The position numbers and the translations under genes are program-made. The notes under the pieces were generated by a model. The model made no database searches. It saw nothing but the letters and a program-made list of their open reading frames with translations, and was not told the origin of the DNA. This document shows, piece by piece, positions 1 through 64,000 of a DNA stretch of 64,000 nt. Location of the stretch: positions 1-64,000 of the IMG/VR virus record IMGVR_UViG_3300046559_001153; one strand, 5' to 3'. Numbering within the stretch: position 1 is the first letter of the stretch; each line of letters begins with the position of its first letter.

Positions 1-792
1 GTCAGAGCAGCCCTGTGCGGATCGACCCCAGACAGGACCATGCTCAATTACAGATCCCGCCAACTGCTCGGGATGATTCACGATTCGCGTTATGCGAACT
101 ACGCTCTGCAATTCGACCCGCGGGTCACCTACTTGAACAGCACAGATCCGATTTTTTATCTGCCGTCGACCTACTCGCCTCAGATCGGAATGCAGACGTC
201 TCGACCCAGTTCAACCCTTTACGTGCTGGGCCAAGAGGATCCGCCAGACTCAGACGGAATCATGCGAGCACAGTGGACAGTTACTGTGACGCAAGAGTTG
301 GGACCACAGTTCGCAATAGAGCCCTCGCCTGTCGCGGCGATCACCCAACTCGGTTCTGCCGCACCTGGCATTATGGGCCGACAGTACGGCTCATTCGCCG
401 GGCGTGTGGGTGTTAGCATGGCGACTGTGGCCGTGACAAAACAACCAAACAGCAAACTGTGGCTTAACACGTACAATTTCATAAGTAACTTGTCTCAACC
501 GATCGCACTGGGCGACTCGGGGTACACCTTCCAATTTTACGGGCTGATCGGTGACACATGGAATGTTACGACTACCGCAACACCTAAGCGTTCGATCTGC
601 GACATGGTCAATATCCTGCAGTCCATGAGCCAGTCGACGTTGGCTGCCGTGTTTACGACGCAGTCGGAAGAGCCGTGGAACACCTACCGTAACTTGTGGG
701 AGTTGGCGCCTGAGACAAGCAATCGCATGATCGGCTTTTTGCTGGCCTACTTGCACCAGCTGGAACTACTCAGGGTGAACAGTGGCAGTTAG
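1..792 (+). CDS. Putative virion structural protein, 5'-truncated; carries TQLGSAAPGIMGRxYGS peptide
   Basis: Frame open from base 1 with no stop before ATG 40; overlaps next gene; lies in baseplate block. Confidence 0.6.
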   Translation, partial: VRAALCGSTPDRTMLNYRSRQLLGMIHDSRYANYALQFDPRVTYLNSTDPIFYLPSTYSPQIGMQTSRPSSTLYVLGQEDPPDSDGIMRAQWTVTVTQELGPQFAIEPSPVAAITQLGSAAPGIMGRQYGSFAGRVGVSMATVAVTKQPNSKLWLNTYNFISNLSQPIALGDSGYTFQFYGLIGDTWNVTTTATPKRSICDMVNILQSMSQSTLAAVFTTQSEEPWNTYRNLWELAPETSNRMIGFLLAYLHQLELLRVNSGS

Positions 793-2575
793 TAAACGAT
801 GGGCGTTGACCGGGGGCATCGATGTCCAATTGTGGGTCACCCTGGACGGCGGCAAGGTGCTGAAATATCGACTGGTTCAGCATGCCAGCTATTTTGCGCT
901 TAACGAAATGCCTCAAGCAACTTGCCTATTGGCCGTCGGAAAGCCTGTGCCAGGTGACAAGCTGGACCCGTTCAATTCAACAGCGGGCCAGTTGAAAGCC
1001 ATGCAGAAGGCGTTGGTCGTCGGAAAATTTTCTGGCGATTATGACGCGGCCGGCACACAGTGGCCGGGAGCCACATCGACAACCAAAAAGACGGCAGCTA
1101 ACACGTCAATAGCCCAGACCAGCGGAGATGCCAGTGCGGCCAACTATCTTGGGTATCAGGTGCTGTTTGACGGCAAGCTGGTCGGGTTCAATTATCAGAA
1201 GATCGACGGACGAATCTTCGTGGTTGTCCAGCTGATTCACTGGTTGGTTGATCTGGCTAACACAAGCCTGTTGAGCCAGTACGTACATCCATCGGGAGCA
1301 GCTAACCTAGCATTTCCCCTGTCGCGATTGGCGCCCGGTACCGGGGATGCGGCGACACAGCCGTTTCTGGTCAGCGACGTGGGCCCTGACCTGCTCGATC
1401 TGCCCCAGCTCACACAGGACGTCTGGGGAGCACTCAAGGATTTCTTCTACGTGTACGCCGGCTCACGTCCAATGGACTTCGGCGGGGATTTTTCAACAAA
1501 TCTGGTAGCCAACTCGGCCGTGAATAATCTGGCTAAGAATGCTCTGGCTAGGATGGAAGGCGGCCTGGGCATGACTGCAGAGACCAGGAAGGCCCTGTTT
1601 CCGTACAACTTCGGGAAACCGGGCAGCCCGCTGCAGACCAGTTCACCGTCTGGTGACGAGGCGGTGGCCGGGGCTATCCGATCTTCGATCATGAAACAGA
1701 TCAATCAAGTCTATGGCGCCGGGACGTTGTGGGATCATCTTGTTGGAGAGATCAGCCCGAACTTCGACCTGCACGTCGTGCCAATGATCGACCGGGCTCT
1801 GGTCGTGCCGCTTACACCCGGCTTGAGTTTTACGGGCAATCAGACGCCGTGGAGAACACTGGCTGTCGACGACTACTTTGCCGAGAACATGCAGGCAGCG
1901 TTGCACTATCCGATCAAGGCTGTTGTGGTGGCAAATAACCGGGGCCGGTCGTCGACGGACGCTAACATCACCAAAGTCAGCTTTAACGGATTGTTCCAAC
2001 CGCTGGATATACCCGACGCAGCAAATGGGGCGATTGTCTTTCTGCAAGCCCCCGAATGGATCCAGGAGATTGAACCGTCTGCAGCTAGAAACAGTGCTCC
2101 ACCTGGCGTACAGGTCGGAGCAGTGGTTAATGCCGCTGAGAATCCACAGAAACCAGCCAATGCCAACAATGCGGCCCAAGCCGGTGTCGACCTCGCTAAG
2201 ACGCAATTCAACTATCTGAACCGGTTTGCCCAGTCAATGTACGTACAACGGGCCCTGGCCGGTCGTGTCGGCACGATTGCCAGCCGACTGCGATTCGATA
2301 TTGCTCCGGGTTCGACGATCAAACTGATGGGTTCATCGGAATTGTTCTTGTCCAAAAACCAGGATGCATTGGCCCAGGACGTCTACGGGTTGGTCGTGCG
2401 ATCGTCGATTCTGATCGATGCAGACTCCCAACAAGCTGCAACAACCTATCAGCTGTCGCACCTTCGAAGCCTGTCCGAAACGCAGTCAGGGTACTGCCAG
2501 GCGTCCAATCCGTTGTACAATACACGCTTTGTGGGAACACCGATGCTCCCCGCCTTTAACATCGGAAACATTTGA
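782..2575 (+). CDS. Putative baseplate hub / tail-associated protein
   Basis: 597 aa; C-terminal GRVGTIASRLRFDIAPGSTIKL resembles hub-type (gp27/gpD-like) ends; upstream of wedge genes. Confidence 0.45.
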   Translation: MAVSKRWALTGGIDVQLWVTLDGGKVLKYRLVQHASYFALNEMPQATCLLAVGKPVPGDKLDPFNSTAGQLKAMQKALVVGKFSGDYDAAGTQWPGATSTTKKTAANTSIAQTSGDASAANYLGYQVLFDGKLVGFNYQKIDGRIFVVVQLIHWLVDLANTSLLSQYVHPSGAANLAFPLSRLAPGTGDAATQPFLVSDVGPDLLDLPQLTQDVWGALKDFFYVYAGSRPMDFGGDFSTNLVANSAVNNLAKNALARMEGGLGMTAETRKALFPYNFGKPGSPLQTSSPSGDEAVAGAIRSSIMKQINQVYGAGTLWDHLVGEISPNFDLHVVPMIDRALVVPLTPGLSFTGNQTPWRTLAVDDYFAENMQAALHYPIKAVVVANNRGRSSTDANITKVSFNGLFQPLDIPDAANGAIVFLQAPEWIQEIEPSAARNSAPPGVQVGAVVNAAENPQKPANANNAAQAGVDLAKTQFNYLNRFAQSMYVQRALAGRVGTIASRLRFDIAPGSTIKLMGSSELFLSKNQDALAQDVYGLVVRSSILIDADSQQAATTYQLSHLRSLSETQSGYCQASNPLYNTRFVGTPMLPAFNIGNI

Positions 2576-2584
2576 AAGACTGTC

Positions 2585-3523
2585 ATGATCGCTCAGACAC
2601 TCGAGGGACGCATGTTGGCCATGTGCAATCTGGCCAAAGCCGTCAACGATTCTGACGAGACAACTACGGTCAGTGGCCCATGGGCAGAGGCTGCCGGGTT
2701 GCTGGGAACGACCGTGTCAATCGCCAGTGGAAGGGACAACATCAACGCGGCTCTTGTCGGCAAAATGGATATCGGTACGACGGTTGCGTTCCGCGGTACG
2801 ATCTCTGTGAATGATCACACACGACCGTGGAAGGAGAGGCTGCTCGACTGGATGCAGGACTTCGACGCCGTCCAGACAGACTGGAATGGGGTATTTGTGC
2901 ATTCAGGATTTGCCGAAGCAATAGATTCAATGTGGCCCACGGTTCAATCGCTTATTACCGACGATACCCCTGGCGTGTATTTCACTGGTCACAGCAAAGG
3001 CGGGGCAATGGCCACGCTCGCAGCAATTCAGTTTTACAGACTGACCGGCCGACCGTCACTCGTTACAACGTTTGGAGCAGCTCGCAGCGTAGGTGCCGCA
3101 TCGGCCAATAAGATATTCGGGATGCCAATCTCGATTCACCGATACGAGAATGCCGGCGACATTGTTCCATTGACACCGCCCTGCACGGAGATCGCCGAGC
3201 TGGCTGCCCAGGAACTGGGGCATCCGATCGGCGTCCTTGACTACGAGAGCATTGGGGATTTGAAATTCGTAAACAAGGAACGCACAGTTGATACCTGTTC
3301 AAAGTTCATCAGTCAATTTCGTCAGGGAGCCGCGTTGGCCGAGTTGATCCTGCATGGCAATATGGACGCAATCGTGGATGCCCATGCGATCGGCCTGGGC
3401 GGTGCGTACCAACAAGCAGTTGCACCGGAAGTAACAGGAATAGCCAATTCGCAGGTGGCCAGCCTGTTACAAGGCCGATCCGTCCCTCTTTTCTCGCTTA
3501 TTTCGAAGCAGTTCGATACTTAA
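2585..3523 (+). CDS. Class 3 lipase (alpha/beta hydrolase)
   Basis: VAFRGT, VHSGF, nucleophile elbow TGHSKGGAMA, TFGA, DIVP, late His. Confidence 0.9.
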   Translation: MIAQTLEGRMLAMCNLAKAVNDSDETTTVSGPWAEAAGLLGTTVSIASGRDNINAALVGKMDIGTTVAFRGTISVNDHTRPWKERLLDWMQDFDAVQTDWNGVFVHSGFAEAIDSMWPTVQSLITDDTPGVYFTGHSKGGAMATLAAIQFYRLTGRPSLVTTFGAARSVGAASANKIFGMPISIHRYENAGDIVPLTPPCTEIAELAAQELGHPIGVLDYESIGDLKFVNKERTVDTCSKFISQFRQGAALAELILHGNMDAIVDAHAIGLGGAYQQAVAPEVTGIANSQVASLLQGRSVPLFSLISKQFDT

Positions 3524-3538
3524 CTTTTTGAAAAGTTA
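3521..3538. promoter_or_regulatory. 18-bp palindrome copy 1 (TAACTTTTTGAAAAGTTA)
   Basis: Reverse complement of copies at 38630 and 63084; overlaps lipase stop, 2 nt before sigma ATG. Confidence 0.6.
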
Positions 3539-3540
3539 CA

Positions 3541-4275
3541 ATGCCCACTCCGACCGATTTTCTTGAACCTGCCTATCGCCCCGCGTGGGTAGCTTGGAAG
3601 ACAAAACCGTCTCAGCAGACCACGAGTCATCTGCTGGATACGATCCAGCCCGCGATCACCAAGGCTGTCACGTTGAACATCGGGCCGAAGAGCGACCCGG
3701 TTCTGGGCGGGCACGCCAAACTGTTGGCTCTGCAGGCGATGGAATCGTACGATCCGGCCCGGGCCAGCGTAGGAACGCATTTGACTCGAAATCTACAGCG
3801 GCTTAAACGGCTGAACGCCAGACAAGCTCAAGCCATCCCCATCCCCGAGCACTGGCTCATATCGCATCAAACAGTTCGACGGGCCGAGGATGAATTGAGC
3901 GAGGACCTGGGCCGGGCGCCGACCATGCAGGAAATTGCCAGCCATACGAAGTTACCCATCGAAAAGGTGCAGCAGTTTCGCGGTGCCATCTTCCCGGCGG
4001 CCGAGAGCGATCTGGCTGCGTCCGGCCAAAACTATGTGTCGTCATACGTGCCAGGAGTTCAGCCGGGTTCGACTGCGTGGACAGAGGCAGTTTACTCGGA
4101 CATGGATCCGATCAATCAAAAGATCATGGAACATTCTCTAGGTTTACACGGACAACCCCGTTTGCCTAATCACGAAATTGCCAAGTTGTTACGCTTGTCG
4201 CCAGGAGCCATCTCCCAACGCAAGGCTCGCATTCAACAAACACTGGATAAGGAGTCGGAGCTCTCTCCGTTCTAA
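3541..4275 (+). CDS. Phage sigma-70-family RNA polymerase sigma factor
   Basis: YDPARAS..THL (region 2), IPIPE, ELSEDLGRAPTMQEIA (region 3), EIAKLLRLSPGAISQRK HTH (region 4). Confidence 0.8.
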   Translation: MPTPTDFLEPAYRPAWVAWKTKPSQQTTSHLLDTIQPAITKAVTLNIGPKSDPVLGGHAKLLALQAMESYDPARASVGTHLTRNLQRLKRLNARQAQAIPIPEHWLISHQTVRRAEDELSEDLGRAPTMQEIASHTKLPIEKVQQFRGAIFPAAESDLAASGQNYVSSYVPGVQPGSTAWTEAVYSDMDPINQKIMEHSLGLHGQPRLPNHEIAKLLRLSPGAISQRKARIQQTLDKESELSPF

Positions 4276-4739
4276 TGCCCACTGCCGTCGACGTTCCTCC
4301 GGAATTCAACGCACTGATCCAGAAGCTGCAAAGCCTGTCGTCCAAGTTGGCCGACGCGGAACAGAATGGCGGTGCGTCCCTGTGGATGGTCCCAGCTATC
4401 AGCCCGTCATCGAGCCCATGGCCCGGCGACGTCACTGACTACGTCAACATGGTTAAGCTGTTCGACAGGAGCAGTTCCAATCAACAGTACATCGACATTA
4501 CGACGGCAGCCAAGCCCGGCTCACAGGGTGATGCGCAGGTCTTACAAACGGTCATTGATTACACGGCTACGATGCAGCGAGCCTTTCTCCAGCGACACAC
4601 GTCCAACAAAGCCCGGGCCTTCGCTCACGCAGCGACCAGGAAACGGGGCCACGGGCTCGATTATGGGACCTTCGGCCTGGCTGTACTGCAACAGCTGCAG
4701 CAACTTGTAGCGATTGGCAAATCGGAGCCCCAGTCATGA
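4275..4739 (+). CDS. Hypothetical protein
   Basis: 154 aa, stop/start overlaps on both sides. Confidence 0.7.
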   Translation: MPTAVDVPPEFNALIQKLQSLSSKLADAEQNGGASLWMVPAISPSSSPWPGDVTDYVNMVKLFDRSSSNQQYIDITTAAKPGSQGDAQVLQTVIDYTATMQRAFLQRHTSNKARAFAHAATRKRGHGLDYGTFGLAVLQQLQQLVAIGKSEPQS

Positions 4740-5218
4740 GCGGAATCGCCGACTATGTAGGACGGACCGTCGACGTGCTGGCCTGGCAGTGGCCCAGCAC
4801 TCAGAACGGGTTACTGACGGCCGCACTGATGCTGCCGGGCAATGACGGGATGATCATTGCCGGCATAGACAAATTGGTGCAACGATTCCTGCTCGAGCTG
4901 CTGACCGAGTCGGGCTCCATTCTTTTTGCTCCTACTCGAGGGTGCCAGTTCATGGCCTACCTCCGAATGGGCCATATTCGAACATCATTCGACGCCCACC
5001 AGTTGTTCAATTCGGCCCTGGTGGATATCACTCGAAACCTGCTGTCTGATCAACTGTTGTCTGATCCGACTGACGAACAATTTGCCGGTGCCACTTTGAC
5101 AAGCATCTCGCTCTCTGCCGATATTCTGACATTTGGCGTCAGCGTGCTGAGTCAGGCTGGGACCGGCCGCACGGTTGTTTTGCCGCTTTCAACGACGCTT
5201 ACTGGAGGACCCAACTGA
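4736..5218 (+). CDS. Baseplate wedge gp25/W-like protein
   Basis: GIDKLVQRFLLELLTESGS..PTRG pattern; directly before J-like gene. Confidence 0.65.
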   Translation: MSGIADYVGRTVDVLAWQWPSTQNGLLTAALMLPGNDGMIIAGIDKLVQRFLLELLTESGSILFAPTRGCQFMAYLRMGHIRTSFDAHQLFNSALVDITRNLLSDQLLSDPTDEQFAGATLTSISLSADILTFGVSVLSQAGTGRTVVLPLSTTLTGGPN

Positions 5219-6873
5219 TGGCTCTGGCATTAACAACCCTCGACGCCCTGAACGAGACGGATGTAGCGGACCTGCTGGCCCAGCTGCAGGCTGCCCTGCA
5301 GGCTAACAATCCAACTCTCGACACACGCCGCGGAGTGGTCTTCGACATCGTGCTTGGATCTGAAGCCCAGTTTGCTGAAATGATTCAGGACAATATCGAG
5401 CTGGTCACGTCGTCCAACAGCTTGTTGGCCATTACAAGCAATCCGGCCGGTGCGGATACCAGCCTGGTTGACGCGGTCCTGTCTAACTACAACTTGACGC
5501 GTAACCCAGGTAGTGCGGCAGCCGGAAGTGTCACGATCATTGTGAATGCCAACTCGCCGGTCACGATCGGGCAGGGAACCATATTTACCAGCGGGACGTT
5601 GCAGTTCACGTCGGATGATTCGTACTCGGCAAAAACCAGTGCCTCGCTGATCGTGTTGAGTACAGACAGGCTCTTACAGCCACTGGGGAATGGGCTGTTT
5701 GCCTTCACAGTCAATGTGACCGCGTCCAGTGTCGGGTCAGCGGCTGAGCTCACGCAAGGCACACTGTTGATTCCTGCTGTGATTCCAGTCACGTTTGTGA
5801 AAGCGTACGCAACATCCGATTTTACCGGCGGACTGGACCCGGAAACGAACAGCCAATTACTACTCCAGCAACAGCACGGCATCGCGGCCAAAGCCCTGTC
5901 GGGTTCAATTGCGATGAACGCAGCCCTCTTGAACGTACCGGCGTTCGCCAACATTGTTACGACATCAGTTGTTGGTTACGGAAATGCAGCCATGCTTCGT
6001 GACATGCACACGATCTTTCCGATGCACTTCGGCGGACGAATCGACTGGTACATCCGCAGCACGTTGCAAGTTCAAACGATTGTGCTCACCAAGACGGCCA
6101 CTCTGATTCAGATCCTGCCTGACGGTTCGGGCGTCTGGCAGCTGTCTATCGGCCGCGGTGACGCACCGGGCTTCTACGATGTGACATCCGTTCTTCCGTT
6201 GAACTCGAGCGCGATCGGCACACTGGCCATTACGGCTGACGTCCGAGGAACTGACCTGTCTGCGATAGGGACCAGCCTGATCCCCGACATCGCCAACCCG
6301 GTCGAGGGGGCCTATTCGAGATTTCAAACGGCCGTCATCCAGTTCAACGACACGACCGCATCGACCGCCGGCCTGGTAATCAACAAGTCGACAGCCAGTT
6401 ATGCTGTCTCTGTCCGCGGCTTGCCGTTGATTGACCAGATGCACGACTATGTGGCGGCCAATGGCGTACGATTCCCCACAGCCGATATCCTGGTCAAAGC
6501 ACCGGTTCCCTGTTTCTTGCAACTGTCATTGACCATCTTCATCGAAACAGGTGACGTTACACCCAACACATCAGCCATCGCACAGGCCATGGCTCAGGTC
6601 GTGAACAATACGCCTTTCGTAGGCCGTCTGTTCGCGTCGAATCTGGTCAGTGTGGCCCAGGGCCTATTGGCCGGAAATCAGAGTATTGGACCGATCGACA
6701 TGTTCGGTAAGATCCGACGACCGGATGGGACGCTTAAATACATTCGTAATAACGCCGTATTGCAAGTTCCGAGCGACCCTGCGAACATGATAAATGACCA
6801 AACCGTGCAATTCTTCATCACTCCCAGTGATATTGGAATTGCTGTCCAAACTCTCTCAGCCCCGGAGACATGA
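5218..6873 (+). CDS. Baseplate J-like (gp6-like) wedge protein
   Basis: P.LD.R.G.V..D, NY.LTR.PGS.A.G.V, V.A.SVG, FTGGLDPETN motifs. Confidence 0.8.
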   Translation: MALALTTLDALNETDVADLLAQLQAALQANNPTLDTRRGVVFDIVLGSEAQFAEMIQDNIELVTSSNSLLAITSNPAGADTSLVDAVLSNYNLTRNPGSAAAGSVTIIVNANSPVTIGQGTIFTSGTLQFTSDDSYSAKTSASLIVLSTDRLLQPLGNGLFAFTVNVTASSVGSAAELTQGTLLIPAVIPVTFVKAYATSDFTGGLDPETNSQLLLQQQHGIAAKALSGSIAMNAALLNVPAFANIVTTSVVGYGNAAMLRDMHTIFPMHFGGRIDWYIRSTLQVQTIVLTKTATLIQILPDGSGVWQLSIGRGDAPGFYDVTSVLPLNSSAIGTLAITADVRGTDLSAIGTSLIPDIANPVEGAYSRFQTAVIQFNDTTASTAGLVINKSTASYAVSVRGLPLIDQMHDYVAANGVRFPTADILVKAPVPCFLQLSLTIFIETGDVTPNTSAIAQAMAQVVNNTPFVGRLFASNLVSVAQGLLAGNQSIGPIDMFGKIRRPDGTLKYIRNNAVLQVPSDPANMINDQTVQFFITPSDIGIAVQTLSAPET

Positions 6874-6874
6874 A

Positions 6875-7309
6875 ATGTTCCCCACGTCCATTTGGCAAAG
6901 ACTGATCGGTAACGGCCTCTTAATCTGGGCAGCTGGCTGCGTTGCAGTCGCGCACTCGACCGGTGCGTCGTTGACCTCGTCCTCAATGGCAATCCCTTAC
7001 GTCTCGATAATCATAAGTTGCATGATTCAAGGGACGAGCTGGAAGACCTGGGTGAACAGGCTTCGTCCTGACACGTTCGATCCGCCCCCATCCACGGCTC
7101 AGACGCCTCTCGGCGACAAGGAAACTGAAGTCGAATTGTACCGCTGTTACCAGGAGCTGGTAGCCGCGTCAGAATCCGAAACGAACGTTGAAGCCCTGGA
7201 CCATTTCAGAGACGGATGGGTCAGCCTGTTCAACACATCACACCGGGCCAAGATTACCGATTCGTCGACCCCCTCGTCAGTTGACCTCACCAAGACCGCA
7301 AAAGCCTGA
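6875..7309 (+). CDS. Membrane protein (two N-terminal hydrophobic segments)
   Basis: ATG 6875 after J stop; LLIWAAGCVAVA and MAIPYVSIIISCMI. Confidence 0.6.
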   Translation: MFPTSIWQRLIGNGLLIWAAGCVAVAHSTGASLTSSSMAIPYVSIIISCMIQGTSWKTWVNRLRPDTFDPPPSTAQTPLGDKETEVELYRCYQELVAASESETNVEALDHFRDGWVSLFNTSHRAKITDSSTPSSVDLTKTAKA

Positions 7310-7319
7310 AAGGTTCACC

Positions 7320-7865
7320 ATGAAGAAATCATTGTTTGCAATATGGCTCTGCCTGAGCCTGGCCGGATGCGGCCTCAGTATTCCGGGATGGTCAGTGCCG
7401 GGGGAGTCAGATCCGGTTACCCCGGACACTCCCGTGACACCAGCGGTGATCGACGTCCACGATATCGTGAAGCCGGCCGACGATATGGGCCTCGGAACGT
7501 CCGTGCCCCCATTGTTTGCGTCGTACCGCGATCAAGCCGTGGCCAAACGCGATGCTGCTGTCTTGGCGGCCATGTATGCGGAACTTGCCGATTTGGTCGA
7601 ACGAGATGGTGCTGCCAAAAAGAAGCTGACTACAACCGACGATCTGGTCAATCTGCAAGGCGCCCAAGCCGACTTCATGCTCCTGGGAACCGATTTCAAC
7701 TCGATCACTCGCCGGTACCCGAATGTGGTTGCGGCTTTCGTGGATCTCGATAAGAAGACGCTGCCCGAAAGCGCCAAGCTCGATGACGGTACACCAACCA
7801 ACAGATCCAAGTTCGTAAATCTTTGCCGAAGCAAGGCGTGGGGTTGTTATCAGGCGTCGAAATGA
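7320..7865 (+). CDS. Lipoprotein
   Basis: MKKSLFAIWLCLSLAG-C lipobox followed by Pro-rich linker. Confidence 0.75.
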   Translation: MKKSLFAIWLCLSLAGCGLSIPGWSVPGESDPVTPDTPVTPAVIDVHDIVKPADDMGLGTSVPPLFASYRDQAVAKRDAAVLAAMYAELADLVERDGAAKKKLTTTDDLVNLQGAQADFMLLGTDFNSITRRYPNVVAAFVDLDKKTLPESAKLDDGTPTNRSKFVNLCRSKAWGCYQASK

Positions 7866-8056
7866 ATGAACAAATGTCATTCTTGAATAATGTTCTCGCG
7901 TCGGCCCGCACAGGGAACAATGCAGCCGTCAGTCTGTTGCGAGATGTTTGTCGAAAAGCAGCAGAGGCCGCTCCGGCTAATGATTTAATCCTGATCGGTC
8001 AATTTTTGTACGATATGCGACTCATGGCCGCTCAAGCAGCTATTGAGCGAAATTGA
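7862..8056 (+). CDS. Small hypothetical protein
   Basis: ATGA overlap with lipoprotein stop; helical 64 aa. Confidence 0.5.
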   Translation: MNEQMSFLNNVLASARTGNNAAVSLLRDVCRKAAEAAPANDLILIGQFLYDMRLMAAQAAIERN

Positions 8057-8066
8057 AAGGTGCCCA

Positions 8067-9224
8067 ATGTCTGATCTGCAGGAAAATCCCGGTATCTTCG
8101 TGCAGGGGCCAAAGCACGAGTACTACACCGAGTATGGCGGCAACGAGGTCTGGGCTGTCGATCCAGACACTGGTGCTCGCGATCTGATCTACGATCCCAG
8201 CGATCCGACACAGGTCGCCCCGTTTGGCTGTTTGCTTAATGCGGCGGACGCTATCCCTGGCCGCCGAGACCTCGTAGCGAGGCCTTGGAGCGATCCGGAC
8301 GTTCCGGACGTTATGAGAGGTCTGCCTCTGCCCGACGTCTTCCTGATGGGCCCCAAGGCCCTTGCCGGCGGGCAAGGGAAAGATGTCGTTGGTACGTGCC
8401 TGCAGAAGATCGGCGACTGCACCTGCGCGTGTGCCTCAAACGTCGTAGAAGGCACGATGAACTCGGAGGAGATCTTTTTTGGTCAAAGTCTCTATCATCC
8501 CCAGATTTCCATTTCCCATCTGTATTACGGTGCCCAGGCCGCTTTTGGCAAGCCGGGTGGCGACGGAGCCATGACCCAGGGCGTCGCCTTGGTCCTCCAG
8601 GGCTACGCACAGACCAAATACGCAAACTTCAACGGGCGGTACGGCGGAGTCGTCCACGAGGCCCCCTGCGACGCTGTAACGGATCCCGATCTGGTCTCCG
8701 GTTACCCGTATCAGCCCCAACTGGAAACAAAAGGGGTGGCTCCCCCGGCCATGTGGATTGAATTCGGTCTGAAACACTTGTGCGGGGAAGGCACCGGTGA
8801 CTGCCGAGCCGTGGCTGACTTCGACTCGGCCCTGCAAGTCTGGGCGTCCGGACACATCATCTTTACCGGGATCAGCTGGCCGCAGAGCTGGTCGTACTGC
8901 GACAAGAACGGCTTCCTGACGAAGCAGCTGGCAATGGGCGCCAAGCCAGGCGGCCATGAGGTGAATTTCTGCGGCTACATCAAACGCCAGGCGCAGAGCG
9001 GTTACGGCGGATCAAATACTCTCACGATGAGTCTGGCCGGCGGGAACCCGTACTGGTTGAATATGGGAAATAGCTGGGGTCTTGACTTCGGCGTGCAGGG
9101 CCACATCCTGGTACCGTATTCCCAATTCGTTCAGGTCGGTGCTTTGAAGGAGATGTACACGATCAGTTACACGAACGGCTGGGACAAATCCCGTCTGCTC
9201 GATTGGACCAAGGGATACAACTAA
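8067..9224 (+). CDS. Papain-like (C1 family) cysteine peptidase
   Basis: Q-KIGDC (oxyanion Gln and catalytic Cys), S...LY, GGH, NSWG.DFG.QG. Confidence 0.85.
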   Translation: MSDLQENPGIFVQGPKHEYYTEYGGNEVWAVDPDTGARDLIYDPSDPTQVAPFGCLLNAADAIPGRRDLVARPWSDPDVPDVMRGLPLPDVFLMGPKALAGGQGKDVVGTCLQKIGDCTCACASNVVEGTMNSEEIFFGQSLYHPQISISHLYYGAQAAFGKPGGDGAMTQGVALVLQGYAQTKYANFNGRYGGVVHEAPCDAVTDPDLVSGYPYQPQLETKGVAPPAMWIEFGLKHLCGEGTGDCRAVADFDSALQVWASGHIIFTGISWPQSWSYCDKNGFLTKQLAMGAKPGGHEVNFCGYIKRQAQSGYGGSNTLTMSLAGGNPYWLNMGNSWGLDFGVQGHILVPYSQFVQVGALKEMYTISYTNGWDKSRLLDWTKGYN

Positions 9225-9248
9225 CCCTGTTTGAGCATGGAGGCTCCG

Positions 9249-10133
9249 ATGACACGATTTATCGTCACGCTGTTAGTCTTGGCCAGTTGCAATGTGGCAG
9301 TGGCCAAAATCACGTTAAAGGAACTGGTCACCGGGTCCGAACCCGCGGCTGTTCAAACATCGATTTTTACTCCCAAAAAGAAGACTGCTGTTCCTGACAA
9401 CGTTCGCGTACGAATGCGAGCCTTCCTGGCAGCTGAAGCTTCTATCGTGTCTCTAAAGGCGTCGGCACCCGGGCCCAATCCGGCGCCTGCCCCCGACAAG
9501 AAAGGCGTTTGCACTTACTGTGACGGGAGTGGCAAATCAGGAGACGGCTTGAACGTCTGTGCCCATTGCGGTGGTTCGGGTAAAGAACCCAAGAGCATGA
9601 CGATGGAAGAAATGCTTGAGCAATTGGACATGAGGCTGGATACGAAATTGAGTGTAATGGCCAGCCAGCTACAATCCCAATTCAGGGGCCAGCTCGACGC
9701 GTTGAAGCCCAAGGAACTTCCCAAGCCGAAAGAACAGCCGAAGCCCAAAGTAGTGGCCATGCCCCACTACCCGGTTAGGGGCGGGTGGTGGACAGGGTGT
9801 CCCGACTGGCAGCATCTGACGCGCGGCGAGCATAATGGCAAATTTGACCAGACATGGTTGAGAAGCCTGTCGAACGCCGAGGTCCAATCGCTGCACAGTG
9901 ACGACCACGAAGGGCATGTGAAATGGGAATATGCGGTTCGTCCGCAGCCCGTTCAATCTGCACCTCCGGCGGCTGCTCCGCCCGCCCCGAAAGCCAAGCC
10001 GGCCGTCAAATTTTATTTTGCCCCGCAGCGTCGCGGTAACTGCCCTGGCGGTTTTTGCCCGGCGTCAATTCAGACGGTCGAGGTGACGGAAGAGCGTGGC
10101 TATGTTATCGTGGAGTCGTACGCTTCAAACTGA
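9249..10133 (+). CDS. Exported protein with DnaJ-type CxxCxGxG fingers and His-rich domain
   Basis: Signal peptide; CTYCDGSG and CAHCGGSG; HL..GEH..LHSDDHEG; CPGGFCP. Confidence 0.7.
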   Translation: MTRFIVTLLVLASCNVAVAKITLKELVTGSEPAAVQTSIFTPKKKTAVPDNVRVRMRAFLAAEASIVSLKASAPGPNPAPAPDKKGVCTYCDGSGKSGDGLNVCAHCGGSGKEPKSMTMEEMLEQLDMRLDTKLSVMASQLQSQFRGQLDALKPKELPKPKEQPKPKVVAMPHYPVRGGWWTGCPDWQHLTRGEHNGKFDQTWLRSLSNAEVQSLHSDDHEGHVKWEYAVRPQPVQSAPPAAAPPAPKAKPAVKFYFAPQRRGNCPGGFCPASIQTVEVTEERGYVIVESYASN

Positions 10134-10141
10134 GGTGACCA

Positions 10142-10270
10142 ATGAGCATGTTGGTGAGCGTGAAAATTTGCTGGTATTTGGCCAACGGACTGGTGGCCTT
10201 TCTGTATTGGGCCGGATTTGAAGTTGGTCCGCCCGAAGATCCCGAACCGCCTAACGAGGAGTTATCGTGA
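10142..10270 (+). CDS. 42-aa membrane peptide (not in ORF track)
   Basis: GAGGTG SD; MSMLVSVKICWYLANGLVAFLYWAGF; GTGA overlap with next gene. Confidence 0.5.
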   Translation: MSMLVSVKICWYLANGLVAFLYWAGFEVGPPEDPEPPNEELS

Positions 10271-10503
10271 GCAACGAGACAGCACCGGGTGACGAGCCGA
10301 CCCTGATTGGCAAACGGCCAGACGAAATGGGCGGTCTGTTCAGTGTGATCCCCCAGCTTGAAGCACTGGTCGCGGAGGGCCAGAAGATTGTCGCAGCCAT
10401 CGACCCGGCCAAGATTCGCGATCTTTTTGACGCAATCAAGGTCGACGGCGACACAGTCACCCTCGATGTGAAACTGATTCTTCGAAAGACAGTGACCCCG
10501 TAG
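10267..10503 (+). CDS. Hypothetical protein
   Basis: GAGGAG SD, GTG start. Confidence 0.6.
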   Translation: MSNETAPGDEPTLIGKRPDEMGGLFSVIPQLEALVAEGQKIVAAIDPAKIRDLFDAIKVDGDTVTLDVKLILRKTVTP

Positions 10504-10513
10504 GAGCCATCGC

Positions 10514-10945
10514 GTGGCGACAGTTCAAGAGCTCAGCCAGACAATGTGTGCCTCGCCTGATTACCAGGCGAAGGTCAAACAATTGGAAGCCCCGTTTGTC
10601 ACTCTGGCAAGCGGCCAGACGGTCTCGCACGCTGACGTGGCGGCTGCTACAGCCGAGGCATTCGTCAGATTGCGAAAGCAGCCCGAATACGCCAGAGTGC
10701 TCGGGGCCCCGCGGCACAAGCAGAAGCGCAGAATCAAAGCTTTACAGGCTGCGGTCAAGCAGGATGTGGCTCAGAAGTTCGGTGTCGAGCTGCCGTCGGG
10801 TTTCACGATCGCCCTGCTCGGCGTGGCTGCAATTATCGGATTCGCTTTTGGCCCGGTAGTTCTGTTTACCGTAGCGATCGAAGCGGCTTTTGGCTGGTTG
10901 ATTGAAAAAGAATTGACTGACAATTTTGACGCCGTCACAGGGTAA
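10514..10945 (+). CDS. Membrane protein (holin candidate)
   Basis: AGGAG SD; basic stretch then long hydrophobic C-terminal segment. Confidence 0.5.
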   Translation: MATVQELSQTMCASPDYQAKVKQLEAPFVTLASGQTVSHADVAAATAEAFVRLRKQPEYARVLGAPRHKQKRRIKALQAAVKQDVAQKFGVELPSGFTIALLGVAAIIGFAFGPVVLFTVAIEAAFGWLIEKELTDNFDAVTG

Positions 10946-10947
10946 AG

Positions 10948-12492
10948 ATGCTCGAGTTGCCAGTCTACCCGGCCTCGGACCTCGATCGACCGCAACAACT
11001 AATTGCGGCGATCGGTTCATTTTGGGGCAATGTCTATGACGGCCGAGATTTCGTCGTCGATCTCTTGCAGGGCCGAGCCGCCGTCGTACGCCAAGCCTTC
11101 GCCGATCTGCAGGAAACGGCCAGCAGTCTGAGTCGGCACACGATCCCTGTGTTCCACAAAAAGGACTGGCAGCGGCTCACAATTGTCGCCTCGCAGGTGA
11201 ACAACTCGGTTATTAACCCATTGCTGTACGACGCAGGCGCCGCGTATGACAGCGGACTACAGTACAACGGGGCCCTATCCCGGTCCGACTTCGCATTCGC
11301 CTGTCCATCGCCCCTGAGAAACTGCCACACGATTTTCGACGCCCCCTCGACAGCGACTGTGTCATTGTCGTTGAATATCGACTTCATCCTGGACACGGTT
11401 AACGGCGTCGTCGCCTTCCGCAACAATCCATTCACCGACCCCAGGTTCTCGCCTCAGACCGTATTTGACGGGGCGTCATCAGACCAGACGTTGGACCTGT
11501 GGCTGTTCTCGGGAGATTACGAGACAAACCAGCTCTACCTGCAGTATGGCTCTGTGCTGGGTGTCCAGCTTCCATCCAGCGACGCGTACAAGCAATTGCT
11601 GAATGCCGTGTTCGACGCGATGGTGCAAGGCACAGCCATGCAGCAGATCCAGAGTTTCATGTCGGCCATTACAGGGATCCCTCTGGCGGCAGGGACCGAG
11701 GTTGTGCAGCTCGTGACGCAGGACGCGTCAGGGCGGCTGGTGATTACCGACCAAAACGTCTACCGGTTCGGATTCAGCGCTACGCCACTGGTGACCGTGG
11801 GGCAGACCGTAACCCAAGGACAAGCCCTGACGGACGGTCTGCAGATCTACGAATTGAACCAGGGGAAAATTCCCGCGGGTTTACAGTCGCTGGCTGTAGG
11901 CTCCGGTGTCCTGGCCGAGGGCTATTACCAGGATCTGGTCTTCCAAAACATGACCGTCCCGACAGTAGTGACCACTGACGCCAACGGCTTCACTGAGCTC
12001 CAGTTCCAGATCGGTGGATTCCCCGGGGATGTTACCGCGTTCTGGGATTCTGTGCATGCAGCCGGGCTGGCGGCCGGGCAGACGCTGGCCGATTTACTGG
12101 ATACCCGTCCAGTCAAAGACGGTCAGCCCACGGCCATCGCCCTGCCAACCACGATCAACCCGTTGCAGTTTTTGATCTCGAATGTGCTGAGAAGCAACGC
12201 ATTCGTCGTCATGTTCACCCCGTCGAGCGGGAACAGCAACGCAATCGGGTTCGATAACCTGCGGTTGCTGCATAAGATCCTGCCCCCACAAACGATTATG
12301 TTCGTGGTAATCAAGCTGGCCATGGCAGAAGGGCCCTTATTGCCCACCCAAGCGGCTACCGCATCGGCCCCAGGTATCGTAGAATCACTGGGCAAGTTCC
12401 TCATACCGCCGATTTTGCAGGATACAATCAATCCGACAGTTTTCATCACCGAACGTGCCTTGCCTCGATCCCTGGCTGGGCGGTGCCAGTAA
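10948..12492 (+). CDS. Putative baseplate wedge protein
   Basis: IGSFW N-terminus, YK.LL.AVF...QG, VITDQNVY..VG..V..GQ.L; structural context. Confidence 0.55.
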   Translation: MLELPVYPASDLDRPQQLIAAIGSFWGNVYDGRDFVVDLLQGRAAVVRQAFADLQETASSLSRHTIPVFHKKDWQRLTIVASQVNNSVINPLLYDAGAAYDSGLQYNGALSRSDFAFACPSPLRNCHTIFDAPSTATVSLSLNIDFILDTVNGVVAFRNNPFTDPRFSPQTVFDGASSDQTLDLWLFSGDYETNQLYLQYGSVLGVQLPSSDAYKQLLNAVFDAMVQGTAMQQIQSFMSAITGIPLAAGTEVVQLVTQDASGRLVITDQNVYRFGFSATPLVTVGQTVTQGQALTDGLQIYELNQGKIPAGLQSLAVGSGVLAEGYYQDLVFQNMTVPTVVTTDANGFTELQFQIGGFPGDVTAFWDSVHAAGLAAGQTLADLLDTRPVKDGQPTAIALPTTINPLQFLISNVLRSNAFVVMFTPSSGNSNAIGFDNLRLLHKILPPQTIMFVVIKLAMAEGPLLPTQAATASAPGIVESLGKFLIPPILQDTINPTVFITERALPRSLAGRCQ

Positions 12493-12497
12493 CCCGA

Positions 12498-12515
12498 ACC
12501 TTATTAAAAAGTTAA
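12498..12515. promoter_or_regulatory. Palindrome copy 2 (ACCTTATTAAAAAGTTAA)
   Basis: Exact reverse complement of 27814-27831; intergenic, 3 nt before ATG. Confidence 0.55.
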
Positions 12516-12518
12516 GCC

Positions 12519-13100
12519 ATGTTCACACCAGGTATTCGCGGCCGCGGGCGTCTTGGACTGGTTTTGCCCGGCGAGGAATTTAAGTCGGTAAGCCCGTGGC
12601 AACACAACGATGTGCTCTACGACTGGGCGACAATCGTTGGAAACAGGCTGGTCACAAATACGCCGGACTACAAAATCTCGTTCATGTACATCGAGTTCGA
12701 GAACGTTGCCAGCCCGTCTAATCCGGTTTCGCTGCCAATCGTTTATCGCGGCGGCGGACAGGCGTACTATCGCAGCCTGTCAAGCAGCCCCAACAACGAC
12801 TACCTGCGGGTTCCCATTATCTCAGGTGTGCTGACGTCGACTGACATCGACAATTTCCCCGGTGGCAACCTGTTGACGTTCTTTGCCCAGACTCAAGGCC
12901 TTACCGGCGTGAACGGTAAGCCGTTCTCCAACGCGGCAAACTCCAAGGTCTACGGGGGCGCCTTGATTGCAGCGCCTGACCCGGATGACGCGACTCAAGA
13001 CTTGATCTTCGCCCGATTGTACTACGCAGCTGTCGATCAGATCATCAAACCAGCCACGTCGGCACAAGTCGGAATGCAGTGGGAAGAGAATCTCGGATAG
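12519..13100 (+). CDS. Putative baseplate/tail structural protein
   Basis: 193 aa beta-rich ORF in structural run. Confidence 0.55.
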   Translation: MFTPGIRGRGRLGLVLPGEEFKSVSPWQHNDVLYDWATIVGNRLVTNTPDYKISFMYIEFENVASPSNPVSLPIVYRGGGQAYYRSLSSSPNNDYLRVPIISGVLTSTDIDNFPGGNLLTFFAQTQGLTGVNGKPFSNAANSKVYGGALIAAPDPDDATQDLIFARLYYAAVDQIIKPATSAQVGMQWEENLG

Positions 13101-13115
13101 TCCAATAGGCCAAGG

Positions 13116-14936
13116 ATGGCGCAAATGGGTAGTTTCAACCCGCTGATCGATATTATCAAGTCCGGCGAGCCTGTCTCAGCTGGAGTGACCAACCGGCCGA
13201 TTACCGAGCTGGAAGGGCAGATTCTCTACCTGAAGAGTCTGATCGACGCAGCCGGGGCCGGACAAGCCCTCTACGCGATGGGGGTTACAATTGAGCCGGC
13301 TGTCCAGGTGGGCATGCCCGTCTTCTATAATTCGATCACCCAGCAGTTTGAACGGGCTCTGGCGGCCATAGCAACGGATCCCGTCACCGGCGTCCTGACG
13401 ATGGCCGCATCGGCTCAGGTGTGGGGAATTGTTTCAGCCAAGGTGTCGGCCAACCAGGCCAACCTGCTTCTCGCCGGCATGATCCCTCTCGATCTGACAG
13501 CCGCACTGAATGGAGCGGCGTTGACAGCCGGCATCTATCACCTGTCGGGACAGTTCAGCGGTGTTCTGTTGAGCCAAAAGCCGCCGGTATCTGTACCTAT
13601 CCTTCGCGCAGACGGCCAGGGCAATATCCTTTTCACCCCTACGTACCGTGATTTGCTCGAGTCACACGTGCACTACCGGGTCGAATTGGCGGCTCTGCCG
13701 GCCGGAGGGACAGTCCCGCCGCTTCCCGGTCATGTCCACGTCATCACTGACCCCGACCCGATTCTACCGGGATGGCTGCCAGCCAATGATGCCACTTTCC
13801 TGGGCAACGCCCCGCTGGGCGCCGAGTTCGGATACAACATCAACGCCGACCCCGTTCTGAAGAACCTGTGGCCGCCGATTCCTGTCAGCTCGGCTTATCT
13901 CGAGTGGGACAAAGGCGAGCATCCACAGTTCGGATTCCAGGGGGTTCCGCTTGGCCCGCTCGGTAAGGCGATCGTCGACCGCAATGGGATCTGGTGGATG
14001 ACCAATTGTTATGGCGATGCGCCGTGGCCCAAGAACTGGTCAACTGCCCGTGAGTCGCACCAGTCGGATGCGTCACTGGGGCCTGACGATCTCAACGAAT
14101 GCCCAAGGGATCTGCACATGCGGATCGCCTTGTTCTTCAATCGACAGGTTTTTGAGAATGACGTCACTACCGTGACCAGTCTTCGATCGGCCGACAGCCG
14201 AATTGTCGTCCGATGTCTCAGTACGGCCGATCCGACCGCCACGACAGGCGACTTGTCTCTAAGCCTGAATCTGCAGTTGATCGCGTCCGGCACGACAGAT
14301 ACTGGCTGGATCGTTTTCAAGAATTTCAACAATGGAACTTTCAGCGGGGGCCCTGTCACAGAAGGTTTGCAGCCGCTTTCGTCCAACGTGTCGATGACCG
14401 GCACGGCCGTGCGGTTAGACAGCCTCGGCAATCCCATCTACCAGGGCATTGTTGGAATCGCCGTCTCTCCGTTCGCGTCGCAGGAACTGGATGTCGATCA
14501 GGTGTTCCTCTACGGGGCCACAGTCGAGAATTTCGGCAACGTGATCTATCTCGGGATGGCGACAGGCAAGCTGTCCTCATACCGCGGCAAGATTTATGTG
14601 CCCGAGCAAATCGGCTATGTCACTCCAAAGATGCGAATTCGCCTGTGGGTTCTAGGTCGAAGCTCTGGCACATTGCCCGCGTTGGCGTTGACCTACATGC
14701 GATTACCGATGCCGCCTAGCGGCCTGATCACGCCTGTCGCCCTGCCTACCAGCGACACACCCGTTGCTATTACCACAGCGGCACCTGTAGCAGCCAGCCA
14801 GTACGTCGAGGCAGTCAGCGCACCGTTCGATGTCAGCCCAGGAGATACGATCTACTTTACGGTGACCCGAGCCATCGACGGTTACGCCGGGCAGGTGGGT
14901 GTGATTCGCCAGGTGGGCGTTCTCTCCGGGAGTTGA
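13116..14936 (+). CDS. Putative tail fiber/baseplate attachment protein
   Basis: GEPVSAGVTNRPI..L....YLK start typical of tail-fiber N-termini; VGMPVFY..A.A..GIV module. Confidence 0.55.
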   Translation: MAQMGSFNPLIDIIKSGEPVSAGVTNRPITELEGQILYLKSLIDAAGAGQALYAMGVTIEPAVQVGMPVFYNSITQQFERALAAIATDPVTGVLTMAASAQVWGIVSAKVSANQANLLLAGMIPLDLTAALNGAALTAGIYHLSGQFSGVLLSQKPPVSVPILRADGQGNILFTPTYRDLLESHVHYRVELAALPAGGTVPPLPGHVHVITDPDPILPGWLPANDATFLGNAPLGAEFGYNINADPVLKNLWPPIPVSSAYLEWDKGEHPQFGFQGVPLGPLGKAIVDRNGIWWMTNCYGDAPWPKNWSTARESHQSDASLGPDDLNECPRDLHMRIALFFNRQVFENDVTTVTSLRSADSRIVVRCLSTADPTATTGDLSLSLNLQLIASGTTDTGWIVFKNFNNGTFSGGPVTEGLQPLSSNVSMTGTAVRLDSLGNPIYQGIVGIAVSPFASQELDVDQVFLYGATVENFGNVIYLGMATGKLSSYRGKIYVPEQIGYVTPKMRIRLWVLGRSSGTLPALALTYMRLPMPPSGLITPVALPTSDTPVAITTAAPVAASQYVEAVSAPFDVSPGDTIYFTVTRAIDGYAGQVGVIRQVGVLSGS

Positions 14937-14939
14937 TCG

Positions 14940-15881
14940 ATGCCCATTGGAATAGTTAATCTCGAATTTCTGAATCACAACGCCGAGCGTCGGTATCCGT
15001 TGGCGTATGACGCAAGTGCTCAGGATGTGACGGGCACCTTCACGATCCCCGACGACTTCATGGTCGAACTGCGTCTGGCTGTAGACGCCAGCTGGGCTAT
15101 TTCGCCAGCCAACTTCTTCATCTCGCAGATTGGCGCATTCGCGACTGGCTATTCGATCGTTATCTCGTACATGTCCGGAACTACGGCAATCCCGATTGCG
15201 TCTGCCCTGGTCGCCGCTCCGACCTTCGCCAGGGGTCAGGTTTACCAACTGATCGGGAACAGCCAATTCCCGAATACGGCCGGCCAAATTGCCATCTGGA
15301 GCCTCGATTCGATAAACCTGCAGCCGCCCGGTCTGTGGACGTTTAATGCGACTGGGGCCAAGATCGACACCGACTGTGTCGTGCCCAGCCTGTCCGGCGT
15401 GACAAGCCTGGCTACGGTAAATGGATCCACAGTCAGTGCCGCCTACTCGGGGATTATCGAACTGGTAGCCGGGACAAACATTACCCTGGTTCCAACTGTG
15501 GTTGGTGGGATCACTACGATCCAAATCAACGCAATTGACGGGGCTGGTTTGAATTCGGAATGCGGCTGTGCCGGAGCCCCGGCTGTACCTATCACTCGTA
15601 TTAACGGGGTGCCGCCGACAGCTGCCGGCGACTTCACTCTTTTAGGTGACGACTGCTTACAAATCACAGCAATCGGGCACGGGTTACAATTGACGGACAG
15701 CTGCTCGCAACCGTGCTGTGGATGCCAGGAGCTGGCTGCCATTACGCAGGACCTCGAGCAGTTTGGCGCCGAGGCGACCACGTTGCAGACGTTCGTCAAT
15801 GCGTTGAGCGTATCTGTAAACCAAATGAACATGGTTGTCCTGGGTAGTCGTCTTTCAGATAACAGTTGCCAAGTTTGTTGA
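14940..15881 (+). CDS. Cys-rich tail-associated paralog 1
   Basis: EFLNHNAERRYPL; LVAGTNI; RINGVPPTAAGDF; CSQPCCGC then coiled coil. Confidence 0.6.
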   Translation: MPIGIVNLEFLNHNAERRYPLAYDASAQDVTGTFTIPDDFMVELRLAVDASWAISPANFFISQIGAFATGYSIVISYMSGTTAIPIASALVAAPTFARGQVYQLIGNSQFPNTAGQIAIWSLDSINLQPPGLWTFNATGAKIDTDCVVPSLSGVTSLATVNGSTVSAAYSGIIELVAGTNITLVPTVVGGITTIQINAIDGAGLNSECGCAGAPAVPITRINGVPPTAAGDFTLLGDDCLQITAIGHGLQLTDSCSQPCCGCQELAAITQDLEQFGAEATTLQTFVNALSVSVNQMNMVVLGSRLSDNSCQVC

Positions 15882-15887
15882 GATGAA

Positions 15888-17675
15888 ATGGCCGTCGACT
15901 ATCCTGTTAATCCCGTCGCCATGGATCAGGCTCCACTTGGTGGCACGAACTTTCCGTTCGTGGACACCTCGACGGGTCTGGAATTCCTCATTGCCGATCT
16001 CAACCTGACTTACTCTGACGACGCGTCTGTCTTCGCTTTACCGTTCCGACTCGACTGGCTGCACGGCTTCGGCTCGATGCCCCACTCGGCACCGAGTTTC
16101 GCGCCGACGCCTACCCACGCTCAGGATGTCTTAATCCGTGACGCCAACGAGCAGGTAGTATTCAGCTCTGCTACTGGCAGCTTCAACGTGACAGTCTGGA
16201 ATTCCAGCCTGACTGTTCTGACCTGGAAAACAGCGATGGGGGTTTTGTCGCTCGTCTGGGTTACACAATGGCCCAGCGGACCGACGGCCCCGAACTATTT
16301 CACGAATATCGCCTTCACAAACGTCAAACTTGATTTGCGTACCTGCCAGCGTCTGCCGCCGCATGTTACGGGCATCAAAATCGGCAGCACGGTCTACACA
16401 GGCCAGATTCAGCTGGCGGCCGGGTATAACATCAATCTCGAAAAGGTTGAACAAACGGGCTTTGATAGCGGTATCCAGAATGTGACGGCCCTGCAGATTG
16501 ATGCCGTTCCAGGCGCGGGCCTGGGTCAATTTTCAGACTGCACAGAGGCCAATGTCGTACTACGCAGGGTTAATGGCCAGAGCCCTGACAGCAATGGGAA
16601 TCTGCAGTTGGATCTCGCCGGCTGTTATCGATTGCAACTGGCCGGAGCCATAACGTCGACCAGCCCGCGTGTGTTCAAAACGACACTCGGAACGTTGCAA
16701 TTCAGCAACGACTGCGCCCCATGCTGCGATTGCCAGGACTACGTCAACACCTATCGAGGCCTGACGAACGTTTGGAACCAGTTCTACCAGATAGACGTGG
16801 ACGCTCACCAGGCAAGAGACCAGTTGCAGGCAAACATCGCGAGATGGGATTCACAAAAATCCTGTCGTGAGGCAACAGCGGTTCGTTTGTTAATGGTCCC
16901 GTTCTGTCCATGCCTGATCGGTGTGGTCGGATCGTACTGCAATATGACTGGGACCTGCCTGACAAATGTGACAATGACGTTCAACTTTTCCGGGCTGACC
17001 GAGCTGTCGCCGGACGTGATCTGTGGCCAGACTGTGATCAATAACGATCAGCAGTACGCATTGGCCGGGTCGTGGCCTCAGTATACGGCTTACTTCGACA
17101 ACGTCAGCGCTGGACAACGAGTTTCGGTTCAATTTGCGGTGGAGGCAAAAAACTGTCAGTCGTCTGAGCCGTTGACTGGAACACTCGGTGTTGCGTTCGG
17201 GGCGTCGTCAGCCACACCGCCGCCATCCGCCAGTCAGTCGATCTTGATGCTGGCGCCGGATGGAATCACCGGAGATTGTTGCGATCCCGGCGCAACTTTA
17301 GGGACGTCGTCTACGTCCTCCACGACGTCTAGTACTACTACGACTACCACCACTACCACGACCACAACTACCACCACTACCACGACCACAACTACCACCA
17401 CTACTACGACCACGACCACCACTACTACGACCACGACTACCACCACTACTACGACCACGACCACCACTACTACCACGACTACCACCACTACTACGACCAC
17501 CACTGGCACGTCCGGTACCGGATCGCACGTATGCCAGGCCGTCTGCTCGTGGATGTGGATGGGCGATACATGGTCCTTGCAATCTGGTTGTGAGGTCGGT
17601 TGCGGATGCGCGCCACCTGGAGCTTGTCCGGGCTGCTTTGTCGGCCAATTAGCCGGGTCGGACTGCCACAATTAA
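15888..17675 (+). CDS. Cys-rich tail-associated paralog 2 with poly-Thr stalk
   Basis: NFPF; LAAGYNI; RVNGQSPDSNGNL; CAPCCDC; 57 Thr; Cys/Trp C-terminal module. Confidence 0.65.
   Translation: MAVDYPVNPVAMDQAPLGGTNFPFVDTSTGLEFLIADLNLTYSDDASVFALPFRLDWLHGFGSMPHSAPSFAPTPTHAQDVLIRDANEQVVFSSATGSFNVTVWNSSLTVLTWKTAMGVLSLVWVTQWPSGPTAPNYFTNIAFTNVKLDLRTCQRLPPHVTGIKIGSTVYTGQIQLAAGYNINLEKVEQTGFDSGIQNVTALQIDAVPGAGLGQFSDCTEANVVLRRVNGQSPDSNGNLQLDLAGCYRLQLAGAITSTSPRVFKTTLGTLQFSNDCAPCCDCQDYVNTYRGLTNVWNQFYQIDVDAHQARDQLQANIARWDSQKSCREATAVRLLMVPFCPCLIGVVGSYCNMTGTCLTNVTMTFNFSGLTELSPDVICGQTVINNDQQYALAGSWPQYTAYFDNVSAGQRVSVQFAVEAKNCQSSEPLTGTLGVAFGASSATPPPSASQSILMLAPDGITGDCCDPGATLGTSSTSSTTSSTTTTTTTTTTTTTTTTTTTTTTTTTTTTTTTTTTTTTTTTTTTTTTTTTTTTTTTTTGTSGTGSHVCQAVCSWMWMGDTWSLQSGCEVGCGCAPPGACPGCFVGQLAGSDCHN
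17334..17504 (+). repeat. (ACN)57 tract encoding 57 consecutive threonines
   Basis: 171 nt of mixed ACT/ACC/ACG/ACA codons in frame. Confidence 0.95.
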
Positions 17676-17731
17676 ACAACCAGCCGAATTGCCAATGACA
17701 ATCTGCGACACGGCCTATACGCTAGTCAGCT

Positions 17732-19354
17732 ATGCCAACCTGGAATGAACACTGGTATGTAGCGAATCAGCAACGAGCTTACCCGCTTGCCGAGACAGCC
17801 ACACTGTTGTCTGACAACGGCGTCCAGCTGCCGCACGGGGTGCTTGTCGACGCGGTCATCCGCTTCCCGACATCGCTCGGAAATTGGCTGTTTTTGAGCT
17901 CAGTCACGATCACAGCCAATCTCGTCTCTTTGACGTTTCAAGCTGCCACATCGCTGAGCGGGCCCATGTCTCTGCTACCGGCGGCCGTGTTGTCGTTGCC
18001 CAAACCTATCGACATCTACCGGGTGATCGCCCTGCAAGCACAGTACCCAGGTGTTTACGGCTATGTCGTATTCGGGGAAGAAATCAACAATCTCGATTCG
18101 TTCTTCGGCCGATTTTCAACGCCTGGCCAGTCTGTGGTCGTTCCGAAGGCTGCCCGTCCTTATGCCGATTTGCCGATCTCGTCTGTTGGTGTTCCGGAAG
18201 CGGGATCGGGGCTTACCGGATTGGTCAAATTGACCGCTCAGGCCCCTCTCGAGATCGTCAAGGAAACTCGTGAAATCGACAACATCGTCCGAGACGCTGT
18301 CGTTATTCGGTTGGTCCAACCGATTGGCCAAGCTACGAACGTATTTCAACAGTTCACAGGCGCGTGTGGCGGCCGACCCGAAAGCAACACATGCAGCCAA
18401 TCAGCCGTCGAGTTTATCAACAATGTGGCGCCTGACTGCGCCGGAACGCTGACTCTCAAATTCGCCGGAGCGATCGACGTGGCAAGCACCACTCCGATTG
18501 TCGGGGCTGTGGTCGACGGCACGTACGGTCTGGCAGAAACCTGTTTGAATAAGAACCAGGTACCGACCGCGGACGGCAAATTGCCCAATCAATACCCGAA
18601 TCTCTGCAACCTGCTGGTTAGCAGCCAAAACCTGGAAGTCAGCTTGCCGCCATGGCCACCGGTCCAGACGCACGGACACTCGACGTTGCCTTACACGGAC
18701 GACTTTGACGCTTGCGTGGCTCGTGACTTTCTGATCATTCAAGGCGGCTGGACATTTACGAGCGACGATTCACCCGATCAGATGCTTTCAGAACCGCCAA
18801 ACGGCCCGTCGCAATGTCCCGTCGGTTCAACCGGGCACATGTCGCTGTCGACGGAGACAACGATTGGAGCCAGCGTTCGCAACATTGATGTCTGGACAGG
18901 CAACGGGCAGACGTCTGGTGTTGAGATCATCACAGACTTCAACGTTCAACAAGGGCCGATCGGCGCTTTGCACAACGCCGGGATCATTTTGAATTACAGG
19001 CCGCACCAGACGGATGCAGACCGGTACGTCTATTATCTGGTGCAGGTCGACTATGACGCACAAGCTTTGCAGCTGTGGTTCTTCAACGGTACGCAGTTCG
19101 TCTTGATCGGCTCTGTGCCGCTCGTGGGTATGCTCTTCGGCGTCTGGTACAGGGTCTTTGTCATAGTGCGGCCGGGGCTCGGTAGTGGGGTAACCATTCA
19201 AGCTCAAGTTCTATCGCTGATTGATGGGAGCATCAATGTGACTTTCGGACCAGTCGCGGTAAACAGTTATCTGCCGGCAACCGGTTACAATGGCCTTGAA
19301 TCTAACCGGTCGTTCACCCGTTTCTCATTTTGGCACGCCAACTCAGTAGCCTGA
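17732..19354 (+). CDS. Tail-associated paralog 3 with C-terminal lectin-like beta-sandwich
   Basis: WYVANQQRAYPL; FINNVAPDCAG; YTDDF...AGIILNY...YYLV...WYRV...G.NGL. Confidence 0.55.
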   Translation: MPTWNEHWYVANQQRAYPLAETATLLSDNGVQLPHGVLVDAVIRFPTSLGNWLFLSSVTITANLVSLTFQAATSLSGPMSLLPAAVLSLPKPIDIYRVIALQAQYPGVYGYVVFGEEINNLDSFFGRFSTPGQSVVVPKAARPYADLPISSVGVPEAGSGLTGLVKLTAQAPLEIVKETREIDNIVRDAVVIRLVQPIGQATNVFQQFTGACGGRPESNTCSQSAVEFINNVAPDCAGTLTLKFAGAIDVASTTPIVGAVVDGTYGLAETCLNKNQVPTADGKLPNQYPNLCNLLVSSQNLEVSLPPWPPVQTHGHSTLPYTDDFDACVARDFLIIQGGWTFTSDDSPDQMLSEPPNGPSQCPVGSTGHMSLSTETTIGASVRNIDVWTGNGQTSGVEIITDFNVQQGPIGALHNAGIILNYRPHQTDADRYVYYLVQVDYDAQALQLWFFNGTQFVLIGSVPLVGMLFGVWYRVFVIVRPGLGSGVTIQAQVLSLIDGSINVTFGPVAVNSYLPATGYNGLESNRSFTRFSFWHANSVA

Positions 19355-19357
19355 CCA

Positions 19358-20152
19358 ATGCCCGAATTTACAATAGTTCCGGAATGGCGTGACGACCAGC
19401 AGGCGACCGGCTGGCCGTTCAGCTTGGACGTGAAACCAAGCAACCAGGCTGGGTACTTCATCCCCGACTCGACATTCTTGGACGCCGCCTTTTACCCGGT
19501 TGGCGGGACTGTCGGTCTGTACATCTCGAGTATCGCCGTAGCCAGCGGGCTCGTCACGATTACGGTGAGCGACTCGGGAATTAACGGACTGGCCACCGGC
19601 AGTTTCTCCTTGTTAAACCCGCCGAGCTTGATTGACTTCTTCGACTCTTTCGGGCGACCGGCAGGCGTAATCGTTTCAGACCCGACACGATTGGCAGTTT
19701 TTCAGGCCTGGGCAACCGGCACACAGACTTTCACAGCCGACCAGACAGAGTTCGTTGCGACCGTGTATCAGCCGTCGCCTGAGATCGGCTTCAGAGGATT
19801 TGTTCTAGCCGACGGAAGCCTGGTGACAGGCGATATCTGGCTGGTTGGTGATGACGGCGTAGTCGTTAGGAATGACCCGGGCAATCCGGAACCGGTCATC
19901 CGTGTCGATGCGGTCGGTGATCCGTTGTTCGCTCGCCGGTTGTGCCAGCCAGACAATTTGTTTGTTACCCCGCGGTACGTCCAACAGATCAAAGTCATCT
20001 CTGGCAACGGGACATTCACGGTGACGCCCGATCAAACAGGAAATTTCGAAATCAGCGTCGGTAGCAATCTGGCAACAGATGTCGCTTTGCGGGTCCGAAC
20101 GACCAATTCGGGGCTCGTTTTCGAGGTAATGGGATCGAGCTCTGCTGTCTGA
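19358..20152 (+). CDS. Tail-associated paralog 4
   Basis: EWRDDQQATGWPF; IPD..FLDA; LVGDDGV; PDQTGNF. Confidence 0.55.
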   Translation: MPEFTIVPEWRDDQQATGWPFSLDVKPSNQAGYFIPDSTFLDAAFYPVGGTVGLYISSIAVASGLVTITVSDSGINGLATGSFSLLNPPSLIDFFDSFGRPAGVIVSDPTRLAVFQAWATGTQTFTADQTEFVATVYQPSPEIGFRGFVLADGSLVTGDIWLVGDDGVVVRNDPGNPEPVIRVDAVGDPLFARRLCQPDNLFVTPRYVQQIKVISGNGTFTVTPDQTGNFEISVGSNLATDVALRVRTTNSGLVFEVMGSSSAV

Positions 20153-20222
20153 ATTAACCCGGTTTTGGGGGTATATACAGTGACGGCCAGAGCTATTCAT
20201 TACCCCTTCTGAGGATCAAATC

Positions 20223-20783
20223 ATGTTCACCCGATTGTCTTTGCTTAGTTCGATTGTTGTTGGATGTTTGACCGCGACAATTTTTGCGAAAGTTGAAAAG
20301 GAATCCAAAATCGACTGTCCCTGTAAAAATCAGCCGTACTGGAAAGCGGTTGTCGACGGGATCAGCGACAACGGACAGGTGGTCTCCGGGAGCTGCGGAT
20401 CGTACAACGGAACGTACGTCGTCGGACCCGTGGTAGAAGAGACGCAACGCTGGGATTACACGTGCGGTCCTCGAGGCGGAGCCACCTGCAGTTTCAGCGG
20501 CATTGAAGAATCGAAAGCCGTTCTTCAGTGGTATCCTGAAAAATACGACGTCAAAGATTCGGCCGGCCGATTGATTCCCAACGGTCTAGGCGGAGTTTGG
20601 GTTTTGACCATTACAGCCCCGAATGCCACTTTGTATCTGGCAGGCTCGGACTGGCGCTGCGACGGGTCAAATGTTATGCAAGCGGTCGTGTCTGACAATA
20701 CTGGCTGCTGCTCGTGCGGATCGATCAAGGCAACAGTCAGCCCGACATCGACGGACTGCCGCGGTCGGAAGCTTCGAATTTGA
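20223..20783 (+). CDS. Exported Cys-rich protein (moron-like insertion)
   Basis: Signal peptide, about 11 Cys, own GAGG SD and own terminator. Confidence 0.65.
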   Translation: MFTRLSLLSSIVVGCLTATIFAKVEKESKIDCPCKNQPYWKAVVDGISDNGQVVSGSCGSYNGTYVVGPVVEETQRWDYTCGPRGGATCSFSGIEESKAVLQWYPEKYDVKDSAGRLIPNGLGGVWVLTITAPNATLYLAGSDWRCDGSNVMQAVVSDNTGCCSCGSIKATVSPTSTDCRGRKLRI

Positions 20784-20785
20784 TT

Positions 20786-20820
20786 GTTTCCCGGGCCATA
20801 TTGGCCCGGGGCATTTTTTT
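20786..20820 (+). terminator. Intrinsic terminator
   Basis: CCCGGGCCA-TAT-TGGCCCGGG followed by T7. Confidence 0.8.
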
Positions 20821-20835
20821 AGCTATCGTGGTTCT

Positions 20836-23800
20836 ATGCCTAGACCAGACTGGTACAACGAGAACAGCTATCGATCCTTTCCGTTCTTGAAAGGATTGAC
20901 GGGTGTGGCTGTAGACCCGTTGTTGGTGCTGTCAGGGCCATCGCCGGGCCGCGGACTCACCCAGTTGGGCTCGGCCGCCCCGGGGATCATGGGCCGCCCT
21001 TACGGGTCATCCGGGTCTTCCAGCCTGCTGACACTGGCCAATCTGCCGGAAGCGACCATCGTTGATTTCGGGTGCGTGATCGGGTACGCCTCGTCTTATG
21101 ACCCGATGATCGATTCGGTTTTCCTGTACAAGATCACCCGCGTCGGCAGCCTGTTCACATTCGAATTCCGTTCCTCGGCCATGTCTCTGGACGGTATTCC
21201 TCTGATCTTCACGCGGAGCCTGTCAGACCCGCAAATGAGTGTGGAGTACACCGACAGTGACGGTTTACCCCAGTCTCTCACCAGCACGACATCCTTGACC
21301 GGCCCATGCCCAACGGAACCAGCCTGGACAGGCTTTATCGTCACAGGTGATTTGACCGCTTTAGCTGCTATCTTGCTGTCCGGCCAGACTCTGACCGGAC
21401 CAACCGGACCATACTTGCAGGTCGAGCCGTCGACCGTGATCGACCAGTTTCAACACACGGCCTGGGCGATCAACCTGGCCAATGACGACCGCACTCGAGC
21501 CACAGGGTCATCAGGGTGTTCCGATCCAGTCTGGGATTATCCGGCCGGAACAACGCTCGTACAGCAGACGTGTTTGCAGGGCCGAGTCCTGCTCATGGCC
21601 GGATTCAATGTCATTGCGACGCAGATCGACTTTGCCAATGAAATCCAATTGTCGGCATCCCCGGGGGTCGGAGTAGTCGGCAATTGCGGGGACCTGGCTT
21701 TGTTCCCAGGCGAAAAGCCGCCAACGGGGTCAGCCCTGCTTGACGGCGCGGTAGGTTGTGATCAAGTGCTGACGACCATCAATGGGATTGCCGGTCCACG
21801 AATCGACTTTCACGGTGGAGCAGGTGTGACCGTCACGTCCTCACCGAGCACCAATACCGTTCTGATCAACGTGAACATGAACGATGTCGGTAATGTGTGC
21901 AATCGTTTCGAGGGCGGAGGAACTACTCTCATCACATCGATCAGCAGTATTGGCGTCCCATCAATATCGAGCATCAGCACAGCCGGGCCGCTCGGCTGCT
22001 TATCGAACACAATTCAACGTCTGGATATGTTCCAGCTCGCGACCCTGGATCCAGCGGCCACTTACCGATTGTCTCTGTACAACCACACGACATCGCTGCT
22101 TCACGGCAACTCGACCGCTGCGACGATCCAGGCGGCCATCCAAGCCTTGCCCAACGTGGGAGTCGGTAATTGCCTGCTGCTACCGCAAAATACTGGAGAT
22201 TTCGTTAATGCCGGAAGTGGCGGGTTTCTGTTCTTCACCGGAGCACTGGCTGGCGAAGCCGTACCGCTCGCGCAAGTCATTGGGTGGAACGGCGCACATC
22301 CAGGCCCGGTCGTCACGATGATGTACCCCGGCGAATTGGCGAACCCGGATGACATCCAGCTGTTCAATTTTTCCAATCCGCCACCGGGCATGTTGTTTAC
22401 TGTCACGTTTAAGGGTTTCTCGACGGCGCCGATTGCCGTTGTGAATAACGTCGGCGGGCCGAGGCAGGGAACCATCCTGCAACACGCCCTGGAAAGTCTT
22501 CCGTCGATCGGGCTGGGCAACGTGTTCGTCCAGGGACAGAATGACGGAGATAATCAGCCTGTTGACGGATTCTTCGTGCATTTCATGAACGCACTCGGCG
22601 GTGTTCGTCAGCCGCTTCTGTCGATCAACGCAGTACCGGGCACTCAGGTCATAATGAACCATCTGGTTCCAGCCTGCATGCTGAAAGGCCACATAGGCCC
22701 GACCAGTTCGAGTGTCAGTCTCAGCTTGCGAGACAGAGACGACTGCCTGACATCGAGCATACAACGGCTGGATCTCTTTCAGCTTCCCAGTACACAGCCG
22801 ACTGCCACCTACTTCTTCGTGCTGGGAACGCATCATTCCGCCTACATCTCTGCCAGTGCGACGGCTCTCGAGATTCAAAACGCCCTGCAAGCGATACACG
22901 GTGTGGGGCTCGGGTGCTGCCTAGTGTACCCACAAAACGTCGGCGATCCGATCAACGATAAAATGGGCGGGTTTATCGTATTCACCGGCGGACTAACCGG
23001 GCTCGACATGCCGACACTCGAGGTCGAGGGGTGGACCGGCACCGGGACTGGCCCTGTTGTCACGTCGATGATGACGGGCGGATTGCTCGGCATCGATGAC
23101 GTCCAGTTGTTCAACCTGGTTCGCCCGGCGGTTGGCACTACGTTTACAGCAACGCTGAACGGCCAGACAACCGCGGCGATCGGTGCGTATAACAATCCAA
23201 GCGGACCTGACCAGGGAGTGGCCCTGCAGGCTGCACTGGAAGCTTTGCCGACCATCGGGCCGGGCAATGTCCTCGTGCAGGCACAAAATCAAACTTCCAG
23301 CCATTCTGTCGACGGATTCTACGTTCAGTTCATTGGCTCACTGGCTCAGAAACGGCAGAATCTGCTTCAGATCACGCCCACACCCAGTACGGGAGTTTCG
23401 ATCGTCAGGTTAACCGAGGCCTGCTTTGCAAACAGCAGCAGCATCGCTCCTATCCCTCACGGGCTATCGGATACGATCCAGATCTACGGGCCGACCAATT
23501 TCAATCTGCAGGGATCGCACTTCTCCATGCAGTTTGTGCTCGGAGGGTCGACCTCGCCCACGGTGACGAATGTGCCGATGACCCCGAACGCCTTGCAACT
23601 CATTCTCGAATCACTACCAAGTGTGGGTCCCGGCAATGTGGCTGTTTACGGGCAGTCAGAATACCCCAATCAAGAGTCCAACATATTCGTCATTCACTTC
23701 ACAGGCGACTTGGCCGGGACGGACGTGCCCTTGCTGCAAGCCCAATCGTCCCTGCCTGGCAACTCGTTAGTTGCGGAGTGCCGAGTGGTTCAACACGGTG

Positions 23801-24738
23801 GCATGACAACCAGTGACGATTTTCAGTGGGTTGATTTCCGTATCCCGACAGGCCAACCTTTCGGCAATAACACCATCACTTACGGCGGGCATACGACAGT
23901 GAATATCCCGATTGGCAGTACGGGAACCCCGACCGTGGACGGATTGGGTCCGCAGATCCGTACGGCAATGCAGGCCCTATCGTCGATCGGTTTCGGTAAT
24001 TGCCAGATTTATGCCGGTGAGTACCCGACCAGCTCATTCCAATTCACGGATGGATTTCTGGCGAGATTCACCGGCTGCCTGTCCGGCACACCGGCGCTGG
24101 CCATCACAGCAACAACCTATGCGGGGCCCGGTGCGCTGATCACCAGGATTGTCCCTGGATTCGGCGGCAGTAGTCCCGATGCAAACCCGGTTAGCCTGTA
24201 TCCAATTGCGGCGTGGCCGTCTGGTGCGTTTGTTTCGAACGACGTAAATGTGACCCTGAATCGATTCGTCTCGGGCACGTTATTTCCGTCGCCGCCGGCC
24301 GACACGTTCGACCTGCTCGGGCCGGTTGGCGGTGGAAGTTGTGGCGTCGTCGCCGCTAACATTACCAAGACGCCTGACGCGGTTACGTCGATCTCGTTTT
24401 CGATGTACTACGCACTCGGATGTTTGCCGACGGCTTTCATTTCAGCTTCTCACGTCACGGCCGTCTTTGGTGTTTGCAACTACATCTACACGTGGACCAT
24501 CTCGGTCGAAGTCGAAACAAGCCCAGGCGTCTACACGGCGATCTGGTCAGTCAGCGGTATCGTACCACCGAACACTAATCCTGGCGTCTTGACCTACCCC
24601 ATGACGCTGATCAACCCGTCCCTGAACACCCGCCCCAATTGGCAGAACGCCCGACTCAACCTATCCGCAACAGGCACCAGTGTGCCGTCCAGCACAGAGA
24701 CTGAGGTGTACCAGGCCTACGTGAAGGTGTATTACTGA
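20836..24738 (+). CDS. Large tail-fiber-like paralog 5 with six ALEALPxIGxGNV-type repeats
   Basis: Start re-set to MPRPDWYNENSYRSFPF after terminator; repeats IQAAIQALPNVGVGN, LQHALESLPSIGLGNV, IQNALQAIHGVGLG, LQAALEALPTIGPGNV, LQLILESLPSVGPGNV, IRTAMQALSSIGFGN. Confidence 0.7.
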   Translation: MPRPDWYNENSYRSFPFLKGLTGVAVDPLLVLSGPSPGRGLTQLGSAAPGIMGRPYGSSGSSSLLTLANLPEATIVDFGCVIGYASSYDPMIDSVFLYKITRVGSLFTFEFRSSAMSLDGIPLIFTRSLSDPQMSVEYTDSDGLPQSLTSTTSLTGPCPTEPAWTGFIVTGDLTALAAILLSGQTLTGPTGPYLQVEPSTVIDQFQHTAWAINLANDDRTRATGSSGCSDPVWDYPAGTTLVQQTCLQGRVLLMAGFNVIATQIDFANEIQLSASPGVGVVGNCGDLALFPGEKPPTGSALLDGAVGCDQVLTTINGIAGPRIDFHGGAGVTVTSSPSTNTVLINVNMNDVGNVCNRFEGGGTTLITSISSIGVPSISSISTAGPLGCLSNTIQRLDMFQLATLDPAATYRLSLYNHTTSLLHGNSTAATIQAAIQALPNVGVGNCLLLPQNTGDFVNAGSGGFLFFTGALAGEAVPLAQVIGWNGAHPGPVVTMMYPGELANPDDIQLFNFSNPPPGMLFTVTFKGFSTAPIAVVNNVGGPRQGTILQHALESLPSIGLGNVFVQGQNDGDNQPVDGFFVHFMNALGGVRQPLLSINAVPGTQVIMNHLVPACMLKGHIGPTSSSVSLSLRDRDDCLTSSIQRLDLFQLPSTQPTATYFFVLGTHHSAYISASATALEIQNALQAIHGVGLGCCLVYPQNVGDPINDKMGGFIVFTGGLTGLDMPTLEVEGWTGTGTGPVVTSMMTGGLLGIDDVQLFNLVRPAVGTTFTATLNGQTTAAIGAYNNPSGPDQGVALQAALEALPTIGPGNVLVQAQNQTSSHSVDGFYVQFIGSLAQKRQNLLQITPTPSTGVSIVRLTEACFANSSSIAPIPHGLSDTIQIYGPTNFNLQGSHFSMQFVLGGSTSPTVTNVPMTPNALQLILESLPSVGPGNVAVYGQSEYPNQESNIFVIHFTGDLAGTDVPLLQAQSSLPGNSLVAECRVVQHGGMTTSDDFQWVDFRIPTGQPFGNNTITYGGHTTVNIPIGSTGTPTVDGLGPQIRTAMQALSSIGFGNCQIYAGEYPTSSFQFTDGFLARFTGCLSGTPALAITATTYAGPGALITRIVPGFGGSSPDANPVSLYPIAAWPSGAFVSNDVNVTLNRFVSGTLFPSPPADTFDLLGPVGGGSCGVVAANITKTPDAVTSISFSMYYALGCLPTAFISASHVTAVFGVCNYIYTWTISVEVETSPGVYTAIWSVSGIVPPNTNPGVLTYPMTLINPSLNTRPNWQNARLNLSATGTSVPSSTETEVYQAYVKVYY

Positions 24739-24744
24739 GATCGA

Positions 24745-26826
24745 ATGAGTCAGACCCCCAAAAGATTTTTACTGGTCCATCGACGAGCCGTCGGCGACAC
24801 GGTTGTCATGACGGGCGTGATCCGGGATTTGAAGCTGACTTACCCGTCGATCCCCATCCACGTGTATTCGAATTACCGGGATGTCTGGCTCAACAACCCG
24901 CACATCGAGAGCTTTGATCGAAACGAAGTACCGGGGGCGGAGCGACATTCTCTGTGCTACTCGCGATCCATCAACATCGCCGAGAAGGGCACGAGATTGC
25001 ATTTCCTGGGCGCCTTCCATCAGGACTTCACAGTCAAAGCCGGCGTCCCGGTTGAACTGCTGTATCCAACCCCCGACCTGCATCTGTCGCCGGACGAGCT
25101 CGTTCCGCCGCTTGACCGTCGATACTGGGTTGTTCTGGCTGGTGGCAAGTCGGACGTTACGATCAAGCATTGGGACTACAGCTGGTACCAGCAGACGGTC
25201 GACCTGTTGTCGGACTACGGGATCCCGTGCGTTCAGGCGGGCTCGGTCGAACGCGGTCACACGCATGAGCCGTTGAACGGGGTTCTCAATCTGGTCGGAC
25301 AGACCAATCTCCGGTCATTCATGCGGTTGATCTATCACGCAGACGGGGTGATATGCCCAGTCACATCGGCCATGCACATTGCCGCGGCCTTCAACCGGCC
25401 CGCGGTGGTTATCGCCGGCGGCCGGGAAGCCTGGTGGTGGGAGGCCTATCGCCGCGAGAATCAGGGCCTCGGGAAAAATCACGAACTGCTCCCCGTATCG
25501 CACGCTTACTTGCATACAATTGGTTTATTGCCCTGCTGTCAGGACAAGGGGTGTTGGCGTGCACTGGTTAATCCAATCACGCCGGAAGACTTCACGTCAA
25601 AACGAATGAAGACGATGTGTCGAGACGTCGTCAAAGAACCAGGTCGTCAGATCTTGCCACGCTGCATGGCCATGATCACCCCACAGCATGTTGTTTCCGA
25701 GGTCCTCATGTACTACGAAAAAGGCGTTCTTCCTCCGATCGGGCAGGCAAGACAACTGCCCCCCATTCCTGGAGTTGGCCATGCGATTCACCAACCGGCC
25801 CAAACGGCTGCGGCACCCCTACTTCTACCCGGTACGCTGCCGGGACAAATCTCGACTCCCAATGACACCGCACAATTACAGGCCCCGCAAATTCTGGGAC
25901 TGGCCCCGGACACGCAGGCAGGCGGAGCAGGACTTCTACGCTTAAATCCGCCGGTCGTTACGGATGCGAGACTGATCAAACCGCAACCAACGGTGTCGGC
26001 GATCCGATTGACGGTTCCTGTTCAGGCCGTACTCGAGCAAGCCGCATCAATCCTCGACCATCCGATCGTCGGTGGCAAATTTACGATCTGCACTTTGGCT
26101 TACGGTAAATTCCCCCACCTGATCAAACGGTGTATCAGCTCGATTCTGGAGTCTGTGCCGCGGAGCCGACTCGATCTACGGATTGGCGCCAACGCCTGTT
26201 GCGACGAAACGCTGGAGTACATCAATAGCCCTGAGGTGGGGGCGACCAAGGTCTACAACCACCCGGAGAACGCTTACAAGTACCCTGTAATGCACGAGAT
26301 GTTTCATGACGCTAGCTGCCCGATCCGATCGAACTATCTGGTCTGGTTCGACGACGACAGTTACGTAGTCAAAACGTCCTGGCTGACCGACCTGGCTCAG
26401 GCCATCATTGAGAACCACAATCACAAGGTGGGCATGTACGGGATCAAATTCATCCACGATATCAAGTCGTTTGCTCGAAACGGACACGATCCTCGCCAGT
26501 GGTTCCAACAGGCAACCTGGTGGAGAGGCCGTCCGTTCCAGACGTCTGGCGGCGGTGAGGCGCCCAATGCGACGGCCATCCACTTCGTCTCCGGCGGCTT
26601 CTGGGCGATCTACACGCCGCTGATCAAACAGGCTGACATTCCGGACATCCGCCTCAGAAACAACGGTGATATGCAGCTGGGGGCTGCCTGCCACCAGCAC
26701 GGTTACAAGATTCGCGATTTCAACCGGAACAAGACCCACGTATACTCATCCGGAGCGGCCAGACGCGGCGTCCAGCACAATTTCCCGTGGTCACACGAAC
26801 AGCCCTACGAACGCCTCATCAGTTGA
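24745..26826 (+). CDS. Bifunctional glycosyltransferase: GT9 (heptosyltransferase-like) plus GT-A/GT2-like
   Basis: AVGDTV, K.W, LVGQTNL..ADGVI...TSAMHIAAAF..P; Pro/Gln linker; WFDDDS DxD motif. Confidence 0.8.
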   Translation: MSQTPKRFLLVHRRAVGDTVVMTGVIRDLKLTYPSIPIHVYSNYRDVWLNNPHIESFDRNEVPGAERHSLCYSRSINIAEKGTRLHFLGAFHQDFTVKAGVPVELLYPTPDLHLSPDELVPPLDRRYWVVLAGGKSDVTIKHWDYSWYQQTVDLLSDYGIPCVQAGSVERGHTHEPLNGVLNLVGQTNLRSFMRLIYHADGVICPVTSAMHIAAAFNRPAVVIAGGREAWWWEAYRRENQGLGKNHELLPVSHAYLHTIGLLPCCQDKGCWRALVNPITPEDFTSKRMKTMCRDVVKEPGRQILPRCMAMITPQHVVSEVLMYYEKGVLPPIGQARQLPPIPGVGHAIHQPAQTAAAPLLLPGTLPGQISTPNDTAQLQAPQILGLAPDTQAGGAGLLRLNPPVVTDARLIKPQPTVSAIRLTVPVQAVLEQAASILDHPIVGGKFTICTLAYGKFPHLIKRCISSILESVPRSRLDLRIGANACCDETLEYINSPEVGATKVYNHPENAYKYPVMHEMFHDASCPIRSNYLVWFDDDSYVVKTSWLTDLAQAIIENHNHKVGMYGIKFIHDIKSFARNGHDPRQWFQQATWWRGRPFQTSGGGEAPNATAIHFVSGGFWAIYTPLIKQADIPDIRLRNNGDMQLGAACHQHGYKIRDFNRNKTHVYSSGAARRGVQHNFPWSHEQPYERLIS

Positions 26827-26844
26827 TTTTCAATTATCGCAAGG

Positions 26845-27297
26845 ATGCGAATCATGGCTCATGGAGTGAAGCTTCGCCGGTACGGGATGATAACGCCCGA
26901 CCCAACCCGCAACATTTTTCGAATCCGAATCGAAGTCATCGATTTCAGCGGTGACATCGATGGCCGAATCTTTCTGTTCAAACGCAGTCCGGTTAACCCT
27001 TACACGTCGACGTACAGCGACAATTACATGTGCGTGTGTGCTCCCGTCGATATGGCCGAGTATCCGCCCGGGGCACCAGACCCGGAGAAGCCTTATCCGT
27101 TTTTCCGATCGCACATGGTTGAAGCCGATTTGAGAAATATGGCTGACATTGAAAAATACTGGGAACTTGTCAAATCTGACGTGTGTCAGTTGATGCAATC
27201 GCTGGACCTGGCAGCTGATCTCAAGGTGATCGAAGATTTCAATTGTGGCGAATTGCCCAAGTCAGATGCGTCATCGTCCATTTCCATTAACGGGTGA
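26845..27297 (+). CDS. Hypothetical protein
   Basis: 150 aa, in-operon. Confidence 0.65.
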   Translation: MRIMAHGVKLRRYGMITPDPTRNIFRIRIEVIDFSGDIDGRIFLFKRSPVNPYTSTYSDNYMCVCAPVDMAEYPPGAPDPEKPYPFFRSHMVEADLRNMADIEKYWELVKSDVCQLMQSLDLAADLKVIEDFNCGELPKSDASSSISING

Positions 27298-27300
27298 AAG

Positions 27301-27609
27301 ATGCCTGATCGACAAACTCTGGTAGTGCTCGATGATGGACTGCTGCTTAATTTGACCAGTCGTCCGGACATCATGGCCGCCTTCTCGTTCATCGCCCAAG
27401 TCAAAACGGCCGCGGCAACTGGATCGAAATGCGGAGCCTGCGCCCGTAAAGCGGCGTCCCGTGGGAATGTTTTTTCCGCGGTTAAGCAAACGATCGCCGA
27501 GTTGCCCGACTCGGAGAAGCTGCGATTGAAGAACCTGCTTAACACTGAGCGGCTCCGACTTCGTTACAGTCGCAGGCAGGACGGCCGGATGGTCGAACTG
27601 ACCTTCTAA
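27301..27609 (+). CDS. Small CxxC protein
   Basis: KCGAC; last gene of late block. Confidence 0.65.
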   Translation: MPDRQTLVVLDDGLLLNLTSRPDIMAAFSFIAQVKTAAATGSKCGACARKAASRGNVFSAVKQTIAELPDSEKLRLKNLLNTERLRLRYSRRQDGRMVELTF

Positions 27610-27649
27610 GCTGCAGCTAAATTAGACCCCGATTCCTGGCATATTACTT

Positions 27650-27812
27650 GGAGCGGCTCGTTAGCTTGCGAAAGCAATCTGACGGTTCTTCTCTAGGTGA
27701 TCCAGATTAAGACCCATCGGCCCGATTCGACTGATCTGGGTCACCTTCGTTCTGCTCACGAGGCATTGTCTGATCGTCCCCTGGCCGGGTAGTCAGACAA
27801 TGCCGGCGTGAG
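27650..27812 (+). ncRNA. Candidate structured RNA/leader with three hairpins
   Basis: Stems 27659-27684 (GAAA tetraloop), 27695-27746 (15 bp, two G.U), 27755-27812; non-coding gap. Confidence 0.55.
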
Positions 27813-27813
27813 T

Positions 27814-27831
27814 TTAACTTTTTAATAAGGT
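27814..27831. promoter_or_regulatory. Palindrome copy 3 (TTAACTTTTTAATAAGGT)
   Basis: Exact reverse complement of 12498-12515. Confidence 0.55.
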
Positions 27832-27843
27832 ACGGGAGACACC

Positions 27844-28272
27844 ATGCGACAAGTCTTGCTAACGGTCGTCGCTACGACCATTGCTCTTATCGGGATTCTT
27901 TTGTTCATGGTGCTTTGCTTGGTGGAGTTCGTTTTGAAAGTCAGTCTTGATTTGTTGAATGCGGGCGAAGACCGCCTGTATGAGTTGGTTGCAAAACTTT
28001 CGGGAATTTTTCGAGCGGTCGGCCAGGCCGGGAAAACTCCCACTCATGCGTCAGAGAACACGACGCGACATGGAGGTGATGATGCTTGTTTTAAGTCGAA
28101 AGGCCAGCGAGGAAATTCGATTGACGGACACGCAAACGGGCCAAACGATTGTGCTCATGGTCGTACAAATCAGAGCAGGGAAAGTTCGACTGGGGATTCA
28201 AGCCCCGCAGACGGTAGTAGTGACACGGGGCGAGTTGTTGAAAAACCGACAGTCGGTGGATCAAGTCGTTGA
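27844..28272 (+). CDS. Putative membrane protein overlapping csrA out of frame
   Basis: GGGAG SD; strongly hydrophobic first 30 aa; C-terminal half overlaps csrA. Confidence 0.4.
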   Translation: MRQVLLTVVATTIALIGILLFMVLCLVEFVLKVSLDLLNAGEDRLYELVAKLSGIFRAVGQAGKTPTHASENTTRHGGDDACFKSKGQRGNSIDGHANGPNDCAHGRTNQSRESSTGDSSPADGSSDTGRVVEKPTVGGSSR

Positions 28273-28288
28273 ACAAAACGCCTCTTAA
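28082..28288 (+). CDS. csrA: CsrA/RsmA translational regulator
   Basis: MLVLSRK..E.I...I.L.VV.I..GKVRLGI.AP..V.V.R.EL; GGAGGT SD. Confidence 0.9.
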   Translation: MLVLSRKASEEIRLTDTQTGQTIVLMVVQIRAGKVRLGIQAPQTVVVTRGELLKNRQSVDQVVEQNAS

Positions 28289-28339
28289 CCAGACCAGACT
28301 GGGCCAGCTAAAAAATAACGCCGGTAACCCGGCAAAAAT

Positions 28340-28458
28340 GACCTCCCTTGGCCCACTGTGGCTGATGGGGATTATTGTGAACGGTTGTTGTTCATCCTTT
28401 GGGATGGCGACACCTGTTCCCCGTAATCCCCATCAGCCGCAGTGGGTTAAGGGTTGTC
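28340..28458 (+). ncRNA. Long rod-like RNA hairpin
   Basis: 31-bp arm 28345-28375 pairs with 28423-28453, all four non-WC pairs G.U; inner stems continue to a short loop. Confidence 0.6.
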
Positions 28459-28504
28459 TCACCTCGGGCAAACTGTGTTGCCTTTTACCTATTAGGTATT
28501 ACGC

Positions 28505-28867
28505 ATGTTGAAGAGAATTTTTGTGGAGATCCTCGTCGAGGTGCCCCCAAGTGATCCAGGCTTCGTACCTGAATTGGAAGTTTATGTAGCCAATACTCGA
28601 ACCGAGTTGGCACATCGGGCACATCCAACGCTGACGTCGTTAATCCAGTACGTGATCACGCATCTCAACGGCTCCCCCTGTCAGTGCTGCCGCAGCGACT
28701 ATCTGAGCGCACCGATCCCCGGCATCCGGGCCCGAATCGAGGGCGGACGCGTTGCCGAGCACGCGAAGGTCGAACGATGCGACAAATGCGAGTGTTTCAG
28801 AAGCGATGCGGCTGCTGAAGTGGCTCTGAATCTCTACATGGCCCATCAGGACTTTTACGCGTTATGA
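28505..28867 (+). CDS. Hypothetical Cys-containing protein
   Basis: CQCC and VERCDKC. Confidence 0.6.
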   Translation: MLKRIFVEILVEVPPSDPGFVPELEVYVANTRTELAHRAHPTLTSLIQYVITHLNGSPCQCCRSDYLSAPIPGIRARIEGGRVAEHAKVERCDKCECFRSDAAAEVALNLYMAHQDFYAL

Positions 28868-28937
28868 ACTGGTTGTCCTGGCTCTGATTTGATAATCTGA
28901 TTTCGTGGGCCCCACTCGTAACGAAAGAGAATCGATC

Positions 28938-29237
28938 ATGAATTTGAAAGTCGTGTCCGTCGACAAGGAAGCCGGTGTCGTGACTGTGGAAGCTGAGACC
29001 TTCGCTCCGGCCGATTTCCCGGTCGCCATCGAATCGCTCAAAGAAGGTCTGCGAGTTCCCAACATGGCCATCGAAGCGGCCAAGGCCGCTGGAATCAGTA
29101 ACCCGACGATTGTCTCCAGATCACGACATCCCTACCCGTATTTCGGTGAAGGGGTTGATCAGGACGAACTGGCCAAGAGCAGCGCCGAACCGATCTCTTA
29201 CAGGATTGACGTTCCCATCTCGAGCTTCTCGATGTAG
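28938..29237 (+). CDS. Hypothetical protein
   Basis: ATG 28938 after purine-rich tract. Confidence 0.6.
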   Translation: MNLKVVSVDKEAGVVTVEAETFAPADFPVAIESLKEGLRVPNMAIEAAKAAGISNPTIVSRSRHPYPYFGEGVDQDELAKSSAEPISYRIDVPISSFSM

Positions 29238-29241
29238 TCAA

Positions 29242-29979
29242 ATGCCGACGATCGACCGACCACAACAACGTGGCCCGCTAATGCAGCGAGCCATTCAGCG
29301 TTCGACCAGCGACCCAATCGGGAAGCTGTTGCTCGACCCTGAGGCATTCGCCACGTCCTTGTTGATCGTTCTGGTTGATCACTACGGCCAAGAGGCCTTA
29401 CGCTGGGCCCCTCAAACGATTCGAATGCACCTCGAGGAAGATTTCCAGGTAAGCATTCTTCCGCTGAATTTTGACAAGTTAATGGCTGCCATTACAATCG
29501 TGACGACTGACTTCTATTTTCGAGATCTGTCACGATTCATCATTCTGACGAATGCTCTGTGCGGTGACGGCTTCTCATTTACCGAGTTCGATAAAGCTGA
29601 CGTCCACGAGTGTGCCTGGGGCATTGTCGAGGCCTGGATGTTGAATCCGCCAGACAGCCAGCAGCCGTTTGATACGGCTATCCGGCACTACTTGTCCGTT
29701 CTGCTTCAACACGACGGTTACGTCGTGCCGCCAGGCATGCTGAGAATGGCCATAGACGGCGACCGGACCGCTGGTGTAATGAGGAACTTCGGACACGATC
29801 CGCAGATGCTGGCTACGATCAACGCTGTGCAGTCCGATAAGACCCGTGAGGTCGACGACATGGTGCAGCGCAATCTACAGGAGTTACTGGCTCAGATAAA
29901 GGACCTGCCGTTAAAGACAGGTAATTCCAAAAACATCGCTGAGACGCTTGTCAACGAGCTCAAGAAAATCAGAGCATGA
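29242..29979 (+). CDS. Helical phage hypothetical protein
   Basis: D.YG.EAL.W.P.T, NAL, CAWGI.E motifs; start 29242 or 29281. Confidence 0.65.
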   Translation: MPTIDRPQQRGPLMQRAIQRSTSDPIGKLLLDPEAFATSLLIVLVDHYGQEALRWAPQTIRMHLEEDFQVSILPLNFDKLMAAITIVTTDFYFRDLSRFIILTNALCGDGFSFTEFDKADVHECAWGIVEAWMLNPPDSQQPFDTAIRHYLSVLLQHDGYVVPPGMLRMAIDGDRTAGVMRNFGHDPQMLATINAVQSDKTREVDDMVQRNLQELLAQIKDLPLKTGNSKNIAETLVNELKKIRA

Positions 29980-30143
29980 AAAACTTCGTCCTGTACAATT
30001 TTTCAACCCGTGTGTTAGTTTCACGTCACGTCTATGCCCAACACGACAAGGCTCAATGCGACGCCGACCAGTGGAACGACGTGATAGTGCTGGCTATCGA
30101 AGTCCCCAACGATTGCGTTGAGGACTCCGAAGAAGAAGACTAA
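29976..30143 (+). CDS. 55-aa hypothetical protein (not in ORF track)
   Basis: ATGA overlap; acidic tail. Confidence 0.5.
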   Translation: MKNFVLYNFSTRVLVSRHVYAQHDKAQCDADQWNDVIVLAIEVPNDCVEDSEEED

Positions 30144-30172
30144 TTCGAAACCCCAAACCAGGAGAATCAGGA

Positions 30173-30586
30173 ATGTCCCACATTGTGACCCTCAAGACCC
30201 TCAAGACCCAGATCACCAACATCGACGCGCTCGATACGGCATGCAACAAACTCGATCTCAGGCTGAACCGCGGCCAGAAGTCTTTCAAGTCGTTCGGCAG
30301 CGTCCGTCCGGCCTGCGAACACGCCATCTCCATGGCACAGCCGCAACAGGGTGACTACGAGATCGGCCTCGTCCAGGACGGCGACGCGTTCACGTTGAAG
30401 TACGACTTCTACAATCAGCACAATCGTCTGGAGAAAGCGGTTGGCGCCAACTGTGACCTGCTCACCCAGCGGTACGCGGTTGAAGTCGCCCGCGCCGAAG
30501 CTCAGGCCAAAGGCTTTGAGTGCTTCGAAACGGTCGAGCAGGACGAGTCGATCACGCTTCAGGTCTGCGTTGGCGCCGGTGCTTAA
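30173..30586 (+). CDS. DUF1257 / Ycf35-like protein
   Basis: MSHIVT..TQI....AL..AC, YEIG, D.Y, L.QRYA.E.AR.EA..KG. Confidence 0.75.
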   Translation: MSHIVTLKTLKTQITNIDALDTACNKLDLRLNRGQKSFKSFGSVRPACEHAISMAQPQQGDYEIGLVQDGDAFTLKYDFYNQHNRLEKAVGANCDLLTQRYAVEVARAEAQAKGFECFETVEQDESITLQVCVGAGA

Positions 30587-30888
30587 TGCTCGTCAAACGC
30601 ATTGATGTACAGCAAAAACACATCGATTGCGGGGAACCAGACTCAGCCACGTCATGCCCAGTCGCCTGGGCGGTGGCTGAAGCTTTTGGGTTCGACCCGG
30701 CATCCCTCGACTGCGAAGTGTATGTTGAGGGCAGCGATATCCAAGTAGACACCCCGGGGCTAGCCCGTCGCGGGATAATCTCGCAGCAGGTCTCCGATTT
30801 TGTCAATCGCTTCGATGACCGACTCGACGTTGCGCCATTCTCGTTCGATTTCGAATACGAAGAAAATGTACTGATATCGGACGACTAA
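30586..30888 (+). CDS. Hypothetical protein
   Basis: I.V.Q.HI..G....CPVA.A...FV.RFD..V.PFSF. Confidence 0.65.
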   Translation: MLVKRIDVQQKHIDCGEPDSATSCPVAWAVAEAFGFDPASLDCEVYVEGSDIQVDTPGLARRGIISQQVSDFVNRFDDRLDVAPFSFDFEYEENVLISDD

Positions 30889-30914
30889 TCTCAAATCACT
30901 CGAAAGGAAGTCAA

Positions 30915-31100
30915 ATGCAATTCGTAAACATCAACATCAAGAAGGGCGGAAGTGTCACGATCGACGCTGTCGGCTTTACAGGCACGTCCTGCAAAGCGGC
31001 GACCGCCGCGTTCGAACAGGCCCTGGGGACCATCCAGGTCGACCAGGATAAGCCAGAACTCTTCGAGACCCTCTCCACCGACACGAACGTTTCCAACTAA
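30915..31100 (+). CDS. DUF2997 family protein
   Basis: I...G.V.I...GF.G.SC..AT..FE.ALG......KPE. Confidence 0.8.
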   Translation: MQFVNINIKKGGSVTIDAVGFTGTSCKAATAAFEQALGTIQVDQDKPELFETLSTDTNVSN

Positions 31101-31117
31101 TCCGCGAAAAGGACACT

Positions 31118-32731
31118 ATGGCCGTTTCGAGCACTGAAGAAGTCGTTTCTACAAGTCCCCTGCAACATCAACTGGAGGATTACATCAAGGCCGGGTTCAC
31201 TGGAATCTGGATCAACACGTATGAGCATCTGAACGTTATCGAAGAGATTTGCGATCTGCGAAAGCAATACGGCTGGAATGTGGCCGTATGGGACAGTGAC
31301 CTGGGAATCCGCCTGGCCACCGACAAAGGAGTTATCCCCGTAAAGGAGATCACCTCGGGTGTCCCAGACCAGTTGCGGACGGTCTCCACCCCGGGATCGG
31401 CCGCCACGCTGGCTCGAACCTGGTATGACGAGGAGTTCGATCCAGACGACACAAGCCCTGACCGACGACCGCCTACACCACATGTCGTGGTGTTACGCAA
31501 TTTTCACGGCTATGCCAGCGCCACAGCACAGATACTGCAGAATACTGTCGAAATGTGCCGACGGTTGTGTTCGTTCACGATCATTCTCAGCGCGTTGCAG
31601 AGGATCCCGGCCGAACTTGAAAAGGACTTCGTGGTCATCGCCTACGATCTCCCGAACAAGGATGAGCTGAAGAAAATCGCCGGCAACCTGCTGAAAGACG
31701 ACGAGCAGGAGATGCTGGACGAACCGGAGACTGACAAGGCCGTTGAGGCTGCACGCGGTCTGACCCGCATTGAAGCCGAAAACGCGTTCAGTCTGTCGCT
31801 CGTCCAGACAGGATCAAAACGCCTCGAGTACCGATCGGTCTGGCAGCAGAAAAAACAGATGGTCTCGAAGAGCGGTCTGCTCAACTTTTACGAGGGCCAG
31901 GAACAGCTGACTGATCTGGGCGGTTTGGCGTCGCTCAAGAATTTCTGCCTGAAGGCCCTGCTGCACAAACCGGATGCTGTGGCCAAACCCCGCGGTATCC
32001 TGCTGATCGGACCGGCCGGTACAGGCAAATCGGCAATCGCTAAGGCTCTTGGAAATGCGGTCGGACGTCCGACGATCTCCCTGGACCTCGGATCGCTGAT
32101 GGGCAGTCTGGTTGGACAGACTGAATCCCAGACGCGTCAAGCCCTGCAGATTATCGACGCGTGCAGTCCGGCGATCCTCATGGTCGAAGAAGTCGAGAAG
32201 GCCCTGGCTGGCACCCGCTCGTCGGGACAAACGGACGGCGGCATTATGGCTCGCATGTTCGGCATGCTGCTCGCGTGGCTTAACGACCACGAGTCAGACG
32301 TCTTCTGCGTGATGACCTGTAACGGGGCTGAAAGCCTGCCGCCAGAGTTCACACGCGCTGAACGTTTTGATGCGACCTTCTTCCTGGATCTGCCCACGAA
32401 GAAGGAGAAAGCGGCCATCTGGCCGATGTACATCAAGCACTTCCGACTGACCGACAAACAAACAGCACAAATGCCAATGGACGAAGACTGGACTGGAGCC
32501 GAGATCCGCTCGTGCTGTCGTTTGTCTTCGCTATTGGACATTTCGCTGGTCGAGTCGGCCAACAATGTGCGGCCGGTTGCCGTGACTGCCAAGGAGTCGC
32601 TGGACTCGCTGAGAACGTGGGCATCGGCCCGTTGCCTGAGTGCCTCTTATCCCGGTCCGTACGCCAAAGACAAGAAGTCACCGTCATCGGGGACTGGCGG
32701 ACGCCAGATCCTGAAGAGCGAGAATAACTAG
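31118..32731 (+). CDS. Ycf46-like AAA+ ATPase
   Basis: Degenerate N-terminal AAA (IP.ELEK, GLT..EAE); Walker A GPAGTGKS, Walker B variant MVEEVEKAL, LPPEF.R.ERFD, WTGAEI. Confidence 0.85.
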   Translation: MAVSSTEEVVSTSPLQHQLEDYIKAGFTGIWINTYEHLNVIEEICDLRKQYGWNVAVWDSDLGIRLATDKGVIPVKEITSGVPDQLRTVSTPGSAATLARTWYDEEFDPDDTSPDRRPPTPHVVVLRNFHGYASATAQILQNTVEMCRRLCSFTIILSALQRIPAELEKDFVVIAYDLPNKDELKKIAGNLLKDDEQEMLDEPETDKAVEAARGLTRIEAENAFSLSLVQTGSKRLEYRSVWQQKKQMVSKSGLLNFYEGQEQLTDLGGLASLKNFCLKALLHKPDAVAKPRGILLIGPAGTGKSAIAKALGNAVGRPTISLDLGSLMGSLVGQTESQTRQALQIIDACSPAILMVEEVEKALAGTRSSGQTDGGIMARMFGMLLAWLNDHESDVFCVMTCNGAESLPPEFTRAERFDATFFLDLPTKKEKAAIWPMYIKHFRLTDKQTAQMPMDEDWTGAEIRSCCRLSSLLDISLVESANNVRPVAVTAKESLDSLRTWASARCLSASYPGPYAKDKKSPSSGTGGRQILKSENN

Positions 32732-32790
32732 CCCATTTTGGGGAAGTATATATACTCCCCAAAACGAGGGTAAAAACTACGGTCCTGTTC

Positions 32791-32830
32791 GAGCCCCGCT
32801 GGTCATGATGGCCGGCGGGGTTTTATTTTT
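32791..32830 (+). terminator. Intrinsic terminator
   Basis: CCCCGCTGGTCA/TGGCCGGCGGGG stem then TTTTATTTTT. Confidence 0.75.
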
Positions 32831-32839
32831 GGAGCTTTC

Positions 32840-33184
32840 ATGCAAGCAAGTCGAGAATTGCAGAGTCTTCAGCGGAGTCTGGATAACGGGACAATTCCGC
32901 CCAATGAGCCTATGTTCTGTCTCAGGGCCAGCGACCGCTTTGCCGCGGCCTTGGTCCGCTTGTGGGTAGGTATGGCGATCGCGGCGGAGACTCCGATCTG
33001 GATGACAGACAACGCACTGGCCCTGGCTGATGAAATGGAGAGATGGCCGATCAGGCGAACACCCGGACGTCCGGACACACAAATTGATAATTCACCCGCA
33101 TTCACAGGAGAAGAGAATGTTAGCCAATCTGGAGCATCAACGAATCGCAGGCAAGCTCGCCGACGGCGATCTGCCACCCGGTGA
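32840..33184 (+). CDS. EP.F.LRA.DRFAA-domain protein, paralog A
   Basis: GGAG SD; shares about 60-aa domain with next gene. Confidence 0.65.
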   Translation: MQASRELQSLQRSLDNGTIPPNEPMFCLRASDRFAAALVRLWVGMAIAAETPIWMTDNALALADEMERWPIRRTPGRPDTQIDNSPAFTGEENVSQSGASTNRRQARRRRSATR

Positions 33185-33590
33185 GCCGTTGTTCACGCTG
33201 CGAGCCAGAGATAGATTCGCGGCACAAGTTGTTCGACACTGGTGTGATCTGGCTGAAGCCGGTGGATCCCCGCATGAAAAGATCGACGAGGCGAGACTTC
33301 TGGCCAACGACATGGATCGATGGCCAATCAAGCAGATCCCCGGCAGACACGATACACGTCGAGATGACGGCATGGCCGCCCGCGAGAGGGCCTTCCGTGA
33401 CCAGCTTGCGACGAATCGCGAAGAGACCATCCGCGAGCTCATGGCCATCAAGGTCGACGAATGGCTTGAATCAGAGGGCACGTCAGAAGTGGCGCGTGTC
33501 CTATCCAACTGGCTCATCGACGGACTGGATTTCCGAAACGACGACACGATCGTCGAAATGGCCCACGGCCGCTTGTGGGGCATCGAATGA
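33117..33590 (+). CDS. EP.F.LRA.DRFAA-domain protein, paralog B
   Basis: AGGAG SD before ATG 33117. Confidence 0.65.
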   Translation: MLANLEHQRIAGKLADGDLPPGEPLFTLRARDRFAAQVVRHWCDLAEAGGSPHEKIDEARLLANDMDRWPIKQIPGRHDTRRDDGMAARERAFRDQLATNREETIRELMAIKVDEWLESEGTSEVARVLSNWLIDGLDFRNDDTIVEMAHGRLWGIE

Positions 33591-34051
33591 AAATTTCTCG
33601 TGGCGCCGCACTTGATCGCTATTACTTGCTCAAGCTGTTTGGCTTCGGAATTTTTCTTCACCGAATTCATCACTCGGATCCTGGGGCTGTATACCTTGTG
33701 CCTCGATCGGGTGATGTAGCTCTGTATCACAGCCACCCGTGGAGTGGTTTGAGTCTCATTCTCGGCAGTTACGTGGAAATCCGGTACGGAGAGAATCCTA
33801 AACGACGTTGGTTATGGAACTGGATAAACGCCAAAGTGCATCATCGTGTTCTCATAGCTAAACCAGTTTGGACTCTGTTCATCCACCTGCCAAAGTCGAA
33901 TCGCTGGTCAGTCATTAACGAAAACGGCTGCGTGTTATCAGAGGAACCCTGGAAAGGTGATAAAGGGTTCAAAGATTATTCTGCATCAACCAATCTGTCT
34001 CACTCTCAAGAAGGAAACCATGCCTGCAACCATGTCCCCTCCCAAAAATAA
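33587..34051 (+). CDS. Cupin-like protein
   Basis: LH.I..SD, H.HPW, G.Y.E, HRV, WTLF. Confidence 0.65.
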   Translation: MKISRGAALDRYYLLKLFGFGIFLHRIHHSDPGAVYLVPRSGDVALYHSHPWSGLSLILGSYVEIRYGENPKRRWLWNWINAKVHHRVLIAKPVWTLFIHLPKSNRWSVINENGCVLSEEPWKGDKGFKDYSASTNLSHSQEGNHACNHVPSQK

Positions 34052-35078
34052 GCGAGCGACGAAAACCGAAGAACTTCCCAATCAGCTGCACTTGCCTCTG
34101 GACGGCAAAGCCGATCTTTCCCCGGCCACCCAAATCCGAAGCGTATCGAGAGCCTTCCGCATCACGTTCAACGACATCGGCGGTAAGCGTCAACTTGACG
34201 ACAGTCAGAAGCTGCAGGTGTCGTCTGGATTTGACGCGAACATGGATCGCCTCGACTTGAGCAAGAAGCTCGTCAACGCCAAACACCCGGCCATCAAAAA
34301 GAAGAACGCAGCCAAATCGGAAATCCTGGCCTGCTTCAAATCAAGAACGCTACCCTACCCGGAAGCGGGCATCCGTCTGCTGCCGATACGATCTAAGGCG
34401 AGCGAAGAACAGTTGGCCGAGGTCGACTCGTTCACGACGCGTATCCGCGAACTGATCGAGAACTACTATTCAGCTGTGGCCGATCTACAGAATGAGTGGA
34501 CCAGCGTGGTCAACCAGGCCCGCAACGAACTGGGGACCCTGTTCAACGCGAACGACTACCCGACCAACGTGGTGGACCTGTTGACCTGCCACTTCGAACC
34601 GGTCAACGTTGAGTTGCCTGATTATTACAAGCATGTGTCGCCGGCAGAGTACAAGGCGGCCTGTGATCAGCTCAATCGCAAGTTCGAGGAAGCGGCTGAG
34701 ATGCAACGCGAGTTCGTTGCCAAGATGCTCAGCAACTCGGTCGAGCAGTTGGTCAAGTCGGTTACCGGTTTCCGAAAGGGCGAACAACGCTCGTTCCAGA
34801 ATTCGGTGGTAACCAACCTATTTGCCGCGTTCGACGAGTTCCGCGAGAAGACCAAGGTGTACGGAATTGGGGGTCGTGAGCTCGAGGATACAGTCGAACG
34901 GATTCGTGCTCTGCTGACCACCGACTCACGATCAAACAAGCTGCGTGCAGTTGACGTGCCGGATGAACTGCGTCGCGACGAGCAGTTCAGCAACCGGGTA
35001 ACGTCCGGCCTGCAAGAGCTGACCTCGCACCTGGCAACGCAGACCAGATCCCGCAGAACCCGTTTCCTCATGCGCTGA
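34020..35078 (+). CDS. DUF3150-like protein
   Basis: SKKL...HP, TLPYPE.GIRL, LG.LFN..DYP, F..S.V.NL..F..F. Confidence 0.6.
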   Translation: MPATMSPPKNKRATKTEELPNQLHLPLDGKADLSPATQIRSVSRAFRITFNDIGGKRQLDDSQKLQVSSGFDANMDRLDLSKKLVNAKHPAIKKKNAAKSEILACFKSRTLPYPEAGIRLLPIRSKASEEQLAEVDSFTTRIRELIENYYSAVADLQNEWTSVVNQARNELGTLFNANDYPTNVVDLLTCHFEPVNVELPDYYKHVSPAEYKAACDQLNRKFEEAAEMQREFVAKMLSNSVEQLVKSVTGFRKGEQRSFQNSVVTNLFAAFDEFREKTKVYGIGGRELEDTVERIRALLTTDSRSNKLRAVDVPDELRRDEQFSNRVTSGLQELTSHLATQTRSRRTRFLMR

Positions 35079-35088
35079 AAGGCTGTCG

Positions 35089-35454
35089 ATGATGAAAACA
35101 AAAGGTGATCGTTTCATCGACGAGTTCTGGAGAGATTTCAGCGACTTGTCGAGATTCAAGATCTGCGAAGACCGTTGTGAGCCACTGAGAATCGTCTCTA
35201 TCGGTCTCGATACGGATATCGAGACGGGTGTCGTTCGACCGGCTATTACAGTTGAGCCGGCCGACGCCACCCCAGCCGACGTGGAAGGCAAACGGGTGAC
35301 TCTGCATGAGAACGTGCCAGTATACGATCCTGATTTTCATACGGCCGGAGAGCTGATCGAGATGTTGGTCGACACGCTCAAGTTGCCCGAGCCGGTCATT
35401 CGTGAACGGCTCAAGAAGGCCGGATTACTGGAGGACAGTCTTGACCAAACATGA
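35089..35454 (+). CDS. Hypothetical protein
   Basis: ORF in coupled run. Confidence 0.6.
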   Translation: MMKTKGDRFIDEFWRDFSDLSRFKICEDRCEPLRIVSIGLDTDIETGVVRPAITVEPADATPADVEGKRVTLHENVPVYDPDFHTAGELIEMLVDTLKLPEPVIRERLKKAGLLEDSLDQT

Positions 35455-35767
35455 GCTGCAGACGGTTTACGCAGTTTTTGGCACAACCTACGAAGAATAC
35501 GACGGCATCATGGTCAACGAATTTGACTACCTGGCCAGCGATTTGTATGCGGTGCAGGATGACGCGTTAGCTGAATTGGATCGCTTGCTGGAGCAGTTCT
35601 TCGCCGCTGAAGATCCGGTGAAATACGCAGACCCGGACATCATCGGTGATTGTTTCGGCGATTGGACGTGGGAAAAGCTGCGTATGTGTCCTGAATGGCA
35701 GGAGCCCTACGAGCTGAGGAAACTTACACTTCATCTGGAGAAAGTACAGTGCCCGGAGACAAAGTGA
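35441..35767 (+). CDS. Acidic hypothetical protein
   Basis: GGAGG SD before TTG 35441. Confidence 0.55.
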   Translation: MTKHELQTVYAVFGTTYEEYDGIMVNEFDYLASDLYAVQDDALAELDRLLEQFFAAEDPVKYADPDIIGDCFGDWTWEKLRMCPEWQEPYELRKLTLHLEKVQCPETK

Positions 35768-36033
35768 TCGTACTCAACATCGCTAAGGGTGGTGCTGGGA
35801 AAATGCTCTATGACGAGGATCTCGATCTGGCCGCGGCAGGTCAAATCGAGATCAGTCGAGCTTCTCACGTAGAACCGACCGCCGACGGACAGTGGTCTGT
35901 GGACTTCTTGCCAATTGGCGTCAACCTGCAATTAGGCCCGTTCAAGCTGCGGTCAGAGGCCCTGGCAGCTGAACACAAGTGGCTGGATGACAATTACATC
36001 CGACCGTGGAAAGGTGATCGTGCTGAAACTTGA
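35764..36033 (+). CDS. Small RASHVEP-motif protein
   Basis: LY.E.LDL...G...I.RASHVEP...G.W..D.....LGPF..RSEAL.AE..WL. Confidence 0.65.
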   Translation: MIVLNIAKGGAGKMLYDEDLDLAAAGQIEISRASHVEPTADGQWSVDFLPIGVNLQLGPFKLRSEALAAEHKWLDDNYIRPWKGDRAET

Positions 36034-36334
36034 CCTATGCGATGGAAACATCGTTGTTGACACGGCTGATGGCAGTGGCTCAATCGGAAGCGATCTACCG
36101 GAAGCGTGCCCGGCCTGCGGGCACATGGCCTGCGAGTTTTACAGCTGTCCTGAGTCTCGAGCATCGCAGCCTCTTGACGCGGTCATTAGTCGACTTCAGT
36201 ACAACGCCGGTTGTGACGGAATCGAATCTCTCATTCTGGCTCTGGCTTGTGCCGGGTTTAACGTGGTTCATCCGGATTTCCAAACCGCTGTGCAGACAGC
36301 CCTTGATTCTGTCGCCAACCGTTTCGGAGACTGA
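36014..36334 (+). CDS. Hypothetical Zn-finger-like protein
   Basis: CPACG..C...C; YN...DGIESLILALA.AG. Confidence 0.6.
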   Translation: MIVLKLDLCDGNIVVDTADGSGSIGSDLPEACPACGHMACEFYSCPESRASQPLDAVISRLQYNAGCDGIESLILALACAGFNVVHPDFQTAVQTALDSVANRFGD

Positions 36335-36336
36335 AA

Positions 36337-37227
36337 ATGGGACTGACCATTCATTGGGATTTGGAATTCGAAGGAGACAGACAAGAAGCCGTATGGATGA
36401 TGACCACGCTCGAGAATCGAGTTCGTGCTTTGCCGGTATTCCCGGCCCATCATGACTATGTCAACTTACGTTGCGGGCCGCCGGTGACTCGTGGTGGTGG
36501 ATTCGTAGATGGCGCCGTCACGGTGTATTACACCAGCCATTTTGGCGAATCTAAAAGCGAGTGGGTCAATCCCAAGTGGCACTGCGGCTTTCACGTTTTG
36601 CCTGGCGCGGGATGTGAGTCTCTTAATTTCGATCTCTACGAGTATCCAAAAACGGTTCGTGTGGCCACGTACTCGAATCACAAGCAATACCAGGTTGTGA
36701 AAGTCGGGCAGTCCGCCTTCAGCAGCTCCGGGTTTTGCAAGACTGTGTACGCTGGTAGTCCTGCGTCGGGTGGTAGCCCGGAGAACTTCTTGAAATGCCA
36801 TCTGCTTGTCTGCCGCGCGTTGGAGATAGCTTGCGAGCTGGGCTTCAAAGTTGACGTAAACGATGAGAGCGGATATTACGAGAACGAAAATCTGGATCTG
36901 CTCTTGCCGCAAGGCACGTCACTGCGGCGGGTCAGCGAATTGCCGGATGGCTGGTACCAGCGGCTCGATCCGGTCTTACGCCCAAACTATAAATTCGAAA
37001 AGCCCGAGGGCCCTGTTCGTCGTTTGACGAGGGCTGAGCGAGCCAACTACAGCGGCAACGACTACATCGGTTTTGAACCGTACAGCCCGGAAAAGTTCCC
37101 GGTCACAGGCCGCTTCTGGACTCGATCAGAACTCGATCTAGCTGACTACGACGTCACCCATTTAATCGATGCGTCTCCCGGTAGAAGAGCGCCTCGGATT
37201 TTGTTGCACAACTTTTCAAAAAGGTAA
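36337..37227 (+). CDS. Hypothetical protein
   Basis: MGLTIH, PG.GCE, FCKT.YA, F.KCH, V.DE.GY; ends NFSKR. Confidence 0.7.
   Translation: MGLTIHWDLEFEGDRQEAVWMMTTLENRVRALPVFPAHHDYVNLRCGPPVTRGGGFVDGAVTVYYTSHFGESKSEWVNPKWHCGFHVLPGAGCESLNFDLYEYPKTVRVATYSNHKQYQVVKVGQSAFSSSGFCKTVYAGSPASGGSPENFLKCHLLVCRALEIACELGFKVDVNDESGYYENENLDLLLPQGTSLRRVSELPDGWYQRLDPVLRPNYKFEKPEGPVRRLTRAERANYSGNDYIGFEPYSPEKFPVTGRFWTRSELDLADYDVTHLIDASPGRRAPRILLHNFSKR
37209..37227. promoter_or_regulatory. Palindrome copy 4 (CAACTTTTCAAAAAGGTAA)
   Basis: Encodes NFSKR-stop. Confidence 0.55.
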
Positions 37228-37248
37228 CTACATGAAGCAGGAAGTTCG

Positions 37249-38085
37249 TTGAGCAGTCTGCCGATCCTTAACCTGATCAGCAACCAAAACTCTAAGCTGG
37301 GCCCCAACGTCTGGGGTTTCAGCTTGCCGGCCGTTACGACTTGTCCAGGCAGCACAGCCCTCTGTAGGAGCCTGTGCTACGCCACACGGGGGCATTTCTC
37401 CTGGCCGGCAATGAAGAAAAAATTCCGTCGACAACTGGCGCTTGTGCGCAAGGGTCGATGGACGCAACTGCTTGAACACCAGTTGCGAGAAAATGGTGTG
37501 CGTACACTCCGCGTTCACGTGAGTGGCGATTTCTTTGACGCACCCTACATTCGTGAGTGGACCAAACTTGTCCGCCGAAACAGGCGTATTCAGTTCTTCG
37601 CGTACACGCGATCACACCGAGTCGCCAAGCTCCTGCCACTGCTTCTGCAGCTTGGCCGAGAGCCCAACTTTGTCCTGCACTTCTCGTATGACAAGGAAAC
37701 CGGTAGTCCCAAAATGTACCGCGGAATTCATTCCGCCTACATGATGATCGACGACCATGATTTGCCCGGCGCCCAGACAGACATTGTCTTCAGGGTAAGG
37801 CCGAAAACTGTAATGAAGCACACAACGGATGGATTGCTTGTTTGTCCCGTCGAGAACGGCGTGACGAACACGGCAGAGAAAAAGGGTTTGAGCTGCAGTA
37901 CATGTCAGATCTGCTTCTCTGCTCCGAAACTTCAAAAGCTGAAAAGGAAATTCTGCTATGTCAGTCGATCCCACAGAAGCCCCGAGACGCGAGCTTGTAG
38001 CCGAGCTAAACCAAGGCCCAGGCGACCGGTCCGCAGTCGAAGGCCAACACGGACAGTGTTGGAACACGCGGGAGCTGCAGACTGA
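37249..38085 (+). CDS. Gp88-like phage protein (degenerate radical-SAM-like, Cys-rich)
   Basis: N.KLG..FSLPA..TCPG....C...CYA, R.H.SGDF, F.AYTR, C..C..C. Confidence 0.75.
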   Translation: MSSLPILNLISNQNSKLGPNVWGFSLPAVTTCPGSTALCRSLCYATRGHFSWPAMKKKFRRQLALVRKGRWTQLLEHQLRENGVRTLRVHVSGDFFDAPYIREWTKLVRRNRRIQFFAYTRSHRVAKLLPLLLQLGREPNFVLHFSYDKETGSPKMYRGIHSAYMMIDDHDLPGAQTDIVFRVRPKTVMKHTTDGLLVCPVENGVTNTAEKKGLSCSTCQICFSAPKLQKLKRKFCYVSRSHRSPETRACSRAKPRPRRPVRSRRPTRTVLEHAGAAD

Positions 38086-38212
38086 CTTCGCGGTTTTGAC
38101 TTATCTGGCCCCGTTTGTCCACGTACGACGCCGGACGGACGGGGTAAAAGGCACGATGATGTTTACCTGCCATCCAAGGCTCTATTTCCAGTTTGAGCCA
38201 GATGACACGTAG
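37958..38212 (+). CDS. Small hypothetical protein
   Basis: G..W.T.EL..DF....APFV.VRR..DG.KG...F...PR.YF. Confidence 0.65.
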   Translation: MSVDPTEAPRRELVAELNQGPGDRSAVEGQHGQCWNTRELQTDFAVLTYLAPFVHVRRRTDGVKGTMMFTCHPRLYFQFEPDDT

Positions 38213-38338
38213 AGCAACCGCAGGCTTCCAGGCTGCCCCGGTGGCAGCCTGGTGGCCCGTTGCGGGTCTTATCGGGCGTTCGGACGGTCCGACGCGTCGT
38301 GGGGCATCCTAGAGCGTTGTTAAGATAGGGGGTTTGAG

Positions 38339-38626
38339 ATGGATATACCAGATCTGAAACTGAAGGCGTATGACCTGAAAGAGATGGAACCCGGATACAT
38401 TCACGGGCGTATCGATATCGGGCACACGTCACTGCACCTTGAGATGGTTCAGGTCATGGACGACGAAACCGAAGACGGTCCGGCTCAAGTGACCTGCGGT
38501 AGCGACGTGAATAACGACAGGTACGAAAGCCTGATGCACGTTCATTCCGGTGACGGCAAGGGCTACGAGACGATCTCGTGGGACGGCCGAGACTGGGTGA
38601 TCTACATTTTTCCGTTTGCGAGGTAG
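38339..38626 (+). CDS. Hypothetical protein
   Basis: 95 aa acidic ORF. Confidence 0.6.
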   Translation: MDIPDLKLKAYDLKEMEPGYIHGRIDIGHTSLHLEMVQVMDDETEDGPAQVTCGSDVNNDRYESLMHVHSGDGKGYETISWDGRDWVIYIFPFAR

Positions 38627-38629
38627 CCG

Positions 38630-38647
38630 TAACTTTTCAAAAAGTTA
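38630..38647. promoter_or_regulatory. Palindrome copy 5 (TAACTTTTCAAAAAGTTA)
   Basis: Between convergent stops; identical to 63084-63101. Confidence 0.6.
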
Positions 38648-39850
38648 AACGGGAGCCTGGACCTCGGCCAGCTTCTTGAGCTGTTCGGTGCTGAAGCCGA
38701 CCGGTCGGTAGGCGGCCTGCTTGATCACGGGGAAAATCCCACTGTCGCGCAACAGCTGGTCAAACAGGTGAGCATCCGGTTGGGGCAGAGTGGCTGCAAC
38801 TTCAGCCATCTTTTCCGGGTCGACATGCAACCCACTGCGAACGGCATCCACGATGTCATCCCCGAACACGGCGTGCAGATCGTCAAGCGGAACCCGCTCA
38901 AAGTCCTTCATCGCGTAGATCGAACCGGTAGTTGTCGCACAGTGCGAGTCTCGCCATTCGGCCACCTTGGTGATGGTCACGCCAAAACAAGCTTCTTCGG
39001 GTCGCAGAATGTTCTCGGTGTAACGACCAGACAGTCCGATCGCCTTGTCGACTTCGTCGAGAACTTGAGCGATCTTGAACTGCATATCCCTGTTGACTGC
39101 CAACGACGGCAGATTCTCTGTCGCATCGGCCAGCTTGGTCAGTCGTTCTCTCGTTGCCGATTCCTTGGCCAGTCGGGCACGCGTGCGGATGGCCGCGGCG
39201 ACGTGCTTGCCGGTGGACATCCCGCGGCAGGCGTGTTGTTCAAGCGGCTCGTACGCGTCTTCCAGGTCGGTACCCAGATCGGTTGCCCGTTTGAGAATCT
39301 TGTCGGCCACGACGTGTCGGTCGTTGAAAGCAAACGAATCGCGATACTGCAGGAACCAGTCGGCGGCCGCTTTGACTTCGTTGACGTTACGCAGTGGCAT
39401 GCGACGGGTCTTGGCGCCGGTAGCCTCGTCCACCCAGACGTAGGCGAACTGGCTGTCCGGCAATTGGTCACTCGCATCCTTGTAGAGCTCAGTGTGACGG
39501 ACGCGAATAGCGTCACAATGGGCCTTGATTCCGAAGTGCGAGGCTGATTTGGCCAATCGCTCATCGACCCAGGATGCTTCCTTGGTCGTGTATTCAGATC
39601 GTTTTTCGGTGAAGAAGAGCGAGCTCAACCATGTCTCCGCCGCCGTCTTGCAGGGGAACAGTCGGCGAACCGGATCACCATACACATTGACTGGCGGACG
39701 AGATGGTTGCAAAATTGTTTCAGCTGTCTTCTCGCTCTCCCCGGCTAGATAGGCCGTGACGAAGGCCGGAGCCGAATAGAGTTTACTCAGGCGATGCCAT
39801 TCGCGGCCCTGGGGATCGTGTGCGTGATCGAAAAGCGTCGCGTCAGCCAT
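38645..39850 (-). CDS. K-x-A-rich protein, putative head/assembly protein
   Basis: 401 aa; 13 of 23 Lys are in K-x-A; same strand as terL. Confidence 0.55.
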   Translation of the reverse strand: MADATLFDHAHDPQGREWHRLSKLYSAPAFVTAYLAGESEKTAETILQPSRPPVNVYGDPVRRLFPCKTAAETWLSSLFFTEKRSEYTTKEASWVDERLAKSASHFGIKAHCDAIRVRHTELYKDASDQLPDSQFAYVWVDEATGAKTRRMPLRNVNEVKAAADWFLQYRDSFAFNDRHVVADKILKRATDLGTDLEDAYEPLEQHACRGMSTGKHVAAAIRTRARLAKESATRERLTKLADATENLPSLAVNRDMQFKIAQVLDEVDKAIGLSGRYTENILRPEEACFGVTITKVAEWRDSHCATTTGSIYAMKDFERVPLDDLHAVFGDDIVDAVRSGLHVDPEKMAEVAATLPQPDAHLFDQLLRDSGIFPVIKQAAYRPVGFSTEQLKKLAEVQAPV

Positions 39851-39874
39851 TTTGACCTCGAAGCGAGAACTGAA

Positions 39875-42601
39875 ATGATCGAGTTGGGTTCACAGACCAA
39901 AGTCATCCACAAGAGTAAGCTCGTATCGCCCGACGTCAAGCTTGCCATTTCAGAAGTTCTGATGGCACTTGGGCTCCCGTCCGGGCCCAACGTTCTGCAG
40001 TCAAGCATAACCTGTCCGTTTTGCGATCACAAGCAATTCTACCTCTACTTGCTCTCCGACGGGGGCCATTGGCACTACTGTTTCGACTGCAAACGTAAGG
40101 GCGATCTGGTCGAGCTGGCGGCCGGTATCTGGCAATTGCCGATTCGAGACACGCTGGCCAGACTTCGAGACATGGCCTTGTTCACCGATACTCGAGCGTT
40201 AGACGCCATCATGCAAAATGAAAAAGAGATGGATCCGTGGAAGTATCGCCAGGCTATTATGGCTTTCTGGGAAACAGCGTCAGAACGCGCCCGGACCGGT
40301 AGTGGTGGGTCAACTCTCGGCGACCTGCGAAACAAATTGGGGATTCGACGTCTCGGCCAACGCCCTGACGTCTGGGCTGCCGGGCTCGGCCAACTGTTTG
40401 GCGAGACCACAGCAAAAGAGGCCCGAGCTCTAGCCCACCCAATTGAAGATTTTGCTGGCCAGAAGAGGATGCGAAGACGAGAGTGGAAGAATGTCCTTGT
40501 CTTGCCGTACTGCCAAGTACCCGAACATATTAGCGCGTTCCTGTTTGTAGGGCGGGAAGGGAAACAATCTCGAGGCGATCACAACTACCAGCCCCTAACA
40601 GCCCGCACGTACGACGAGGCGCCCGACGCCGGCTTGTGGGGGATGTCAACAGCCTGGACAGCCGGAGACGGCTGGCACGACTGCGTGCTGGCCCTCGAGG
40701 ATCCTGTTCTTGCTTTGAGATTGCAGCAACAGCATCTGTTGGCAAATCGTCTTCCGGTCCCCATCGTGTGCTGGTACGACAACGGAGCAATTAAATCGAC
40801 ACAGTGCTGGCGGACATTGCGGGGCAAAAGGGTTATCTTCGTCGCCGACACGTTGACACCCCGGCTGATGCAGCAAGTCAAAATTGCTCGCGGCGAACTT
40901 GTTATCTACGACACGACGTACGACGCCACGCGATTCTGGAAAGACACGTCGGCCAAAGACATGGTCCATCAGTTTTCGGCTACAGCCAAACCTTTAGGTG
41001 AGGCGATCGCTGACTGGCTGCGAACAGCCAAAGCCGTGGAGATAGAGGAACTTTGCCTGGCCTGCGAACGTGCCAATTTTGATCTGGAAGCCGAGTTAAA
41101 GGCGATCAACCGTCCTTTACTGGAAAGAGCCCGACAGTCGGCCGGGAAGACCGCTAACCGGCTGCCAACCATCCAGTTATCGAGAGACACTAAAGTCAAG
41201 CTCGCCATTACGGAATGCGAAAACGAATGGTTGATCAGTTCGCAGCGAACTAAGACCCAGGATGTCGGTTGTAACTGCGTCCTGCGAATCGACCGGACGA
41301 TTTTCTGCCCGGGGCTGGACTCCCCTATTTACGCCGGCCGAGTGTTATACAAAAAGGACGTCATCGACTTCCAGGTTTTGTCGTCGAGACTGGTTAAGGT
41401 CAAGTCTTGCCGATTGTGGCTGGCCAAGTTGCTATTGAAGCGTTTGGGGATCCCTCTTCAGGTCGATCGACGAATTGCCGGGGAGCTGCTGAAAATCGCG
41501 TTGATGTTCAGGCAGCCCGAACGGGTTGACAGTTCGCCGAGAGTGGGCTGGATCAATGACGGACAGCAATTTCAATTGCCCAATCTGACAATTGGAAGTT
41601 CCATTCAGACTCGACTCGTGAGGACGCGACTCGTTCCCGGCTTGAAATTCAAGAAGGTCGAACAACCTGATTTCTCCGGCATGAGAAACAATGAGTCGTC
41701 GCACGCGTTCTGGGCCCTCTTGTCGCTCGGTCTGGCCAACATCATTGCACCGCTACACGGGAAAGAGACAGCCGGGATAGGTCTTCTCGGTAAGGGCGCA
41801 TCTGAAATGGGCAGGTTAGTCGCTGAACACGCATTGGGGATAGCCCCGTTCCGCGGCGTGAGCAGCCTGGGTGAAACGACCGGGAAGATCAGAAAATTGG
41901 AATCGAGACACGCCTGGCCGGTCTACACGGACAAGGCCAGCGAGCAACCGTTTTACAAGCCGTGGCTCCAGTTGTACGGCGTTTCGAAAAACGCCATCGT
42001 ACCGCTCAGCCCGCGTTTGTCGAAGGGTTTGCCTCTTCTCGCCGCCTGGCGACTTGTGACAATCGAAGAGCCTCTCCGCGAGATGGCCTGGATGCGAACT
42101 GAGGGCGAAAAAATAGTTCCCTCCTACCTGGAACACATTTGTCAGAATCAGGTTCAGTTCAATCTTCGCAAGCACTGGGCCAAGGTCATCCTGGAAGATC
42201 TAGCTGAGTGGGTCGGTGAGCGCGAGGGCGATCCCGGGTGTGTGCTGGCTGCTACCAAATACTGGCGGCTCGACTTACCAGCCTCGCAGGGGAAGGCTGT
42301 ACTGGATGTTCTTTTAGCTGGCTACATGTCCGATCGAATAAGCAATGTCCGTATTGAATTTGAACGCACAGTCCGGCTTGGTGTTTTTACAGTAGAAAAT
42401 GAGTCTGAACGTTACCTGATCGTGCCACCGTCTGCCTTCATCAAGTCGGCCGACCGATTGGGACTTGGCGTACTCTCTCCGGCCATAGCCGAGAAAGCTC
42501 TCGCCGATGCTGGCTACCTGTTGGGGCATCAAACCACGGGCCCGCGAACTGGGTGGCGAGTAAATCTGGACGTCTGGAACGATTGTTTGAAAGGATTATA
42601 G
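39875..42601 (+). CDS. Large protein with primase-type N-terminal zinc finger
   Basis: CPFC..WHYCFDC..KGD.VEL; no intact TOPRIM or Walker A visible. Confidence 0.55.
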   Translation: MIELGSQTKVIHKSKLVSPDVKLAISEVLMALGLPSGPNVLQSSITCPFCDHKQFYLYLLSDGGHWHYCFDCKRKGDLVELAAGIWQLPIRDTLARLRDMALFTDTRALDAIMQNEKEMDPWKYRQAIMAFWETASERARTGSGGSTLGDLRNKLGIRRLGQRPDVWAAGLGQLFGETTAKEARALAHPIEDFAGQKRMRRREWKNVLVLPYCQVPEHISAFLFVGREGKQSRGDHNYQPLTARTYDEAPDAGLWGMSTAWTAGDGWHDCVLALEDPVLALRLQQQHLLANRLPVPIVCWYDNGAIKSTQCWRTLRGKRVIFVADTLTPRLMQQVKIARGELVIYDTTYDATRFWKDTSAKDMVHQFSATAKPLGEAIADWLRTAKAVEIEELCLACERANFDLEAELKAINRPLLERARQSAGKTANRLPTIQLSRDTKVKLAITECENEWLISSQRTKTQDVGCNCVLRIDRTIFCPGLDSPIYAGRVLYKKDVIDFQVLSSRLVKVKSCRLWLAKLLLKRLGIPLQVDRRIAGELLKIALMFRQPERVDSSPRVGWINDGQQFQLPNLTIGSSIQTRLVRTRLVPGLKFKKVEQPDFSGMRNNESSHAFWALLSLGLANIIAPLHGKETAGIGLLGKGASEMGRLVAEHALGIAPFRGVSSLGETTGKIRKLESRHAWPVYTDKASEQPFYKPWLQLYGVSKNAIVPLSPRLSKGLPLLAAWRLVTIEEPLREMAWMRTEGEKIVPSYLEHICQNQVQFNLRKHWAKVILEDLAEWVGEREGDPGCVLAATKYWRLDLPASQGKAVLDVLLAGYMSDRISNVRIEFERTVRLGVFTVENESERYLIVPPSAFIKSADRLGLGVLSPAIAEKALADAGYLLGHQTTGPRTGWRVNLDVWNDCLKGL

Positions 42602-42603
42602 GG

Positions 42604-42876
42604 ATGTTGACGCAGATTCACGTGAACCAACATGTCATTCGAAAAAACAAGAAAACGGGGAAACGGGCGCCTGTGCTGACGGTCAAAACGTCTAAAGGCG
42701 TTCTACGAGGAAACAGAGTCATAGCGCCGGGGTTTGAGGTGGTCTACCAGCCTGACGATCCGTTGAGCTGCGGTGCTCACGTCTGGGTCGAGACAACTGA
42801 TGATGTTGTTGTTCAGCAGAGAACGAGAACCAAGCGACGTCGATGCCAGCGAGTCCCTGTCAAACCGAAGGATTAG
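42604..42876 (+). CDS. Small phage hypothetical protein
   Basis: IHVNQHVI..N.K.G...P.LTVK, VY.P..PLSCGA.VW.ET. Confidence 0.7.
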   Translation: MLTQIHVNQHVIRKNKKTGKRAPVLTVKTSKGVLRGNRVIAPGFEVVYQPDDPLSCGAHVWVETTDDVVVQQRTRTKRRRCQRVPVKPKD

Positions 42877-43332
42877 ATGACCACCCTCGACGATCTTCAG
42901 TTGTTAATCACGCTGCCGGAAAAGGGGAAGAAGTCCGTCAAGCTCGACGAGGGCCGAGTCACCTGGCGGGGCAACTCGGGCGGCTGCCGAGTCGGGACGG
43001 TCATGTTCCAGTTCGACGCCATAGAAACGACAGTTTACATTCCCCGATTGTACGGCGGACGTAAGATGTTGAAGATGCTCATGGAGCTGGTCAACCAACC
43101 GAGTTGTACTCTTTACGACGTCTGTTTCACGCAGATTGACGATTTGTTCGTGAAGTTTGACCAGATGGAAGCATCCAACGCAGAGAAGTACATGCCGACA
43201 GGCCAGATGGGTACAATACACGGACTCACATTACAACGGTTCCACCTGCCAAATATGTCGCACATCGCTATCGGACCTCAGCCGGAAGACAGGCGTTGGG
43301 GAACTGGTGGTAGAAGGGTTATCATCCGATGA
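42877..43332 (+). CDS. C-terminal tag protein 1 (..WGTGGRRVIIR)
   Basis: AAGGA SD; ATGA coupling to next gene. Confidence 0.7.
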   Translation: MTTLDDLQLLITLPEKGKKSVKLDEGRVTWRGNSGGCRVGTVMFQFDAIETTVYIPRLYGGRKMLKMLMELVNQPSCTLYDVCFTQIDDLFVKFDQMEASNAEKYMPTGQMGTIHGLTLQRFHLPNMSHIAIGPQPEDRRWGTGGRRVIIR

Positions 43333-43658
43333 GCGATGACGAGGCCACACTGAACGATGACCAGGTGCGCGAGTTGAATACAGCATTCTTCGAGGCGTTG
43401 GCTCTACCGGCGGATTCGCCCGGGCATCGCCTGGTGGCGGATTGTGCCAACGATTTTACTCGCATGCGAATGCTTGAATCGGGACTCATACGAAGTTTAT
43501 TTCCGCCGATCCCGATAGACGGAGAGCCTCAACTTGTGACCACGCCATCGAGTTTTCCAAATCCATTGTTTGGATACTGGGACACGTCGCTCGGAGAACC
43601 GTACAAACCACGGCGGTCAGTCTGGCAACGGCCTAATAGAAGGATAATCATCCGATGA
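43329..43658 (+). CDS. C-terminal tag protein 2 (..WQRPNRRIIIR)
   Basis: ATGA coupling on both sides. Confidence 0.7.
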   Translation: MSDDEATLNDDQVRELNTAFFEALALPADSPGHRLVADCANDFTRMRMLESGLIRSLFPPIPIDGEPQLVTTPSSFPNPLFGYWDTSLGEPYKPRRSVWQRPNRRIIIR

Positions 43659-44014
43659 GACGTTTTGAATGCGTAGCCGGAAGCGCCAATAAATTCTGGG
43701 AGGTCCGCGTCGACGGTGTCAGAGTACACGTCCGGTTCGGCCGACGCGGCACAAACGGTCAGTCCGAAACAAAAACCATGGATACCCCGGCGGCAGCTCA
43801 GCGGTACATGAACACTAAGATCAACGAGAAGCGTAGAAAAGGGTATGTGGAGATTGTTCCCACTGCGCGACCCATCCTGCGGGTGTCTCCAGCCGTCGAA
43901 TCGCCGCGGAGACGTGAGACGGCGAGTGCTCCGCCAGTCGCCCAACAAACTGCAAACGCTGCCAGGGCCAACAGACAATTCGACACCACGAAGAAACGGA
44001 TTATCCTGCGATGA
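43655..44014 (+). CDS. WGR-domain protein; tag protein 3 (..FDTTKKRIILR)
   Basis: MRRFE...G.ANKFWEV..V.VRFGR.GT.GQ..K..EK.RKGY.E. Confidence 0.85.
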   Translation: MRRFECVAGSANKFWEVRVDGVRVHVRFGRRGTNGQSETKTMDTPAAAQRYMNTKINEKRRKGYVEIVPTARPILRVSPAVESPRRRETASAPPVAQQTANAARANRQFDTTKKRIILR

Positions 44015-45051
44015 CCAACGTTCTCAGGGGGTGGGCTGCAAATACGAATTCGCCGGACTTCCGTGCAGAAATTTCCCAATCGACAACGCCAGGCTACGGG
44101 CCGACAAGGCAAGCAGCTGCACCAACTGGAGATCAATCGATGCCAGTCTACGAAGAAAGAAGAGTTAACGATCACCCGGCATTCGCGATGGCACAGGCTC
44201 AGATGAGGGGACTGAATCGCACATTTGGTGATTTTCGCGACCGCCGTATTTATCATTTGACGCTCGGTCACGCCGTACTTCGTTTTGGGCAAGATCCGAC
44301 GCGGCGAGCAATGGCCTATAATCTACGGATAAGCCGCGTCGACTCCTTGAACTACATAGCCATTGAAGCTCCGAATGTCGTATTGCTGCCTAGCGTAGCT
44401 ACCTGGCTTGTCGCAAATGATTTGTTTGGCGAGCTGAACATTCTCGATCCCCACGCTGGCAGCATGACTTTTTCTAATTGCCGACTTTCGAGGGTGGGCA
44501 CAGGAATTCTCGGCCGAACAGGCGCAGGACAGGCGGTCCAGACCATTGACGGTATTTCGATCTTTTGTAGCAATGGAGACGTGGTTGTAGACGCGGCAGC
44601 CTTGCCTGGACCGTCGCCCGGACTGTTGCCTTCAGGCAGCTCGTTAGGCGAGGCGAGTTTGCGGCTGCTGCACGGCGATCAGCCCAACCTTCATCCTCCA
44701 CAGGTTATAGGAGCGATCCAGGCGGATGGCAGTTGGGTGTCCGTCCCGCCACCGTCATCTGCCCCGCAGGACATAGGAGCGATCCAAGCGTTCCGAGCGG
44801 CAGAGTCTGGCAGGTGGTCGCCCATCAACCCGCCGTTGTCCGCTCCGCCAGTACAGTCACAGGAATACGCCGACTACTCTGATCGGGTGGCGGACGCCGA
44901 AGGAGGGCAGCTTTACTCGCCGGAAGAGCTTAATCGCCGGGCCTGGGCCTTAGTAGATCAGGCTCAACAGAACCTAAAACGCCAGGAAGCCGTGCAGGCA
45001 AGAAAGGCCCGAGTGTGGAACAAGACGACAAAACGCATTGTAATTCGTTGA
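44011..45051 (+). CDS. C-terminal tag protein 4 (..WNKTTKRIVIR)
   Basis: 346 aa; internal duplication IGAIQA...W..PP.SAP. Confidence 0.7.
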   Translation: MTNVLRGWAANTNSPDFRAEISQSTTPGYGPTRQAAAPTGDQSMPVYEERRVNDHPAFAMAQAQMRGLNRTFGDFRDRRIYHLTLGHAVLRFGQDPTRRAMAYNLRISRVDSLNYIAIEAPNVVLLPSVATWLVANDLFGELNILDPHAGSMTFSNCRLSRVGTGILGRTGAGQAVQTIDGISIFCSNGDVVVDAAALPGPSPGLLPSGSSLGEASLRLLHGDQPNLHPPQVIGAIQADGSWVSVPPPSSAPQDIGAIQAFRAAESGRWSPINPPLSAPPVQSQEYADYSDRVADAEGGQLYSPEELNRRAWALVDQAQQNLKRQEAVQARKARVWNKTTKRIVIR

Positions 45052-45572
45052 ACCTGCGTAACTGGCTCAACACGTTGGTCCGCCGCATCAAGGTGGCTGT
45101 GTTCGGCCGTCAAAATTTGCCGGTCGTTGAGCCAGAATCACGTACCTACGACCAGATCGAGGCCGCACTAGCTTTCGACACTAGGGTCCTACAAGAGTAC
45201 ACTGACGCGCGATATCGACAACTAGCCCACCTGCGAGGACTCCGCGACTCTCGGACGGTTGTATTTCCGGGACATGAGGTGATCATTAACGGAATCGATT
45301 GGTCGGCCACAGGCCACCAGACGATGCAAGCACGCTGGGAAGCCATGGCCGCTCGCGAGTTGCAGACTAGTGAAGACAGCCGGCTTATTGAGCAGTTGCC
45401 GGCTTCCAAGCAAACTGACACCAAAATTACGCCTCCCCATCCCACTCCCAAACGAGCGGTTCACTGGGTTCCAGGTAAGCCTCGAGTTCTCCTTCGAGAG
45501 CGTACTTCTGCGAGTTCGCCAGATTCGGCCAGCGACCCTGGCTGTGCCACAGAGCCACGCAGCCCATGTTGA
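45048..45572 (+). CDS. Tag protein 5 (..WVPGKPRVLLR plus extension), overlapping terL 3' end
   Basis: TTGA coupling; 146-bp convergent overlap with terL. Confidence 0.55.
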   Translation: MNLRNWLNTLVRRIKVAVFGRQNLPVVEPESRTYDQIEAALAFDTRVLQEYTDARYRQLAHLRGLRDSRTVVFPGHEVIINGIDWSATGHQTMQARWEAMAARELQTSEDSRLIEQLPASKQTDTKITPPHPTPKRAVHWVPGKPRVLLRERTSASSPDSASDPGCATEPRSPC

Positions 45573-47280
45573 CGGCCTGGGCGAAGTCGTCGGGGTGCAT
45601 GGGGTTCTTGCCGATCGTGTAGGCTTCTTTTCCGAATCGTGTCGGAATCTTCTCTTCGACGAGCGACAGGAAGTCGTTCATCAGGCCTTCATGATCCTTG
45701 TCCAGGTAGTCGTACTGGAAGAACCGGATCTCGCAGTTCTTGATCTGTTGGCACGTCAGCAAGAGGCTGCGAGCCTTGTCGACCTGCCAGTGCTCCTTGG
45801 GGTGCTTCTCAGTCGCCAGCTTGAAGGTGAGGATATTCGCAAAGGCTGCACGAACGTAGGCGACCGGCATGATCCTCGACTGGGGCATACCTGTATGCAG
45901 CAGGAATGTTTCACGTAACGACCCGGCGCCCGTGTAGTCATGCACAAGAGCGTCGCACTTGAAGACGCGGAAGAATCTGGCAGCCATCTGAGCTTCGACA
46001 ACGTGTTCAGACGGGTTCAACGATCGATGCCCGTAGATCACGTCAATCTTTCCGTCCGGCAGCATGCCCATGACGGCAAAGGTTGTGAAGCTCTGGAACC
46101 TCTCACCTACGGCACCCCAGTCAACAGACAGGATGACCTTGATGTAGTCCCCTCGAGGAACCATTTCGGCCTGCTCAAACGTATTGCGGTGCGGGAGACT
46201 GGCCGCTCGTTTGAGGTCCGTTCGTGTGACCAGCTTGGTTCCCGTATCGGAGCTCTCGCCCAGGATTTCGTTGTGGAAGATGGCTTGGGTCATGTTGCCA
46301 GCGCCAGCCTGTCTGGCCAGTAGTTCGGCCCATTTTTCCCGGCTTGCATAGTGGGCCGGGAAAATAATCTGCGGCATGTGGTACCCGGCCATCGTTTGCC
46401 GTTTGTCAGCCACCTGGTGGATCCACCAGCCGTTTCTCGGATCGACTGGCTTGCGACATTTGGCACAGATGGTGCCCGGCCGCCTTGGACCGATGTCTGG
46501 GTGCCACGGTCCGAGCATCTTCTCCAGGTCGTGTGTCAGCGCGGGCACGTTGTCGTAATGGCATGCGTCGCACGGTACGATCCATTCGGCCATGCTGGAC
46601 GACGACCAGAGACCCTCGAGCGTGTTATCGAGAGTCAACGGAGTTCCGGTGTACAGCTCCCAGCCCCAGCGCGAGTAGGCCATAACCTGGGTGATCACAC
46701 CGATCAACGAACTGTCCAGGTTTTGAACTTCGTCAAAATTGATCTCGTCGCCCGACACGCCGCGGATACGATTCGCGTCACGAAAGGCAAAACTGAAAAT
46801 CATCATCGATTTGTTGCGGAATGTTTTCTGCAGCACGCTGCCGTTGCTCTTGCTGTTGACGAACAGCGTTCGCACGGGCGAATCGTTGATGAACGGCTCG
46901 ACGTAGTTTGTCGAGAACCGGCGAATCTGCTCGAACAGGGGAGTAACTGTGAGCAGCTTGAAATGCTTAATCGCATTGCACCGAGCCAGACCGATCGCGG
47001 CCAGACTGGTCGATTTTGAGATCTGGCGACCCGCCTTAACGACGGTCACTTTTGGTGAATGCGTTTTGAATAACGGCTCGAACGGAAAATGGTCATCGAG
47101 CGAATAAGGTTTTCCGTTCAGTGTGAACAAACTCGACAGAATCGGCCGCAACGTAGGGATATGCGTCTGTTCGAAAAATCGCAATTCCTTTTTGAGCTTC
47201 GCGAGCTCACGTTTAGAAAGCGGTGGTTTCTTTCTCGGCCCCTCATCCTTTTCAGGAGACAAAATTGCGTCCAAATCCAT
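45427..47280 (-). CDS. terL: Terminase large subunit (lambda gpA-like)
   Basis: KAGRQISKST, RIRG, FDEVQ, GTP, CxxC pairs, GYH..Q, NEILGE, nuclease SVDWG and DDFAQA. Confidence 0.85.
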   Translation of the reverse strand: MDLDAILSPEKDEGPRKKPPLSKRELAKLKKELRFFEQTHIPTLRPILSSLFTLNGKPYSLDDHFPFEPLFKTHSPKVTVVKAGRQISKSTSLAAIGLARCNAIKHFKLLTVTPLFEQIRRFSTNYVEPFINDSPVRTLFVNSKSNGSVLQKTFRNKSMMIFSFAFRDANRIRGVSGDEINFDEVQNLDSSLIGVITQVMAYSRWGWELYTGTPLTLDNTLEGLWSSSSMAEWIVPCDACHYDNVPALTHDLEKMLGPWHPDIGPRRPGTICAKCRKPVDPRNGWWIHQVADKRQTMAGYHMPQIIFPAHYASREKWAELLARQAGAGNMTQAIFHNEILGESSDTGTKLVTRTDLKRAASLPHRNTFEQAEMVPRGDYIKVILSVDWGAVGERFQSFTTFAVMGMLPDGKIDVIYGHRSLNPSEHVVEAQMAARFFRVFKCDALVHDYTGAGSLRETFLLHTGMPQSRIMPVAYVRAAFANILTFKLATEKHPKEHWQVDKARSLLLTCQQIKNCEIRFFQYDYLDKDHEGLMNDFLSLVEEKIPTRFGKEAYTIGKNPMHPDDFAQAVNMGCVALWHSQGRWPNLANSQKYALEGELEAYLEPSEPLVWEWDGEA

Positions 47281-47375
47281 AGTTCAAATTCCCTGGTAGA
47301 GCGTCGTACCGAATCGTGCTACGCTATGAAATGCTACGGGGACCACGTTCACCTTGCGAGACAAGGGCTGTCACA

Positions 47376-47612
47376 ATGGCTGTATCACGCAGCAGTAGAG
47401 AGTTTTTAGAGCGCCATGGGATCATACCGACGCTACGTTCGCCGACGCAACGGCTAAATGTCAGCGACCTGTTGATCCGCAGCTACCCTTTGACGCCTCC
47501 TTTGCCTCTGGCAGAAGAGGTCATTCACTCTGAAGGAACACCATCACCTGACCGGGCCGTAACGGAATCGTGGCCGGTCGTGTTGCCAATTCCTCCGAAC
47601 GTGAGTGCATAG
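47376..47612 (+). CDS. Small Pro-rich hypothetical protein
   Basis: Divergent from terL; weak support. Confidence 0.35.
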   Translation: MAVSRSSREFLERHGIIPTLRSPTQRLNVSDLLIRSYPLTPPLPLAEEVIHSEGTPSPDRAVTESWPVVLPIPPNVSA

Positions 47613-47767
47613 TCCAGGTGCTCGATCTGAGTAAGTGGCTGCAGAATGTCGTCGGTCTTCTGGTACTGAGCGGGGCGGTTTGTGTTGCCGTAACTGGCGA
47701 CGCCTCGATCCTTTTCCCGATCGGCCTGACGATTTTGATTTTCTGCAGTCTGTTGGCTCGTCGCTAA
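47570..47767 (+). CDS. Small two-TM membrane protein (start uncertain)
   Basis: VVGLLVLSGAVCVAV and ILFPIGLTILIFCSLL. Confidence 0.5.
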   Translation: MAGRVANSSERECIVQVLDLSKWLQNVVGLLVLSGAVCVAVTGDASILFPIGLTILIFCSLLARR

Positions 47768-47788
47768 ACGGGCACAATCTCTGAACGC

Positions 47789-47813
47789 ACCCGCTTCTTG
47801 CGGGTTTTTTATT
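47789..47813 (+). terminator. Intrinsic terminator
   Basis: ACCCGC-TTCTT-GCGGGT then T-run. Confidence 0.65.
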
Positions 47814-47824
47814 TGGAACAACTG

Positions 47825-48208
47825 ATGACTTGGATGGACTTGATCATTGGCGGGCTTTCAACAGCATATCTGACGAACTACTGCGACCTGAGGTGGCGTA
47901 CGCAAATTCGTGATGTGCCAGAGTCCTACCGTCGCAAGACGACAGGACCGTCGGGCCCGCTACTCGAGTTTTTGGTACGGGCGACCGTACAGGTCCAGCG
48001 TTGGTTGTCTCTTTCACATTGGGCGGCACTCAACATCCTGTCAATCCTAACACTGGCGGATTATCTGCCAGCCGGGTTGGCGTATGGCTTAAAGCTACCG
48101 ATCTACGCCTTGTCCGCTGCGAGCGTGTCGACGCGCGTTTGCCGGGCAGGCTGGATGTTGAGGCCCAGTGTTTCGCTCGTCAATCATCACCGTATCAGAG
48201 GGACATAA
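47825..48208 (+). CDS. Membrane protein
   Basis: Several hydrophobic segments. Confidence 0.5.
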   Translation: MTWMDLIIGGLSTAYLTNYCDLRWRTQIRDVPESYRRKTTGPSGPLLEFLVRATVQVQRWLSLSHWAALNILSILTLADYLPAGLAYGLKLPIYALSAASVSTRVCRAGWMLRPSVSLVNHHRIRGT

Positions 48209-48517
48209 ATGACACCAATAGCCGATTTATTTGAGTGCCCCGAGTGCGGCGGCAGGCGACTCGAAGAGATGGAAATCAATGTCCTGGTCTTCACGCCAGT
48301 GACATCTGTTGGACCTGACTGGGAATTAGGTTACGACTACGACCTGCAATCAATTGACAACTGTGAGGACGAAAAGCACACGCGTTATCGTTGTATTGAG
48401 TGCGGATGGGTTCTCGAGAACCCGGACGACACCGGTAGCATGGACCTGTTCGCCGTTCTGACTCACCCTGATTCTCCCTGCAAACCGAAAGGACCACCCA
48501 GTGGATCAGACGCCTGA
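48209..48517 (+). CDS. Zn-ribbon protein
   Basis: FECPECGG and YRCIECG. Confidence 0.65.
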   Translation: MTPIADLFECPECGGRRLEEMEINVLVFTPVTSVGPDWELGYDYDLQSIDNCEDEKHTRYRCIECGWVLENPDDTGSMDLFAVLTHPDSPCKPKGPPSGSDA

Positions 48518-48884
48518 TCAACCACAAGTCTTCTACGACGCCGCGGCCGCTACTCTTCACGACGCGGGGATGGAAGTGATTAAAAATCATCCCGAGGTCC
48601 GCAGCCTGGTCGTCGTTTTCGATTACAACAAGGATCTCAACGACGCAAGGATCCCGCATGCCATTTGGATTGGCGGCGGTCCCGACGGTCAGTTGACAAC
48701 GCCCGAGGCCATTCTTGGATCTGGTTACCAGTTGCTGAAAATGTTGAGGGCTGTCGCAGTTCGTGCCGAGGAAGTCCTGCGACTTCGCGAGAAGCAGATC
48801 GTCGATGCATCCAAGCGGTTACTCGAACTGGAGAAACAGATTGCCGACAAACAAACCGAAGGGCCTGCGACGGGAGCCCCTTGA
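48501..48884 (+). CDS. Hypothetical protein with C-terminal coiled coil
   Basis: AAGGA SD, GTG start; PEVRS..VVFDY. Confidence 0.65.
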   Translation: MDQTPDQPQVFYDAAAATLHDAGMEVIKNHPEVRSLVVVFDYNKDLNDARIPHAIWIGGGPDGQLTTPEAILGSGYQLLKMLRAVAVRAEEVLRLREKQIVDASKRLLELEKQIADKQTEGPATGAP

Positions 48885-48891
48885 GGACGTC

Positions 48892-49413
48892 ATGCGTCGT
48901 GCCCATGTTGACCCGGACACGGCTGACATTGTCATTGTGAGCGACGGAAGTGGCGCCGGATGGAAAATGGCCTGCGGCTGGGCGGCTACGATGATTGACC
49001 TGCGAACGAAAGCTCGCCGTGTATTTCATGGGGCCTGCTCGCCTGGGTCTGTGGGAATGGGAGAGCTTATGGGCCCACTCCACGCATTAACCTGGTGCCA
49101 CGCCCACGGCCACACAGGCAAACGGATTGTCGTCCTGTCAGACAGCCAGTACGTGGTCAACACGGGCAATAAAGAGCGCAAGGTCACGGTCAAAGCTAAC
49201 TTCTACCTGTGGAGCCAGTTCGATTGGTTCAAGCGACAAGGCTACCGGGTCCAGTGGGCATGGATGCGTAGAGATGAGTGTGCGCTGAACAAGTATGCTG
49301 ACGGTCTCAGCAGATCAGCCAGGCTCAAGCTCACAGAAATTGATCTGGCTGCGGCAGAAGAAGTCCTGCCGACCGGAGAGCGAATCGGAATCAACAGAAG
49401 AAACCCCCACTGA
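48892..49413 (+). CDS. rnhA: Ribonuclease HI
   Basis: VSDGSG, GELMG, LSDSQYVV, N..LW, N.YAD.LSR (D-E-D-D tetrad). Confidence 0.85.
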   Translation: MRRAHVDPDTADIVIVSDGSGAGWKMACGWAATMIDLRTKARRVFHGACSPGSVGMGELMGPLHALTWCHAHGHTGKRIVVLSDSQYVVNTGNKERKVTVKANFYLWSQFDWFKRQGYRVQWAWMRRDECALNKYADGLSRSARLKLTEIDLAAAEEVLPTGERIGINRRNPH

Positions 49414-49422
49414 AAGGACAAC

Positions 49423-49827
49423 ATGGGCGCTTCATTTATTTTGCATGCTTTACCTGATGTGAAAAACAAAACTGACGAACGACTGACTCAGATGACAGAG
49501 ATCATCGATAACCTGTCGCATGACGATCTGGCGATTCTCAGATACGACTGTGCCATACTCGACGAGGCTACAGACGATTCAATCAAAGATGCCCTGGTTG
49601 ACGACCTTGAGGATTACTGGATGCTGGAAGACTCTGGCAGGGAACACGGATCAATGCATCTGCCAGGCTGCAACCTGTCGTACGTGTTTACTGGTGGGTC
49701 TTCCTGGGGTGACCCACCAACTGAACTGAGTGACGGATTTGATTTGCTTAGTTCCTGCGGTCAAATCTTTGACCAGCTGAAGGAATGGGCTACCGCTGAC
49801 CTGATGGACAACTTTTCGAAAAGGTAG
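49423..49827 (+). CDS. Acidic hypothetical protein
   Basis: TGG.SWGD.PT motif; ends NFSKR. Confidence 0.65.
   Translation: MGASFILHALPDVKNKTDERLTQMTEIIDNLSHDDLAILRYDCAILDEATDDSIKDALVDDLEDYWMLEDSGREHGSMHLPGCNLSYVFTGGSSWGDPPTELSDGFDLLSSCGQIFDQLKEWATADLMDNFSKR
49809..49827. promoter_or_regulatory. Palindrome copy 6 (CAACTTTTCGAAAAGGTAG)
   Basis: Encodes NFSKR-stop, like copy 4. Confidence 0.5.
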
Positions 49828-49930
49828 CCTGGGCCTGTTGGTCTGGTTTCGTAGTGGGCCTGGTTTAAGAGGGCTCGTCCGCCCGCTGACAAGCGGGGCG
49901 GCGACGCCCGCATTAAATCTTTACGAAGTA

Positions 49931-50145
49931 AAGTGTATAGAACTAAGCTCAGGCCCAAAAGTGAGAAATAATGGACCCCTCTCGCGTATCTCTGAAGTGA
50001 TAGAAACAAGTTCCCCCTCTGTCACCAGGCTGGTCTATCGAGTACGTCAAAACCAGGCCTTTTTTGACCAAAACGAAGTGATAGAACGAAGTTCCCAAAG
50101 CTGCAAATTTCGGCCTTATTTGATGTGTGATAGAACTAAGTTCCT
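49931..50145. repeat. Four direct repeats, consensus GAAGTGATAGAACTAAGTTCC (iteron-like)
   Basis: Copies at 49931, 49994, 50075, 50125; GC hairpin 49871-49909 upstream. Confidence 0.75.
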
Positions 50146-50217
50146 GAACCCCCTTTTAAGGCTGAAAACAATGGATTTAGCCGAGGTAATCCACTGAAAT
50201 CCGACAAACCCGGAAAA

Positions 50218-51087
50218 ATGGCAGCCCGGCATACGATCCTCAGGATCTTGAATGGGCCACCCCAGGCTGCCCAGCGATTCGCTTTGATGCAGCCGATGTT
50301 TGGGAACAAATGGCTCGAGCATAAGCTGGAAAATTTGTTGAAAGCTGTGCGAACTTATTACTCGAATCGGCTGCATCGGCTTCGCGACATTGATTCCTTG
50401 CCAGGCTATGCTGTTAATGTTGCTCAGCATTTGACATACATGACGAACTGCCCGATGGCCACAGTCATTCAGCAGCCTAAGACTCTGTTGTGCAAGCTGT
50501 GGCGATTCTGCCCGTGGTGTTATTGTCGCTACGTCGTGAAGGACTCGTTTTGTCGAGTCGCTGACGCAATGGGCTGTGGGTACTATCTTGTGCCCCACGT
50601 GCCCGGCGAATTGATCGGTGTTGTGGCCAAGCTGATTATCCCTGACGACGCCGATGCGCCGCAGAGAGCCAGAGAATTTGTCCGCAACAGGAACTTGTAC
50701 CGGGATGCCACGCAGGCCGTCGGTGCTTTGACCTACTCAACCGTGCAACCGGCTTGGCAGCAAGTTGGACGGCCGCCGGAATGGGAACTGTCCCGGCGTG
50801 ACTTGCTGGTCGTTTCCGAGGTGCCGGACGACCTGGAGATGCGAGCTGTGCTTCCTGGTTGCAGCTTCTATTACCAGTATCACCTGAAAAACGTGCAGCG
50901 AACGGAGCTGGCTTCGCTGATCGGGTCTACGCTGCAGTACCCGGCTGGTCTGCTGTTGTACGATGTCGATAGCGCAGCTCGCATTCTGACGGCGACACAC
51001 GGATTACGGATGTCGGCGCCAACTGGTCTGTTCTACAACCAGGATGGGCCAGACCCCTACGATGATGAATGTTTGGGTTACGATTGA
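50218..51087 (+). CDS. Rep-like protein with C..C-x5-CPxC zinc site (HUH motif not retained)
   Basis: NC...LCKLWRFCPWC resembles the Zn site of rolling-circle Rep/IS91 proteins; follows the repeats. Confidence 0.45.
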   Translation: MAARHTILRILNGPPQAAQRFALMQPMFGNKWLEHKLENLLKAVRTYYSNRLHRLRDIDSLPGYAVNVAQHLTYMTNCPMATVIQQPKTLLCKLWRFCPWCYCRYVVKDSFCRVADAMGCGYYLVPHVPGELIGVVAKLIIPDDADAPQRAREFVRNRNLYRDATQAVGALTYSTVQPAWQQVGRPPEWELSRRDLLVVSEVPDDLEMRAVLPGCSFYYQYHLKNVQRTELASLIGSTLQYPAGLLLYDVDSAARILTATHGLRMSAPTGLFYNQDGPDPYDDECLGYD

Positions 51088-51099
51088 TTGGGAGAAAAA

Positions 51100-51492
51100 A
51101 TGGACAAAGCCTTCGTTACAGGCAGCCAGGCGTACGGGATGCCGCGGCCAGTGACCCGCTGGGAGAAGAATCCGTCTGATCTGGACCTGGTGGTTATGGT
51201 CAGTCGCAGCGACTTGAAGACCATCTTGGACTTTTATGAAGCGACCGGCGTCGGGCCCCCGGGCAGCTGGGAGCCTGGGAGAACCGGCGAGCCTGCACAG
51301 GCCAGCTTGCGGTTCGGCATGTTGAACCTTATCGTCTGCACTCGAGAAGAAGATTACGAAATGTGGCAGACGGGAACTGCGGCTTTGAAGGATAAAAAGC
51401 CGGTCACCCGTGATTTTGCCGTGGCCATGTTCGACAAGATAAAGCAGAAGATGAAAGCCTGGCAATTGTTTCCAGAGGAGTCACTGTCGTGA
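51100..51492 (+). CDS. Pol-beta-type nucleotidyltransferase-like protein
   Basis: FVTGS.AYG...SDLDLVV. Confidence 0.65.
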   Translation: MDKAFVTGSQAYGMPRPVTRWEKNPSDLDLVVMVSRSDLKTILDFYEATGVGPPGSWEPGRTGEPAQASLRFGMLNLIVCTREEDYEMWQTGTAALKDKKPVTRDFAVAMFDKIKQKMKAWQLFPEESLS

Positions 51493-51659
51493 TATTGCAG
51501 CAACAAGCGTTGGCCAATCTGTCTGAATTTTTGGAGCGTCTTCCCACGAAGACAGAGGCCCTGGTCCTGTTTACGACTGACATCTCCCTGGAAGACTGGC
51601 GAGAGACCAAGCGCTGGCTTGAAAAGGCAGCAACCGCAGAAGGAGTTCGATGTGAATGA
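51489..51659 (+). CDS. 56-aa hypothetical protein (not in ORF track)
   Basis: GAGGAG SD, GTGA overlap. Confidence 0.5.
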   Translation: MILQQQALANLSEFLERLPTKTEALVLFTTDISLEDWRETKRWLEKAATAEGVRCE

Positions 51660-52107
51660 AATCACCGTTTTGACGTGGGGAATTTTCGATTTGATTCATC
51701 CTGGCCATATGCGACTGCTTCGTAAGGCCCGCTGGTACGGCACTCGACTGGTTGTCGGGATCAACTCGGATGACTCTGTGCAGACGATCAGGATGTCAGA
51801 CAACCGGCCCGTTATGAACGAGTTGGAGCGGGCCTATGTGCTGCGGCACGTTGTCGGTGTTGACGAGGTGCGAATCTTTGATGCACCGAACGCGGCCGAT
51901 CTGATCTATTCTGTCCGTCCACGGTTTGCTGTTAAAGGCGGCAGCATTCCCGTGTCTGAAGAATTGGCTCTCAGCGACGTGCATGCCAAGTTCATTTATC
52001 TGCCCCCTTTGCCATCCCATCCGCATACTACCGAGCTCATCGGGCGAGCTTACGAGATTTACTGTGACGAACAAGGAATACCATGCCACCAAAGAAAGTT
52101 GCGTTGA
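51652..52107 (+). CDS. HxGH nucleotidyltransferase (RfaE/HldE domain II-like)
   Basis: GIFDLIHPGH, LVVGINSD.SV, RPV..E.ER, VD.V.IF, VKGG. Confidence 0.85.
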   Translation: MNEITVLTWGIFDLIHPGHMRLLRKARWYGTRLVVGINSDDSVQTIRMSDNRPVMNELERAYVLRHVVGVDEVRIFDAPNAADLIYSVRPRFAVKGGSIPVSEELALSDVHAKFIYLPPLPSHPHTTELIGRAYEIYCDEQGIPCHQRKLR

Positions 52108-53213
52108 TTTTTGCCGACTCTCATTTGGCTCAGGGCGCCTGGGTCAGCCGGGAGCCGATCAAGGGGGACAGCTACTTCGGATTTGAACAGATCATCGAGT
52201 TGGCCCTGGAACACAAAGTTCCTCTCATCGGTGCCGGCGATTTGATCGACACCAAACGGCCTGACCCTCGGACGATTGACGTCCTGCGTGTGGGATGTCA
52301 GAAACTGAAAGACGCTGAAATCCCGTTTCACTACATCATGGGCCAGCATGACCTGACGGATCCGCCGTGGTTCTCAGCTGTGCACGACTGGCCTCAGTTG
52401 ATCGAGCCGGACACATCGTTTATGAGCGGCTCTGTCGCTTTTGGAGGATTCTCCTGGCTGCCGTCTGACCAGGTTAATGGCCAGTTGGCCAAGATGATAA
52501 ATGTCGATGTGTTGATTCTCCATGAGGTCTGGGAAGAGTTCATGGGCGGCGGCCAGATCATTTGTGACGGCAGCCTGGTCCACACACCTGAGTCGGTCAA
52601 AGCTGTTTTCACCGGTGATTACCACAGGCACATGAAGAAGCAGGTGACTGGCGTAAAAGGAAATTCATTCCCAGTCTACTCGCCCGGCAGCACATGTCTG
52701 CAGTCGATCGATGAACCGCGGGAGAAGTCTGTTTACCTGCTGTACGCCGACATGTCAGTTAGACCACTTCCCTTGCTGTGTCGTCCGGCGATGACGATTA
52801 CAACGCCGATTGTCAGTGAAGCCGGGTTGGATGAATTCTGCGATACGATCAAGAGGCGAGCGGATACGATCAAACATGATGCGATGAACGACAAGGTCCC
52901 ATCGCATTTGTGCGAACCGTTGATCTACGTCGAGTACGCTCCGGACGTCACGAACATCGTGACCAGGCTTCGCAAGGCTGTGCCGTCGGTGGCCCACTTG
53001 TTCATGAAGCCTGTGTTCCGGGAATCAGAAGAACGGACTGCGCGTAAGGTAACTCGTGCCAAGGTGCTCAATAGCGGCCTGGACGGCGCGGTTGCCTCGC
53101 TGACTGTGGACGACGCCGGGCTCCGCGGAATGTGTCAGCAATTGTTGCTGGCCGACAATCCGGTGATCGAACTGCAAGCACTCAAGGAAACATTCTTTAA
53201 GAAAGGCGCGTGA
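52083..53213 (+). CDS. sbcD: SbcD/Mre11-like nuclease
   Basis: ADSHL, AGDLID, GQHD, LHE, GDYH, PGS. Confidence 0.85.
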   Translation: MPPKKVALIFADSHLAQGAWVSREPIKGDSYFGFEQIIELALEHKVPLIGAGDLIDTKRPDPRTIDVLRVGCQKLKDAEIPFHYIMGQHDLTDPPWFSAVHDWPQLIEPDTSFMSGSVAFGGFSWLPSDQVNGQLAKMINVDVLILHEVWEEFMGGGQIICDGSLVHTPESVKAVFTGDYHRHMKKQVTGVKGNSFPVYSPGSTCLQSIDEPREKSVYLLYADMSVRPLPLLCRPAMTITTPIVSEAGLDEFCDTIKRRADTIKHDAMNDKVPSHLCEPLIYVEYAPDVTNIVTRLRKAVPSVAHLFMKPVFRESEERTARKVTRAKVLNSGLDGAVASLTVDDAGLRGMCQQLLLADNPVIELQALKETFFKKGA

Positions 53214-53323
53214 TGAGGGACTGGAATGAAGCTTGGTTTGCCATCATTCTTGGTACGGTGGCCGGTACCGTGGCGGGCACTCTGACCGCCGTGATCATCT
53301 GGTTTTTTACGAAAGGCTCGTGA
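53213..53323 (+). CDS. 36-aa single-TM peptide (not in ORF track)
   Basis: TGATG coupling on both sides; WFAIILGTVAGTVAGTLTAVIIWFF. Confidence 0.55.
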   Translation: MRDWNEAWFAIILGTVAGTVAGTLTAVIIWFFTKGS

Positions 53324-53526
53324 TGGCTGTGATAGAGGCGTACGCAAAACTGGTCTGGTCACCTGGCGATATCCAATCGTTACGGCCCGATTGGGATATT
53401 CCCCGATGTCGAAGATTCTTGGAAAACAACCAGAATCAAATTCGTGACCGGCTGTGCGAGATCGGCTGGGATGTCATTGAGACATTCTTGTCGTTGGAAG
53501 GAGACGACGAATGCAAATCTTCGTAG
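53323..53526 (+). CDS. Small hypothetical protein
   Basis: W...DI...RPDW....FL......I.DR..E.GW. Confidence 0.6.
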   Translation: MAVIEAYAKLVWSPGDIQSLRPDWDIPRCRRFLENNQNQIRDRLCEIGWDVIETFLSLEGDDECKSS

Positions 53527-53834
53527 ACGACATCCCAGTTTGTTCGTTGTCTGGTCTGATGCCAAATGGGCAGTTCTTCGATGAGGATGAGCGTGTCATG
53601 CGCTGCCGTGAGTCGATGGAACGTGGCGTCATCTGCTTGCGGGAAACTTTCCCCGACATTGTTCCCCAGGCGTGCGTTGTAAAAGTGCTCAGGGCGGTTT
53701 GTACGGCCGCCAACTCCGGGCTGTGTGATCCCAACTTGGAAAGCAATGTGCTTATGGCGTACATGAAACATCACAACGTATTGGACCGGTTCACGGTCAC
53801 AAGTGACGATGACAGCTGGTATCCAGCTAGATAG
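53511..53834 (+). CDS. Hypothetical protein
   Basis: AAGGAG SD. Confidence 0.6.
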   Translation: MQIFVDDIPVCSLSGLMPNGQFFDEDERVMRCRESMERGVICLRETFPDIVPQACVVKVLRAVCTAANSGLCDPNLESNVLMAYMKHHNVLDRFTVTSDDDSWYPAR

Positions 53835-53843
53835 GAACAGGCG

Positions 53844-55994
53844 ATGCTACTTAAGCGTTTGACACTTCGTAACATTGGCGTTCACCAGAAATTGGACATT
53901 ACGTTCAAGCCGGGGTTGGTTGGCATCTTCGGTGCCAACGGGGCCGGCAAGTCGACAATCACTAACTCTGCTTACGCTTGCCTGACTAATGACTTCTCCA
54001 GGTTTCCAGGTACTCGAGATCAAATTATCAATGATCAGTCCCAACCCGGCGATCTGGCAGAGATCGCTTGTGATCTGGATATCGATGGTGTCGAGTACTC
54101 ACTGAAACGTGAGCTCGGCCGTAGCAAGTGTCGCATGGAATTTACTCGCCCCGGGCAGCCGCGGCAGCGAATCGACAAAGACGGAGAATTCCAGCAAGCC
54201 CTCTTCAGCGCTTTGGGATTTCCGAGAGATGTGCTCGACAACTTCGTGTTCATCGACCAGTGGGAGACGTTCGCCTTTCTCAAAGCGACACCGGCCAAAC
54301 GAATGATGGCCTTTCACGGGTTGTGCAATACGGGCAAGGCTGAGCGGATCTGGGACGCGGTTGGTCAACGGATTGCCGCCGATGCCAGTCTTGTGGCTGA
54401 CGTACAGGACAACCTGGCTGAGTTTCGTAAACAGAAGGACGACACGGCGGCCGAGTATGTGAGACAACACACGGCGCTCGCCAGCATGTTGCAGGTCGGG
54501 CCTGTGGTTTTGGCTGATCTCCAGCAGAAGGTTAATGATCTGACGGCGTTGGCTAACCTGCGAGAGAATCTGCGTGAGGCTGAGGAAGCTTTGGCCAGTG
54601 CAGCTGCCTCTTCTCTGGCGGCTGCCACCAAATTGTTGCCGGTCAAGAAGGAGCGTGACCGGTTGCAGTCGGCTGTGGATGCAATCGACACGTCGACAGC
54701 TGAGAAGTGCGTGCCCATTCTGCAGGAGTACATCCTGCAGCAGCGGCAGGTCGCCGAGGACAAGCAGCAGATCGATGAGCTGGCTGAGTTCCTGGCTGAC
54801 ATGGCCCAGGAGCCTGAGCTGGAGCTGCCGGAAGGAATCACGTACGAGCCGATGGAAGAGATCAACAAGCGGTTGATCCTGAACAAGGCCGAACTGGCGA
54901 CGGCCAAGGCCTATGTGAAGAATTTCACAAAATCACCCAAGTGTCCCACCTGCGGTCAGGATGCGACTATGCTACTGGCTAAATACCAGAAGACTGTCGA
55001 CGAGTTGCCAGAGCAGATCCAGCAGGACGAAGAGACGGTCGAATGCATCGCTGATTTCAACGCTGACGTGGTCGTTTTCAGACAACAGGTGTCGGATGCC
55101 CAAGCTAAACTGGGCGCGTTGCGCACGCGTTTGGATAACGCAACGCTCGTCGTTCTAGACGATCCGCACTGGGTGACGGAACCGTTGGCCGCCCTCGAGG
55201 ATTTCAAGCTCACGATCGCCAGACGCAAGTTGGCTGAGGTTGCTCTGGCGACGTATGTCAAGTTGACGCTCACTCCAGCAGAGGCTAAGGCCAACGTGGC
55301 TAAGGGGGCTGTAGCTCCGGCAGAGAAACGCGTGGTTAAACTGACGGCCGATTTGCTCATCTACGGCGAAGCCAGTGCTGACGATTTGCCCGCGGTCAAA
55401 GAGGCATTGGCCACAGCAGTCGCCGCCAATAACAGATACACGACTGCTCATGCGTTGGCCAAAGCTGCCAAAACGACAGCTGAAAACGCTGCAGCGGCGT
55501 ACAAGCGGGCTAAGCAGTCCCTCGAGGATGCCCGCCAGCGTTCCCGGGTGGCCCGCTTGTGGCTTGAGCGGCTGGAAAAGGTCCGAGAGGTCTTTCACAG
55601 AGACGGAGCTCCCAAGCTGGTCGCCCAGAGCCGTCTGGAGAGCCTTGAGGACGATATCAACTTGTTCCTTGAGCCATTCGGCAGCCCGTTCACGGTCAGG
55701 GCGGGCGAGGATTTCAACTTGCTGGCTCAAGTCCCCGGGCACTCTGAACGAGAAGCCACCTGGCTTAGCGGGGGACAAAAGGTCGTCCTGTCGATGGCCT
55801 TCTTGCTGTCACAAAGCCCCGGCATGCTGGTGCTTGATGAGCCTGGCGCAGGCCTGGACACCGCGAACAGGGCCTACCTGCGTACGGCCTTGCAGCATTT
55901 CCAGTCAGTTGCGAAAAGTCGCGGGTTGCAGATCATCATGATCACTCATGACGAAAGCATGGAGAGCTCGTTCAACCAGGTCATTCAGTTGTAA
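53844..55994 (+). CDS. sbcC: SbcC/Rad50-like ATPase
   Basis: GANGAGKST, Q-loop, CPTCG zinc hook, LSGGQ, LVLDEP..GLD, ITHD. Confidence 0.92.
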   Translation: MLLKRLTLRNIGVHQKLDITFKPGLVGIFGANGAGKSTITNSAYACLTNDFSRFPGTRDQIINDQSQPGDLAEIACDLDIDGVEYSLKRELGRSKCRMEFTRPGQPRQRIDKDGEFQQALFSALGFPRDVLDNFVFIDQWETFAFLKATPAKRMMAFHGLCNTGKAERIWDAVGQRIAADASLVADVQDNLAEFRKQKDDTAAEYVRQHTALASMLQVGPVVLADLQQKVNDLTALANLRENLREAEEALASAAASSLAAATKLLPVKKERDRLQSAVDAIDTSTAEKCVPILQEYILQQRQVAEDKQQIDELAEFLADMAQEPELELPEGITYEPMEEINKRLILNKAELATAKAYVKNFTKSPKCPTCGQDATMLLAKYQKTVDELPEQIQQDEETVECIADFNADVVVFRQQVSDAQAKLGALRTRLDNATLVVLDDPHWVTEPLAALEDFKLTIARRKLAEVALATYVKLTLTPAEAKANVAKGAVAPAEKRVVKLTADLLIYGEASADDLPAVKEALATAVAANNRYTTAHALAKAAKTTAENAAAAYKRAKQSLEDARQRSRVARLWLERLEKVREVFHRDGAPKLVAQSRLESLEDDINLFLEPFGSPFTVRAGEDFNLLAQVPGHSEREATWLSGGQKVVLSMAFLLSQSPGMLVLDEPGAGLDTANRAYLRTALQHFQSVAKSRGLQIIMITHDESMESSFNQVIQL

Positions 55995-56009
55995 CTTATC
56001 AAAAAGATA
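55992..56009. promoter_or_regulatory. Palindrome copy 7 (TAACTTATCAAAAAGATA)
   Basis: Overlaps sbcC stop. Confidence 0.5.
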
Positions 56010-56050
56010 AAGGAGGTCCCATTTACGTTCACACGGATCCGACGGGCGTT

Positions 56051-56950
56051 GTGGCTTACAGGGAGAAGTCCACAACGCCCGTCATTTCATCTGAGCTGAA
56101 AGTTGCCCGGTTCGTGGCAGAGCTGTCTGCCAGGGCGCCGTGCGAATACCGCGTGCTCGGCATGACGAGCAACGCGTCGCTGATTTGTCGCCTGGCTACG
56201 GCCGGTTACCGGGTGCGTGTCGGCACTCCGGGAGTCTGTCCCACAGGCGACGCGAGAAAACGACCAGAACTGGCTTTGCAGTGTGCTCTGTCAGTGGCCG
56301 GCCCGGCCAGCATCGGCGGCTGGCACCCGGTTGTCGATCACGATCTTCGAACTTACGAATTGATTTGCTCGATGCAGTGGTGTCGATCGCACGGCGGGCT
56401 TCGACCGACACGCTCGTTGGAGCGGCTGTTGCGTCGACATCCGGCCTGGTCAGCTTTGTCGTTTCCGACAACCGGTACTCTGACTGGCCGCGCTCGAGTT
56501 ATTGAGGCGCTTGTTGATCCGCGGTGGTATGTCGATCCGGCAAGAATGAATTCGGTGGCCAAGCTGCATTCGTATATGGGCTTGCACCCCGATCCGATAT
56601 TGTTGCTGTTGGGTTTCCCCGGCGCAAAATTCAAACCGACTGCGGCGTTTATGGACCGAGCATCGGCTGTGCTGGCTGCTTGGGGAGCCCATGGCCGACG
56701 TCCTGACGATTTGTCACAAATGAAAGACCCGCGTCATTTTCTGTGGAGAATCTATTCCGACTCGGCGGTTCCGCATCGCTGTCTGCGTGCGGCTCGCCGG
56801 TTCATAACGTTTGTCAACCAGGTCTGGCTGGACGCTATCACAAAAACGAGCGGCGACGGGATGCTCGACTTGAAACAGATGCTCAGGCGGGACTGCGACG
56901 TAGCTGCCTACAAAAACTATCTGGAAAGGAATGACTATGCCGGGAGATGA
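56051..56950 (+). CDS. Divergent IS110/Nop-domain-like protein (possible ATT start at 56021)
   Basis: L..HPAW..L, LVDPRWY..SVAKLHSYMGL.P, C-terminal H..LRA.RRFI.FV..VW. Confidence 0.5.
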   Translation: MAYREKSTTPVISSELKVARFVAELSARAPCEYRVLGMTSNASLICRLATAGYRVRVGTPGVCPTGDARKRPELALQCALSVAGPASIGGWHPVVDHDLRTYELICSMQWCRSHGGLRPTRSLERLLRRHPAWSALSFPTTGTLTGRARVIEALVDPRWYVDPARMNSVAKLHSYMGLHPDPILLLLGFPGAKFKPTAAFMDRASAVLAAWGAHGRRPDDLSQMKDPRHFLWRIYSDSAVPHRCLRAARRFITFVNQVWLDAITKTSGDGMLDLKQMLRRDCDVAAYKNYLERNDYAGR

Positions 56951-57188
56951 CGACTACGACGACTGGCCGAATGACGAAGACCGCGTGCCATCGATCGGCC
57001 ATCAGAATCTGGCCGCGTCTGTGATGCGGCTAGAATCGTCCTACCGCGATCTGGTTCACTTTACAGGCGGGATTATCGCTACACTGGCGATTGAACGAAA
57101 CCAGTCTGAATTTGCCAAGATTCCCGTGTTCCACGAGATGGCTAAGAAATGGGTGGAACGGTACCGGATTCAATTTAACGGGAGGTGA
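56931..57188 (+). CDS. Small hypothetical protein
   Basis: Acidic N-terminus; overlaps upstream stop. Confidence 0.55.
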   Translation: MTMPGDDDYDDWPNDEDRVPSIGHQNLAASVMRLESSYRDLVHFTGGIIATLAIERNQSEFAKIPVFHEMAKKWVERYRIQFNGR

Positions 57189-57190
57189 CC

Positions 57191-57355
57191 GTGGGCGCCG
57201 CGCGACACTTGAGTGATTTGGCTGATATTTGTGGGTTAACTAAAGAGGATTTTCTGGATTTGTGTATCGAGTACATTGACCGCCAGAAAGACGACGACGC
57301 TTTCCACGATTTTGTGCAGCAACAAACAGTGGCCTGGCTGGACGAAGAATCCTGA
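57191..57355 (+). CDS. 54-aa acidic protein (not in ORF track)
   Basis: GGAGGT SD, GTG start, TGATG coupling. Confidence 0.6.
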   Translation: MGAARHLSDLADICGLTKEDFLDLCIEYIDRQKDDDAFHDFVQQQTVAWLDEES

Positions 57356-57834
57356 TGAGAGAATTGACGATCACGATCCGCTTCTCACAGCCCAGTCTGG
57401 GAAACGTAAAACAGCCTGACGGGAGTTTTGCCTTTCCTCGAGGAGCTACACCGGTAGACGTGCTGTTTTTCGCCAGCTGGTGGAAAGCGTTGATTTGTTT
57501 TGCGGCTGATGCCGTTGGCAAACGCCAGGACGCCGTTCGCGAGATCCTCTGGGATCCTCGAATTGTCGGGGCACCTAAGACGGGCCCTCGTTATGGGTAC
57601 CGTCGTCGCCGCGGTGAACGGTTCATTGTGCATGAGCAGTTTGCTGTGGGCGACACTCTGTCTGTGCATTGCCTGGTTCCGACAGAGATTACTGACCCTG
57701 ATCTGCTTGAGTTGATGACAACGGCCGGAGCATACCGAGGCATTAGTCCGTTTCAGCCCGGCATTTTCGGACAGTTCGTTGTCGATAGAATCGAGAAAAA
57801 GGCCGGATTATCAAATCCGGCTGATTCAGCTTGA
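57355..57834 (+). CDS. Stand-alone RAMP/Cas7-like protein
   Basis: N-terminal strand TIRFSQPSLG, helix SWWKALI, HE.F.VG strand, L.ELM..AG.YRGISPF.PG.FG.F.V Gly-rich loop. Confidence 0.5.
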   Translation: MRELTITIRFSQPSLGNVKQPDGSFAFPRGATPVDVLFFASWWKALICFAADAVGKRQDAVREILWDPRIVGAPKTGPRYGYRRRRGERFIVHEQFAVGDTLSVHCLVPTEITDPDLLELMTTAGAYRGISPFQPGIFGQFVVDRIEKKAGLSNPADSA

Positions 57835-57883
57835 CCGCCATTCGCGGAAAGTTAAACTTGCCTCCCCCCATCAAGGAGTTCTC

Positions 57884-58225
57884 GTGGACTGGCTTATTGC
57901 CCACCTAATCGGTGACTATCTGATTCAAAACGATTGGATGGCGAGAAATAAAAAGACCAGCACAAGCCTGTGTCTGATTCATGTCATCTCGTACACGCTC
58001 GTAATGGCCTGTTTTACGCTGTGGCCGCCGACAGCTTTGTTGATCGTGGCAGTCACCCATTTTGCACAGGATCGAACTCAATTCGTCGCCTGGTACATGC
58101 GTGTGATGGGCCAGACTGAGTTCGCCAAACCACCACTGGCGCCGTGGTCGTGCATCATAGTCGACAACGTGCTCCACCTGGTGGTTCTTTATTGCATTTC
58201 GATTTCCCCGTTGGTACGCCCATGA
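57884..58225 (+). CDS. DUF3307 membrane protein
   Basis: AHLIGDYLIQNDWMA..K, H...YT, THF..D, DN.LH. Confidence 0.8.
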   Translation: MDWLIAHLIGDYLIQNDWMARNKKTSTSLCLIHVISYTLVMACFTLWPPTALLIVAVTHFAQDRTQFVAWYMRVMGQTEFAKPPLAPWSCIIVDNVLHLVVLYCISISPLVRP

Positions 58226-59673
58226 AAATCAATGTTTTGCGCCGTGGTCAGTGGATAGTGATCGACCCGACGACCCCGGAAATTCTGACTGTGTTGGATA
58301 AAGCGTTGACGTACACAAAGCGAGAGTTCCTCTACGGTCTCGACCGTAAGCGGGCTCTGGCTGATGGTCGACCGCCGCTTCAGCTTGTAGATCTCGCTTG
58401 TTACACGCTCGATCACAAACAACGGGTGGCATGCGCCTACGGTTTCTACCCTCGCATTCGAAAGTTGTTGCGCGAGCTGGGGCACGAGGTGAATCTGAGT
58501 AATCTGGCCCCGCACCCGCATCCAGAGATCTTCGAACCGGACTGGAGCAACGTGCTCTCGTTCACAGAACTGCGATACCGACAACAGGAATTTCTTGAGC
58601 TGCTGATCAATAAAGATCAAGGACGATTCGACTGTCCACCCGGGTTTGGCAAGACAATGTTGATCGCCCTGGCTGCCCGGCTGTTTCCGAAAGCCAAGAT
58701 CGATATCACGGCCGTGTCCGCGGATGTTTGCCGCAACATCTGTAGCGAGCTCGAAACGGCGTTGCCGAATGTTGGCTTGATTGGTGGCGGCAAAAAGCAA
58801 AAGGGTCACCGGGTGACTGTGTACGTGGCCAAGTCGTTGTGTCACAGCCCGGCGGATGCGGATATTCTTTTTGGCGACGAATGTCACCAGCTTCCGTGTG
58901 ACAGCTACATCGAGCATTTGACCCGATACCGCTACGCCAGGAAGTACGGCATGTCGGCCACACACGACATGCGATTGGACGGCCAGGACATGCGGGTTGA
59001 ATCGGTTTTCGGCCCGATCATCATGCAGCTGTCCTACCAGGAAGGCGAGGAGAACAAACTGGTTGTGCCTATCCGAGTCGAGTGGACAGACGTCGAAATG
59101 GATTACGACCCGTGCGCCGGAATGGACCAGGTTGAGAAGCTCCGACACGGAATCTGGCGAAACGATTATCGCAACTCGTTGATAGCGGCTGATGCTCGAC
59201 AACACCGGGCAGACGAACAAGTGCTGATCGTTGTTAACACGATCGATCACGCTGTCCATTTGAAACAGGTGTTGCCCGAGTTTACGTTGGTTTACGCGGA
59301 GAACGGCTTGGACGCCATTCATCGTCGCCGGTATACGAAGTGGGGGCTCATTCCGGAGAATGAGCCGTTGATGACCCTCGAGCGTCGCAGTAAGTTGCGG
59401 GTTAAATTTGAATCAGGTGAGTTGAAGAAAGTCATCGCGACCGGTGTGTGGTCGACGGGCGTTGACTTTCGTCAGTTGGAAGTCCTGATTCGAGCCGACG
59501 CCAGCGGTAGTCCGACGCTCGACACTCAGCTTCCTGGCCGTATCTCCAGGTTAAGCGCCGAGACCGGCAAGAACTGCGGGATCTTGCGAGACTACCGCGA
59601 TCAGTTCAACAAGACGTTTGCGCAGCGGGCCAAACGTCGTGAAGCCAATTATGCGGCTAATGGATGGGAGTAA
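58222..59673 (+). CDS. SF2 DNA helicase (UvsW/XPB-like)
   Basis: LRYRQ, PPGFGKT, DECH, MSAT, TGVD, Q.PGR.SR. Confidence 0.88.
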   Translation: MKINVLRRGQWIVIDPTTPEILTVLDKALTYTKREFLYGLDRKRALADGRPPLQLVDLACYTLDHKQRVACAYGFYPRIRKLLRELGHEVNLSNLAPHPHPEIFEPDWSNVLSFTELRYRQQEFLELLINKDQGRFDCPPGFGKTMLIALAARLFPKAKIDITAVSADVCRNICSELETALPNVGLIGGGKKQKGHRVTVYVAKSLCHSPADADILFGDECHQLPCDSYIEHLTRYRYARKYGMSATHDMRLDGQDMRVESVFGPIIMQLSYQEGEENKLVVPIRVEWTDVEMDYDPCAGMDQVEKLRHGIWRNDYRNSLIAADARQHRADEQVLIVVNTIDHAVHLKQVLPEFTLVYAENGLDAIHRRRYTKWGLIPENEPLMTLERRSKLRVKFESGELKKVIATGVWSTGVDFRQLEVLIRADASGSPTLDTQLPGRISRLSAETGKNCGILRDYRDQFNKTFAQRAKRREANYAANGWE

Positions 59674-59675
59674 GT

Positions 59676-60341
59676 ATGCCACTGGTTAATGCGAGATTGG
59701 TGGAATTGACCGCCGGTGTCGTCCGTGCCACGTACATTCAAGAACGCAGTCTGATTGACGGTAAATCGTACATCCCGTCGGTTAAGTGGGATGGTAATGG
59801 GCACGGTAGATCGGCTGATTCGATCTGGCAGAAGATCGCACAGAAGCTGTTGCTTTACGGAGTGGAGCCTGGCAATTTTGTTCGACATTATTTCGAGCGT
59901 ATCGCCGTGGTTGGCGGAAACCGGATAGCGTATTACCCGACTGATCTTTTGAATGAGAGCCTGATCAAGGCATATCGCGATGACTGGCGTCCTATCGCGA
60001 TTGCTGATCTGCGTGACTCGTTCAATTTTCAGACGAACATAGCGAGAATCGCCTTCCTGACGTATCAGGGTCTGCGAAAGGTTGACGCTATCGAGGCGAC
60101 CAAGGCCGTACTGTGGGATCTCGATGTGGAGCTGACGCCCCTGTTTCGTTTCTGTTGGGCTGTCAGTATGAAACGAAAATCGTTTCGCAAGATTCGCGAC
60201 AACTATCTCTTATTGGCCGCGATCCAATACAGCAGCGACAGCGAGTGTTACGACGAGGTTTGGGGAGACCGGATTCCCCAGTCTTTTAAGACCTATGTAA
60301 TCAAGACTCTCGGTTTAGCGTGCAAAGGACGAAAGTTATGA
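59676..60341 (+). CDS. Hypothetical replication-region protein
   Basis: KWDG, LTPLFRFC, Y...W motifs; between helicases. Confidence 0.65.
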   Translation: MPLVNARLVELTAGVVRATYIQERSLIDGKSYIPSVKWDGNGHGRSADSIWQKIAQKLLLYGVEPGNFVRHYFERIAVVGGNRIAYYPTDLLNESLIKAYRDDWRPIAIADLRDSFNFQTNIARIAFLTYQGLRKVDAIEATKAVLWDLDVELTPLFRFCWAVSMKRKSFRKIRDNYLLLAAIQYSSDSECYDEVWGDRIPQSFKTYVIKTLGLACKGRKL

Positions 60342-61969
60342 CAGGGATGAAATTCAAAAAGAGAGAAATTGATACGACTGTCGCGACGCTGAGCGAGGCG
60401 GAAGTCGAACTGATGATGAAGACGGCCATTCGACGCGAAGATGTGTTCACGACGGTTCGTGGCCAGCTGACGGCCGAGATTCTGCACAATTATTCGGAGA
60501 TCCTGTTTGTCGTGTGGCTGGTACTTGAGACGCACTACACGAAACACAAGCAGATGCCCAAGTTCCAGACTCTCAGGGCCGAGCTGAAGGCACACTGTTC
60601 CAGACACAAAGAAGGCTCGACCGGGAACCTGGGAATTGACGAACTACGTCAGGCCATTTTGTTTTGTCGAGAAGCCTACTCGATCAAGCTGGCCGATTTT
60701 GATCCATTGTGGGCGATCGGAAAAATTCGATCGTTCCTGGAGGAGCAGCTTCTTGCCAAAGCTAAGAAGTCCCTCGAGGAAGAAGACCGACGCCCCGGCA
60801 ATCTGCCTGATTTTCTCAAGCAGATGCATGTGGCGTCGGAAGCGATTTCCAGCCTGCAGGGCGACAGCGCCGAACTGCCATTCCCGATTGGCTGGGAACC
60901 CCGCCCCTTGCCGGTGACATCGACCGGCATCGATTTTCTGGACAAGTTCATGGGAGGCGGGGATGCTCTGGGAGAGATCGCCGTGACGATTGGTGCAACT
61001 GGCGGATGTAAGACGACGCTGGCCAATCAGATTGCCTGCAGGCGTGCCCAGTATTACTGGACGCAGGCGAGGGATAACCCGGATGCTCCGAAGCAGATGG
61101 TCTACATGGTGCCTTATGAATCGCCGGTTGAGCCGGAACTTCGACAGAGGATTCTGATGTGCCACGCTGTTGTTCGTCGCGACGAGATGGAAGAGAAGGG
61201 TTGGGCCGGTTTGTCGACGTCTTCAACACCTAAGCCTTATGAGCTCGAGATGTTCAGAGGGGCGATCGCCAGTGGACATTTTCGTGGGGAACGCGAGCGT
61301 ATTGAGGATGCGTCAACCATTCTTAATTCGTCGTTACGATTCATCGACTGCAGTGGGGCTGACCGCGCTCACCCTAACCGCGGCGGCGGATTTGTTGACG
61401 AGCTGGCGGCGATTCTTCAAAATGAACTGCGGACCTACCCTGATCGACAGATCGGCACGGTCATTATCGATTACGCCGGCGTGATGGTCGCAAAACATCT
61501 CGCGGCAACTGGTCAGGATTACAGTCAGCTCCGCCATCATCTCGCCAACTTGCCCCTGCAACTTCGCGATCGAATCGCCTTGCCGATGAATTGTTCGATC
61601 TGGCTGATGCATCAGCTGGCTGGCGCCGCCAACAAGAAGTCGGCGTGGGCGAACATGCATCACTCCGATTCGCAGGAATGCAAGACACTCGCAGATAACT
61701 GCAGTTTCGCGTTTGTTCTTGGAAACATCGATGCTAACGGGCATTGTGTTATCCGCTGCACGAAGCATCGTCGTCAGCCCCGTCACGAACAGGAGATCAT
61801 TAAAGTGGAAGGACAACTAGCCCGAGTCCGCAGTACTCAGGGACAATACTACTACGACGCCCGACGTGCCCAGATTGTCAGTTACGCCGACGCCCAGAAA
61901 ACCATGTCAGCAGAAGAAACACGCCCAGCTCAACGTGGCAGTCTGGGAGTACCCGACTATGAGGGGTAA
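60338..61969 (+). CDS. dnaB: DnaB-like (SF4) replicative helicase
   Basis: STGI.FLD..MGGG, GATGGCKTT, IIDY, HQL, KHR. Confidence 0.78.
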   Translation: MTGMKFKKREIDTTVATLSEAEVELMMKTAIRREDVFTTVRGQLTAEILHNYSEILFVVWLVLETHYTKHKQMPKFQTLRAELKAHCSRHKEGSTGNLGIDELRQAILFCREAYSIKLADFDPLWAIGKIRSFLEEQLLAKAKKSLEEEDRRPGNLPDFLKQMHVASEAISSLQGDSAELPFPIGWEPRPLPVTSTGIDFLDKFMGGGDALGEIAVTIGATGGCKTTLANQIACRRAQYYWTQARDNPDAPKQMVYMVPYESPVEPELRQRILMCHAVVRRDEMEEKGWAGLSTSSTPKPYELEMFRGAIASGHFRGERERIEDASTILNSSLRFIDCSGADRAHPNRGGGFVDELAAILQNELRTYPDRQIGTVIIDYAGVMVAKHLAATGQDYSQLRHHLANLPLQLRDRIALPMNCSIWLMHQLAGAANKKSAWANMHHSDSQECKTLADNCSFAFVLGNIDANGHCVIRCTKHRRQPRHEQEIIKVEGQLARVRSTQGQYYYDARRAQIVSYADAQKTMSAEETRPAQRGSLGVPDYEG

Positions 61970-63086
61970 TCTGAAAGCGACCGGCCGCGTTAAGTTGAAA
62001 TCATCTGGCCGTCTGGAACCGGGACAGGTGATTAACCCTAAATTGTACAGGGCTCTCGAGAAACGTTTTGGCGAGGTGCGTGTAGGCTCGCCAGGGCTCG
62101 AGCTGATCGGCAAAACTGAGCGAATTACGACAGCGTCCGGCCGCGATCATCCTGTCTTGTCGGTGAGGTACTGGGGGGAGCATTACGCTGTCTGCTGCCC
62201 CAAATGCGGAGATACCAAACATAGGCTCTATTTCAGCCAGCGATTTGGTGTCAGCGACAAGCACGGGCTCAATAAGAATCTCGTGTATTGCTTCAACGAG
62301 AACTGCTATGCCGAGTGGGAAGACCGAGAACACCTGTACTCTTTGTTGTTCAACTTCAATATCGGTTCTCAGAAAATTACGGATTTGCGTAAAGGCAAGA
62401 CTCTGACTGAGGTCGAGCTGAAGGTGGTGATCCCCGGCATCACTTACAAGTTGGAAGATCTCGATGAAGATCATGCTTCTCGACGATACATTGAAAGCCG
62501 CGGTTTCGATCCAAACACCCTGTCAAAAATCTACGGGGTGTCTTATTGCGCGTTTGCCCAGGATTACCGCGTGCACAGGCGTATCTTGATCCCCGTCTAC
62601 AATGACGGGAACCTTGTCGGCTGGCAGGCTCGCTATGTGGGTGAACTGGATTGGAAGGGTGAGAATAAGTCAGTCAAGAAGTACCATACCTGCCCGGGCA
62701 TGAGGAAGTCTCTTTGCCTGTACAACCTGGACAGGGCTAAGCACTATCCGACCGGGGTAGTTGTTGAAGGTGTGACTGATGTGTGGTCCTTCGGTCCAAT
62801 GGCCGTCTCTGGTTTCGGAGACAAGATCTCCCCAGGTCAAGTCGACTTGCTCGTTAAACATTTTCAGAACAAGTCGTTGTTGATTGTGTTGGATAGTGAG
62901 CCGAGCGCGTTGGAAAAAGCGCACGAAGTCGCGGAAGAACTGCGTGGCCGAATCGTGAAGGGCGTAGCCGTGATAACGTTGCCCGACGGATCTGATCCGG
63001 CTGATCTGGATCGACGAGTTCTGTGGCAGATCGCTAAGAAACAGGCGGCAGAGCAGGGTGTGTTCTGCTCATTCAAACGGGCGTAA
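61959..63086 (+). CDS. dnaG: DnaG-type primase
   Basis: CPKC..H..C..C zinc finger, YIESRG, RILIP, GWQAR, KY, VVEGVTD, DPAD. Confidence 0.85.
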   Translation: MRGNLKATGRVKLKSSGRLEPGQVINPKLYRALEKRFGEVRVGSPGLELIGKTERITTASGRDHPVLSVRYWGEHYAVCCPKCGDTKHRLYFSQRFGVSDKHGLNKNLVYCFNENCYAEWEDREHLYSLLFNFNIGSQKITDLRKGKTLTEVELKVVIPGITYKLEDLDEDHASRRYIESRGFDPNTLSKIYGVSYCAFAQDYRVHRRILIPVYNDGNLVGWQARYVGELDWKGENKSVKKYHTCPGMRKSLCLYNLDRAKHYPTGVVVEGVTDVWSFGPMAVSGFGDKISPGQVDLLVKHFQNKSLLIVLDSEPSALEKAHEVAEELRGRIVKGVAVITLPDGSDPADLDRRVLWQIAKKQAAEQGVFCSFKRA

Positions 63087-63101
63087 CTTTTCAAAAAGTT
63101 A
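63084..63101. promoter_or_regulatory. Palindrome copy 8 (TAACTTTTCAAAAAGTTA)
   Basis: Overlaps dnaG stop; identical to 38630-38647. Confidence 0.6.
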
Positions 63102-63121
63102 ACAATTTAAGGAGTCGCGGT

Positions 63122-64000
63122 ATGGCTGATCGTGTGCTGATTTCTGATCTGTCCGCGTCGAAAGACAATACTAAAAAACAGCTGAGCAAGCAGGCAGTTG
63201 CCGGTTTGCGTGTCTATCCATTTACTGCCCCGGGGATGCCGAAACCGGGTCCGTCTTTTGTCGCCGCCGCCCGACAGTGGGTTGGAGAGCCCGACGAGCC
63301 TCCGCATGTCCTGTCGAAAGATCAGATCGTTAGGAGGAAAGAAGCGTACGATAAAGCTGTGAATGAACAACTCGCTCAGTTTTATGAGGACGCGTTATAC
63401 AATCCTTTCGATATGCCCGTCGGCTTCAGGCACAAGGATCCGCCATTCCGTGAAGCGCGTTTTGGGTCTAGCCATTTCGTCCCTGGCAGTTTATGGGATA
63501 CGTCTAATATGGGCGACAGGCATAACATGCCTCCGGGCGGATATGGCCCGCGTCGTGCTCGAATCATGGTTATCGGAAAGACGCCTAACCAGGATGAGGT
63601 CAGGCATAACCGTAATCTGGTTGGCGGACCCGGTAGCTATCTTCTCGAGATGCTTCGTCAGTACGGTATTGATGACATGGCCAGCTGGTATGTGACCAGC
63701 CTGGTGAAATTTATCCCGCCGAGGGATAAGACGGCTCTCGCAGCTGAGTGGGTTCAAGACTGCGCTCCGCTGTTGCAGATGGAATTAAGAATCGTTCGAC
63801 CGGAGATCATTCTTTGTCTCGGCGCTGATGCAGTGAAGGCTGTGTTTGGTAAGGGAGTCAAGTTGGCCGAGGTTGAAGGTCGTGATGTTCCCCTTACGTA
63901 CAATTACCATTTATCCGATAGTCATTATCCATTGCGCCACACGGCGAAAGTTTTCTCAGTCGTGCACCCTGCTTTCGTCATGCGTACTCCGGCCGAGGGG
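63122..64000 (+). CDS. Family-4 UDG-like domain, probably N-terminus of phage DNA polymerase (3'-truncated; not in ORF track)
   Basis: AAGGAG SD; my translation gives IMVIGKTPNQDE..LVGGPG, WYVTSLVK, CAPLL..EL.IVRP.IILCLG..A, HPA. Confidence 0.75.
   Translation, partial: MADRVLISDLSASKDNTKKQLSKQAVAGLRVYPFTAPGMPKPGPSFVAAARQWVGEPDEPPHVLSKDQIVRRKEAYDKAVNEQLAQFYEDALYNPFDMPVGFRHKDPPFREARFGSSHFVPGSLWDTSNMGDRHNMPPGGYGPRRARIMVIGKTPNQDEVRHNRNLVGGPGSYLLEMLRQYGIDDMASWYVTSLVKFIPPRDKTALAAEWVQDCAPLLQMELRIVRPEIILCLGADAVKAVFGKGVKLAEVEGRDVPLTYNYHLSDSHYPLRHTAKVFSVVHPAFVMRTPAEG

What the first reader, a model, noticed from the sequence alone, without database searches (positions are those of the whole stretch)
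343..393. 17-aa peptide TQLGSAAPGIMGRxYGS shared by two distant virion proteins (second copy 20959-21009)
Seen: 16 of 17 residues are identical, yet 10 codons differ synonymously, so the conservation is at protein level and not a recent DNA duplication. Both copies follow PSP-x3-[IL]. In the 20836 protein it lies between the N-terminal W..N.R.FPF motif and the LP..IVD motif, which are closer together in its paralogs, so it looks like an inserted loop. Inference: a portable docking peptide that recruits a common partner (decoration or fiber protein) or a modifying enzyme.
Basis: partly seen in the sequence, partly recalled or inferred. Interest (0 to 1): 0.68.

Follow-up and report, generated by a model that had tools for sequence, protein, structure and literature searches.

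The report
Shared docking peptide in phage tail proteins
An uncultured 224-kb phage carries the same 15-residue peptide four times, in exposed inserted loops of a baseplate-module protein and a giant fibre-like protein and twice in an unannotated 74-residue protein, which looks like a portable tag for joining virion parts, though its binding partner is unknown.

Summary
The core T-Q-L-G-S-A-A-P-G-I-M-G-R-x-Y occurs four times in the 224,270-bp circular phage genome. The two reported copies are at window 343-393 and 20959-21009. Two more lie in tandem in an unannotated 74-aa ORF (genome 209696-209920, = L001:5426-5650).

The copies differ at 8-12 of 45 bases. Every difference is synonymous except in codon 14 (pS 0.49-0.83, pN 0-0.06). 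The three carrier proteins are otherwise unrelated.

In the 306-aa baseplate-module protein the peptide sits in a 41-residue insertion at a beta-hairpin tip. 114 of 139 aligned homologues have 8 residues where this protein has 49. AlphaFold2 models the insertion as a low-confidence loop on an otherwise confident fold.

In the 1300-aa fibre-like protein the peptide sits in a ~44-residue insertion in an N-terminal motif region shared with three neighbouring genes; this is supported more weakly.

The peptide was not found in any other phage or genome searched. A syntenic relative lacks the insertion and the mini-protein.

Best reading: a portable, exposed assembly or docking tag, with the two-copy mini-protein as a bivalent connector. 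No partner was identified, and the one complex prediction gave no answer. Main rival: a recognition tag for one of three glycosyltransferases encoded among the structural genes.

The parts
343..393 (+). Peptide copy 1 (TQLGSAAPGIMGRQYGS), residues 158-174 of the 306-aa baseplate-module protein P0004
295..417 (+). 41-residue insertion (P0004 residues ~142-182) that carries copy 1, between beta strands 132-140 and 184-191. Modelled as a loop with pLDDT 51-62.
   Evidence: 114 of 139 homologues have 8 residues where P0004 has 49; AlphaFold2 model
1..792 (+). 3' part of the gene for P0004 (306 aa). The gene starts at genome 224015 (L001:19745) and crosses the junction of the circular assembly. It belongs to an uncharacterised family of ~260-aa proteins encoded between a 1067-aa protein (possibly the tape measure, unconfirmed) and the baseplate wedge gene.
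20959..21009 (+). Peptide copy 2 (TQLGSAAPGIMGRPYGS), residues 42-58 of the 1300-aa fibre-like protein P0002
20908..21039 (+). ~44-residue insertion (P0002 residues ~25-68) between the N-terminal W..N..R.FPF motif and the LP..IVD motif
   Evidence: motif spacing 53 against 13-14 residues; profile score 8.9 -> 16.6 bits on deletion, peaking at this position
20836..24738 (+). Gene for P0002 (1300 aa), with internal repeats and no family match. It is the last and largest of four genes that share the N-terminal motif.
14940..15881 (+). Motif-sharing gene (313 aa) without the insertion
17732..19354 (+). Motif-sharing gene (540 aa) without the insertion
19358..20152 (+). Motif-sharing gene (264 aa) without the insertion
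24745..26826 (+). 693-aa glycosyltransferase (GT9 heptosyltransferase-like plus GT2) directly after P0002. Candidate reader under the rival 'modification tag' model.
   Evidence: Pfam PF01075 at 41.7 bits, above its cut-off of 22; NCBIfam heptosyltransferase models match only weakly

Best explanation
The 15-residue core [L/I]-TQLGSAAPGIMGR-x-Y is a portable, surface-exposed protein-recognition tag (a short linear motif) used in building the tail end of the virion.

Shown:
- Four copies in three unrelated proteins are held invariant while synonymous sites are near saturation.
- In the baseplate-module protein the tag sits in a lineage-specific ~41-residue insertion. The carrying insertion in the fibre-like protein is ~44 residues but is supported more weakly.
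- In the baseplate-module protein the tag lies on a floppy loop at a beta-hairpin tip that also tolerates other insertions in homologues.
- A third carrier is a 74-aa protein. It consists of two tags joined by a proline-rich spacer, followed by a short basic tail, and its gene is tightly packed between two structural-region genes.

Inferred:
- The tag folds on binding, possibly as a hairpin (ITQLG / turn SAAPG / IMGRxY), into one common binding site.
- This couples the giant fibre-like protein, the baseplate protein and whatever the mini-protein bridges.
- Two sub-models remain open. (a) A separate, still unidentified reader protein, such as a fibre, decoration or adaptor from one of the lineage-specific cassettes, binds every copy. 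(b) The tags pair with each other, and the two-copy mini-protein links the one tag on the baseplate protein to the one tag on the fibre.
For: - Four copies, pS 0.49-0.83 against pN 0-0.06, with all non-synonymous change in codon 14.
- No other similarity between the carriers.
- P0004: 1034 homologues, typically 256-270 aa. 114 of 139 have 8 residues where P0004 has 49. Other members have unrelated insertions at the same hairpin (25 aa in P0137, ~125 aa in P0034).
- AlphaFold2 model: mean pLDDT 90, but 51-62 across residues 141-180.
- P0002: insertion supported by motif spacing and profile scores.
- Mini-ORF: its two internal copies differ by 8 synonymous base changes, which supports translation in this frame. 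Its ATG lies 4 nt after the upstream stop, and its stop overlaps the next start (GTGA).
- Structural context: tail sheath (phrog_279), baseplate proteins (phrog_975, phrog_6) and major head protein (phrog_2522).
- A syntenic relative (28-54% protein identity across the module) lacks the insertion, the mini-ORF and several neighbouring cassettes, so the system is a lineage-specific gain.
- Precedent: short conserved peptides attach receptor-binding proteins to T4gp10-like domains in K1-5/SP6/KP32-type phages (PMC6872550).
Against: - No binding partner was found.
- The single complex prediction (class-3 lipase, 303-aa and 239-aa neighbours against the mini-protein) scored ipSAE 0.00. The tool rates this as no answer.
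- No relative carries the peptide, so there is no co-occurrence or covariation evidence.
- That the carriers are virion components rests on gene order only.
- The P0002 N-terminal model is unusable (pLDDT 34), so exposure is shown for one carrier only.
- Strict invariance of an exposed peptide fits an enzyme recognition site equally well.
Confidence: 0.5

Rival explanations
1. Modification tag. The peptide is the recognition and acceptor site of a phage enzyme, most plausibly one of the glycosyltransferases encoded among the structural genes. That enzyme would glycosylate a Ser, Thr or Tyr of the tag on all three carriers.
For: - Three glycosyltransferase genes sit inside the structural region. 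The 693-aa GT9+GT2 directly follows P0002. A 644-aa GT2 (27.2 bits against a cut-off of 23.3) lies in a lineage-specific cassette that the relative lacks. A 404-aa protein matches GT2 and methyltransferase models below their cut-offs.
- The tag has T, S and Y on an exposed loop.
Against: - The 404-aa enzyme is conserved in the relative that lacks the peptide.
- The glycosyltransferases have a more obvious substrate: a run of about 58 threonines in the 595-aa fibre-cluster protein.
- Known sequons are much shorter and looser than 14 invariant residues (general knowledge).
- No similarity to solved protein- or peptide-glycosyltransferases was found.
Confidence: 0.17
2. Host-directed motif. The exposed tag binds a host surface or periplasmic component, as an adhesion loop or a mimic of a host peptide. 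It is displayed on the fibre, on the baseplate and on a small released or virion-bound protein.
For: It is exposed on tail-end proteins. The mini-protein has a basic C-terminal tail.
Against: - The pattern L-G-x-A-A-P-G-x-M-G-R-x-Y matched one contig in 185,579 species genomes and two in JGI metagenomes, all the same out-of-frame, arginine-rich reading of a bacterial sequence. So there is no sign of host mimicry.
- Receptor-binding elements of phages usually vary fast, whereas this one is invariant across copies (general knowledge).
Confidence: 0.1
3. Processing site. The tag is the recognition site of a phage or host protease that trims the carriers during assembly.
For: It is an exposed flexible loop. 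A subtilisin-like peptidase is encoded near the baseplate genes of one relative (L023).
Against: - No protease was seen near any copy in this genome.
- Cutting inside a hairpin loop of a folded baseplate domain, or inside an N-terminal anchor region, would nick or detach the protein.
- Cleavage motifs are normally a few residues long (general knowledge).
Confidence: 0.05
4. No present function. The copies are remnants of a small inserted DNA element whose sequence happens to be retained.
For: The insertions are of similar size (41-44 residues) and share short flanks, PSP...[IL] before and YGS after.
Against: pS 0.49-0.83 with pN ~0 cannot arise without purifying selection on the protein. There is no DNA similarity outside the core.
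Confidence: 0.02

Closest known systems
Conserved N-terminal docking peptides of receptor-binding proteins (K1-5/K1E/SP6 hepta- and undecapeptides; KP32, KP34, Menlow and phiK64-1 groups), which attach to T4gp10-like domains of an anchor or adaptor protein (PMC6872550)
   Same: A short, conserved peptide on otherwise unrelated tail proteins is thought to plug them into the virion. It is specific to a phage group and can be very short.
   Different: - Those peptides sit at the extreme N-terminus and are conserved between phages, and each protein has its own peptide and site.
- Here one identical peptide is repeated within a single genome.
- It lies in internal inserted loops of a baseplate protein and of a fibre's anchor region.
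- It also forms a free two-copy mini-protein.
- No T4gp10-like domain was detected.
Capsid-targeting sequence of phage T4 internal proteins (own knowledge, not tested here)
   Same: One short peptide shared by several unrelated proteins of a single phage directs them to one assembly site.
   Different: The T4 signal is N-terminal, targets the head interior and is cut off by the prohead protease. Here the carriers lie in the tail and baseplate gene modules and the tag is internal.
Encapsulin cargo-loading peptides (own knowledge, not tested here)
   Same: A portable ~10-15-residue Gly/Ala/Leu-rich peptide on a flexible linker is enough to dock unrelated cargo to one binding groove.
   Different: Those peptides are usually C-terminal and bind the inside of an HK97-fold shell. 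Nothing links this tag to the capsid protein.
Eukaryotic and viral short linear motifs, for example loop-displayed motifs such as the adenovirus penton RGD (own knowledge)
   Same: Short, disordered, loop-displayed, gained independently in unrelated proteins, and conserved against diverged flanks.
   Different: Typical linear motifs have 3-6 fixed positions.

Membership tests
Uncharacterised ~260-aa baseplate-module protein family (carrier P0004) | Sequence homology over the N-terminal and C-terminal helical parts and the central beta domain | tested here: met
   phmmer: 1034 homologues at E<=0.001 and 27 at E<=1e-30; alignments A2 and A3
Uncharacterised ~260-aa baseplate-module protein family (carrier P0004) | Conserved gene position between the 197-aa gene and the ~555-597-aa gene, upstream of the gp6-like wedge gene | tested here: met
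   Same gene order in L015, L018, L019 and L023
RBP conserved-peptide / T4gp10-like anchor-branch docking | Docking peptide at the extreme N-terminus of the attached protein | tested here: not met
   Residues 158-174 of 306 and 42-58 of 1300, both in internal insertions. Only the first copy in the mini-protein is near an N-terminus, at residue 5.
RBP conserved-peptide / T4gp10-like anchor-branch docking | A T4gp10-like receiving domain in an anchor or adaptor protein | tested here: inconclusive
   No Pfam, PHROG or NCBIfam hit of that kind in the tail genes scanned. No structure-based test was possible.
RBP conserved-peptide / T4gp10-like anchor-branch docking | Peptide conserved across related phages while the rest of the protein varies | tested here: not met
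   The peptide was found in no other phage or metagenome contig. Relatives lack it.
T4-type capsid-targeting sequence | N-terminal peptide on internal head proteins, removed by the prohead protease | tested here: not met
   The position is internal, and the carriers lie in the baseplate, fibre and pre-sheath gene regions.
Short linear motif (generic class) | Lies in a disordered or flexible region | tested here: met
   pLDDT 51-62 across P0004 residues 141-180 against >=84 elsewhere. P0002 is not assessable.
Short linear motif (generic class) | Conserved relative to its flanks and present in unrelated proteins | tested here: met
Short linear motif (generic class) | A defined binding domain that reads the motif | tested here: inconclusive
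   One multi-candidate complex prediction, ipSAE 0.00, rated 'no answer'
Protein glycosylation sequon | Cognate glycosyltransferase encoded nearby | tested here: met
   GT9+GT2 directly downstream of P0002, and a GT2 in a lineage-specific cassette
Protein glycosylation sequon | Covalent glycan on the peptide | not testable with these tools
   Needs mass spectrometry

The most novel reading that the evidence does not exclude
The phage has evolved a general 'plug' for virion construction. A 15-residue tag can be grafted into any exposed loop to attach that protein to a common socket, or to another copy of itself. A dedicated 74-aa two-tag protein acts as a bivalent coupler between tagged parts. 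This would be a natural, genetically portable, non-covalent tag-and-catcher system that works within one virus particle.
Probability: 0.3. Interest if true: 0.78.

Novelty: new variant of a known kind. Interest (0 to 1): 0.62.

Why it matters
Phage tails are usually thought to be assembled through folded domains or N-terminal anchor peptides. Here one invariant peptide is reused four times within a genome: grafted into loops of unrelated scaffolds, and doubled in a mini-protein. That would be a compact and transferable assembly code.

It would also explain how large phages add extra fibres or enzymes without remodelling conserved baseplate proteins.

The case also shows that a functional 74-aa gene was missed by every gene caller. 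It was found only through the repeated peptide.

Tried and rejected
- Complex prediction: class-3 lipase, 303-aa and 239-aa neighbours against the 74-aa mini-protein gave ipSAE 0.00 in both runs. The tool's verdict is 'no answer', so it is evidence neither for nor against binding (the first attempt failed because the machine was busy).
- Searches with the mini-protein against GenBank phages, IMG/VR and 5.8 billion protein clusters: nothing.
- Searches with P0001/P0004 against GenBank phages and IMG/VR: nothing. The word search found only the protein itself, and its cluster members are fragments of the same phage.
- P0002 residues 1-340 in the word search: nothing.
- Degenerate DNA patterns for the peptide. 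IMG/VR gave 0 hits for two patterns and 7 chance hits for a looser one. The JGI metagenome and species-genome hits (L002-L004) are an out-of-frame, arginine-rich reading of a bacterial sequence.
- Fold of P0004. Foldseek against PDB and BFVD, and the Atlas shape search, gave nothing convincing. VIA-align shows only that the central beta domain resembles the FlgK/FlgL/FliD beta domains (Z 10.1-8.1). The profile against PDB sequences found nothing.
- Language-model look-alikes of the 239-aa and 303-aa neighbours: only unnamed viral clusters.
- Single-sequence AlphaFold2 of P0002 residues 1-330: pLDDT 34, unusable.
- Programmed frameshift joining the 303-aa ORF to the mini-ORF: considered unlikely. 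The upstream stop codon precedes the A-run, and only 15 codons of the mini-ORF's frame are open upstream.
- DNA- or RNA-level element: rejected, because the copies differ at 8-12 of 45 bases and show no similarity outside the core.
- Similar shared peptides in relatives' loci: none.
There is therefore no expression or population-variant evidence.
- MAFFT alignment A1 placed the insert against paralog strands. This was judged to be an alignment artefact after the deletion scan.

Full report
**1. Check of the observation**

Window 343-393 and 20959-21009 both lie in frame 1 of the + strand. They translate to TQLGSAAPGIMGRQYGS and TQLGSAAPGIMGRPYGS. Ten codons differ synonymously and one differs non-synonymously. 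Both copies are preceded by P-S-P-x3-[I/L].

BLASTP between the two proteins finds only this 22-residue stretch (E 8e-07) and nothing else.

**2. The genome and two more copies**

The window is the first 64 kb of a single 224,270-bp contig with 55.5% G+C. Its last 127 bases repeat its first 127, so it is a circular assembly.

A six-frame scan of the whole genome finds two more copies, at 209708-209758 and 209807-209857. Both lie in one 74-aa ORF (L001:5426-5650). Its layout is:
- four N-terminal residues;
- tag 1;
- an 18-residue proline-rich spacer;
- tag 2;
- a 22-residue tail that ends in a basic cluster.

Its ATG lies 4 nt after the stop of a 303-aa ORF, and its stop overlaps the GTG of a 239-aa ORF. 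No gene caller annotated it in any of the independent assemblies. It is complete and base-identical in five of them and truncated at a locus end in a sixth.

A 7-mer scan of the whole genome (output partly cut off) showed no other long peptide shared between distant loci.

**3. Selection**

Over the 15-codon core the six pairs of copies differ at 8-12 of 45 bases.
- pS is 0.49-0.83 and pN is 0-0.06.
- Every non-synonymous difference falls in codon 14, which reads Q, P, Q and R in the four copies.
- When the same number of changes was placed at random, <=1 amino-acid change resulted in <=0.0002 of trials.
- There is no DNA similarity outside the core.

The four copies are therefore old, or have been recoded, and are held by strong selection on the protein. 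The two copies inside the mini-ORF show the same pattern, which is good evidence that the ORF is translated.

**4. Carrier 1: the 306-aa baseplate-module protein**

The window starts inside this gene. The full protein is P0004 (306 aa). It starts at genome 224015 and is present in at least 21 contigs from one set of samples. The tag is residues 158-174.

An exhaustive phmmer search finds 1034 homologues, mostly 256-270 aa. In an alignment of 139 members, 114 have 8 residues where P0004 has 49. That is a 41-residue insertion between two strands.

Other members have unrelated insertions at the same point, 25 aa in P0137 and ~125 aa in P0034. The closest relative (P0011, 55% identity) lacks the whole central domain.

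AlphaFold2 run with this alignment gives mean pLDDT 90 and pTM 0.84. Residues 141-180 drop to 51-62 and have almost no secondary structure; they lie between strands 132-140 and 184-191. The tag is therefore on a floppy loop at a hairpin tip that tolerates insertions.

The family has no Pfam, PHROG or PDB sequence relative. Its central domain resembles the beta domains of FlgK, FlgL and FliD (Z 10.1-8.1), which says nothing about function.

Gene order places the family in the baseplate module. Upstream lie the tail sheath (phrog_279), a probable tube gene, a 1067-aa protein and a 197-aa protein. Downstream lie a 597-aa protein, a baseplate protein (phrog_975) and a gp6-like wedge (phrog_6). The same order is seen in relatives.

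**5. Carrier 2: the 1300-aa protein**

P0002 (window 20836-24738) has no family match and no detectable homologue.

Its N-terminus shares a motif pattern with three genes just upstream, of 313, 540 and 264 aa. The pattern is W..N..R.[FY]P[FL], then [LI]P...[IVL].[DE], then a hydrophobic strand pair. The first two motifs are 13-14 residues apart in those three genes and 53 apart in P0002.

BLASTP and hhalign are not significant on their own. However, the score of P0002 against a profile of the three N-termini rises from 8.9 to 16.6 bits when residues 25-68 are removed. The gain peaks at that position, with one lesser peak of 14.0 bits at residue 120.

The 'inserted loop' reading is therefore supported, but less firmly than for P0004. 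A single-sequence model of this region is unusable.

**6. Comparison with relatives**

A relative at 28-54% protein identity across the module (loci L015, L018 and L019) is collinear from the head-proximal genes through sheath, tube and baseplate wedge. It lacks:
- the P0004 insertion;
- the mini-ORF;
- the cassette at genome 202407-210636 that holds the mini-ORF (1403, 104, 565, 303, 74 and 239 aa);
- a second cassette (536 aa, 205 aa and a 644-aa GT2);
- the class-3 lipase in the baseplate module;
- the genes between the wedge gene and window 10948.

No locus from a relative shows an analogous shared peptide.

The peptide was not found in:
- GenBank phages;
- IMG/VR;
- JGI metagenomes, apart from chance out-of-frame matches;
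- 185,579 species genomes, apart from one such chance match;
- the 5.8-billion-cluster protein set, within the length windows searched.

Cultured phages are only remotely related: the sheath is 28% identical over half its length to those of ~180-kb Vibrio and Salmonella phages.

**7. How it probably works**

An exposed peptide with 14 of 15 positions fixed, grafted independently into two unrelated scaffolds and doubled in a mini-protein, is best explained as a recognition tag read by one binding site. I favour a structural docking role in tail assembly, for three reasons:
- all carriers lie among structural genes;
- the mini-protein (two tags, a stiff proline-rich spacer and a basic tail) looks like a bivalent connector rather than a substrate;
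- short peptides are already thought to attach receptor-binding proteins in other phages (PMC6872550).

Two sub-models remain. In the first, a separate reader binds every copy. In the second, the tags pair with one another, so that the two tags of the mini-protein link the single tag on the baseplate protein to the single tag on the fibre.

The main rival is an enzyme recognition tag. Three glycosyltransferases are encoded among the structural genes. One directly follows P0002 and one sits in a lineage-specific cassette. Against this, the enzymes have a more obvious substrate in a run of about 58 threonines in a neighbouring fibre-cluster protein. One of them is also conserved in the relative that has no tag.

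The single complex prediction available to me gave no answer.

**8. Comparison with what is known, and novelty**

The closest known systems are:
- the N-terminal 'conserved peptides' of branched receptor-binding complexes;
- the T4 capsid-targeting sequence;
- encapsulin cargo-loading peptides.

This case differs from all three. The same peptide is repeated within one genome, it sits in internal inserted loops, and it also forms a free two-copy mini-protein. It meets the generic criteria of a short linear motif, but its reader is unknown. I rate it a new variant of a known kind.

**9. Limits**

- No binding, modification, expression or virion-presence data exist.
- 'Virion protein' is inferred from synteny.

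Noticed in passing
window 17300-17500 (in the 595-aa ORF at 15888-17675): A run of about 58 consecutive threonines, encoded by an imperfect 21-45-nt tandem repeat, followed by a cysteine-rich C-terminal domain. It looks like a mucin-like linker and a likely substrate for the phage glycosyltransferases.
   Followed up: partly
window 24745-26826; genome 199392-201326 (L020:13392-15326); genome 195771-196985 (L020:9771-10985): Three glycosyltransferase-type genes are embedded among head, neck and tail genes: GT9+GT2 (693 aa), GT2 (644 aa), and a 404-aa protein that matches GT2 and methyltransferase models below their cut-offs. This suggests virion or host-surface glycan chemistry.
   Followed up: partly
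window 2585-3523: A class-3 lipase/esterase (Pfam Lipase_3, 60.9 bits) is inserted in the baseplate module between two conserved genes. It is absent from the syntenic relative.
   Followed up: partly
window 3541-4275: A 244-aa protein with Sigma-70 region 3 (34.8 bits) and helix-turn-helix matches is encoded in the middle of the baseplate genes. It is conserved at the same position in relatives (L015 and L023).
   Followed up: no
window 20223-20830: A 186-aa ORF just upstream of P0002 begins with a signal-peptide-like stretch that ends in V-V-G-C (lipobox-like). It is followed by a G+C-rich hairpin and a T-run (about 20793-20823) that looks like an intrinsic terminator directly before the P0002 start.
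   Followed up: no
window 9231-10133: A 300-aa ORF with an N-terminal hydrophobic leader and a weak DnaJ-type CXXCXGXG zinc-finger match (18.7 bits, below the cut-off). It lies in a region that the relative lacks.
   Followed up: no
window 1-127 and genome 224144-224270: The contig ends repeat each other over 127 bases (a circular assembly overlap). The gene that carries peptide copy 1 crosses this junction, so it appears 5'-truncated in the window.
   Followed up: yes
window 21900-24200 (within P0002): P0002 contains several internal repeats that each start with a motif like S-I-Q-R-L-D-x-F-Q-L and contain A-L-x-x-L-P-x-[IV]-G-x-G-N (read from the translation). They suggest a modular fibre shaft or binding array.
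   Followed up: no
genome 124187-124425 (outside the window): A short tandem peptide repeat (units such as C-S-D-C-S-R-C-S in one frame, E-Q-S-E-Q-R-E on the other strand) turned up in the 7-mer scan. Its coding frame was not determined.
   Followed up: no
genome 202407-206618 (L021:407-4618): A 1403-aa ORF with no family match heads the lineage-specific cassette that also holds the 565-aa, 303-aa, 74-aa and 239-aa genes, between the head genes and the sheath gene. It may be a neck or head fibre.
   Followed up: no

What the first reader, a model, noticed from the sequence alone, without database searches (positions are those of the whole stretch)
3521..63101. 18-bp AT-rich palindrome at eight gene junctions across late, accessory and replication blocks
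Seen: near-consensus TAACTTTTCAAAAAGTTA at 3521, 12498, 27814, 37209, 38630, 49809, 55992 and 63084, in both orientations, in GC-rich DNA. Copies 38630 and 63084 are identical and 3521 is their reverse complement; 12498 and 27814 are exact reverse complements. Six overlap stop codons, and two unrelated proteins both end NFSKR because of it. The A/T-only stem is too weak for an intrinsic terminator. Inference: a site for a dimeric phage protein (repressor, transcription stopper, or partition/organising site) or an RNA-processing signal.
Basis: partly seen in the sequence, partly recalled or inferred. Interest (0 to 1): 0.68.

Follow-up and report, generated by a model that had tools for sequence, protein, structure and literature searches.

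The report
Genome-wide gene-junction palindrome in jumbo phage
An 18-base symmetric DNA word sits between genes about every 10 kb along a 224-kb soil phage that carries its own RNA polymerase; sister phages each have a different palindrome in the same kind of place, so it is most likely a phage-specific signal marking where transcription units begin.

Summary
The window is the first 64 kb of a 224,270-bp jumbo phage from soil and rhizosphere metagenomes. The palindrome T-AACTTTT-NN-AAAAGTT-A has 23 clean copies genome-wide, 8 of them in the window. Chance expects about 0.02 matches in the window, and isolated half-sites hardly occur.

Twenty-two copies fill the gap between a stop codon and the next ribosome site or start codon on the coding strand. 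One lies inside an ORF, at the same aligned position as the different palindrome of a relative. Spacing is far more even than random (CV 0.46 against 0.97).

The two halves are statistically identical. No variant is compensated, and predicted RNA hairpins average only -2 kcal/mol. It is therefore read as duplex DNA by something two-fold symmetric, not as an RNA hairpin or a terminator.

The phage encodes a fused beta/beta' RNA polymerase and a sigma-like protein. Relatives at about 50% terminase identity carry their own palindromes in the same contexts (35, 8 or more, and about 13 copies); other relatives carry none.

Best reading (0.4): a lineage-specific, pseudo-symmetric promoter or unit-start site. 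Main rival (0.28): an operator or roadblock for a dimeric phage protein. No RNA data exist to decide between them.

The parts
3521..3538 (.). Palindrome copy 1 (perfect half-sites, centre TG). It overlaps the TAA stop of ORF 2585-3523 (esterase/lipase-like) and ends 2 nt before the ATG of the sigma-like gene 3541-4275. No SD lies between.
   Evidence: (34.4 bits); gene
12497..12514 (.). Palindrome copy 2 (variant AACC...; exact reverse complement of copy 3). It starts 5 nt after the stop of ORF 10948-12492 and ends 4 nt before the ATG of ORF 12519-13100. No SD.
   Evidence: (25.9 bits)
27815..27832 (.). Palindrome copy 3. It lies at the 3' end of a 234-nt gap, 11 nt upstream of the ATG at 27844, with GGGAG between.
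   Evidence: (30.3 bits)
37209..37226 (.). Palindrome copy 4 (right half GGTA). It encodes the last five codons (NFSKR) and part of the stop of ORF 36337-37227. The next ORF, 37249-38085 (GP88 family), starts 22 nt downstream.
   Evidence: (27.2 bits)
38630..38647 (.). Palindrome copy 5 (perfect). It is the only copy at a convergent junction, 3 nt after the stop of plus-strand ORF 38339-38626 and overlapping the stop of minus-strand ORF 38645-39850. No start codon follows.
   Evidence: (34.6 bits)
49809..49826 (.). Palindrome copy 6 (weakest true copy, centre CG). It encodes NFSKR and the stop of ORF 49423-49827. A possible TTG start lies at 49838.
   Evidence: (21.1 bits)
55992..56009 (.). 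Palindrome copy 7. It overlaps the TAA stop of the SbcC-like ORF 53844-55994 and is followed at once by AGGAGG and an in-frame ATT at 56021 (or GTG at 56051) of the next ORF.
   Evidence: (26.5 bits)
63084..63101 (.). Palindrome copy 8 (perfect). It overlaps the TAA stop of ORF 61866-63086 and lies 20 nt upstream of the ATG of the UDG-PolA gene (63122-66397), with AAGGAG between. Relative G001 has its own palindrome directly upstream of the orthologous polymerase gene.
   Evidence: (33.9 bits)
3541..4275 (+). Sigma-like protein (244 aa; Sigma-70 region 3 plus a C-terminal HTH). This is context, not shown to read the palindrome. Together with the fused RNAP genes outside the window (165675-170093 and 176732-180883) it is the phage's own transcription machinery.
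   Evidence: virion location of the homologues in phage Arash from PMC10585845

Best explanation
The palindrome is a DNA-level signal that marks the start of transcription units in a jumbo phage that brings its own RNA polymerase.

Shown:
- It is one of 23 near-identical 18-bp two-fold-symmetric sites.
- The sites sit in the tiny gap between a stop codon and the next ribosome site or start codon of the co-directional genes.
- They recur every ~10 kb over the whole 224 kb.

Inferred:
- The site is read as duplex DNA by a two-fold-symmetric reader: either the phage RNAP holoenzyme on a pseudo-symmetric, easily melted -10-type core, or a lineage-specific dimeric specificity factor.
- Transcription starts at or just beyond its 3' edge. 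Downstream genes are then either leaderless (start codon overlapping the site or up to 5 nt after it, no SD) or carry a 10-25-nt leader that begins with the SD.
- Sister lineages have rewritten the word while keeping the architecture, as T7, T3 and SP6 did with their promoters.
For: 1. Copy number and cleanness: 23 sites, bimodal matrix scores, top over-represented 9-mer, almost no isolated half-sites.

2. Position: 21 of 23 sites lie 0-23 nt upstream of a plus-strand start codon.
- Across four phages the gaps fall into two classes: from a 2-nt overlap to 5 nt without an SD (15 sites), and mostly 10-25 nt with an SD.
- This is the pattern expected if the 5' end of the RNA lies at the 3' edge of the site.

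3. No other conserved position exists from -60 to +45, and sigma70-like promoters are not enriched upstream. If transcription starts here, the palindrome itself is the promoter.

4. The phage has its own polymerase: a fused beta/beta'-N protein, a beta'-C protein and a sigma-like protein. The homologues are abundant virion proteins in phage Arash. No other strongly repeated junction motif exists, apart from 3 copies of a second motif.

5. Relatives carry different palindromes in the same context:
- G001: core AAAACCGGTTTT, 35 copies.
- G006: CTCAAAA-N4-TTTTGAG, 8 or more copies in 107 kb.
- G007: TTGATAGA-NN-TCTATCAA, about 13 copies.
- L172 and L175: GTCTTAACGTTAAGAC.

6. Positions are partly orthologous between G000 and G001: upstream of PolA, upstream of the first gene of the RNAP operon, and at the same aligned spot inside a homologous ORF about 60 codons before its stop.

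7. At the orthologue of gene 210664-211566, relative G004 has a terminator, then TTTAGATATC, then TATAAT, then 6 nt and the ATG, which is a leaderless promoter layout. G000 has the palindrome, then 5 nt and the ATG, with no SD.

8. Motif numbers are complementary. G002 and G004 have no palindrome family but many TTTAGATATC sites. G000 has 3 such sites plus 23 palindromes, and G001 has 0 plus 35.

9. Symmetry does not exclude a promoter. Bacterial bidirectional promoters are pseudo-symmetric (PMC12825309).
Against: - The site carries no polarity at all. Left and right halves are statistically identical, the asymmetric centre occurs in both orientations, and yet every associated gene is on one strand. 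A stand-alone symmetric promoter would also fire antisense.
- One perfect copy (38630) lies between convergent genes with nothing to express downstream.
- The few minus-strand genes have no copy upstream.
- Sites precede genes of all functional classes, so they do not define a temporal class.
- Other promoter types clearly exist, for example the TTGACA-type promoter before gene 190165.
- The right halves of the four palindromes do not share a sigma70-like -10 element.
- Because the motif starts with TAA and intergenic gaps are minimal, most copies are as close to a stop codon as to a start codon.
- There are no RNA data. All 21 runs holding the phage are on record as DNA (flagged 'DNA?').
Confidence: 0.4

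Rival explanations
1. Operator or roadblock ('stoperator-like') sites. A lineage-specific homodimeric phage DNA-binding protein sits on each palindrome and stops or gates RNA polymerase reading from one gene block into the next. This cuts the co-directional genome into ~10-kb regulated units without starting transcription there.
For: - Perfect two-fold symmetry, 18-22 bp, with half-site centres about one helical turn apart, and uncompensated half-site variants. This is the classic signature of a dimeric HTH operator.
- Sites lie in short gaps in all gene blocks, at a convergent junction (38630) and once inside an ORF, as described for stoperators (from memory).
- Even spacing.
- Each of the three strong TTTAGCTATCAG/sigma70-like promoters is followed 1.6-2.2 kb later by a palindrome (P about 0.01, post hoc).
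- A transcription activator is excluded by geometry. The site centre is only 8-34 nt from the start codon.
Against: - No candidate protein was found. There is no Cro/CI-type HTH, no ParB and no integrase.
- The proteins shared only by palindrome-bearing phages have no Pfam or PHROG DNA-binding hit, and the two that are also found in G007 are acidic in G000.
- A block 60 codons before the end of a conserved ORF, kept in two phages, would truncate that message.
- Genes with no SD and a start codon overlapping the site or up to 5 nt after it, including one with no adjacent upstream gene (163636), are hard to translate from a read-through transcript.
- The phage already uses canonical terminators.
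- The likely lifestyle is lytic.
Confidence: 0.28
2. Architectural or topological punctuation. The palindromes are evenly spaced loading, anchoring or cruciform sites for a DNA-organising activity (a clamp-like or nucleoid-like protein, a supercoil-domain barrier, replication or recombination entry). They sit in gene gaps only because such a word cannot be encoded inside genes.
For: - Spacing is much more regular than random gene starts in two genomes: CV 0.46 and 0.37 against 0.97 and 0.93, none of 20,000 random draws as even (P below 1e-4), with largest gaps of 17.2 and 12.5 kb.
- Sites occur in all gene blocks regardless of function.
- The symmetry fits.
- An A/T-rich palindrome in G+C-rich DNA is prone to melting or extrusion (inference).
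Against: - No ParB-family gene and no type IIA topoisomerase gene.
- The word can be placed inside a coding sequence (189954 and its G001 counterpart), yet almost never is.
- Tight registration with SD and start codons, and the two-class gap distribution, are not needed for such a role.
- In the 40% G+C relative G007 the palindrome is not unusually A/T-rich.
Confidence: 0.12
3. RNA-level signal. The transcribed palindrome forms a hairpin just 5' of the ribosome site that is cut by, or binds, a phage or host factor (processing, stabilisation or translational control).
For: - The location between cistrons next to the SD is where T7 RNase III sites and translational operators lie (from memory).
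- The consensus can draw a 7-bp stem with a 4-nt loop.
Against: - Hairpins are marginal. G000 averages -2.0 kcal/mol with three sites at 0.0, and G001 averages -3.2.
- Among 184 pair cells there are 0 compensatory and 0 wobble changes. All 29 departures break a pair, and pairing is no better than in column shuffles.
- The outermost, often unpaired, bases are among the best conserved.
- The loop orientation is irrelevant.
- No Rfam match.
Confidence: 0.07
4. Binding sites for a host global regulator, or a selfish palindromic repeat (REP- or MITE-like) that spread through intergenic DNA.
For: - The palindrome differs completely between related phages, which presumably have different hosts (G+C from 40 to 69%).
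- Two pairs or triplets of copies share the same double variants (12498 and 27814; 96771, 129412 and 176693), as copying would give.
Against: - Even spacing and partly orthologous positions between phages whose palindromes differ argue for selected, co-evolving sites rather than random spread.
- 18 bp is far below REP or MITE size, and there are no flanking repeats.
- 23-35 evenly placed sites for a host regulator on a lytic phage would be unprecedented.
- An exact scan of IMG/VR gave only single chance copies in unrelated contigs.
Confidence: 0.08

Closest known systems
Lineage-specific promoters of phage-encoded RNA polymerases (T7, T3, SP6; phiKZ and AR9 early and late motifs)
   Same: - One short conserved word repeated 15-50 times directly upstream of genes.
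- It is the most over-represented non-coding motif of the genome.
- It differs between sister phages that share the polymerase.
- The phage encodes, and in the relative Arash packages, its own RNAP.
   Different: - Those promoters are asymmetric and oriented (from memory; AR9 and phiKZ as summarised in the abstracts and excerpts of PMC9209446 and PMC13282480). This element is strictly two-fold symmetric.
- The polymerase here is a cellular-type fused beta/beta' enzyme with a sigma-like subunit. The 2021 jumbo-phage survey did not record that combination (PMC7824862).
Pseudo-symmetric bidirectional bacterial promoters (Warman, Grainger and colleagues)
   Same: A short, A/T-rich, symmetric core that can engage RNAP in either orientation. 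The commonest divergent-TSS distance is 18 bp (PMC12825309).
   Different: - Those rest on a shared sigma70 -10 hexamer. Here 18-22 bp are conserved, including outer bases.
- The four lineage palindromes share no common -10-like hexamer.
- No TSS data exist.
Mycobacteriophage L5 / Cluster A stoperators
   Same: Tens of copies of one short site in short intergenic gaps throughout early and late gene blocks. They are proposed or shown to stop elongating RNAP when bound by a phage protein (from memory).
   Different: - Stoperators are 13-bp, asymmetric and oriented with transcription, and belong to temperate phages with an immunity repressor.
- Here the site is symmetric, and no integrase or recognisable repressor is present.
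Streptomyces phage phiC31 conserved inverted repeats (CIRs)
   Same: A palindrome of about 17 bp, repeated about 18 times, mostly intergenic, read by a phage DNA-binding protein (from memory).
   Different: - phiC31 is a 41-kb temperate phage using host RNAP.
- CIRs cluster in the early region rather than being evenly spaced over the genome.
KorB operator (OB) network of IncP plasmids / ParB-parS
   Same: A 13-16-bp palindrome scattered at a dozen places around a replicon, some at promoters and some not, read by a dimeric protein (from memory).
   Different: No ParB-family gene in this phage. The sites here are tied to gene starts.
Start-associated sequences (SAS) of Cluster K mycobacteriophages
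   Same: A repeated motif a few bases upstream of many start codons. Its function is still unknown (from memory; the cluster K context appears in the abstract of PMC11373665).
   Different: SAS is asymmetric and contains the ribosome-binding site itself. Here the SD, when present, follows the palindrome.

Membership tests
Intrinsic (Rho-independent) terminator | Stable G+C-rich stem-loop | tested here: not met
   Predicted dG runs from 0 to -4.3 kcal/mol, with a mean of -2.0.
Intrinsic (Rho-independent) terminator | Run of U/T directly after the stem | tested here: not met
   The flanks show an SD or a start codon, not a T-run. 19 canonical hairpin-plus-T-run sites lie elsewhere on the coding strand.
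Stoperators (Cluster A mycobacteriophages) | Many copies in short intergenic gaps across gene blocks | tested here: met
   23 copies, 22 of them at gene junctions.
Stoperators (Cluster A mycobacteriophages) | Asymmetric site whose orientation follows the direction of transcription | tested here: not met
   Left and right halves are indistinguishable, and the centre occurs in both orientations.
Stoperators (Cluster A mycobacteriophages) | Temperate phage with integrase and immunity repressor | tested here: not met
   No Phage_integrase and no HTH_3 match in the genome, with the controls positive. Most of the proteome is unannotated, so a novel repressor cannot be excluded.
phiC31-type conserved inverted repeats / dimeric-repressor operators | 17-22-bp two-fold-symmetric site with conserved half-sites about 10 bp apart | tested here: met
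phiC31-type conserved inverted repeats / dimeric-repressor operators | Bound by a phage-encoded dimeric protein | not testable with these tools
   No candidate was identified. Needs EMSA or pull-down.
Promoter of a phage-encoded RNAP | Phage encodes its own RNAP | tested here: met
   Rpb2_6 at 147.8 bits in a 1472-aa beta/beta'-N fusion, beta'-C in a second ORF, and a sigma-like protein.
Promoter of a phage-encoded RNAP | Primary transcript 5' ends at a fixed distance from the motif | not testable with these tools
   No RNA run holds the phage. The only indirect support is the two-class spacing to start codons.
Promoter of a phage-encoded RNAP | Oriented (asymmetric) recognition sequence | tested here: not met
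   The motif is symmetric. Pseudo-symmetric promoters are, however, known in bacteria.
N4-type hairpin promoter | Hairpin whose stem is kept by compensatory change, plus a giant single-subunit virion RNAP | tested here: not met
   0 compensatory changes. There is no T7/N4-type RNA_pol match, but that control rang nowhere, so the absence is weak. The largest window ORF is 1371 aa.
KorB/ParB operator network | ParB-family protein encoded by the replicon | tested here: not met
   No ParB_N match, with the control positive in 11 of 14 genomes.
Known RNA family (Rfam) | Match at gathering threshold | tested here: not met
   0 matches in the window plus two further loci.
REP/BIME-like extragenic palindromes | 35-40-bp imperfect palindromes with an associated RAYT transposase | tested here: inconclusive
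   The length (18 bp) does not fit. No transposase search was run.

The most novel reading that the evidence does not exclude
A clade of soil, freshwater and other environmental jumbo phages carries a virion-type, sigma-containing, fused beta/beta' RNA polymerase. It uses a stand-alone, strictly symmetric 16-22-bp word as a genome-wide punctuation mark placed every 6-10 kb. The word has been rewritten at least four times among sister lineages.

It would be either a new class of symmetric promoter for a cellular-type viral RNAP, or a transcription-gating or insulating system run by an unrecognised dimeric protein in a lytic phage.
Probability: 0.2. Interest if true: 0.8.

Novelty: new variant of a known kind. 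Interest (0 to 1): 0.62.

Why it matters
- Transcription in jumbo phages with their own multisubunit polymerase is understood only for the phiKZ and AR9 groups, whose polymerases lack sigma. This clade pairs a fused beta/beta' enzyme with a sigma-like subunit. Its only cultured relatives found are Salmonella phage Arash and some Vibrio phages, at about 30% RNAP identity. Nothing is known about its signals.
- A clean, 23-35-copy, lineage-specific word at gene junctions gives a direct handle on how such genomes are cut into expression units. It offers a ready set of natural specificity swaps for finding the protein that reads it.
- The element could also serve as an orthogonal regulatory part.
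- The very even spacing and strict symmetry are unusual for promoters. If the roadblock or architectural reading is right instead, it would show a stoperator-like or insulator-like logic outside temperate actinophages.

Tried and rejected
- Nucleotide search of the window against GenBank phages: no match.
- Exact scan of IMG/VR for the 18-mer: only single, apparently chance copies in unrelated contigs.
- PolA as a single-protein probe of IMG/VR: nothing. A TerL alignment was needed.
- The same motif in five whole relatives: absent.
- G002, G004, G008 and the first 50 kb of Arash: no repeated palindrome family.
- RNA evidence: all 21 holders are on record as DNA (flagged 'DNA?'), from soil and rhizosphere. 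Read laying was therefore not used, because contigs cannot show RNA ends.
- Search for the reader protein:
  - Pfam and PHROGs on the genes downstream of sites and on the 21 genes shared only with G001 gave no DNA-binding domain.
  - Presence/absence across seven genomes left only a 134-aa protein, a 135-aa protein and a glycosyl/methyl-transferase-like protein. The two small ones are acidic in G000.
  - No ParB, HTH_3, integrase or topoisomerase IIA.
- Extra promoter elements: no conserved column from -60 to +45, and no enrichment of sigma70-like -35/-10 pairs upstream.
- Canonical terminators directly upstream of palindromes: only 2 of 19.
- A gene caller trained on both strands failed on the 69% G+C genome, so the minus-strand test in G001 is void.
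- The gene after site 189954 has no match in GenBank phages, so its identity (capsid?) is unknown.
- Literature: nothing on palindromic junction repeats in this clade.
- The costly representative-protein search, the structure and complex predictions and alternative genetic codes were not used.

Full report
**What the window is**

The window is bases 1-64000 of a 224,270-bp IMG/VR virus record. The record has a 127-bp direct terminal repeat, is 55.5% G+C, and has nearly all genes on the plus strand. Twenty-one soil and rhizosphere DNA runs hold it. None is RNA.

Annotated genes in and beyond the window:
- a baseplate-wedge-like gene;
- a gpA-type large terminase on the minus strand (45427-47280);
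- an SbcC-like gene;
- a family-A DNA polymerase with an N-terminal UDG-superfamily domain (63122-66397);
- a 244-aa sigma-like protein (3541-4275) with Sigma-70 region 3 and a C-terminal HTH.

Outside the window, one 1472-aa ORF carries beta-subunit domains followed by the catalytic beta' domain 2. A second ORF carries beta' domain 5 followed by LigD phosphoesterase and DNA ligase domains.

The nearest cultured relatives are Salmonella phage Arash and Vibrio phages D181, D148 and D69, at only 26-30% identity in TerL and RNAP. In Arash the beta, beta' and sigma proteins are among the most abundant virion proteins (PMC10585845). The 2021 survey of jumbo phages recorded no group that combines a multisubunit RNAP with a sigma factor (PMC7824862).

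**Check of the observation**

- At up to 3 mismatches there are 12 strand-matches, against 0.02 expected from dinucleotide shuffles.
- The identities and reverse-complement relations hold.
- Six copies overlap stop codons.
- The two NFSKR protein ends are real.

Genome-wide the family has 23 members:
- A symmetric weight matrix gives 23 hits at 21-35 bits, and the next best is 11.5.
- TAACTTTTT is the most over-represented 9-mer of the genome.
- All 13 copies of TAACTTT and 15 of 17 copies of AAAGTTA lie inside the sites, so half-sites essentially never occur alone.

**Anatomy**

The consensus is T-A-A/c-C-T-T-T-T-N-N-A-A-A-A-G-T/g-T-A.
- Left and right halves have the same base frequencies at every position.
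- The central dinucleotide occurs as TG, CA, CG, TA and others, in both orientations, upstream of plus-strand genes.
- No other column between -60 and +45 is conserved.

Twenty-one of the 23 copies end 0-23 nt before a plus-strand start codon, or overlap it by a base or two. Most also abut or overlap the stop codon of the preceding ORF, so the palindrome is essentially the whole intergenic spacer. Two copies are exceptions:
- Copy 38630 lies between convergent genes.
- Copy 189954 lies inside an ORF.

Spacing along the genome is strikingly even. The coefficient of variation is 0.46 with a largest gap of 17.2 kb. Random draws of gene starts give 0.97 ± 0.19, and none of 20,000 draws was as even.

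**RNA hairpin or DNA site**

Folding each copy gives a mean of -2.0 kcal/mol, and three copies do not fold at all. On the alignment of all 23 copies, the eight-pair stem behaves as follows:
- It shows no change on both sides and no wobble replacement.
- All 29 departures from consensus break a pair.
- The paired fraction (84.2%) is no higher than in column shuffles (86.1%).

The commonest variant is A to C in one half, equivalent to T to G in the other. It occurs nine times and is never matched on the partner side. The outer bases, which are often unpaired as a result, are among the best conserved. No Rfam family matches.

There is no T-run after the palindrome, while 19 canonical hairpin-plus-T-run terminators exist elsewhere on the coding strand.

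The element is therefore a sequence-specific, two-fold-symmetric duplex-DNA site. It is not a structural RNA or a terminator.

**Relatives**

A TerL profile found 233 related loci in IMG/VR, all at about 45-51% identity. The G000 word is absent from five whole relatives.

Several relatives have their own word in the same context:

| Relative | G+C | Size | Palindrome | Copies | Notes |
|---|---|---|---|---|---|
| G001 | 69% | 224 kb | about 22 bp around AAAACCGGTTTT | 35 | directly before SD or start; halves symmetric; spacing CV 0.37 |
| G006 | 62% | 107-kb fragment | CTCAAAA-N4-TTTTGAG | at least 8 | asymmetric centre occurs in both orientations |
| G007 | 40% | 156 kb | TTGATAGA-NN-TCTATCAA | about 13 | same 8+2+8 geometry as here |
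| L172 and L175 | 44-47% | about 20-kb loci | GTCTTAACGTTAAGAC | three per 20 kb | |

Other relatives have no palindrome family: G002, G004, G008 and the first 50 kb of Arash. Instead, G002 and G004 carry an oriented word, TTTAGATATC(A). It often follows a terminator and precedes small genes. G000 has three copies of that type (TTTTTAGCTATCAG), each followed by sigma70-like -35 and -10 hexamers.

G000 shares 74 genes with G001, against 46 shared by all four genomes (G000, G001, G002 and G004), so the two palindrome-bearing phages are closer to each other.

**Positional conservation**

G000 and G001 both have their respective palindromes at these places:
- directly upstream of the DNA polymerase gene;
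- directly upstream of the first small gene of the RNAP operon;
- within one gene of each other at several further places;
- at the same aligned position inside a homologous ORF, in a variable linker about 60 codons before the stop. Downstream, between the palindrome and the next gene, lies a conserved TTGACA hexamer (a promoter-like -35) that is present before that gene in all four phages.

At the orthologue of gene 210664-211566 the two layouts differ as follows:
- G004 has a terminator, then TTTAGATATC, 10 nt, TATAAT, 6 nt and the ATG. This is a leaderless promoter layout.
- G000 has its palindrome, 5 nt and the ATG, with no SD.

**How it most likely works**

Some readings are excluded or disfavoured:
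- A terminator is excluded (above).
- An RNA hairpin is disfavoured (above).
- An upstream activator site is excluded by geometry. The site centre is only 8-34 nt from the start codon.
- An operator lying downstream of a conventional promoter is disfavoured. No conserved or enriched -35/-10 pair lies upstream.

Two readings remain.

*(a) Unit-start signal or promoter.* The palindrome itself is the promoter for the phage's own polymerase.
- The start-codon gaps fall into two classes in four phages: from a 2-nt overlap to 5 nt without an SD, and mostly 10-25 nt with an SD. That is what a 5' end at the 3' edge of the site would give.
- The phage needs dozens of promoters, and this is its only abundant junction word.
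- Palindrome numbers and TTTAGATATC numbers are complementary across relatives.
- The in-ORF copy conserved in two phages makes sense as an internal promoter but not as a block.
- Symmetric promoters are a known bacterial phenomenon (PMC12825309).

*(b) Operator or roadblock for an unidentified dimeric protein.*
- It is favoured by the strict symmetry, by the convergent-junction copy and by the spread over all gene classes.
- Each of the three strong oriented promoters is followed by a palindrome 1.6-2.2 kb downstream (post hoc P about 0.01).

I put (a) at 0.40 and (b) at 0.28. An architectural or topological role, suggested by the even spacing, gets 0.12. An RNA-level role gets 0.07, and a host-factor or selfish origin gets 0.08.

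What is shown:
- the existence, symmetry, copy number, position and spacing of the sites;
- the lack of covariation;
- lineage-specific replacement of the word and partial positional orthology.

What is inferred: which protein reads the site, and whether RNA starts or stops there.

**The reader protein was not found**

- Genes next to the sites, and the 21 genes shared only by G000 and G001, have no DNA-binding Pfam or PHROG match.
- Three G000 genes are present in G001 and G007 but absent from G002, G004 and G008. The two small ones are acidic in G000, and the third looks like a glycosyl- or methyl-transferase.
- ParB, Cro/CI-type HTH, tyrosine integrase and topoisomerase IIA are absent.

**Comparison with known systems, and novelty**

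The closest functional analogues are:
- lineage-specific promoters of phage RNAPs;
- pseudo-symmetric bacterial promoters;
- Cluster A stoperators;
- phiC31 conserved inverted repeats;
- the KorB operator network;
- Cluster K start-associated sequences.

The element fails a defining feature of each family that could be tested (see the membership table), so I file it under none of them. It is a new variant of the known kind 'multi-copy phage cis-regulatory word'. It occurs in an unstudied clade with an unusual sigma-plus-fused-RNAP machinery, and it has two uncommon properties: strict symmetry and even genome-wide spacing.

I found no paper describing it.

**Limits**

- Gene calls are my own codon-score heuristic, so start codons are provisional.
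- Relatives are metagenomic contigs, some of them incomplete.
- Statements marked 'from memory' were not checked against a paper.

Noticed in passing
G000 165675-170093 and 176732-180883 (outside the window; loci L010:13675-18093 and L011:6732-10883): The phage RNAP is arranged unusually. One 1472-aa ORF joins beta domains to the catalytic beta' domain 2. The beta' C-terminal part sits in a 1383-aa ORF that continues into LigD-type phosphoesterase and ATP-dependent DNA ligase domains. Phage Arash has the same fused beta at 30% identity.
   Followed up: partly
window 3541-4275: A sigma-like protein (Sigma-70 region 3 plus a C-terminal HTH; region 2 not detected) is encoded among structural genes, directly after a perfect palindrome and without an SD. 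Its Arash homologue is a virion protein.
   Followed up: partly
G000 144710, 175069, 194776 (L009, L011, L012): A second, oriented motif, TTTTTAGCTATCAG, occurs three times. Each copy lies right after a G+C hairpin with a T-run and before sigma70-like -35/-10 hexamers. Relatives G002 and G004 have 13-22 copies of TTTAGATATC(A), clustered with terminators in a small-gene region. Each G000 copy lies 1.6-2.2 kb upstream of a palindrome.
   Followed up: partly
G000 190095-190100 and orthologous places in G001, G002, G004: A TTGACA hexamer with a plausible -10 element is conserved upstream of the 420-aa gene 190165-191427 in all four phages. This suggests a sigma70-type promoter for a probably highly expressed gene of unknown function.
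   Followed up: no
G000 95390-96160 (L006:15390-16160): About 770 bp have no convincing ORF. The stretch holds palindrome 95626 and a degenerate copy at 95681. There is no Rfam match.
   Followed up: partly
G000 about 155600-155680 (L010:3600-3680): A tRNA T-arm-like GGTTCGATCCCC lies just upstream of palindrome 155684 and was not called by ARAGORN. The only tRNA called is tRNA-His at 128985-129059.
   Followed up: no
G000 187518-190133 (L011:17518-20000 onward): This ORF contains Hint and LAGLIDADG domains (an intein) and is 873 aa, against 519 aa for the G001 homologue. The in-ORF palindrome lies in its variable C-terminal linker.
   Followed up: partly
window 63122-66397: The family-A DNA polymerase carries an N-terminal uracil-DNA-glycosylase-superfamily domain and a 3'-5' exonuclease domain in one 1091-aa protein.
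   Followed up: no
window 56010-56051: The ORF after the SbcC-like gene has a strong AGGAGG followed 4 nt later by an in-frame ATT (56021). The first canonical start is GTG at 56051. An ATT start is possible.
   Followed up: no
window 38645-39850 and 45427-47280: The only two solid minus-strand genes of the genome are a 401-aa ORF of unknown function and the large terminase. Neither has a palindrome upstream of its start.
   Followed up: partly
G001 42678-42694, 53991-54010, 148879-148895 (loci L214, L219): In three G001 copies the bases just upstream (CCGGTT) pair with the palindrome core, giving a hairpin followed by TTTTT. A few copies of that lineage's palindrome could therefore double as weak intrinsic terminators.
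   Followed up: no

What the first reader, a model, noticed from the sequence alone, without database searches (positions are those of the whole stretch)
27620..27831. Three-hairpin structured RNA at the late-to-accessory switch
Seen: 230-nt non-coding gap with a promoter-like TGGCATATTACT, a GAAA-capped stem, a 15-bp stem and a 13+6-bp stem. Most non-WC positions are G.U on the + strand, there are no U-tails directly after the first two stems, and palindrome copy 3 follows the third. Inference: an sRNA or regulatory leader, and a candidate ligand for CsrA, the Nop-like protein or the RAMP-like protein.
Basis: partly seen in the sequence, partly recalled or inferred. Interest (0 to 1): 0.6.

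Follow-up and report, generated by a model that had tools for sequence, protein, structure and literature searches.

The report
Hairpin cluster ending a phage tail operon
The three hairpins are real and look like plus-strand RNA structures, but they most likely mark the end of the tail-gene transcript before a small csrA gene cassette; no related sequences exist to test this further.

Summary
The window is bases 1-64000 of a 224-kb uncultured jumbo phage, probably of Planctomycetota. The 234-nt gap 27610-27843 has no coding potential. It folds far better than shuffles on the + strand (z -4.45) than on the - strand (z -2.9). All three stems exist as described. Five G.U pairs sit in stems on the + strand and no A.C positions.

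The promoter-like TGGCA...TTGG is a chance-level single match. No Rfam family matches. GGA motifs are not enriched and none lies in a loop, so this is not a Csr-type sponge. Hairpin 3 plus UUUAACUUUUU is the fourth-best terminator-like site on the + strand. No alternative helix competes with it. The 15-bp stem competes with an equally stable alternative pairing.

Best reading: the structured 3' end and terminator of the tail-module transcript. An 18-bp palindrome, found 8 times in the window, then precedes the ribosome-binding site of a small-ORF-csrA cassette. A separate or 3'-UTR-derived sRNA cannot be excluded.

Covariation cannot be tested. The phage is a singleton, and 8 contigs from other samples are identical across 27301-28600 (one is shorter).

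The more striking object lies outside the finding: a 119-nt near-perfect hairpin after csrA (z -11).

The parts
27301..27609 (+). Last gene before the gap: a 102-aa orphan ORF at the end of the tail/glycosyltransferase block
   Evidence: ORF list. Coding score is positive in frame. The only database relative is itself.
27610..27843 (+). Non-coding structured gap (IGR1)
   Evidence: No coding potential in 6 frames. Folds at -90.3 kcal/mol, z -4.45 on +, against z -2.9 on -. No Rfam match.
27636..27705 (+). Alternative long stem: 27636-27653 pairs with 27691-27705 (11+4 bp), enclosing H1 and excluding H2.
   Evidence: MFE helices and prefix folds.
27659..27684 (+). H1: 6+4-bp stem with a GAAA tetraloop and 1 G.U
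27695..27746 (+). H2: 15-bp uninterrupted stem with 2 G.U. The 22-nt apical part holds the second copy of AGACCC...CGATTC.
27754..27813 (+). H3: 7+13-bp GC-rich stem-loop, -37.4 kcal/mol; probable intrinsic-terminator hairpin
   Evidence: Terminator score d=+6.4, fourth on the + strand of the window.
27813..27823 (+). U-rich tract TTTAACTTTTT directly after H3; the - strand has no such tract after H3
27815..27832 (.). Copy 3 of the 18-bp AT-rich palindrome (consensus TAACTTTT-YR-AAAAGTTA); probable DNA site for a dimeric regulator at gene junctions
   Evidence: 8 sites in the window against 0.01 expected. Flanks.
27834..27839 (+). Shine-Dalgarno GGGAGA of ORF 27844
   Evidence: Sequence
27844..28272 (+). 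ORF 27844. The first ~78 codons code for a hydrophobic small protein; the rest runs out of frame across csrA with no coding signal.
28079..28288 (+). Phage csrA (69 aa)
   Evidence: Pfam CsrA 1.1e-15, phrog_9500, PDB CsrA/RsmE
28340..28458 (+). 119-nt near-perfect hairpin closing the csrA cassette; 52 pairs, of which 7 are G.U
   Evidence: Fold -116.8 kcal/mol, z -11.1. Most structured spot of the window. 9 G.T-type against 0 A.C positions.

Best explanation
IGR1 is an RNA-level boundary element read on the + strand. It is the structured 3' end of the long tail-module transcript.

H3 and the following U-rich tract act as an intrinsic terminator, probably a leaky one. H1 and H2 (or the alternative long stem plus a shorter hairpin) are 3'-UTR stem-loops that block 3' exonucleases or serve as double-strand RNase sites. 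They do not decide termination.

Directly after H3, the recurrent 18-bp palindrome and a strong Shine-Dalgarno sequence open a two-gene cassette: a small hydrophobic ORF plus csrA. The cassette has lower G+C and is closed on its other side by the giant hairpin, so it resembles a phage 'moron' with its own boundaries.

Shown: the structures, their strand bias, the lack of coding potential, the terminator-like score, the cassette layout. Inferred: that termination, stabilisation or processing actually happens.
For: - Upstream genes are tightly packed + strand tail/baseplate genes (phrog_6 baseplate wedge, glycosyltransferase). Downstream genes are accessory and host-like: csrA, DUF1257, and an AAA ATPase about 48% identical to Planctomycetota proteins.
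- The gap is non-coding.
- The + strand folds better than the - strand, with 5 G.U in stems and no A.C.
- H3 plus its tail scores d=+6.4. It is one of only four + strand sites with d>0 in 64 kb. The other three are textbook terminators at 20785, 32794 and 47790, so this phage does use hairpin-plus-U termination.
- The U-rich tail exists only on the + strand.
- No helix competes with H3: forbidding it costs 26 kcal/mol and leaves only 4-5-bp fragments.
- G+C drops to 0.52 over 27.0-28.5 kb, against 0.55-0.58 around it.
- The cassette is bounded downstream by the strongest hairpin of the window.
Against: - The terminator score is modest. Shuffled windows give a site with d>6 about 0.4 times per 64 kb.
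- The U-tract is interrupted (UUUAACUUUUU), and its T-run belongs to a palindrome that occurs 8 more times (7 in the window, 1 elsewhere on the contig) with no strong hairpin directly before it, so the tail may be coincidental.
- H1 and H2 have no demonstrated role.
- If H3 terminated efficiently, ORF 27844 and csrA would need a promoter within 30 nt, and none is recognisable.
- There is no transcript data and no homologue to test conservation.
Confidence: 0.42

Rival explanations
1. A stand-alone or 3'-UTR-derived small RNA of about 175 nt (roughly 27650-27825). H1 and H2 form its body and H3 plus the U-tract is its own terminator. It acts in trans on phage or host mRNAs or proteins.
For: - Hairpin body plus terminal hairpin with a U-tail is the usual sRNA layout.
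- TGG-CATATT at 27637-27645 can be read as an extended -10 (my reading of the sequence). The transcript would then start at the base of H1, which removes the competitor of H2.
- AGACCC...CGATTC occurs twice, both times in predicted unpaired stretches, and nowhere else in the window (0.1 expected).
Against: - The promoter scan found no match in the gap. A weak extended -10 is common by chance, and the sigma-54-like pattern is at chance level.
- No Rfam family matches.
- The repeated motif was found post hoc.
- No conservation data.
Confidence: 0.17
2. A cis-regulatory 5' leader of the ORF 27844-csrA cassette. Read-through from the tail operon is gated by H3 as a conditional terminator, or translation is gated by pairing with the ribosome-binding site. 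The bistable first half is the sensor, and CsrA is a possible autoregulator.
For: - Two isoenergetic folds of the first half (-90.3 against -89.4).
- The MFE pairs CCCG 27628-27631 with CGGG 27833-27836, which lies in the Shine-Dalgarno region.
- The Shine-Dalgarno sequences of ORF 27844 (GGGAGA) and of csrA (AUGGAGG) contain GGA.
- The phage CsrA keeps the conserved N-terminal MLxLxRK and the arginine aligned with that of the RsmE 'VHREE' motif.
Against: - No antiterminator helix can compete with H3, and the bistability does not touch H3.
- The pairing with the Shine-Dalgarno region is only 4 bp.
- There are only 2 GGA in the gap, 185 nt apart and both paired.
- Eight other phage csrA loci have no structured flanks.
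- No riboswitch or leader family matches.
Confidence: 0.15
3. Intercistronic processing sites for a double-strand-specific RNase, like the RNase III sites of T7. The hairpins, and the giant hairpin after csrA, are cut out of a long polycistronic transcript, leaving stable 3' hairpins and setting the relative stability of the tail, csrA and downstream messages.
For: - H3 (7+13 bp with an internal bulge) and the giant hairpin (52 pairs) are long enough to be RNase III substrates.
- They are strand-specific, lie between + strand genes and mostly lack U-tails.
Against: - H1 (10 bp) and H2 (15 bp) are short for RNase III.
- Nothing is known of the host enzyme's rules.
- This overlaps with the best explanation rather than excluding it.
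Confidence: 0.12
4. A DNA-level element: single-strand hairpins used in replication initiation, recombination or packaging. G.T pairs are also tolerated in single-stranded DNA.
For: - Cumulative GC skew has its broad minimum at 26.5-34.5 kb, with a local minimum at about 27 kb, although all genes stay on the + strand.
- The strand-specific wobble bias would also fit single-stranded DNA.
Against: - The skew change is gradual and coincides with a change of gene module.
- No iterons or attC-type core sites.
- The hairpins are single-copy.
- The terminase gene lies far away, at 45.4-47.3 kb.
Confidence: 0.06
5. No selected function: a leftover of the insertion of the csrA cassette that happens to fold.
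For: Orphan sequence with no conservation data. G and T are slightly enriched on the + strand here, which by itself favours G.T over A.C.
Against: 0 of 200 shuffles fold as well. Two of the best stems of 64 kb lie side by side. The largest gap in an otherwise tightly packed block is kept unchanged in the contigs from at least 7 other samples that were read.
Confidence: 0.08

Closest known systems
Intrinsic (Rho-independent) terminators, including tandem or non-canonical hairpin clusters at operon ends
   Same: A GC-rich stem-loop directly after the last gene of a long operon, followed by a U-rich stretch on the coding strand only. The same phage has three textbook examples.
   Different: The U-tract is broken by AAC and shared with a recurrent palindrome. 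The stem is unusually long (20 bp, 60 nt). Two more hairpins without U-tails precede it. The score is only just positive.
Phage T7 intercistronic RNase III sites (R1.1 type) and lambda sib retroregulation
   Same: Strand-specific hairpins between genes of one long phage transcript. Bipartite stems with an internal bulge (H3). A very long duplex just downstream of a regulatory gene (the giant hairpin after csrA).
   Different: No sequence similarity and no evidence of cleavage. The host is probably a planctomycete whose RNase III specificity is unknown.
CsrB/CsrC/RsmX/Y/Z sRNAs that sequester CsrA
   Same: Multi-hairpin non-coding RNA next to a csrA gene.
   Different: These sRNAs carry many GGA motifs in loops. 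IGR1 has 2 GGA (3.3 expected), both paired, and IGR2 has 2, both inside the stem. No Rfam hit.
Phage 'morons': independent gene cassettes with their own boundaries, inserted between late genes
   Same: A small accessory cassette of lower G+C lies between the tail module and the next block. It is bounded by a terminator-like hairpin upstream and strong structure downstream.
   Different: No recognisable promoter, and it is not shown to be transcribed independently.

Membership tests
Intrinsic terminator | Stable GC-rich stem-loop downstream of a stop codon, on the coding strand | tested here: met
   H3 27754-27813, -37.4 kcal/mol, z -5.7; it starts 145 nt after the stop at 27609.
Intrinsic terminator | Uninterrupted U-tract immediately after the stem | tested here: inconclusive
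   The tail is UUUAACUUUUU: 8 U in 11, but broken by AAC. The combined score is d=+6.4, fourth in the window, while shuffles reach d>6 about 0.4 times per window.
Intrinsic terminator | Transcripts end there | not testable with these tools
   No transcript data.
CsrA-sequestering sRNA (CsrB/RsmZ type) | Multiple GGA motifs exposed in hairpin loops | tested here: not met
   2 GGA against 3.3 expected, unpaired probability mostly below 0.3, none in a loop.
CsrA-sequestering sRNA (CsrB/RsmZ type) | Match to an Rfam Csr/Rsm model | tested here: not met
   No family at gathering score in the window, and none at E<=10 in 27400-28700 apart from generic hairpin noise.
Transcription attenuator / riboswitch leader | An alternative helix mutually exclusive with the terminator hairpin | tested here: not met
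   With the 3' arm of H3 blocked, only 4-5-bp fragments form (-59.2 against -85.5 kcal/mol). The bistable part (27636-27746) does not involve H3.
Sigma-54 promoter | GG at -24 and GC at -12 with fixed spacing | tested here: not met
   TGGCA-N6-TTGG has GG where GC is required. The relaxed pattern gives 1 match against 1.45 expected, and there is no second copy within 3 mismatches.
RNase III processing site (T7 type) | About two turns of duplex RNA, often with an internal loop, inside a polycistronic transcript | tested here: inconclusive
   H3 (7+13 bp) and the giant hairpin qualify by length. H1 and H2 are shorter. Cleavage cannot be tested.
Conserved structured RNA (any) | Covariation among homologues | not testable with these tools
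   No homologue exists in IMG/VR, the metagenome contigs, GTDB genomes, GenBank phages or the 5.8-billion-protein set. 8 contigs are identical.
Integron attC (considered for the giant hairpin) | RYYYAAC and GTTRRRY core sites at the base of the hairpin | tested here: not met
   Neither core site occurs in 28280-28510.

The most novel reading that the evidence does not exclude
IGR1 and the giant hairpin after csrA are two halves of a phage-specific RNA control module around a phage-borne CsrA. This would be either a new, GGA-poor structured RNA partner or decoy, possibly using the twice-repeated AGACCC...CGAUUC motif in unpaired regions. Alternatively, it would be a double-strand-RNase gate that times CsrA production, so that a jumbo phage can take over post-transcriptional control in a planctomycete host.
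Probability: 0.1. Interest if true: 0.6.

Novelty: new member of a known kind. Interest (0 to 1): 0.3.

Why it matters
If the best reading holds, this is ordinary phage transcript architecture: a terminator and 3'-UTR hairpins at a module boundary. It is useful mainly for annotating transcription units in an uncultured 224-kb planctomycete phage. The wider context is more interesting. A phage-borne csrA sits in its own small cassette between two strongly strand-biased RNA structures. An 18-bp palindrome marks many gene junctions. Both could give a handle on gene regulation in a phage-host system about which almost nothing is known.

Tried and rejected
- **Rfam:** nothing at gathering score over the whole window. 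At E<=10 over 27400-28700 there were only generic miRNA-precursor hits on the giant hairpin.
- **tRNA/tmRNA:** none.
- **Homologue hunts for covariation:**
  - The 102-aa protein matched only itself.
  - csrA matched itself plus one 55% hit, and eight 42-55% phage loci without synteny.
  - The glycosyltransferase gave nothing in viral or metagenome contigs.
  - The AAA ATPase matched only ~48% planctomycete chromosomal relatives.
  - Exact H3 and H2 patterns gave no hit in genome contigs, and the H3 pattern gave none in metagenome contigs.
  - blastn against GenBank phages gave no match.
  - 8 contigs from other samples carry an identical IGR1, so there is no microdiversity either.
- **Palindrome as a tag for relatives:** only this contig holds it more than once.
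- **Giant hairpin as a multi-copy MITE:** single copy in IMG/VR.
- **attC cores:** absent.
- **Sigma-54 promoter:** chance level.
- **Csr sponge:** rejected on GGA counts.
- **Attenuator:** no competing helix for H3.
- **Hidden small protein in the gap:** ORFs of 20-32 aa with no Shine-Dalgarno sequence and negative coding score.
- **'Phage csrA genes generally have structured flanks':** not so in 8 other loci.
- **Complementarity between the H2 loop and the giant-hairpin arm (10 bp):** by my own rough estimate, at chance level for a 1-kb region.
- **Literature searches on phage CsrA and planctomycete jumbo phages:** nothing directly relevant.

Full report
**Source and setting.** The window is bases 1-64000 of IMGVR_UViG_3300046559_001153, a 224,270-bp viral contig, and window and contig coordinates coincide.
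- Nearly all long ORFs are on the + strand.
- Upstream of the finding lies a tightly packed block. It holds a baseplate-wedge homologue (phrog_6), large proteins with no family match and a two-domain glycosyltransferase.
- Downstream come csrA (Pfam CsrA 1.1e-15; phrog_9500; PDB CsrA/RsmE), DUF1257 and an AAA ATPase. The best relatives of the ATPase (about 48% identity) are chromosomal proteins of Pirellulaceae, Isosphaeraceae and Phycisphaeraceae.
- The host is therefore probably a planctomycete, and 'late-to-accessory switch' is a fair description.

The gap is 27610-27843 (234 nt).
- It has no coding potential in any of six frames, whereas the flanking ORFs score positive in their own frames.
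- The + strand folds at -90.3 kcal/mol (z -4.45; 0 of 200 shuffles as good). The - strand gives -78.9 (z -2.9).
- H1 (27659-27684, GAAA loop) gives -13.2 on + against -7.3 on -.
- H2 (27695-27746, 15 uninterrupted bp) gives -24.2 against -21.5.
- H3 (27754-27813, 7+13 bp) gives -37.4 against -34.8.
- Among uninterrupted stems of 13 bp or more with few wobble pairs, H2 and H3 are two of a handful in 64 kb, and they lie side by side.
- The stems hold five G.U pairs on the + strand and no A.C position that would be G.U on the - strand.

**Two qualifications.**
- The 'promoter-like' TGGCATATTACTTGG is real, but as a sigma-54-type pattern it has GG where GC is required. It is a single match against 1.45 expected, and no similar copy exists in the window. 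The sigma-70 scan found nothing in the gap.
- That same sequence is the 5' arm of an alternative 11+4-bp stem (27636-27653 with 27691-27705). This stem encloses H1 and excludes H2. The two folds are isoenergetic (-90.3 against -89.4), and the alternative forms first in prefix folds.

**Hairpin 3 looks like a terminator.**
- I scored every + strand position with a hairpin-plus-T-tail function of the d'Aubenton-Carafa type. Only four sites have d>0.
- Three are textbook terminators, at 20785, 32794 and 47790 (d 30-47). The fourth is H3 with its tail, at d +6.4.
- The tail (UUUAACUUUUU) exists only on the + strand.
- The score is not compelling alone: block shuffles give d>6 about 0.4 times per window. 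In addition, the T-run belongs to the palindrome motif, which elsewhere has no strong hairpin directly before it.
- No helix can compete with H3. Blocking its 3' arm leaves only 4-5-bp fragments and costs 26 kcal/mol. An attenuator or riboswitch reading therefore lacks its defining feature.

**No support for a CsrA ligand.**
- IGR1 has 2 GGA against 3.3 expected, both paired. One of them lies in the Shine-Dalgarno sequence of ORF 27844. IGR2 has 2, both buried in the stem.
- Rfam finds nothing, at gathering score or at E<=10.
- Eight other phage csrA loci have unremarkable flanks.
- Pfam scans of about 40 ORFs of the window found no Nop or RAMP family.

**The cassette.**
- ORF 27844 has a strong Shine-Dalgarno sequence, and a positive coding score for its first 234 nt.
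- From 28078 the coding signal moves to the csrA frame, although ORF 27844 stays open to 28272.
- G+C falls to about 0.52 over 27.0-28.5 kb.
- After csrA comes the most structured spot of the window, a 119-nt hairpin at 28340-28458. The region folds at -116.8 kcal/mol, z -11.1. The hairpin has 52 pairs, with 9 G.T-type positions and no A.C.
- Taking both gaps together, 14 wobble positions favour the + strand and none the - strand. Allowing for the local G+T excess, I estimate the chance probability at about 4e-4.
- The layout therefore reads: terminator-like H3, palindrome, Shine-Dalgarno, small ORF, csrA, giant hairpin. This resembles a moron-type cassette.

**The palindrome.**
- TAACTTTT-YR-AAAAGTTA occurs 8 times in the window (0.01 expected) and at least once more on the contig, at 183656.
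- It sits in minimal spacers. In five of the eight window copies its outer TAA or TAG is the stop codon of the + strand gene before it, and in most copies a Shine-Dalgarno sequence or start codon follows within about 2-20 nt.
- Deviations in the two half-sites are not compensatory (for example A3 opposite G16 in three copies). This argues for a DNA site for a dimeric protein rather than an RNA hairpin (my reading).
- In two copies the ATG follows within 2-4 nt, so it is unlikely to be a -10-type promoter element.

**Comparative evidence is unavailable.**
- The 102-aa protein and csrA have no relatives beyond themselves and one 55% hit.
- The glycosyltransferase has none in viral or metagenome contigs.
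- Exact H2 and H3 patterns are absent from GTDB genomes, and the H3 pattern is absent from the metagenome collection.
- GenBank phages give no match.
- Eight contigs from other samples are identical over the parts of 27301-28600 they cover, apart from one SNP at 28520.

**Verdict.** The structures are real and act on the + strand, probably as RNA.
- The most likely role (about 0.4) is the structured 3' end and leaky terminator of the tail-module transcript, at the border of a csrA cassette.
- A separate or 3'-UTR-derived sRNA (about 0.17), a cis leader (about 0.15) and RNase III-type processing (about 0.12, partly overlapping the best reading) remain open.
- The CsrA-sponge and sigma-54 ideas fail their defining tests.
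- Interest is modest. The giant hairpin and the palindrome family are the better leads.

Noticed in passing
window 28340-28458 (gap 28289-28504): A 119-nt near-perfect hairpin lies directly after csrA: 52 pairs, of which 7 are G.U. The region folds at -116.8 kcal/mol, z -11.1, by far the most structured spot in 64 kb. It has 9 G.T-type and 0 A.C opposing positions, so it is selected on the + strand. It is single-copy in IMG/VR, has no attC cores, and gets only generic miRNA-precursor noise in Rfam.
   Followed up: partly
window 28319-28334, - strand: The best terminator-like site on the - strand of the whole window is here (GC-rich 6-bp stem, tail UUAUUUUUUA, d 13.9, above all 12 shuffles). 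On the - strand it lies just 'after' the giant hairpin, although all nearby genes are on the + strand. It could insulate csrA from antisense transcription or end a - strand RNA. Unexplained.
   Followed up: partly
window 3521, 12497, 27815, 37209, 38630, 49809, 55992, 63084; contig 183656 (L038): An 18-bp AT-rich palindrome, TAACTTTT-YR-AAAAGTTA, occurs at gene junctions (8 copies against 0.01 expected). It often supplies the upstream stop codon and lies 2-20 nt before the next Shine-Dalgarno sequence or start codon. Half-site changes are not compensatory, which suggests a DNA site for a dimeric regulator. No other viral contig carries it more than once.
   Followed up: partly
window 27844-28272 and 28079-28288: ORF 27844 (hydrophobic N-terminus, good coding score for 78 codons) stays open for 65 more codons across the whole of csrA in another frame, with no coding signal there. 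Gene callers disagree here (142-aa ORF, 62-aa - strand ORF, or nothing).
   Followed up: partly
window 27624-27635 and 27710-27728: AGACCC-N(0-8)-CGATTC occurs twice, only in IGR1 (0.1 expected in the window). One copy is in the unpaired 5' stretch and one in the apical part of H2. Found post hoc.
   Followed up: partly
window 30173-32731: A DUF1257 protein and a 537-aa AAA ATPase lie a little apart here, with a 100-aa ORF between them. The ATPase is about 48% identical to thousands of Planctomycetota chromosomal proteins (some sources label relatives 'SpoVK/Ycf46/Vps4 family'). It points to the host phylum.
   Followed up: partly
window 17293-17538: Degenerate tandem repeat with period 9/12/15 nt (ACC/ACT/ACG-rich, so a Thr-rich tract) inside the 595-aa ORF 15888-17675 of the structural block.
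   Followed up: no
window 56041-56083 and 49829-49920: Two more palindrome copies are followed by strong hairpins. One is a perfect 14-bp stem at 56041-56083 that spans the predicted start of ORF 56051. The other is a GC-rich hairpin pair at 49829-49920.
   Followed up: partly
window 26500-34500: Cumulative GC skew has a broad minimum here (local minima near 27 kb and 31.5 kb), although gene orientation does not change. This may reflect a module boundary or lie near a replication origin.
   Followed up: partly
window 48763-61969: Replication/recombination block: RNase H-like, cytidylyltransferase-like, Metallophos (SbcD-like), a 716-aa SMC/Rad50-like ATPase, and a helicase (ResIII + Helicase_C). 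A terminase large subunit (GpA_ATPase) is on the - strand at 45427-47280.
   Followed up: no
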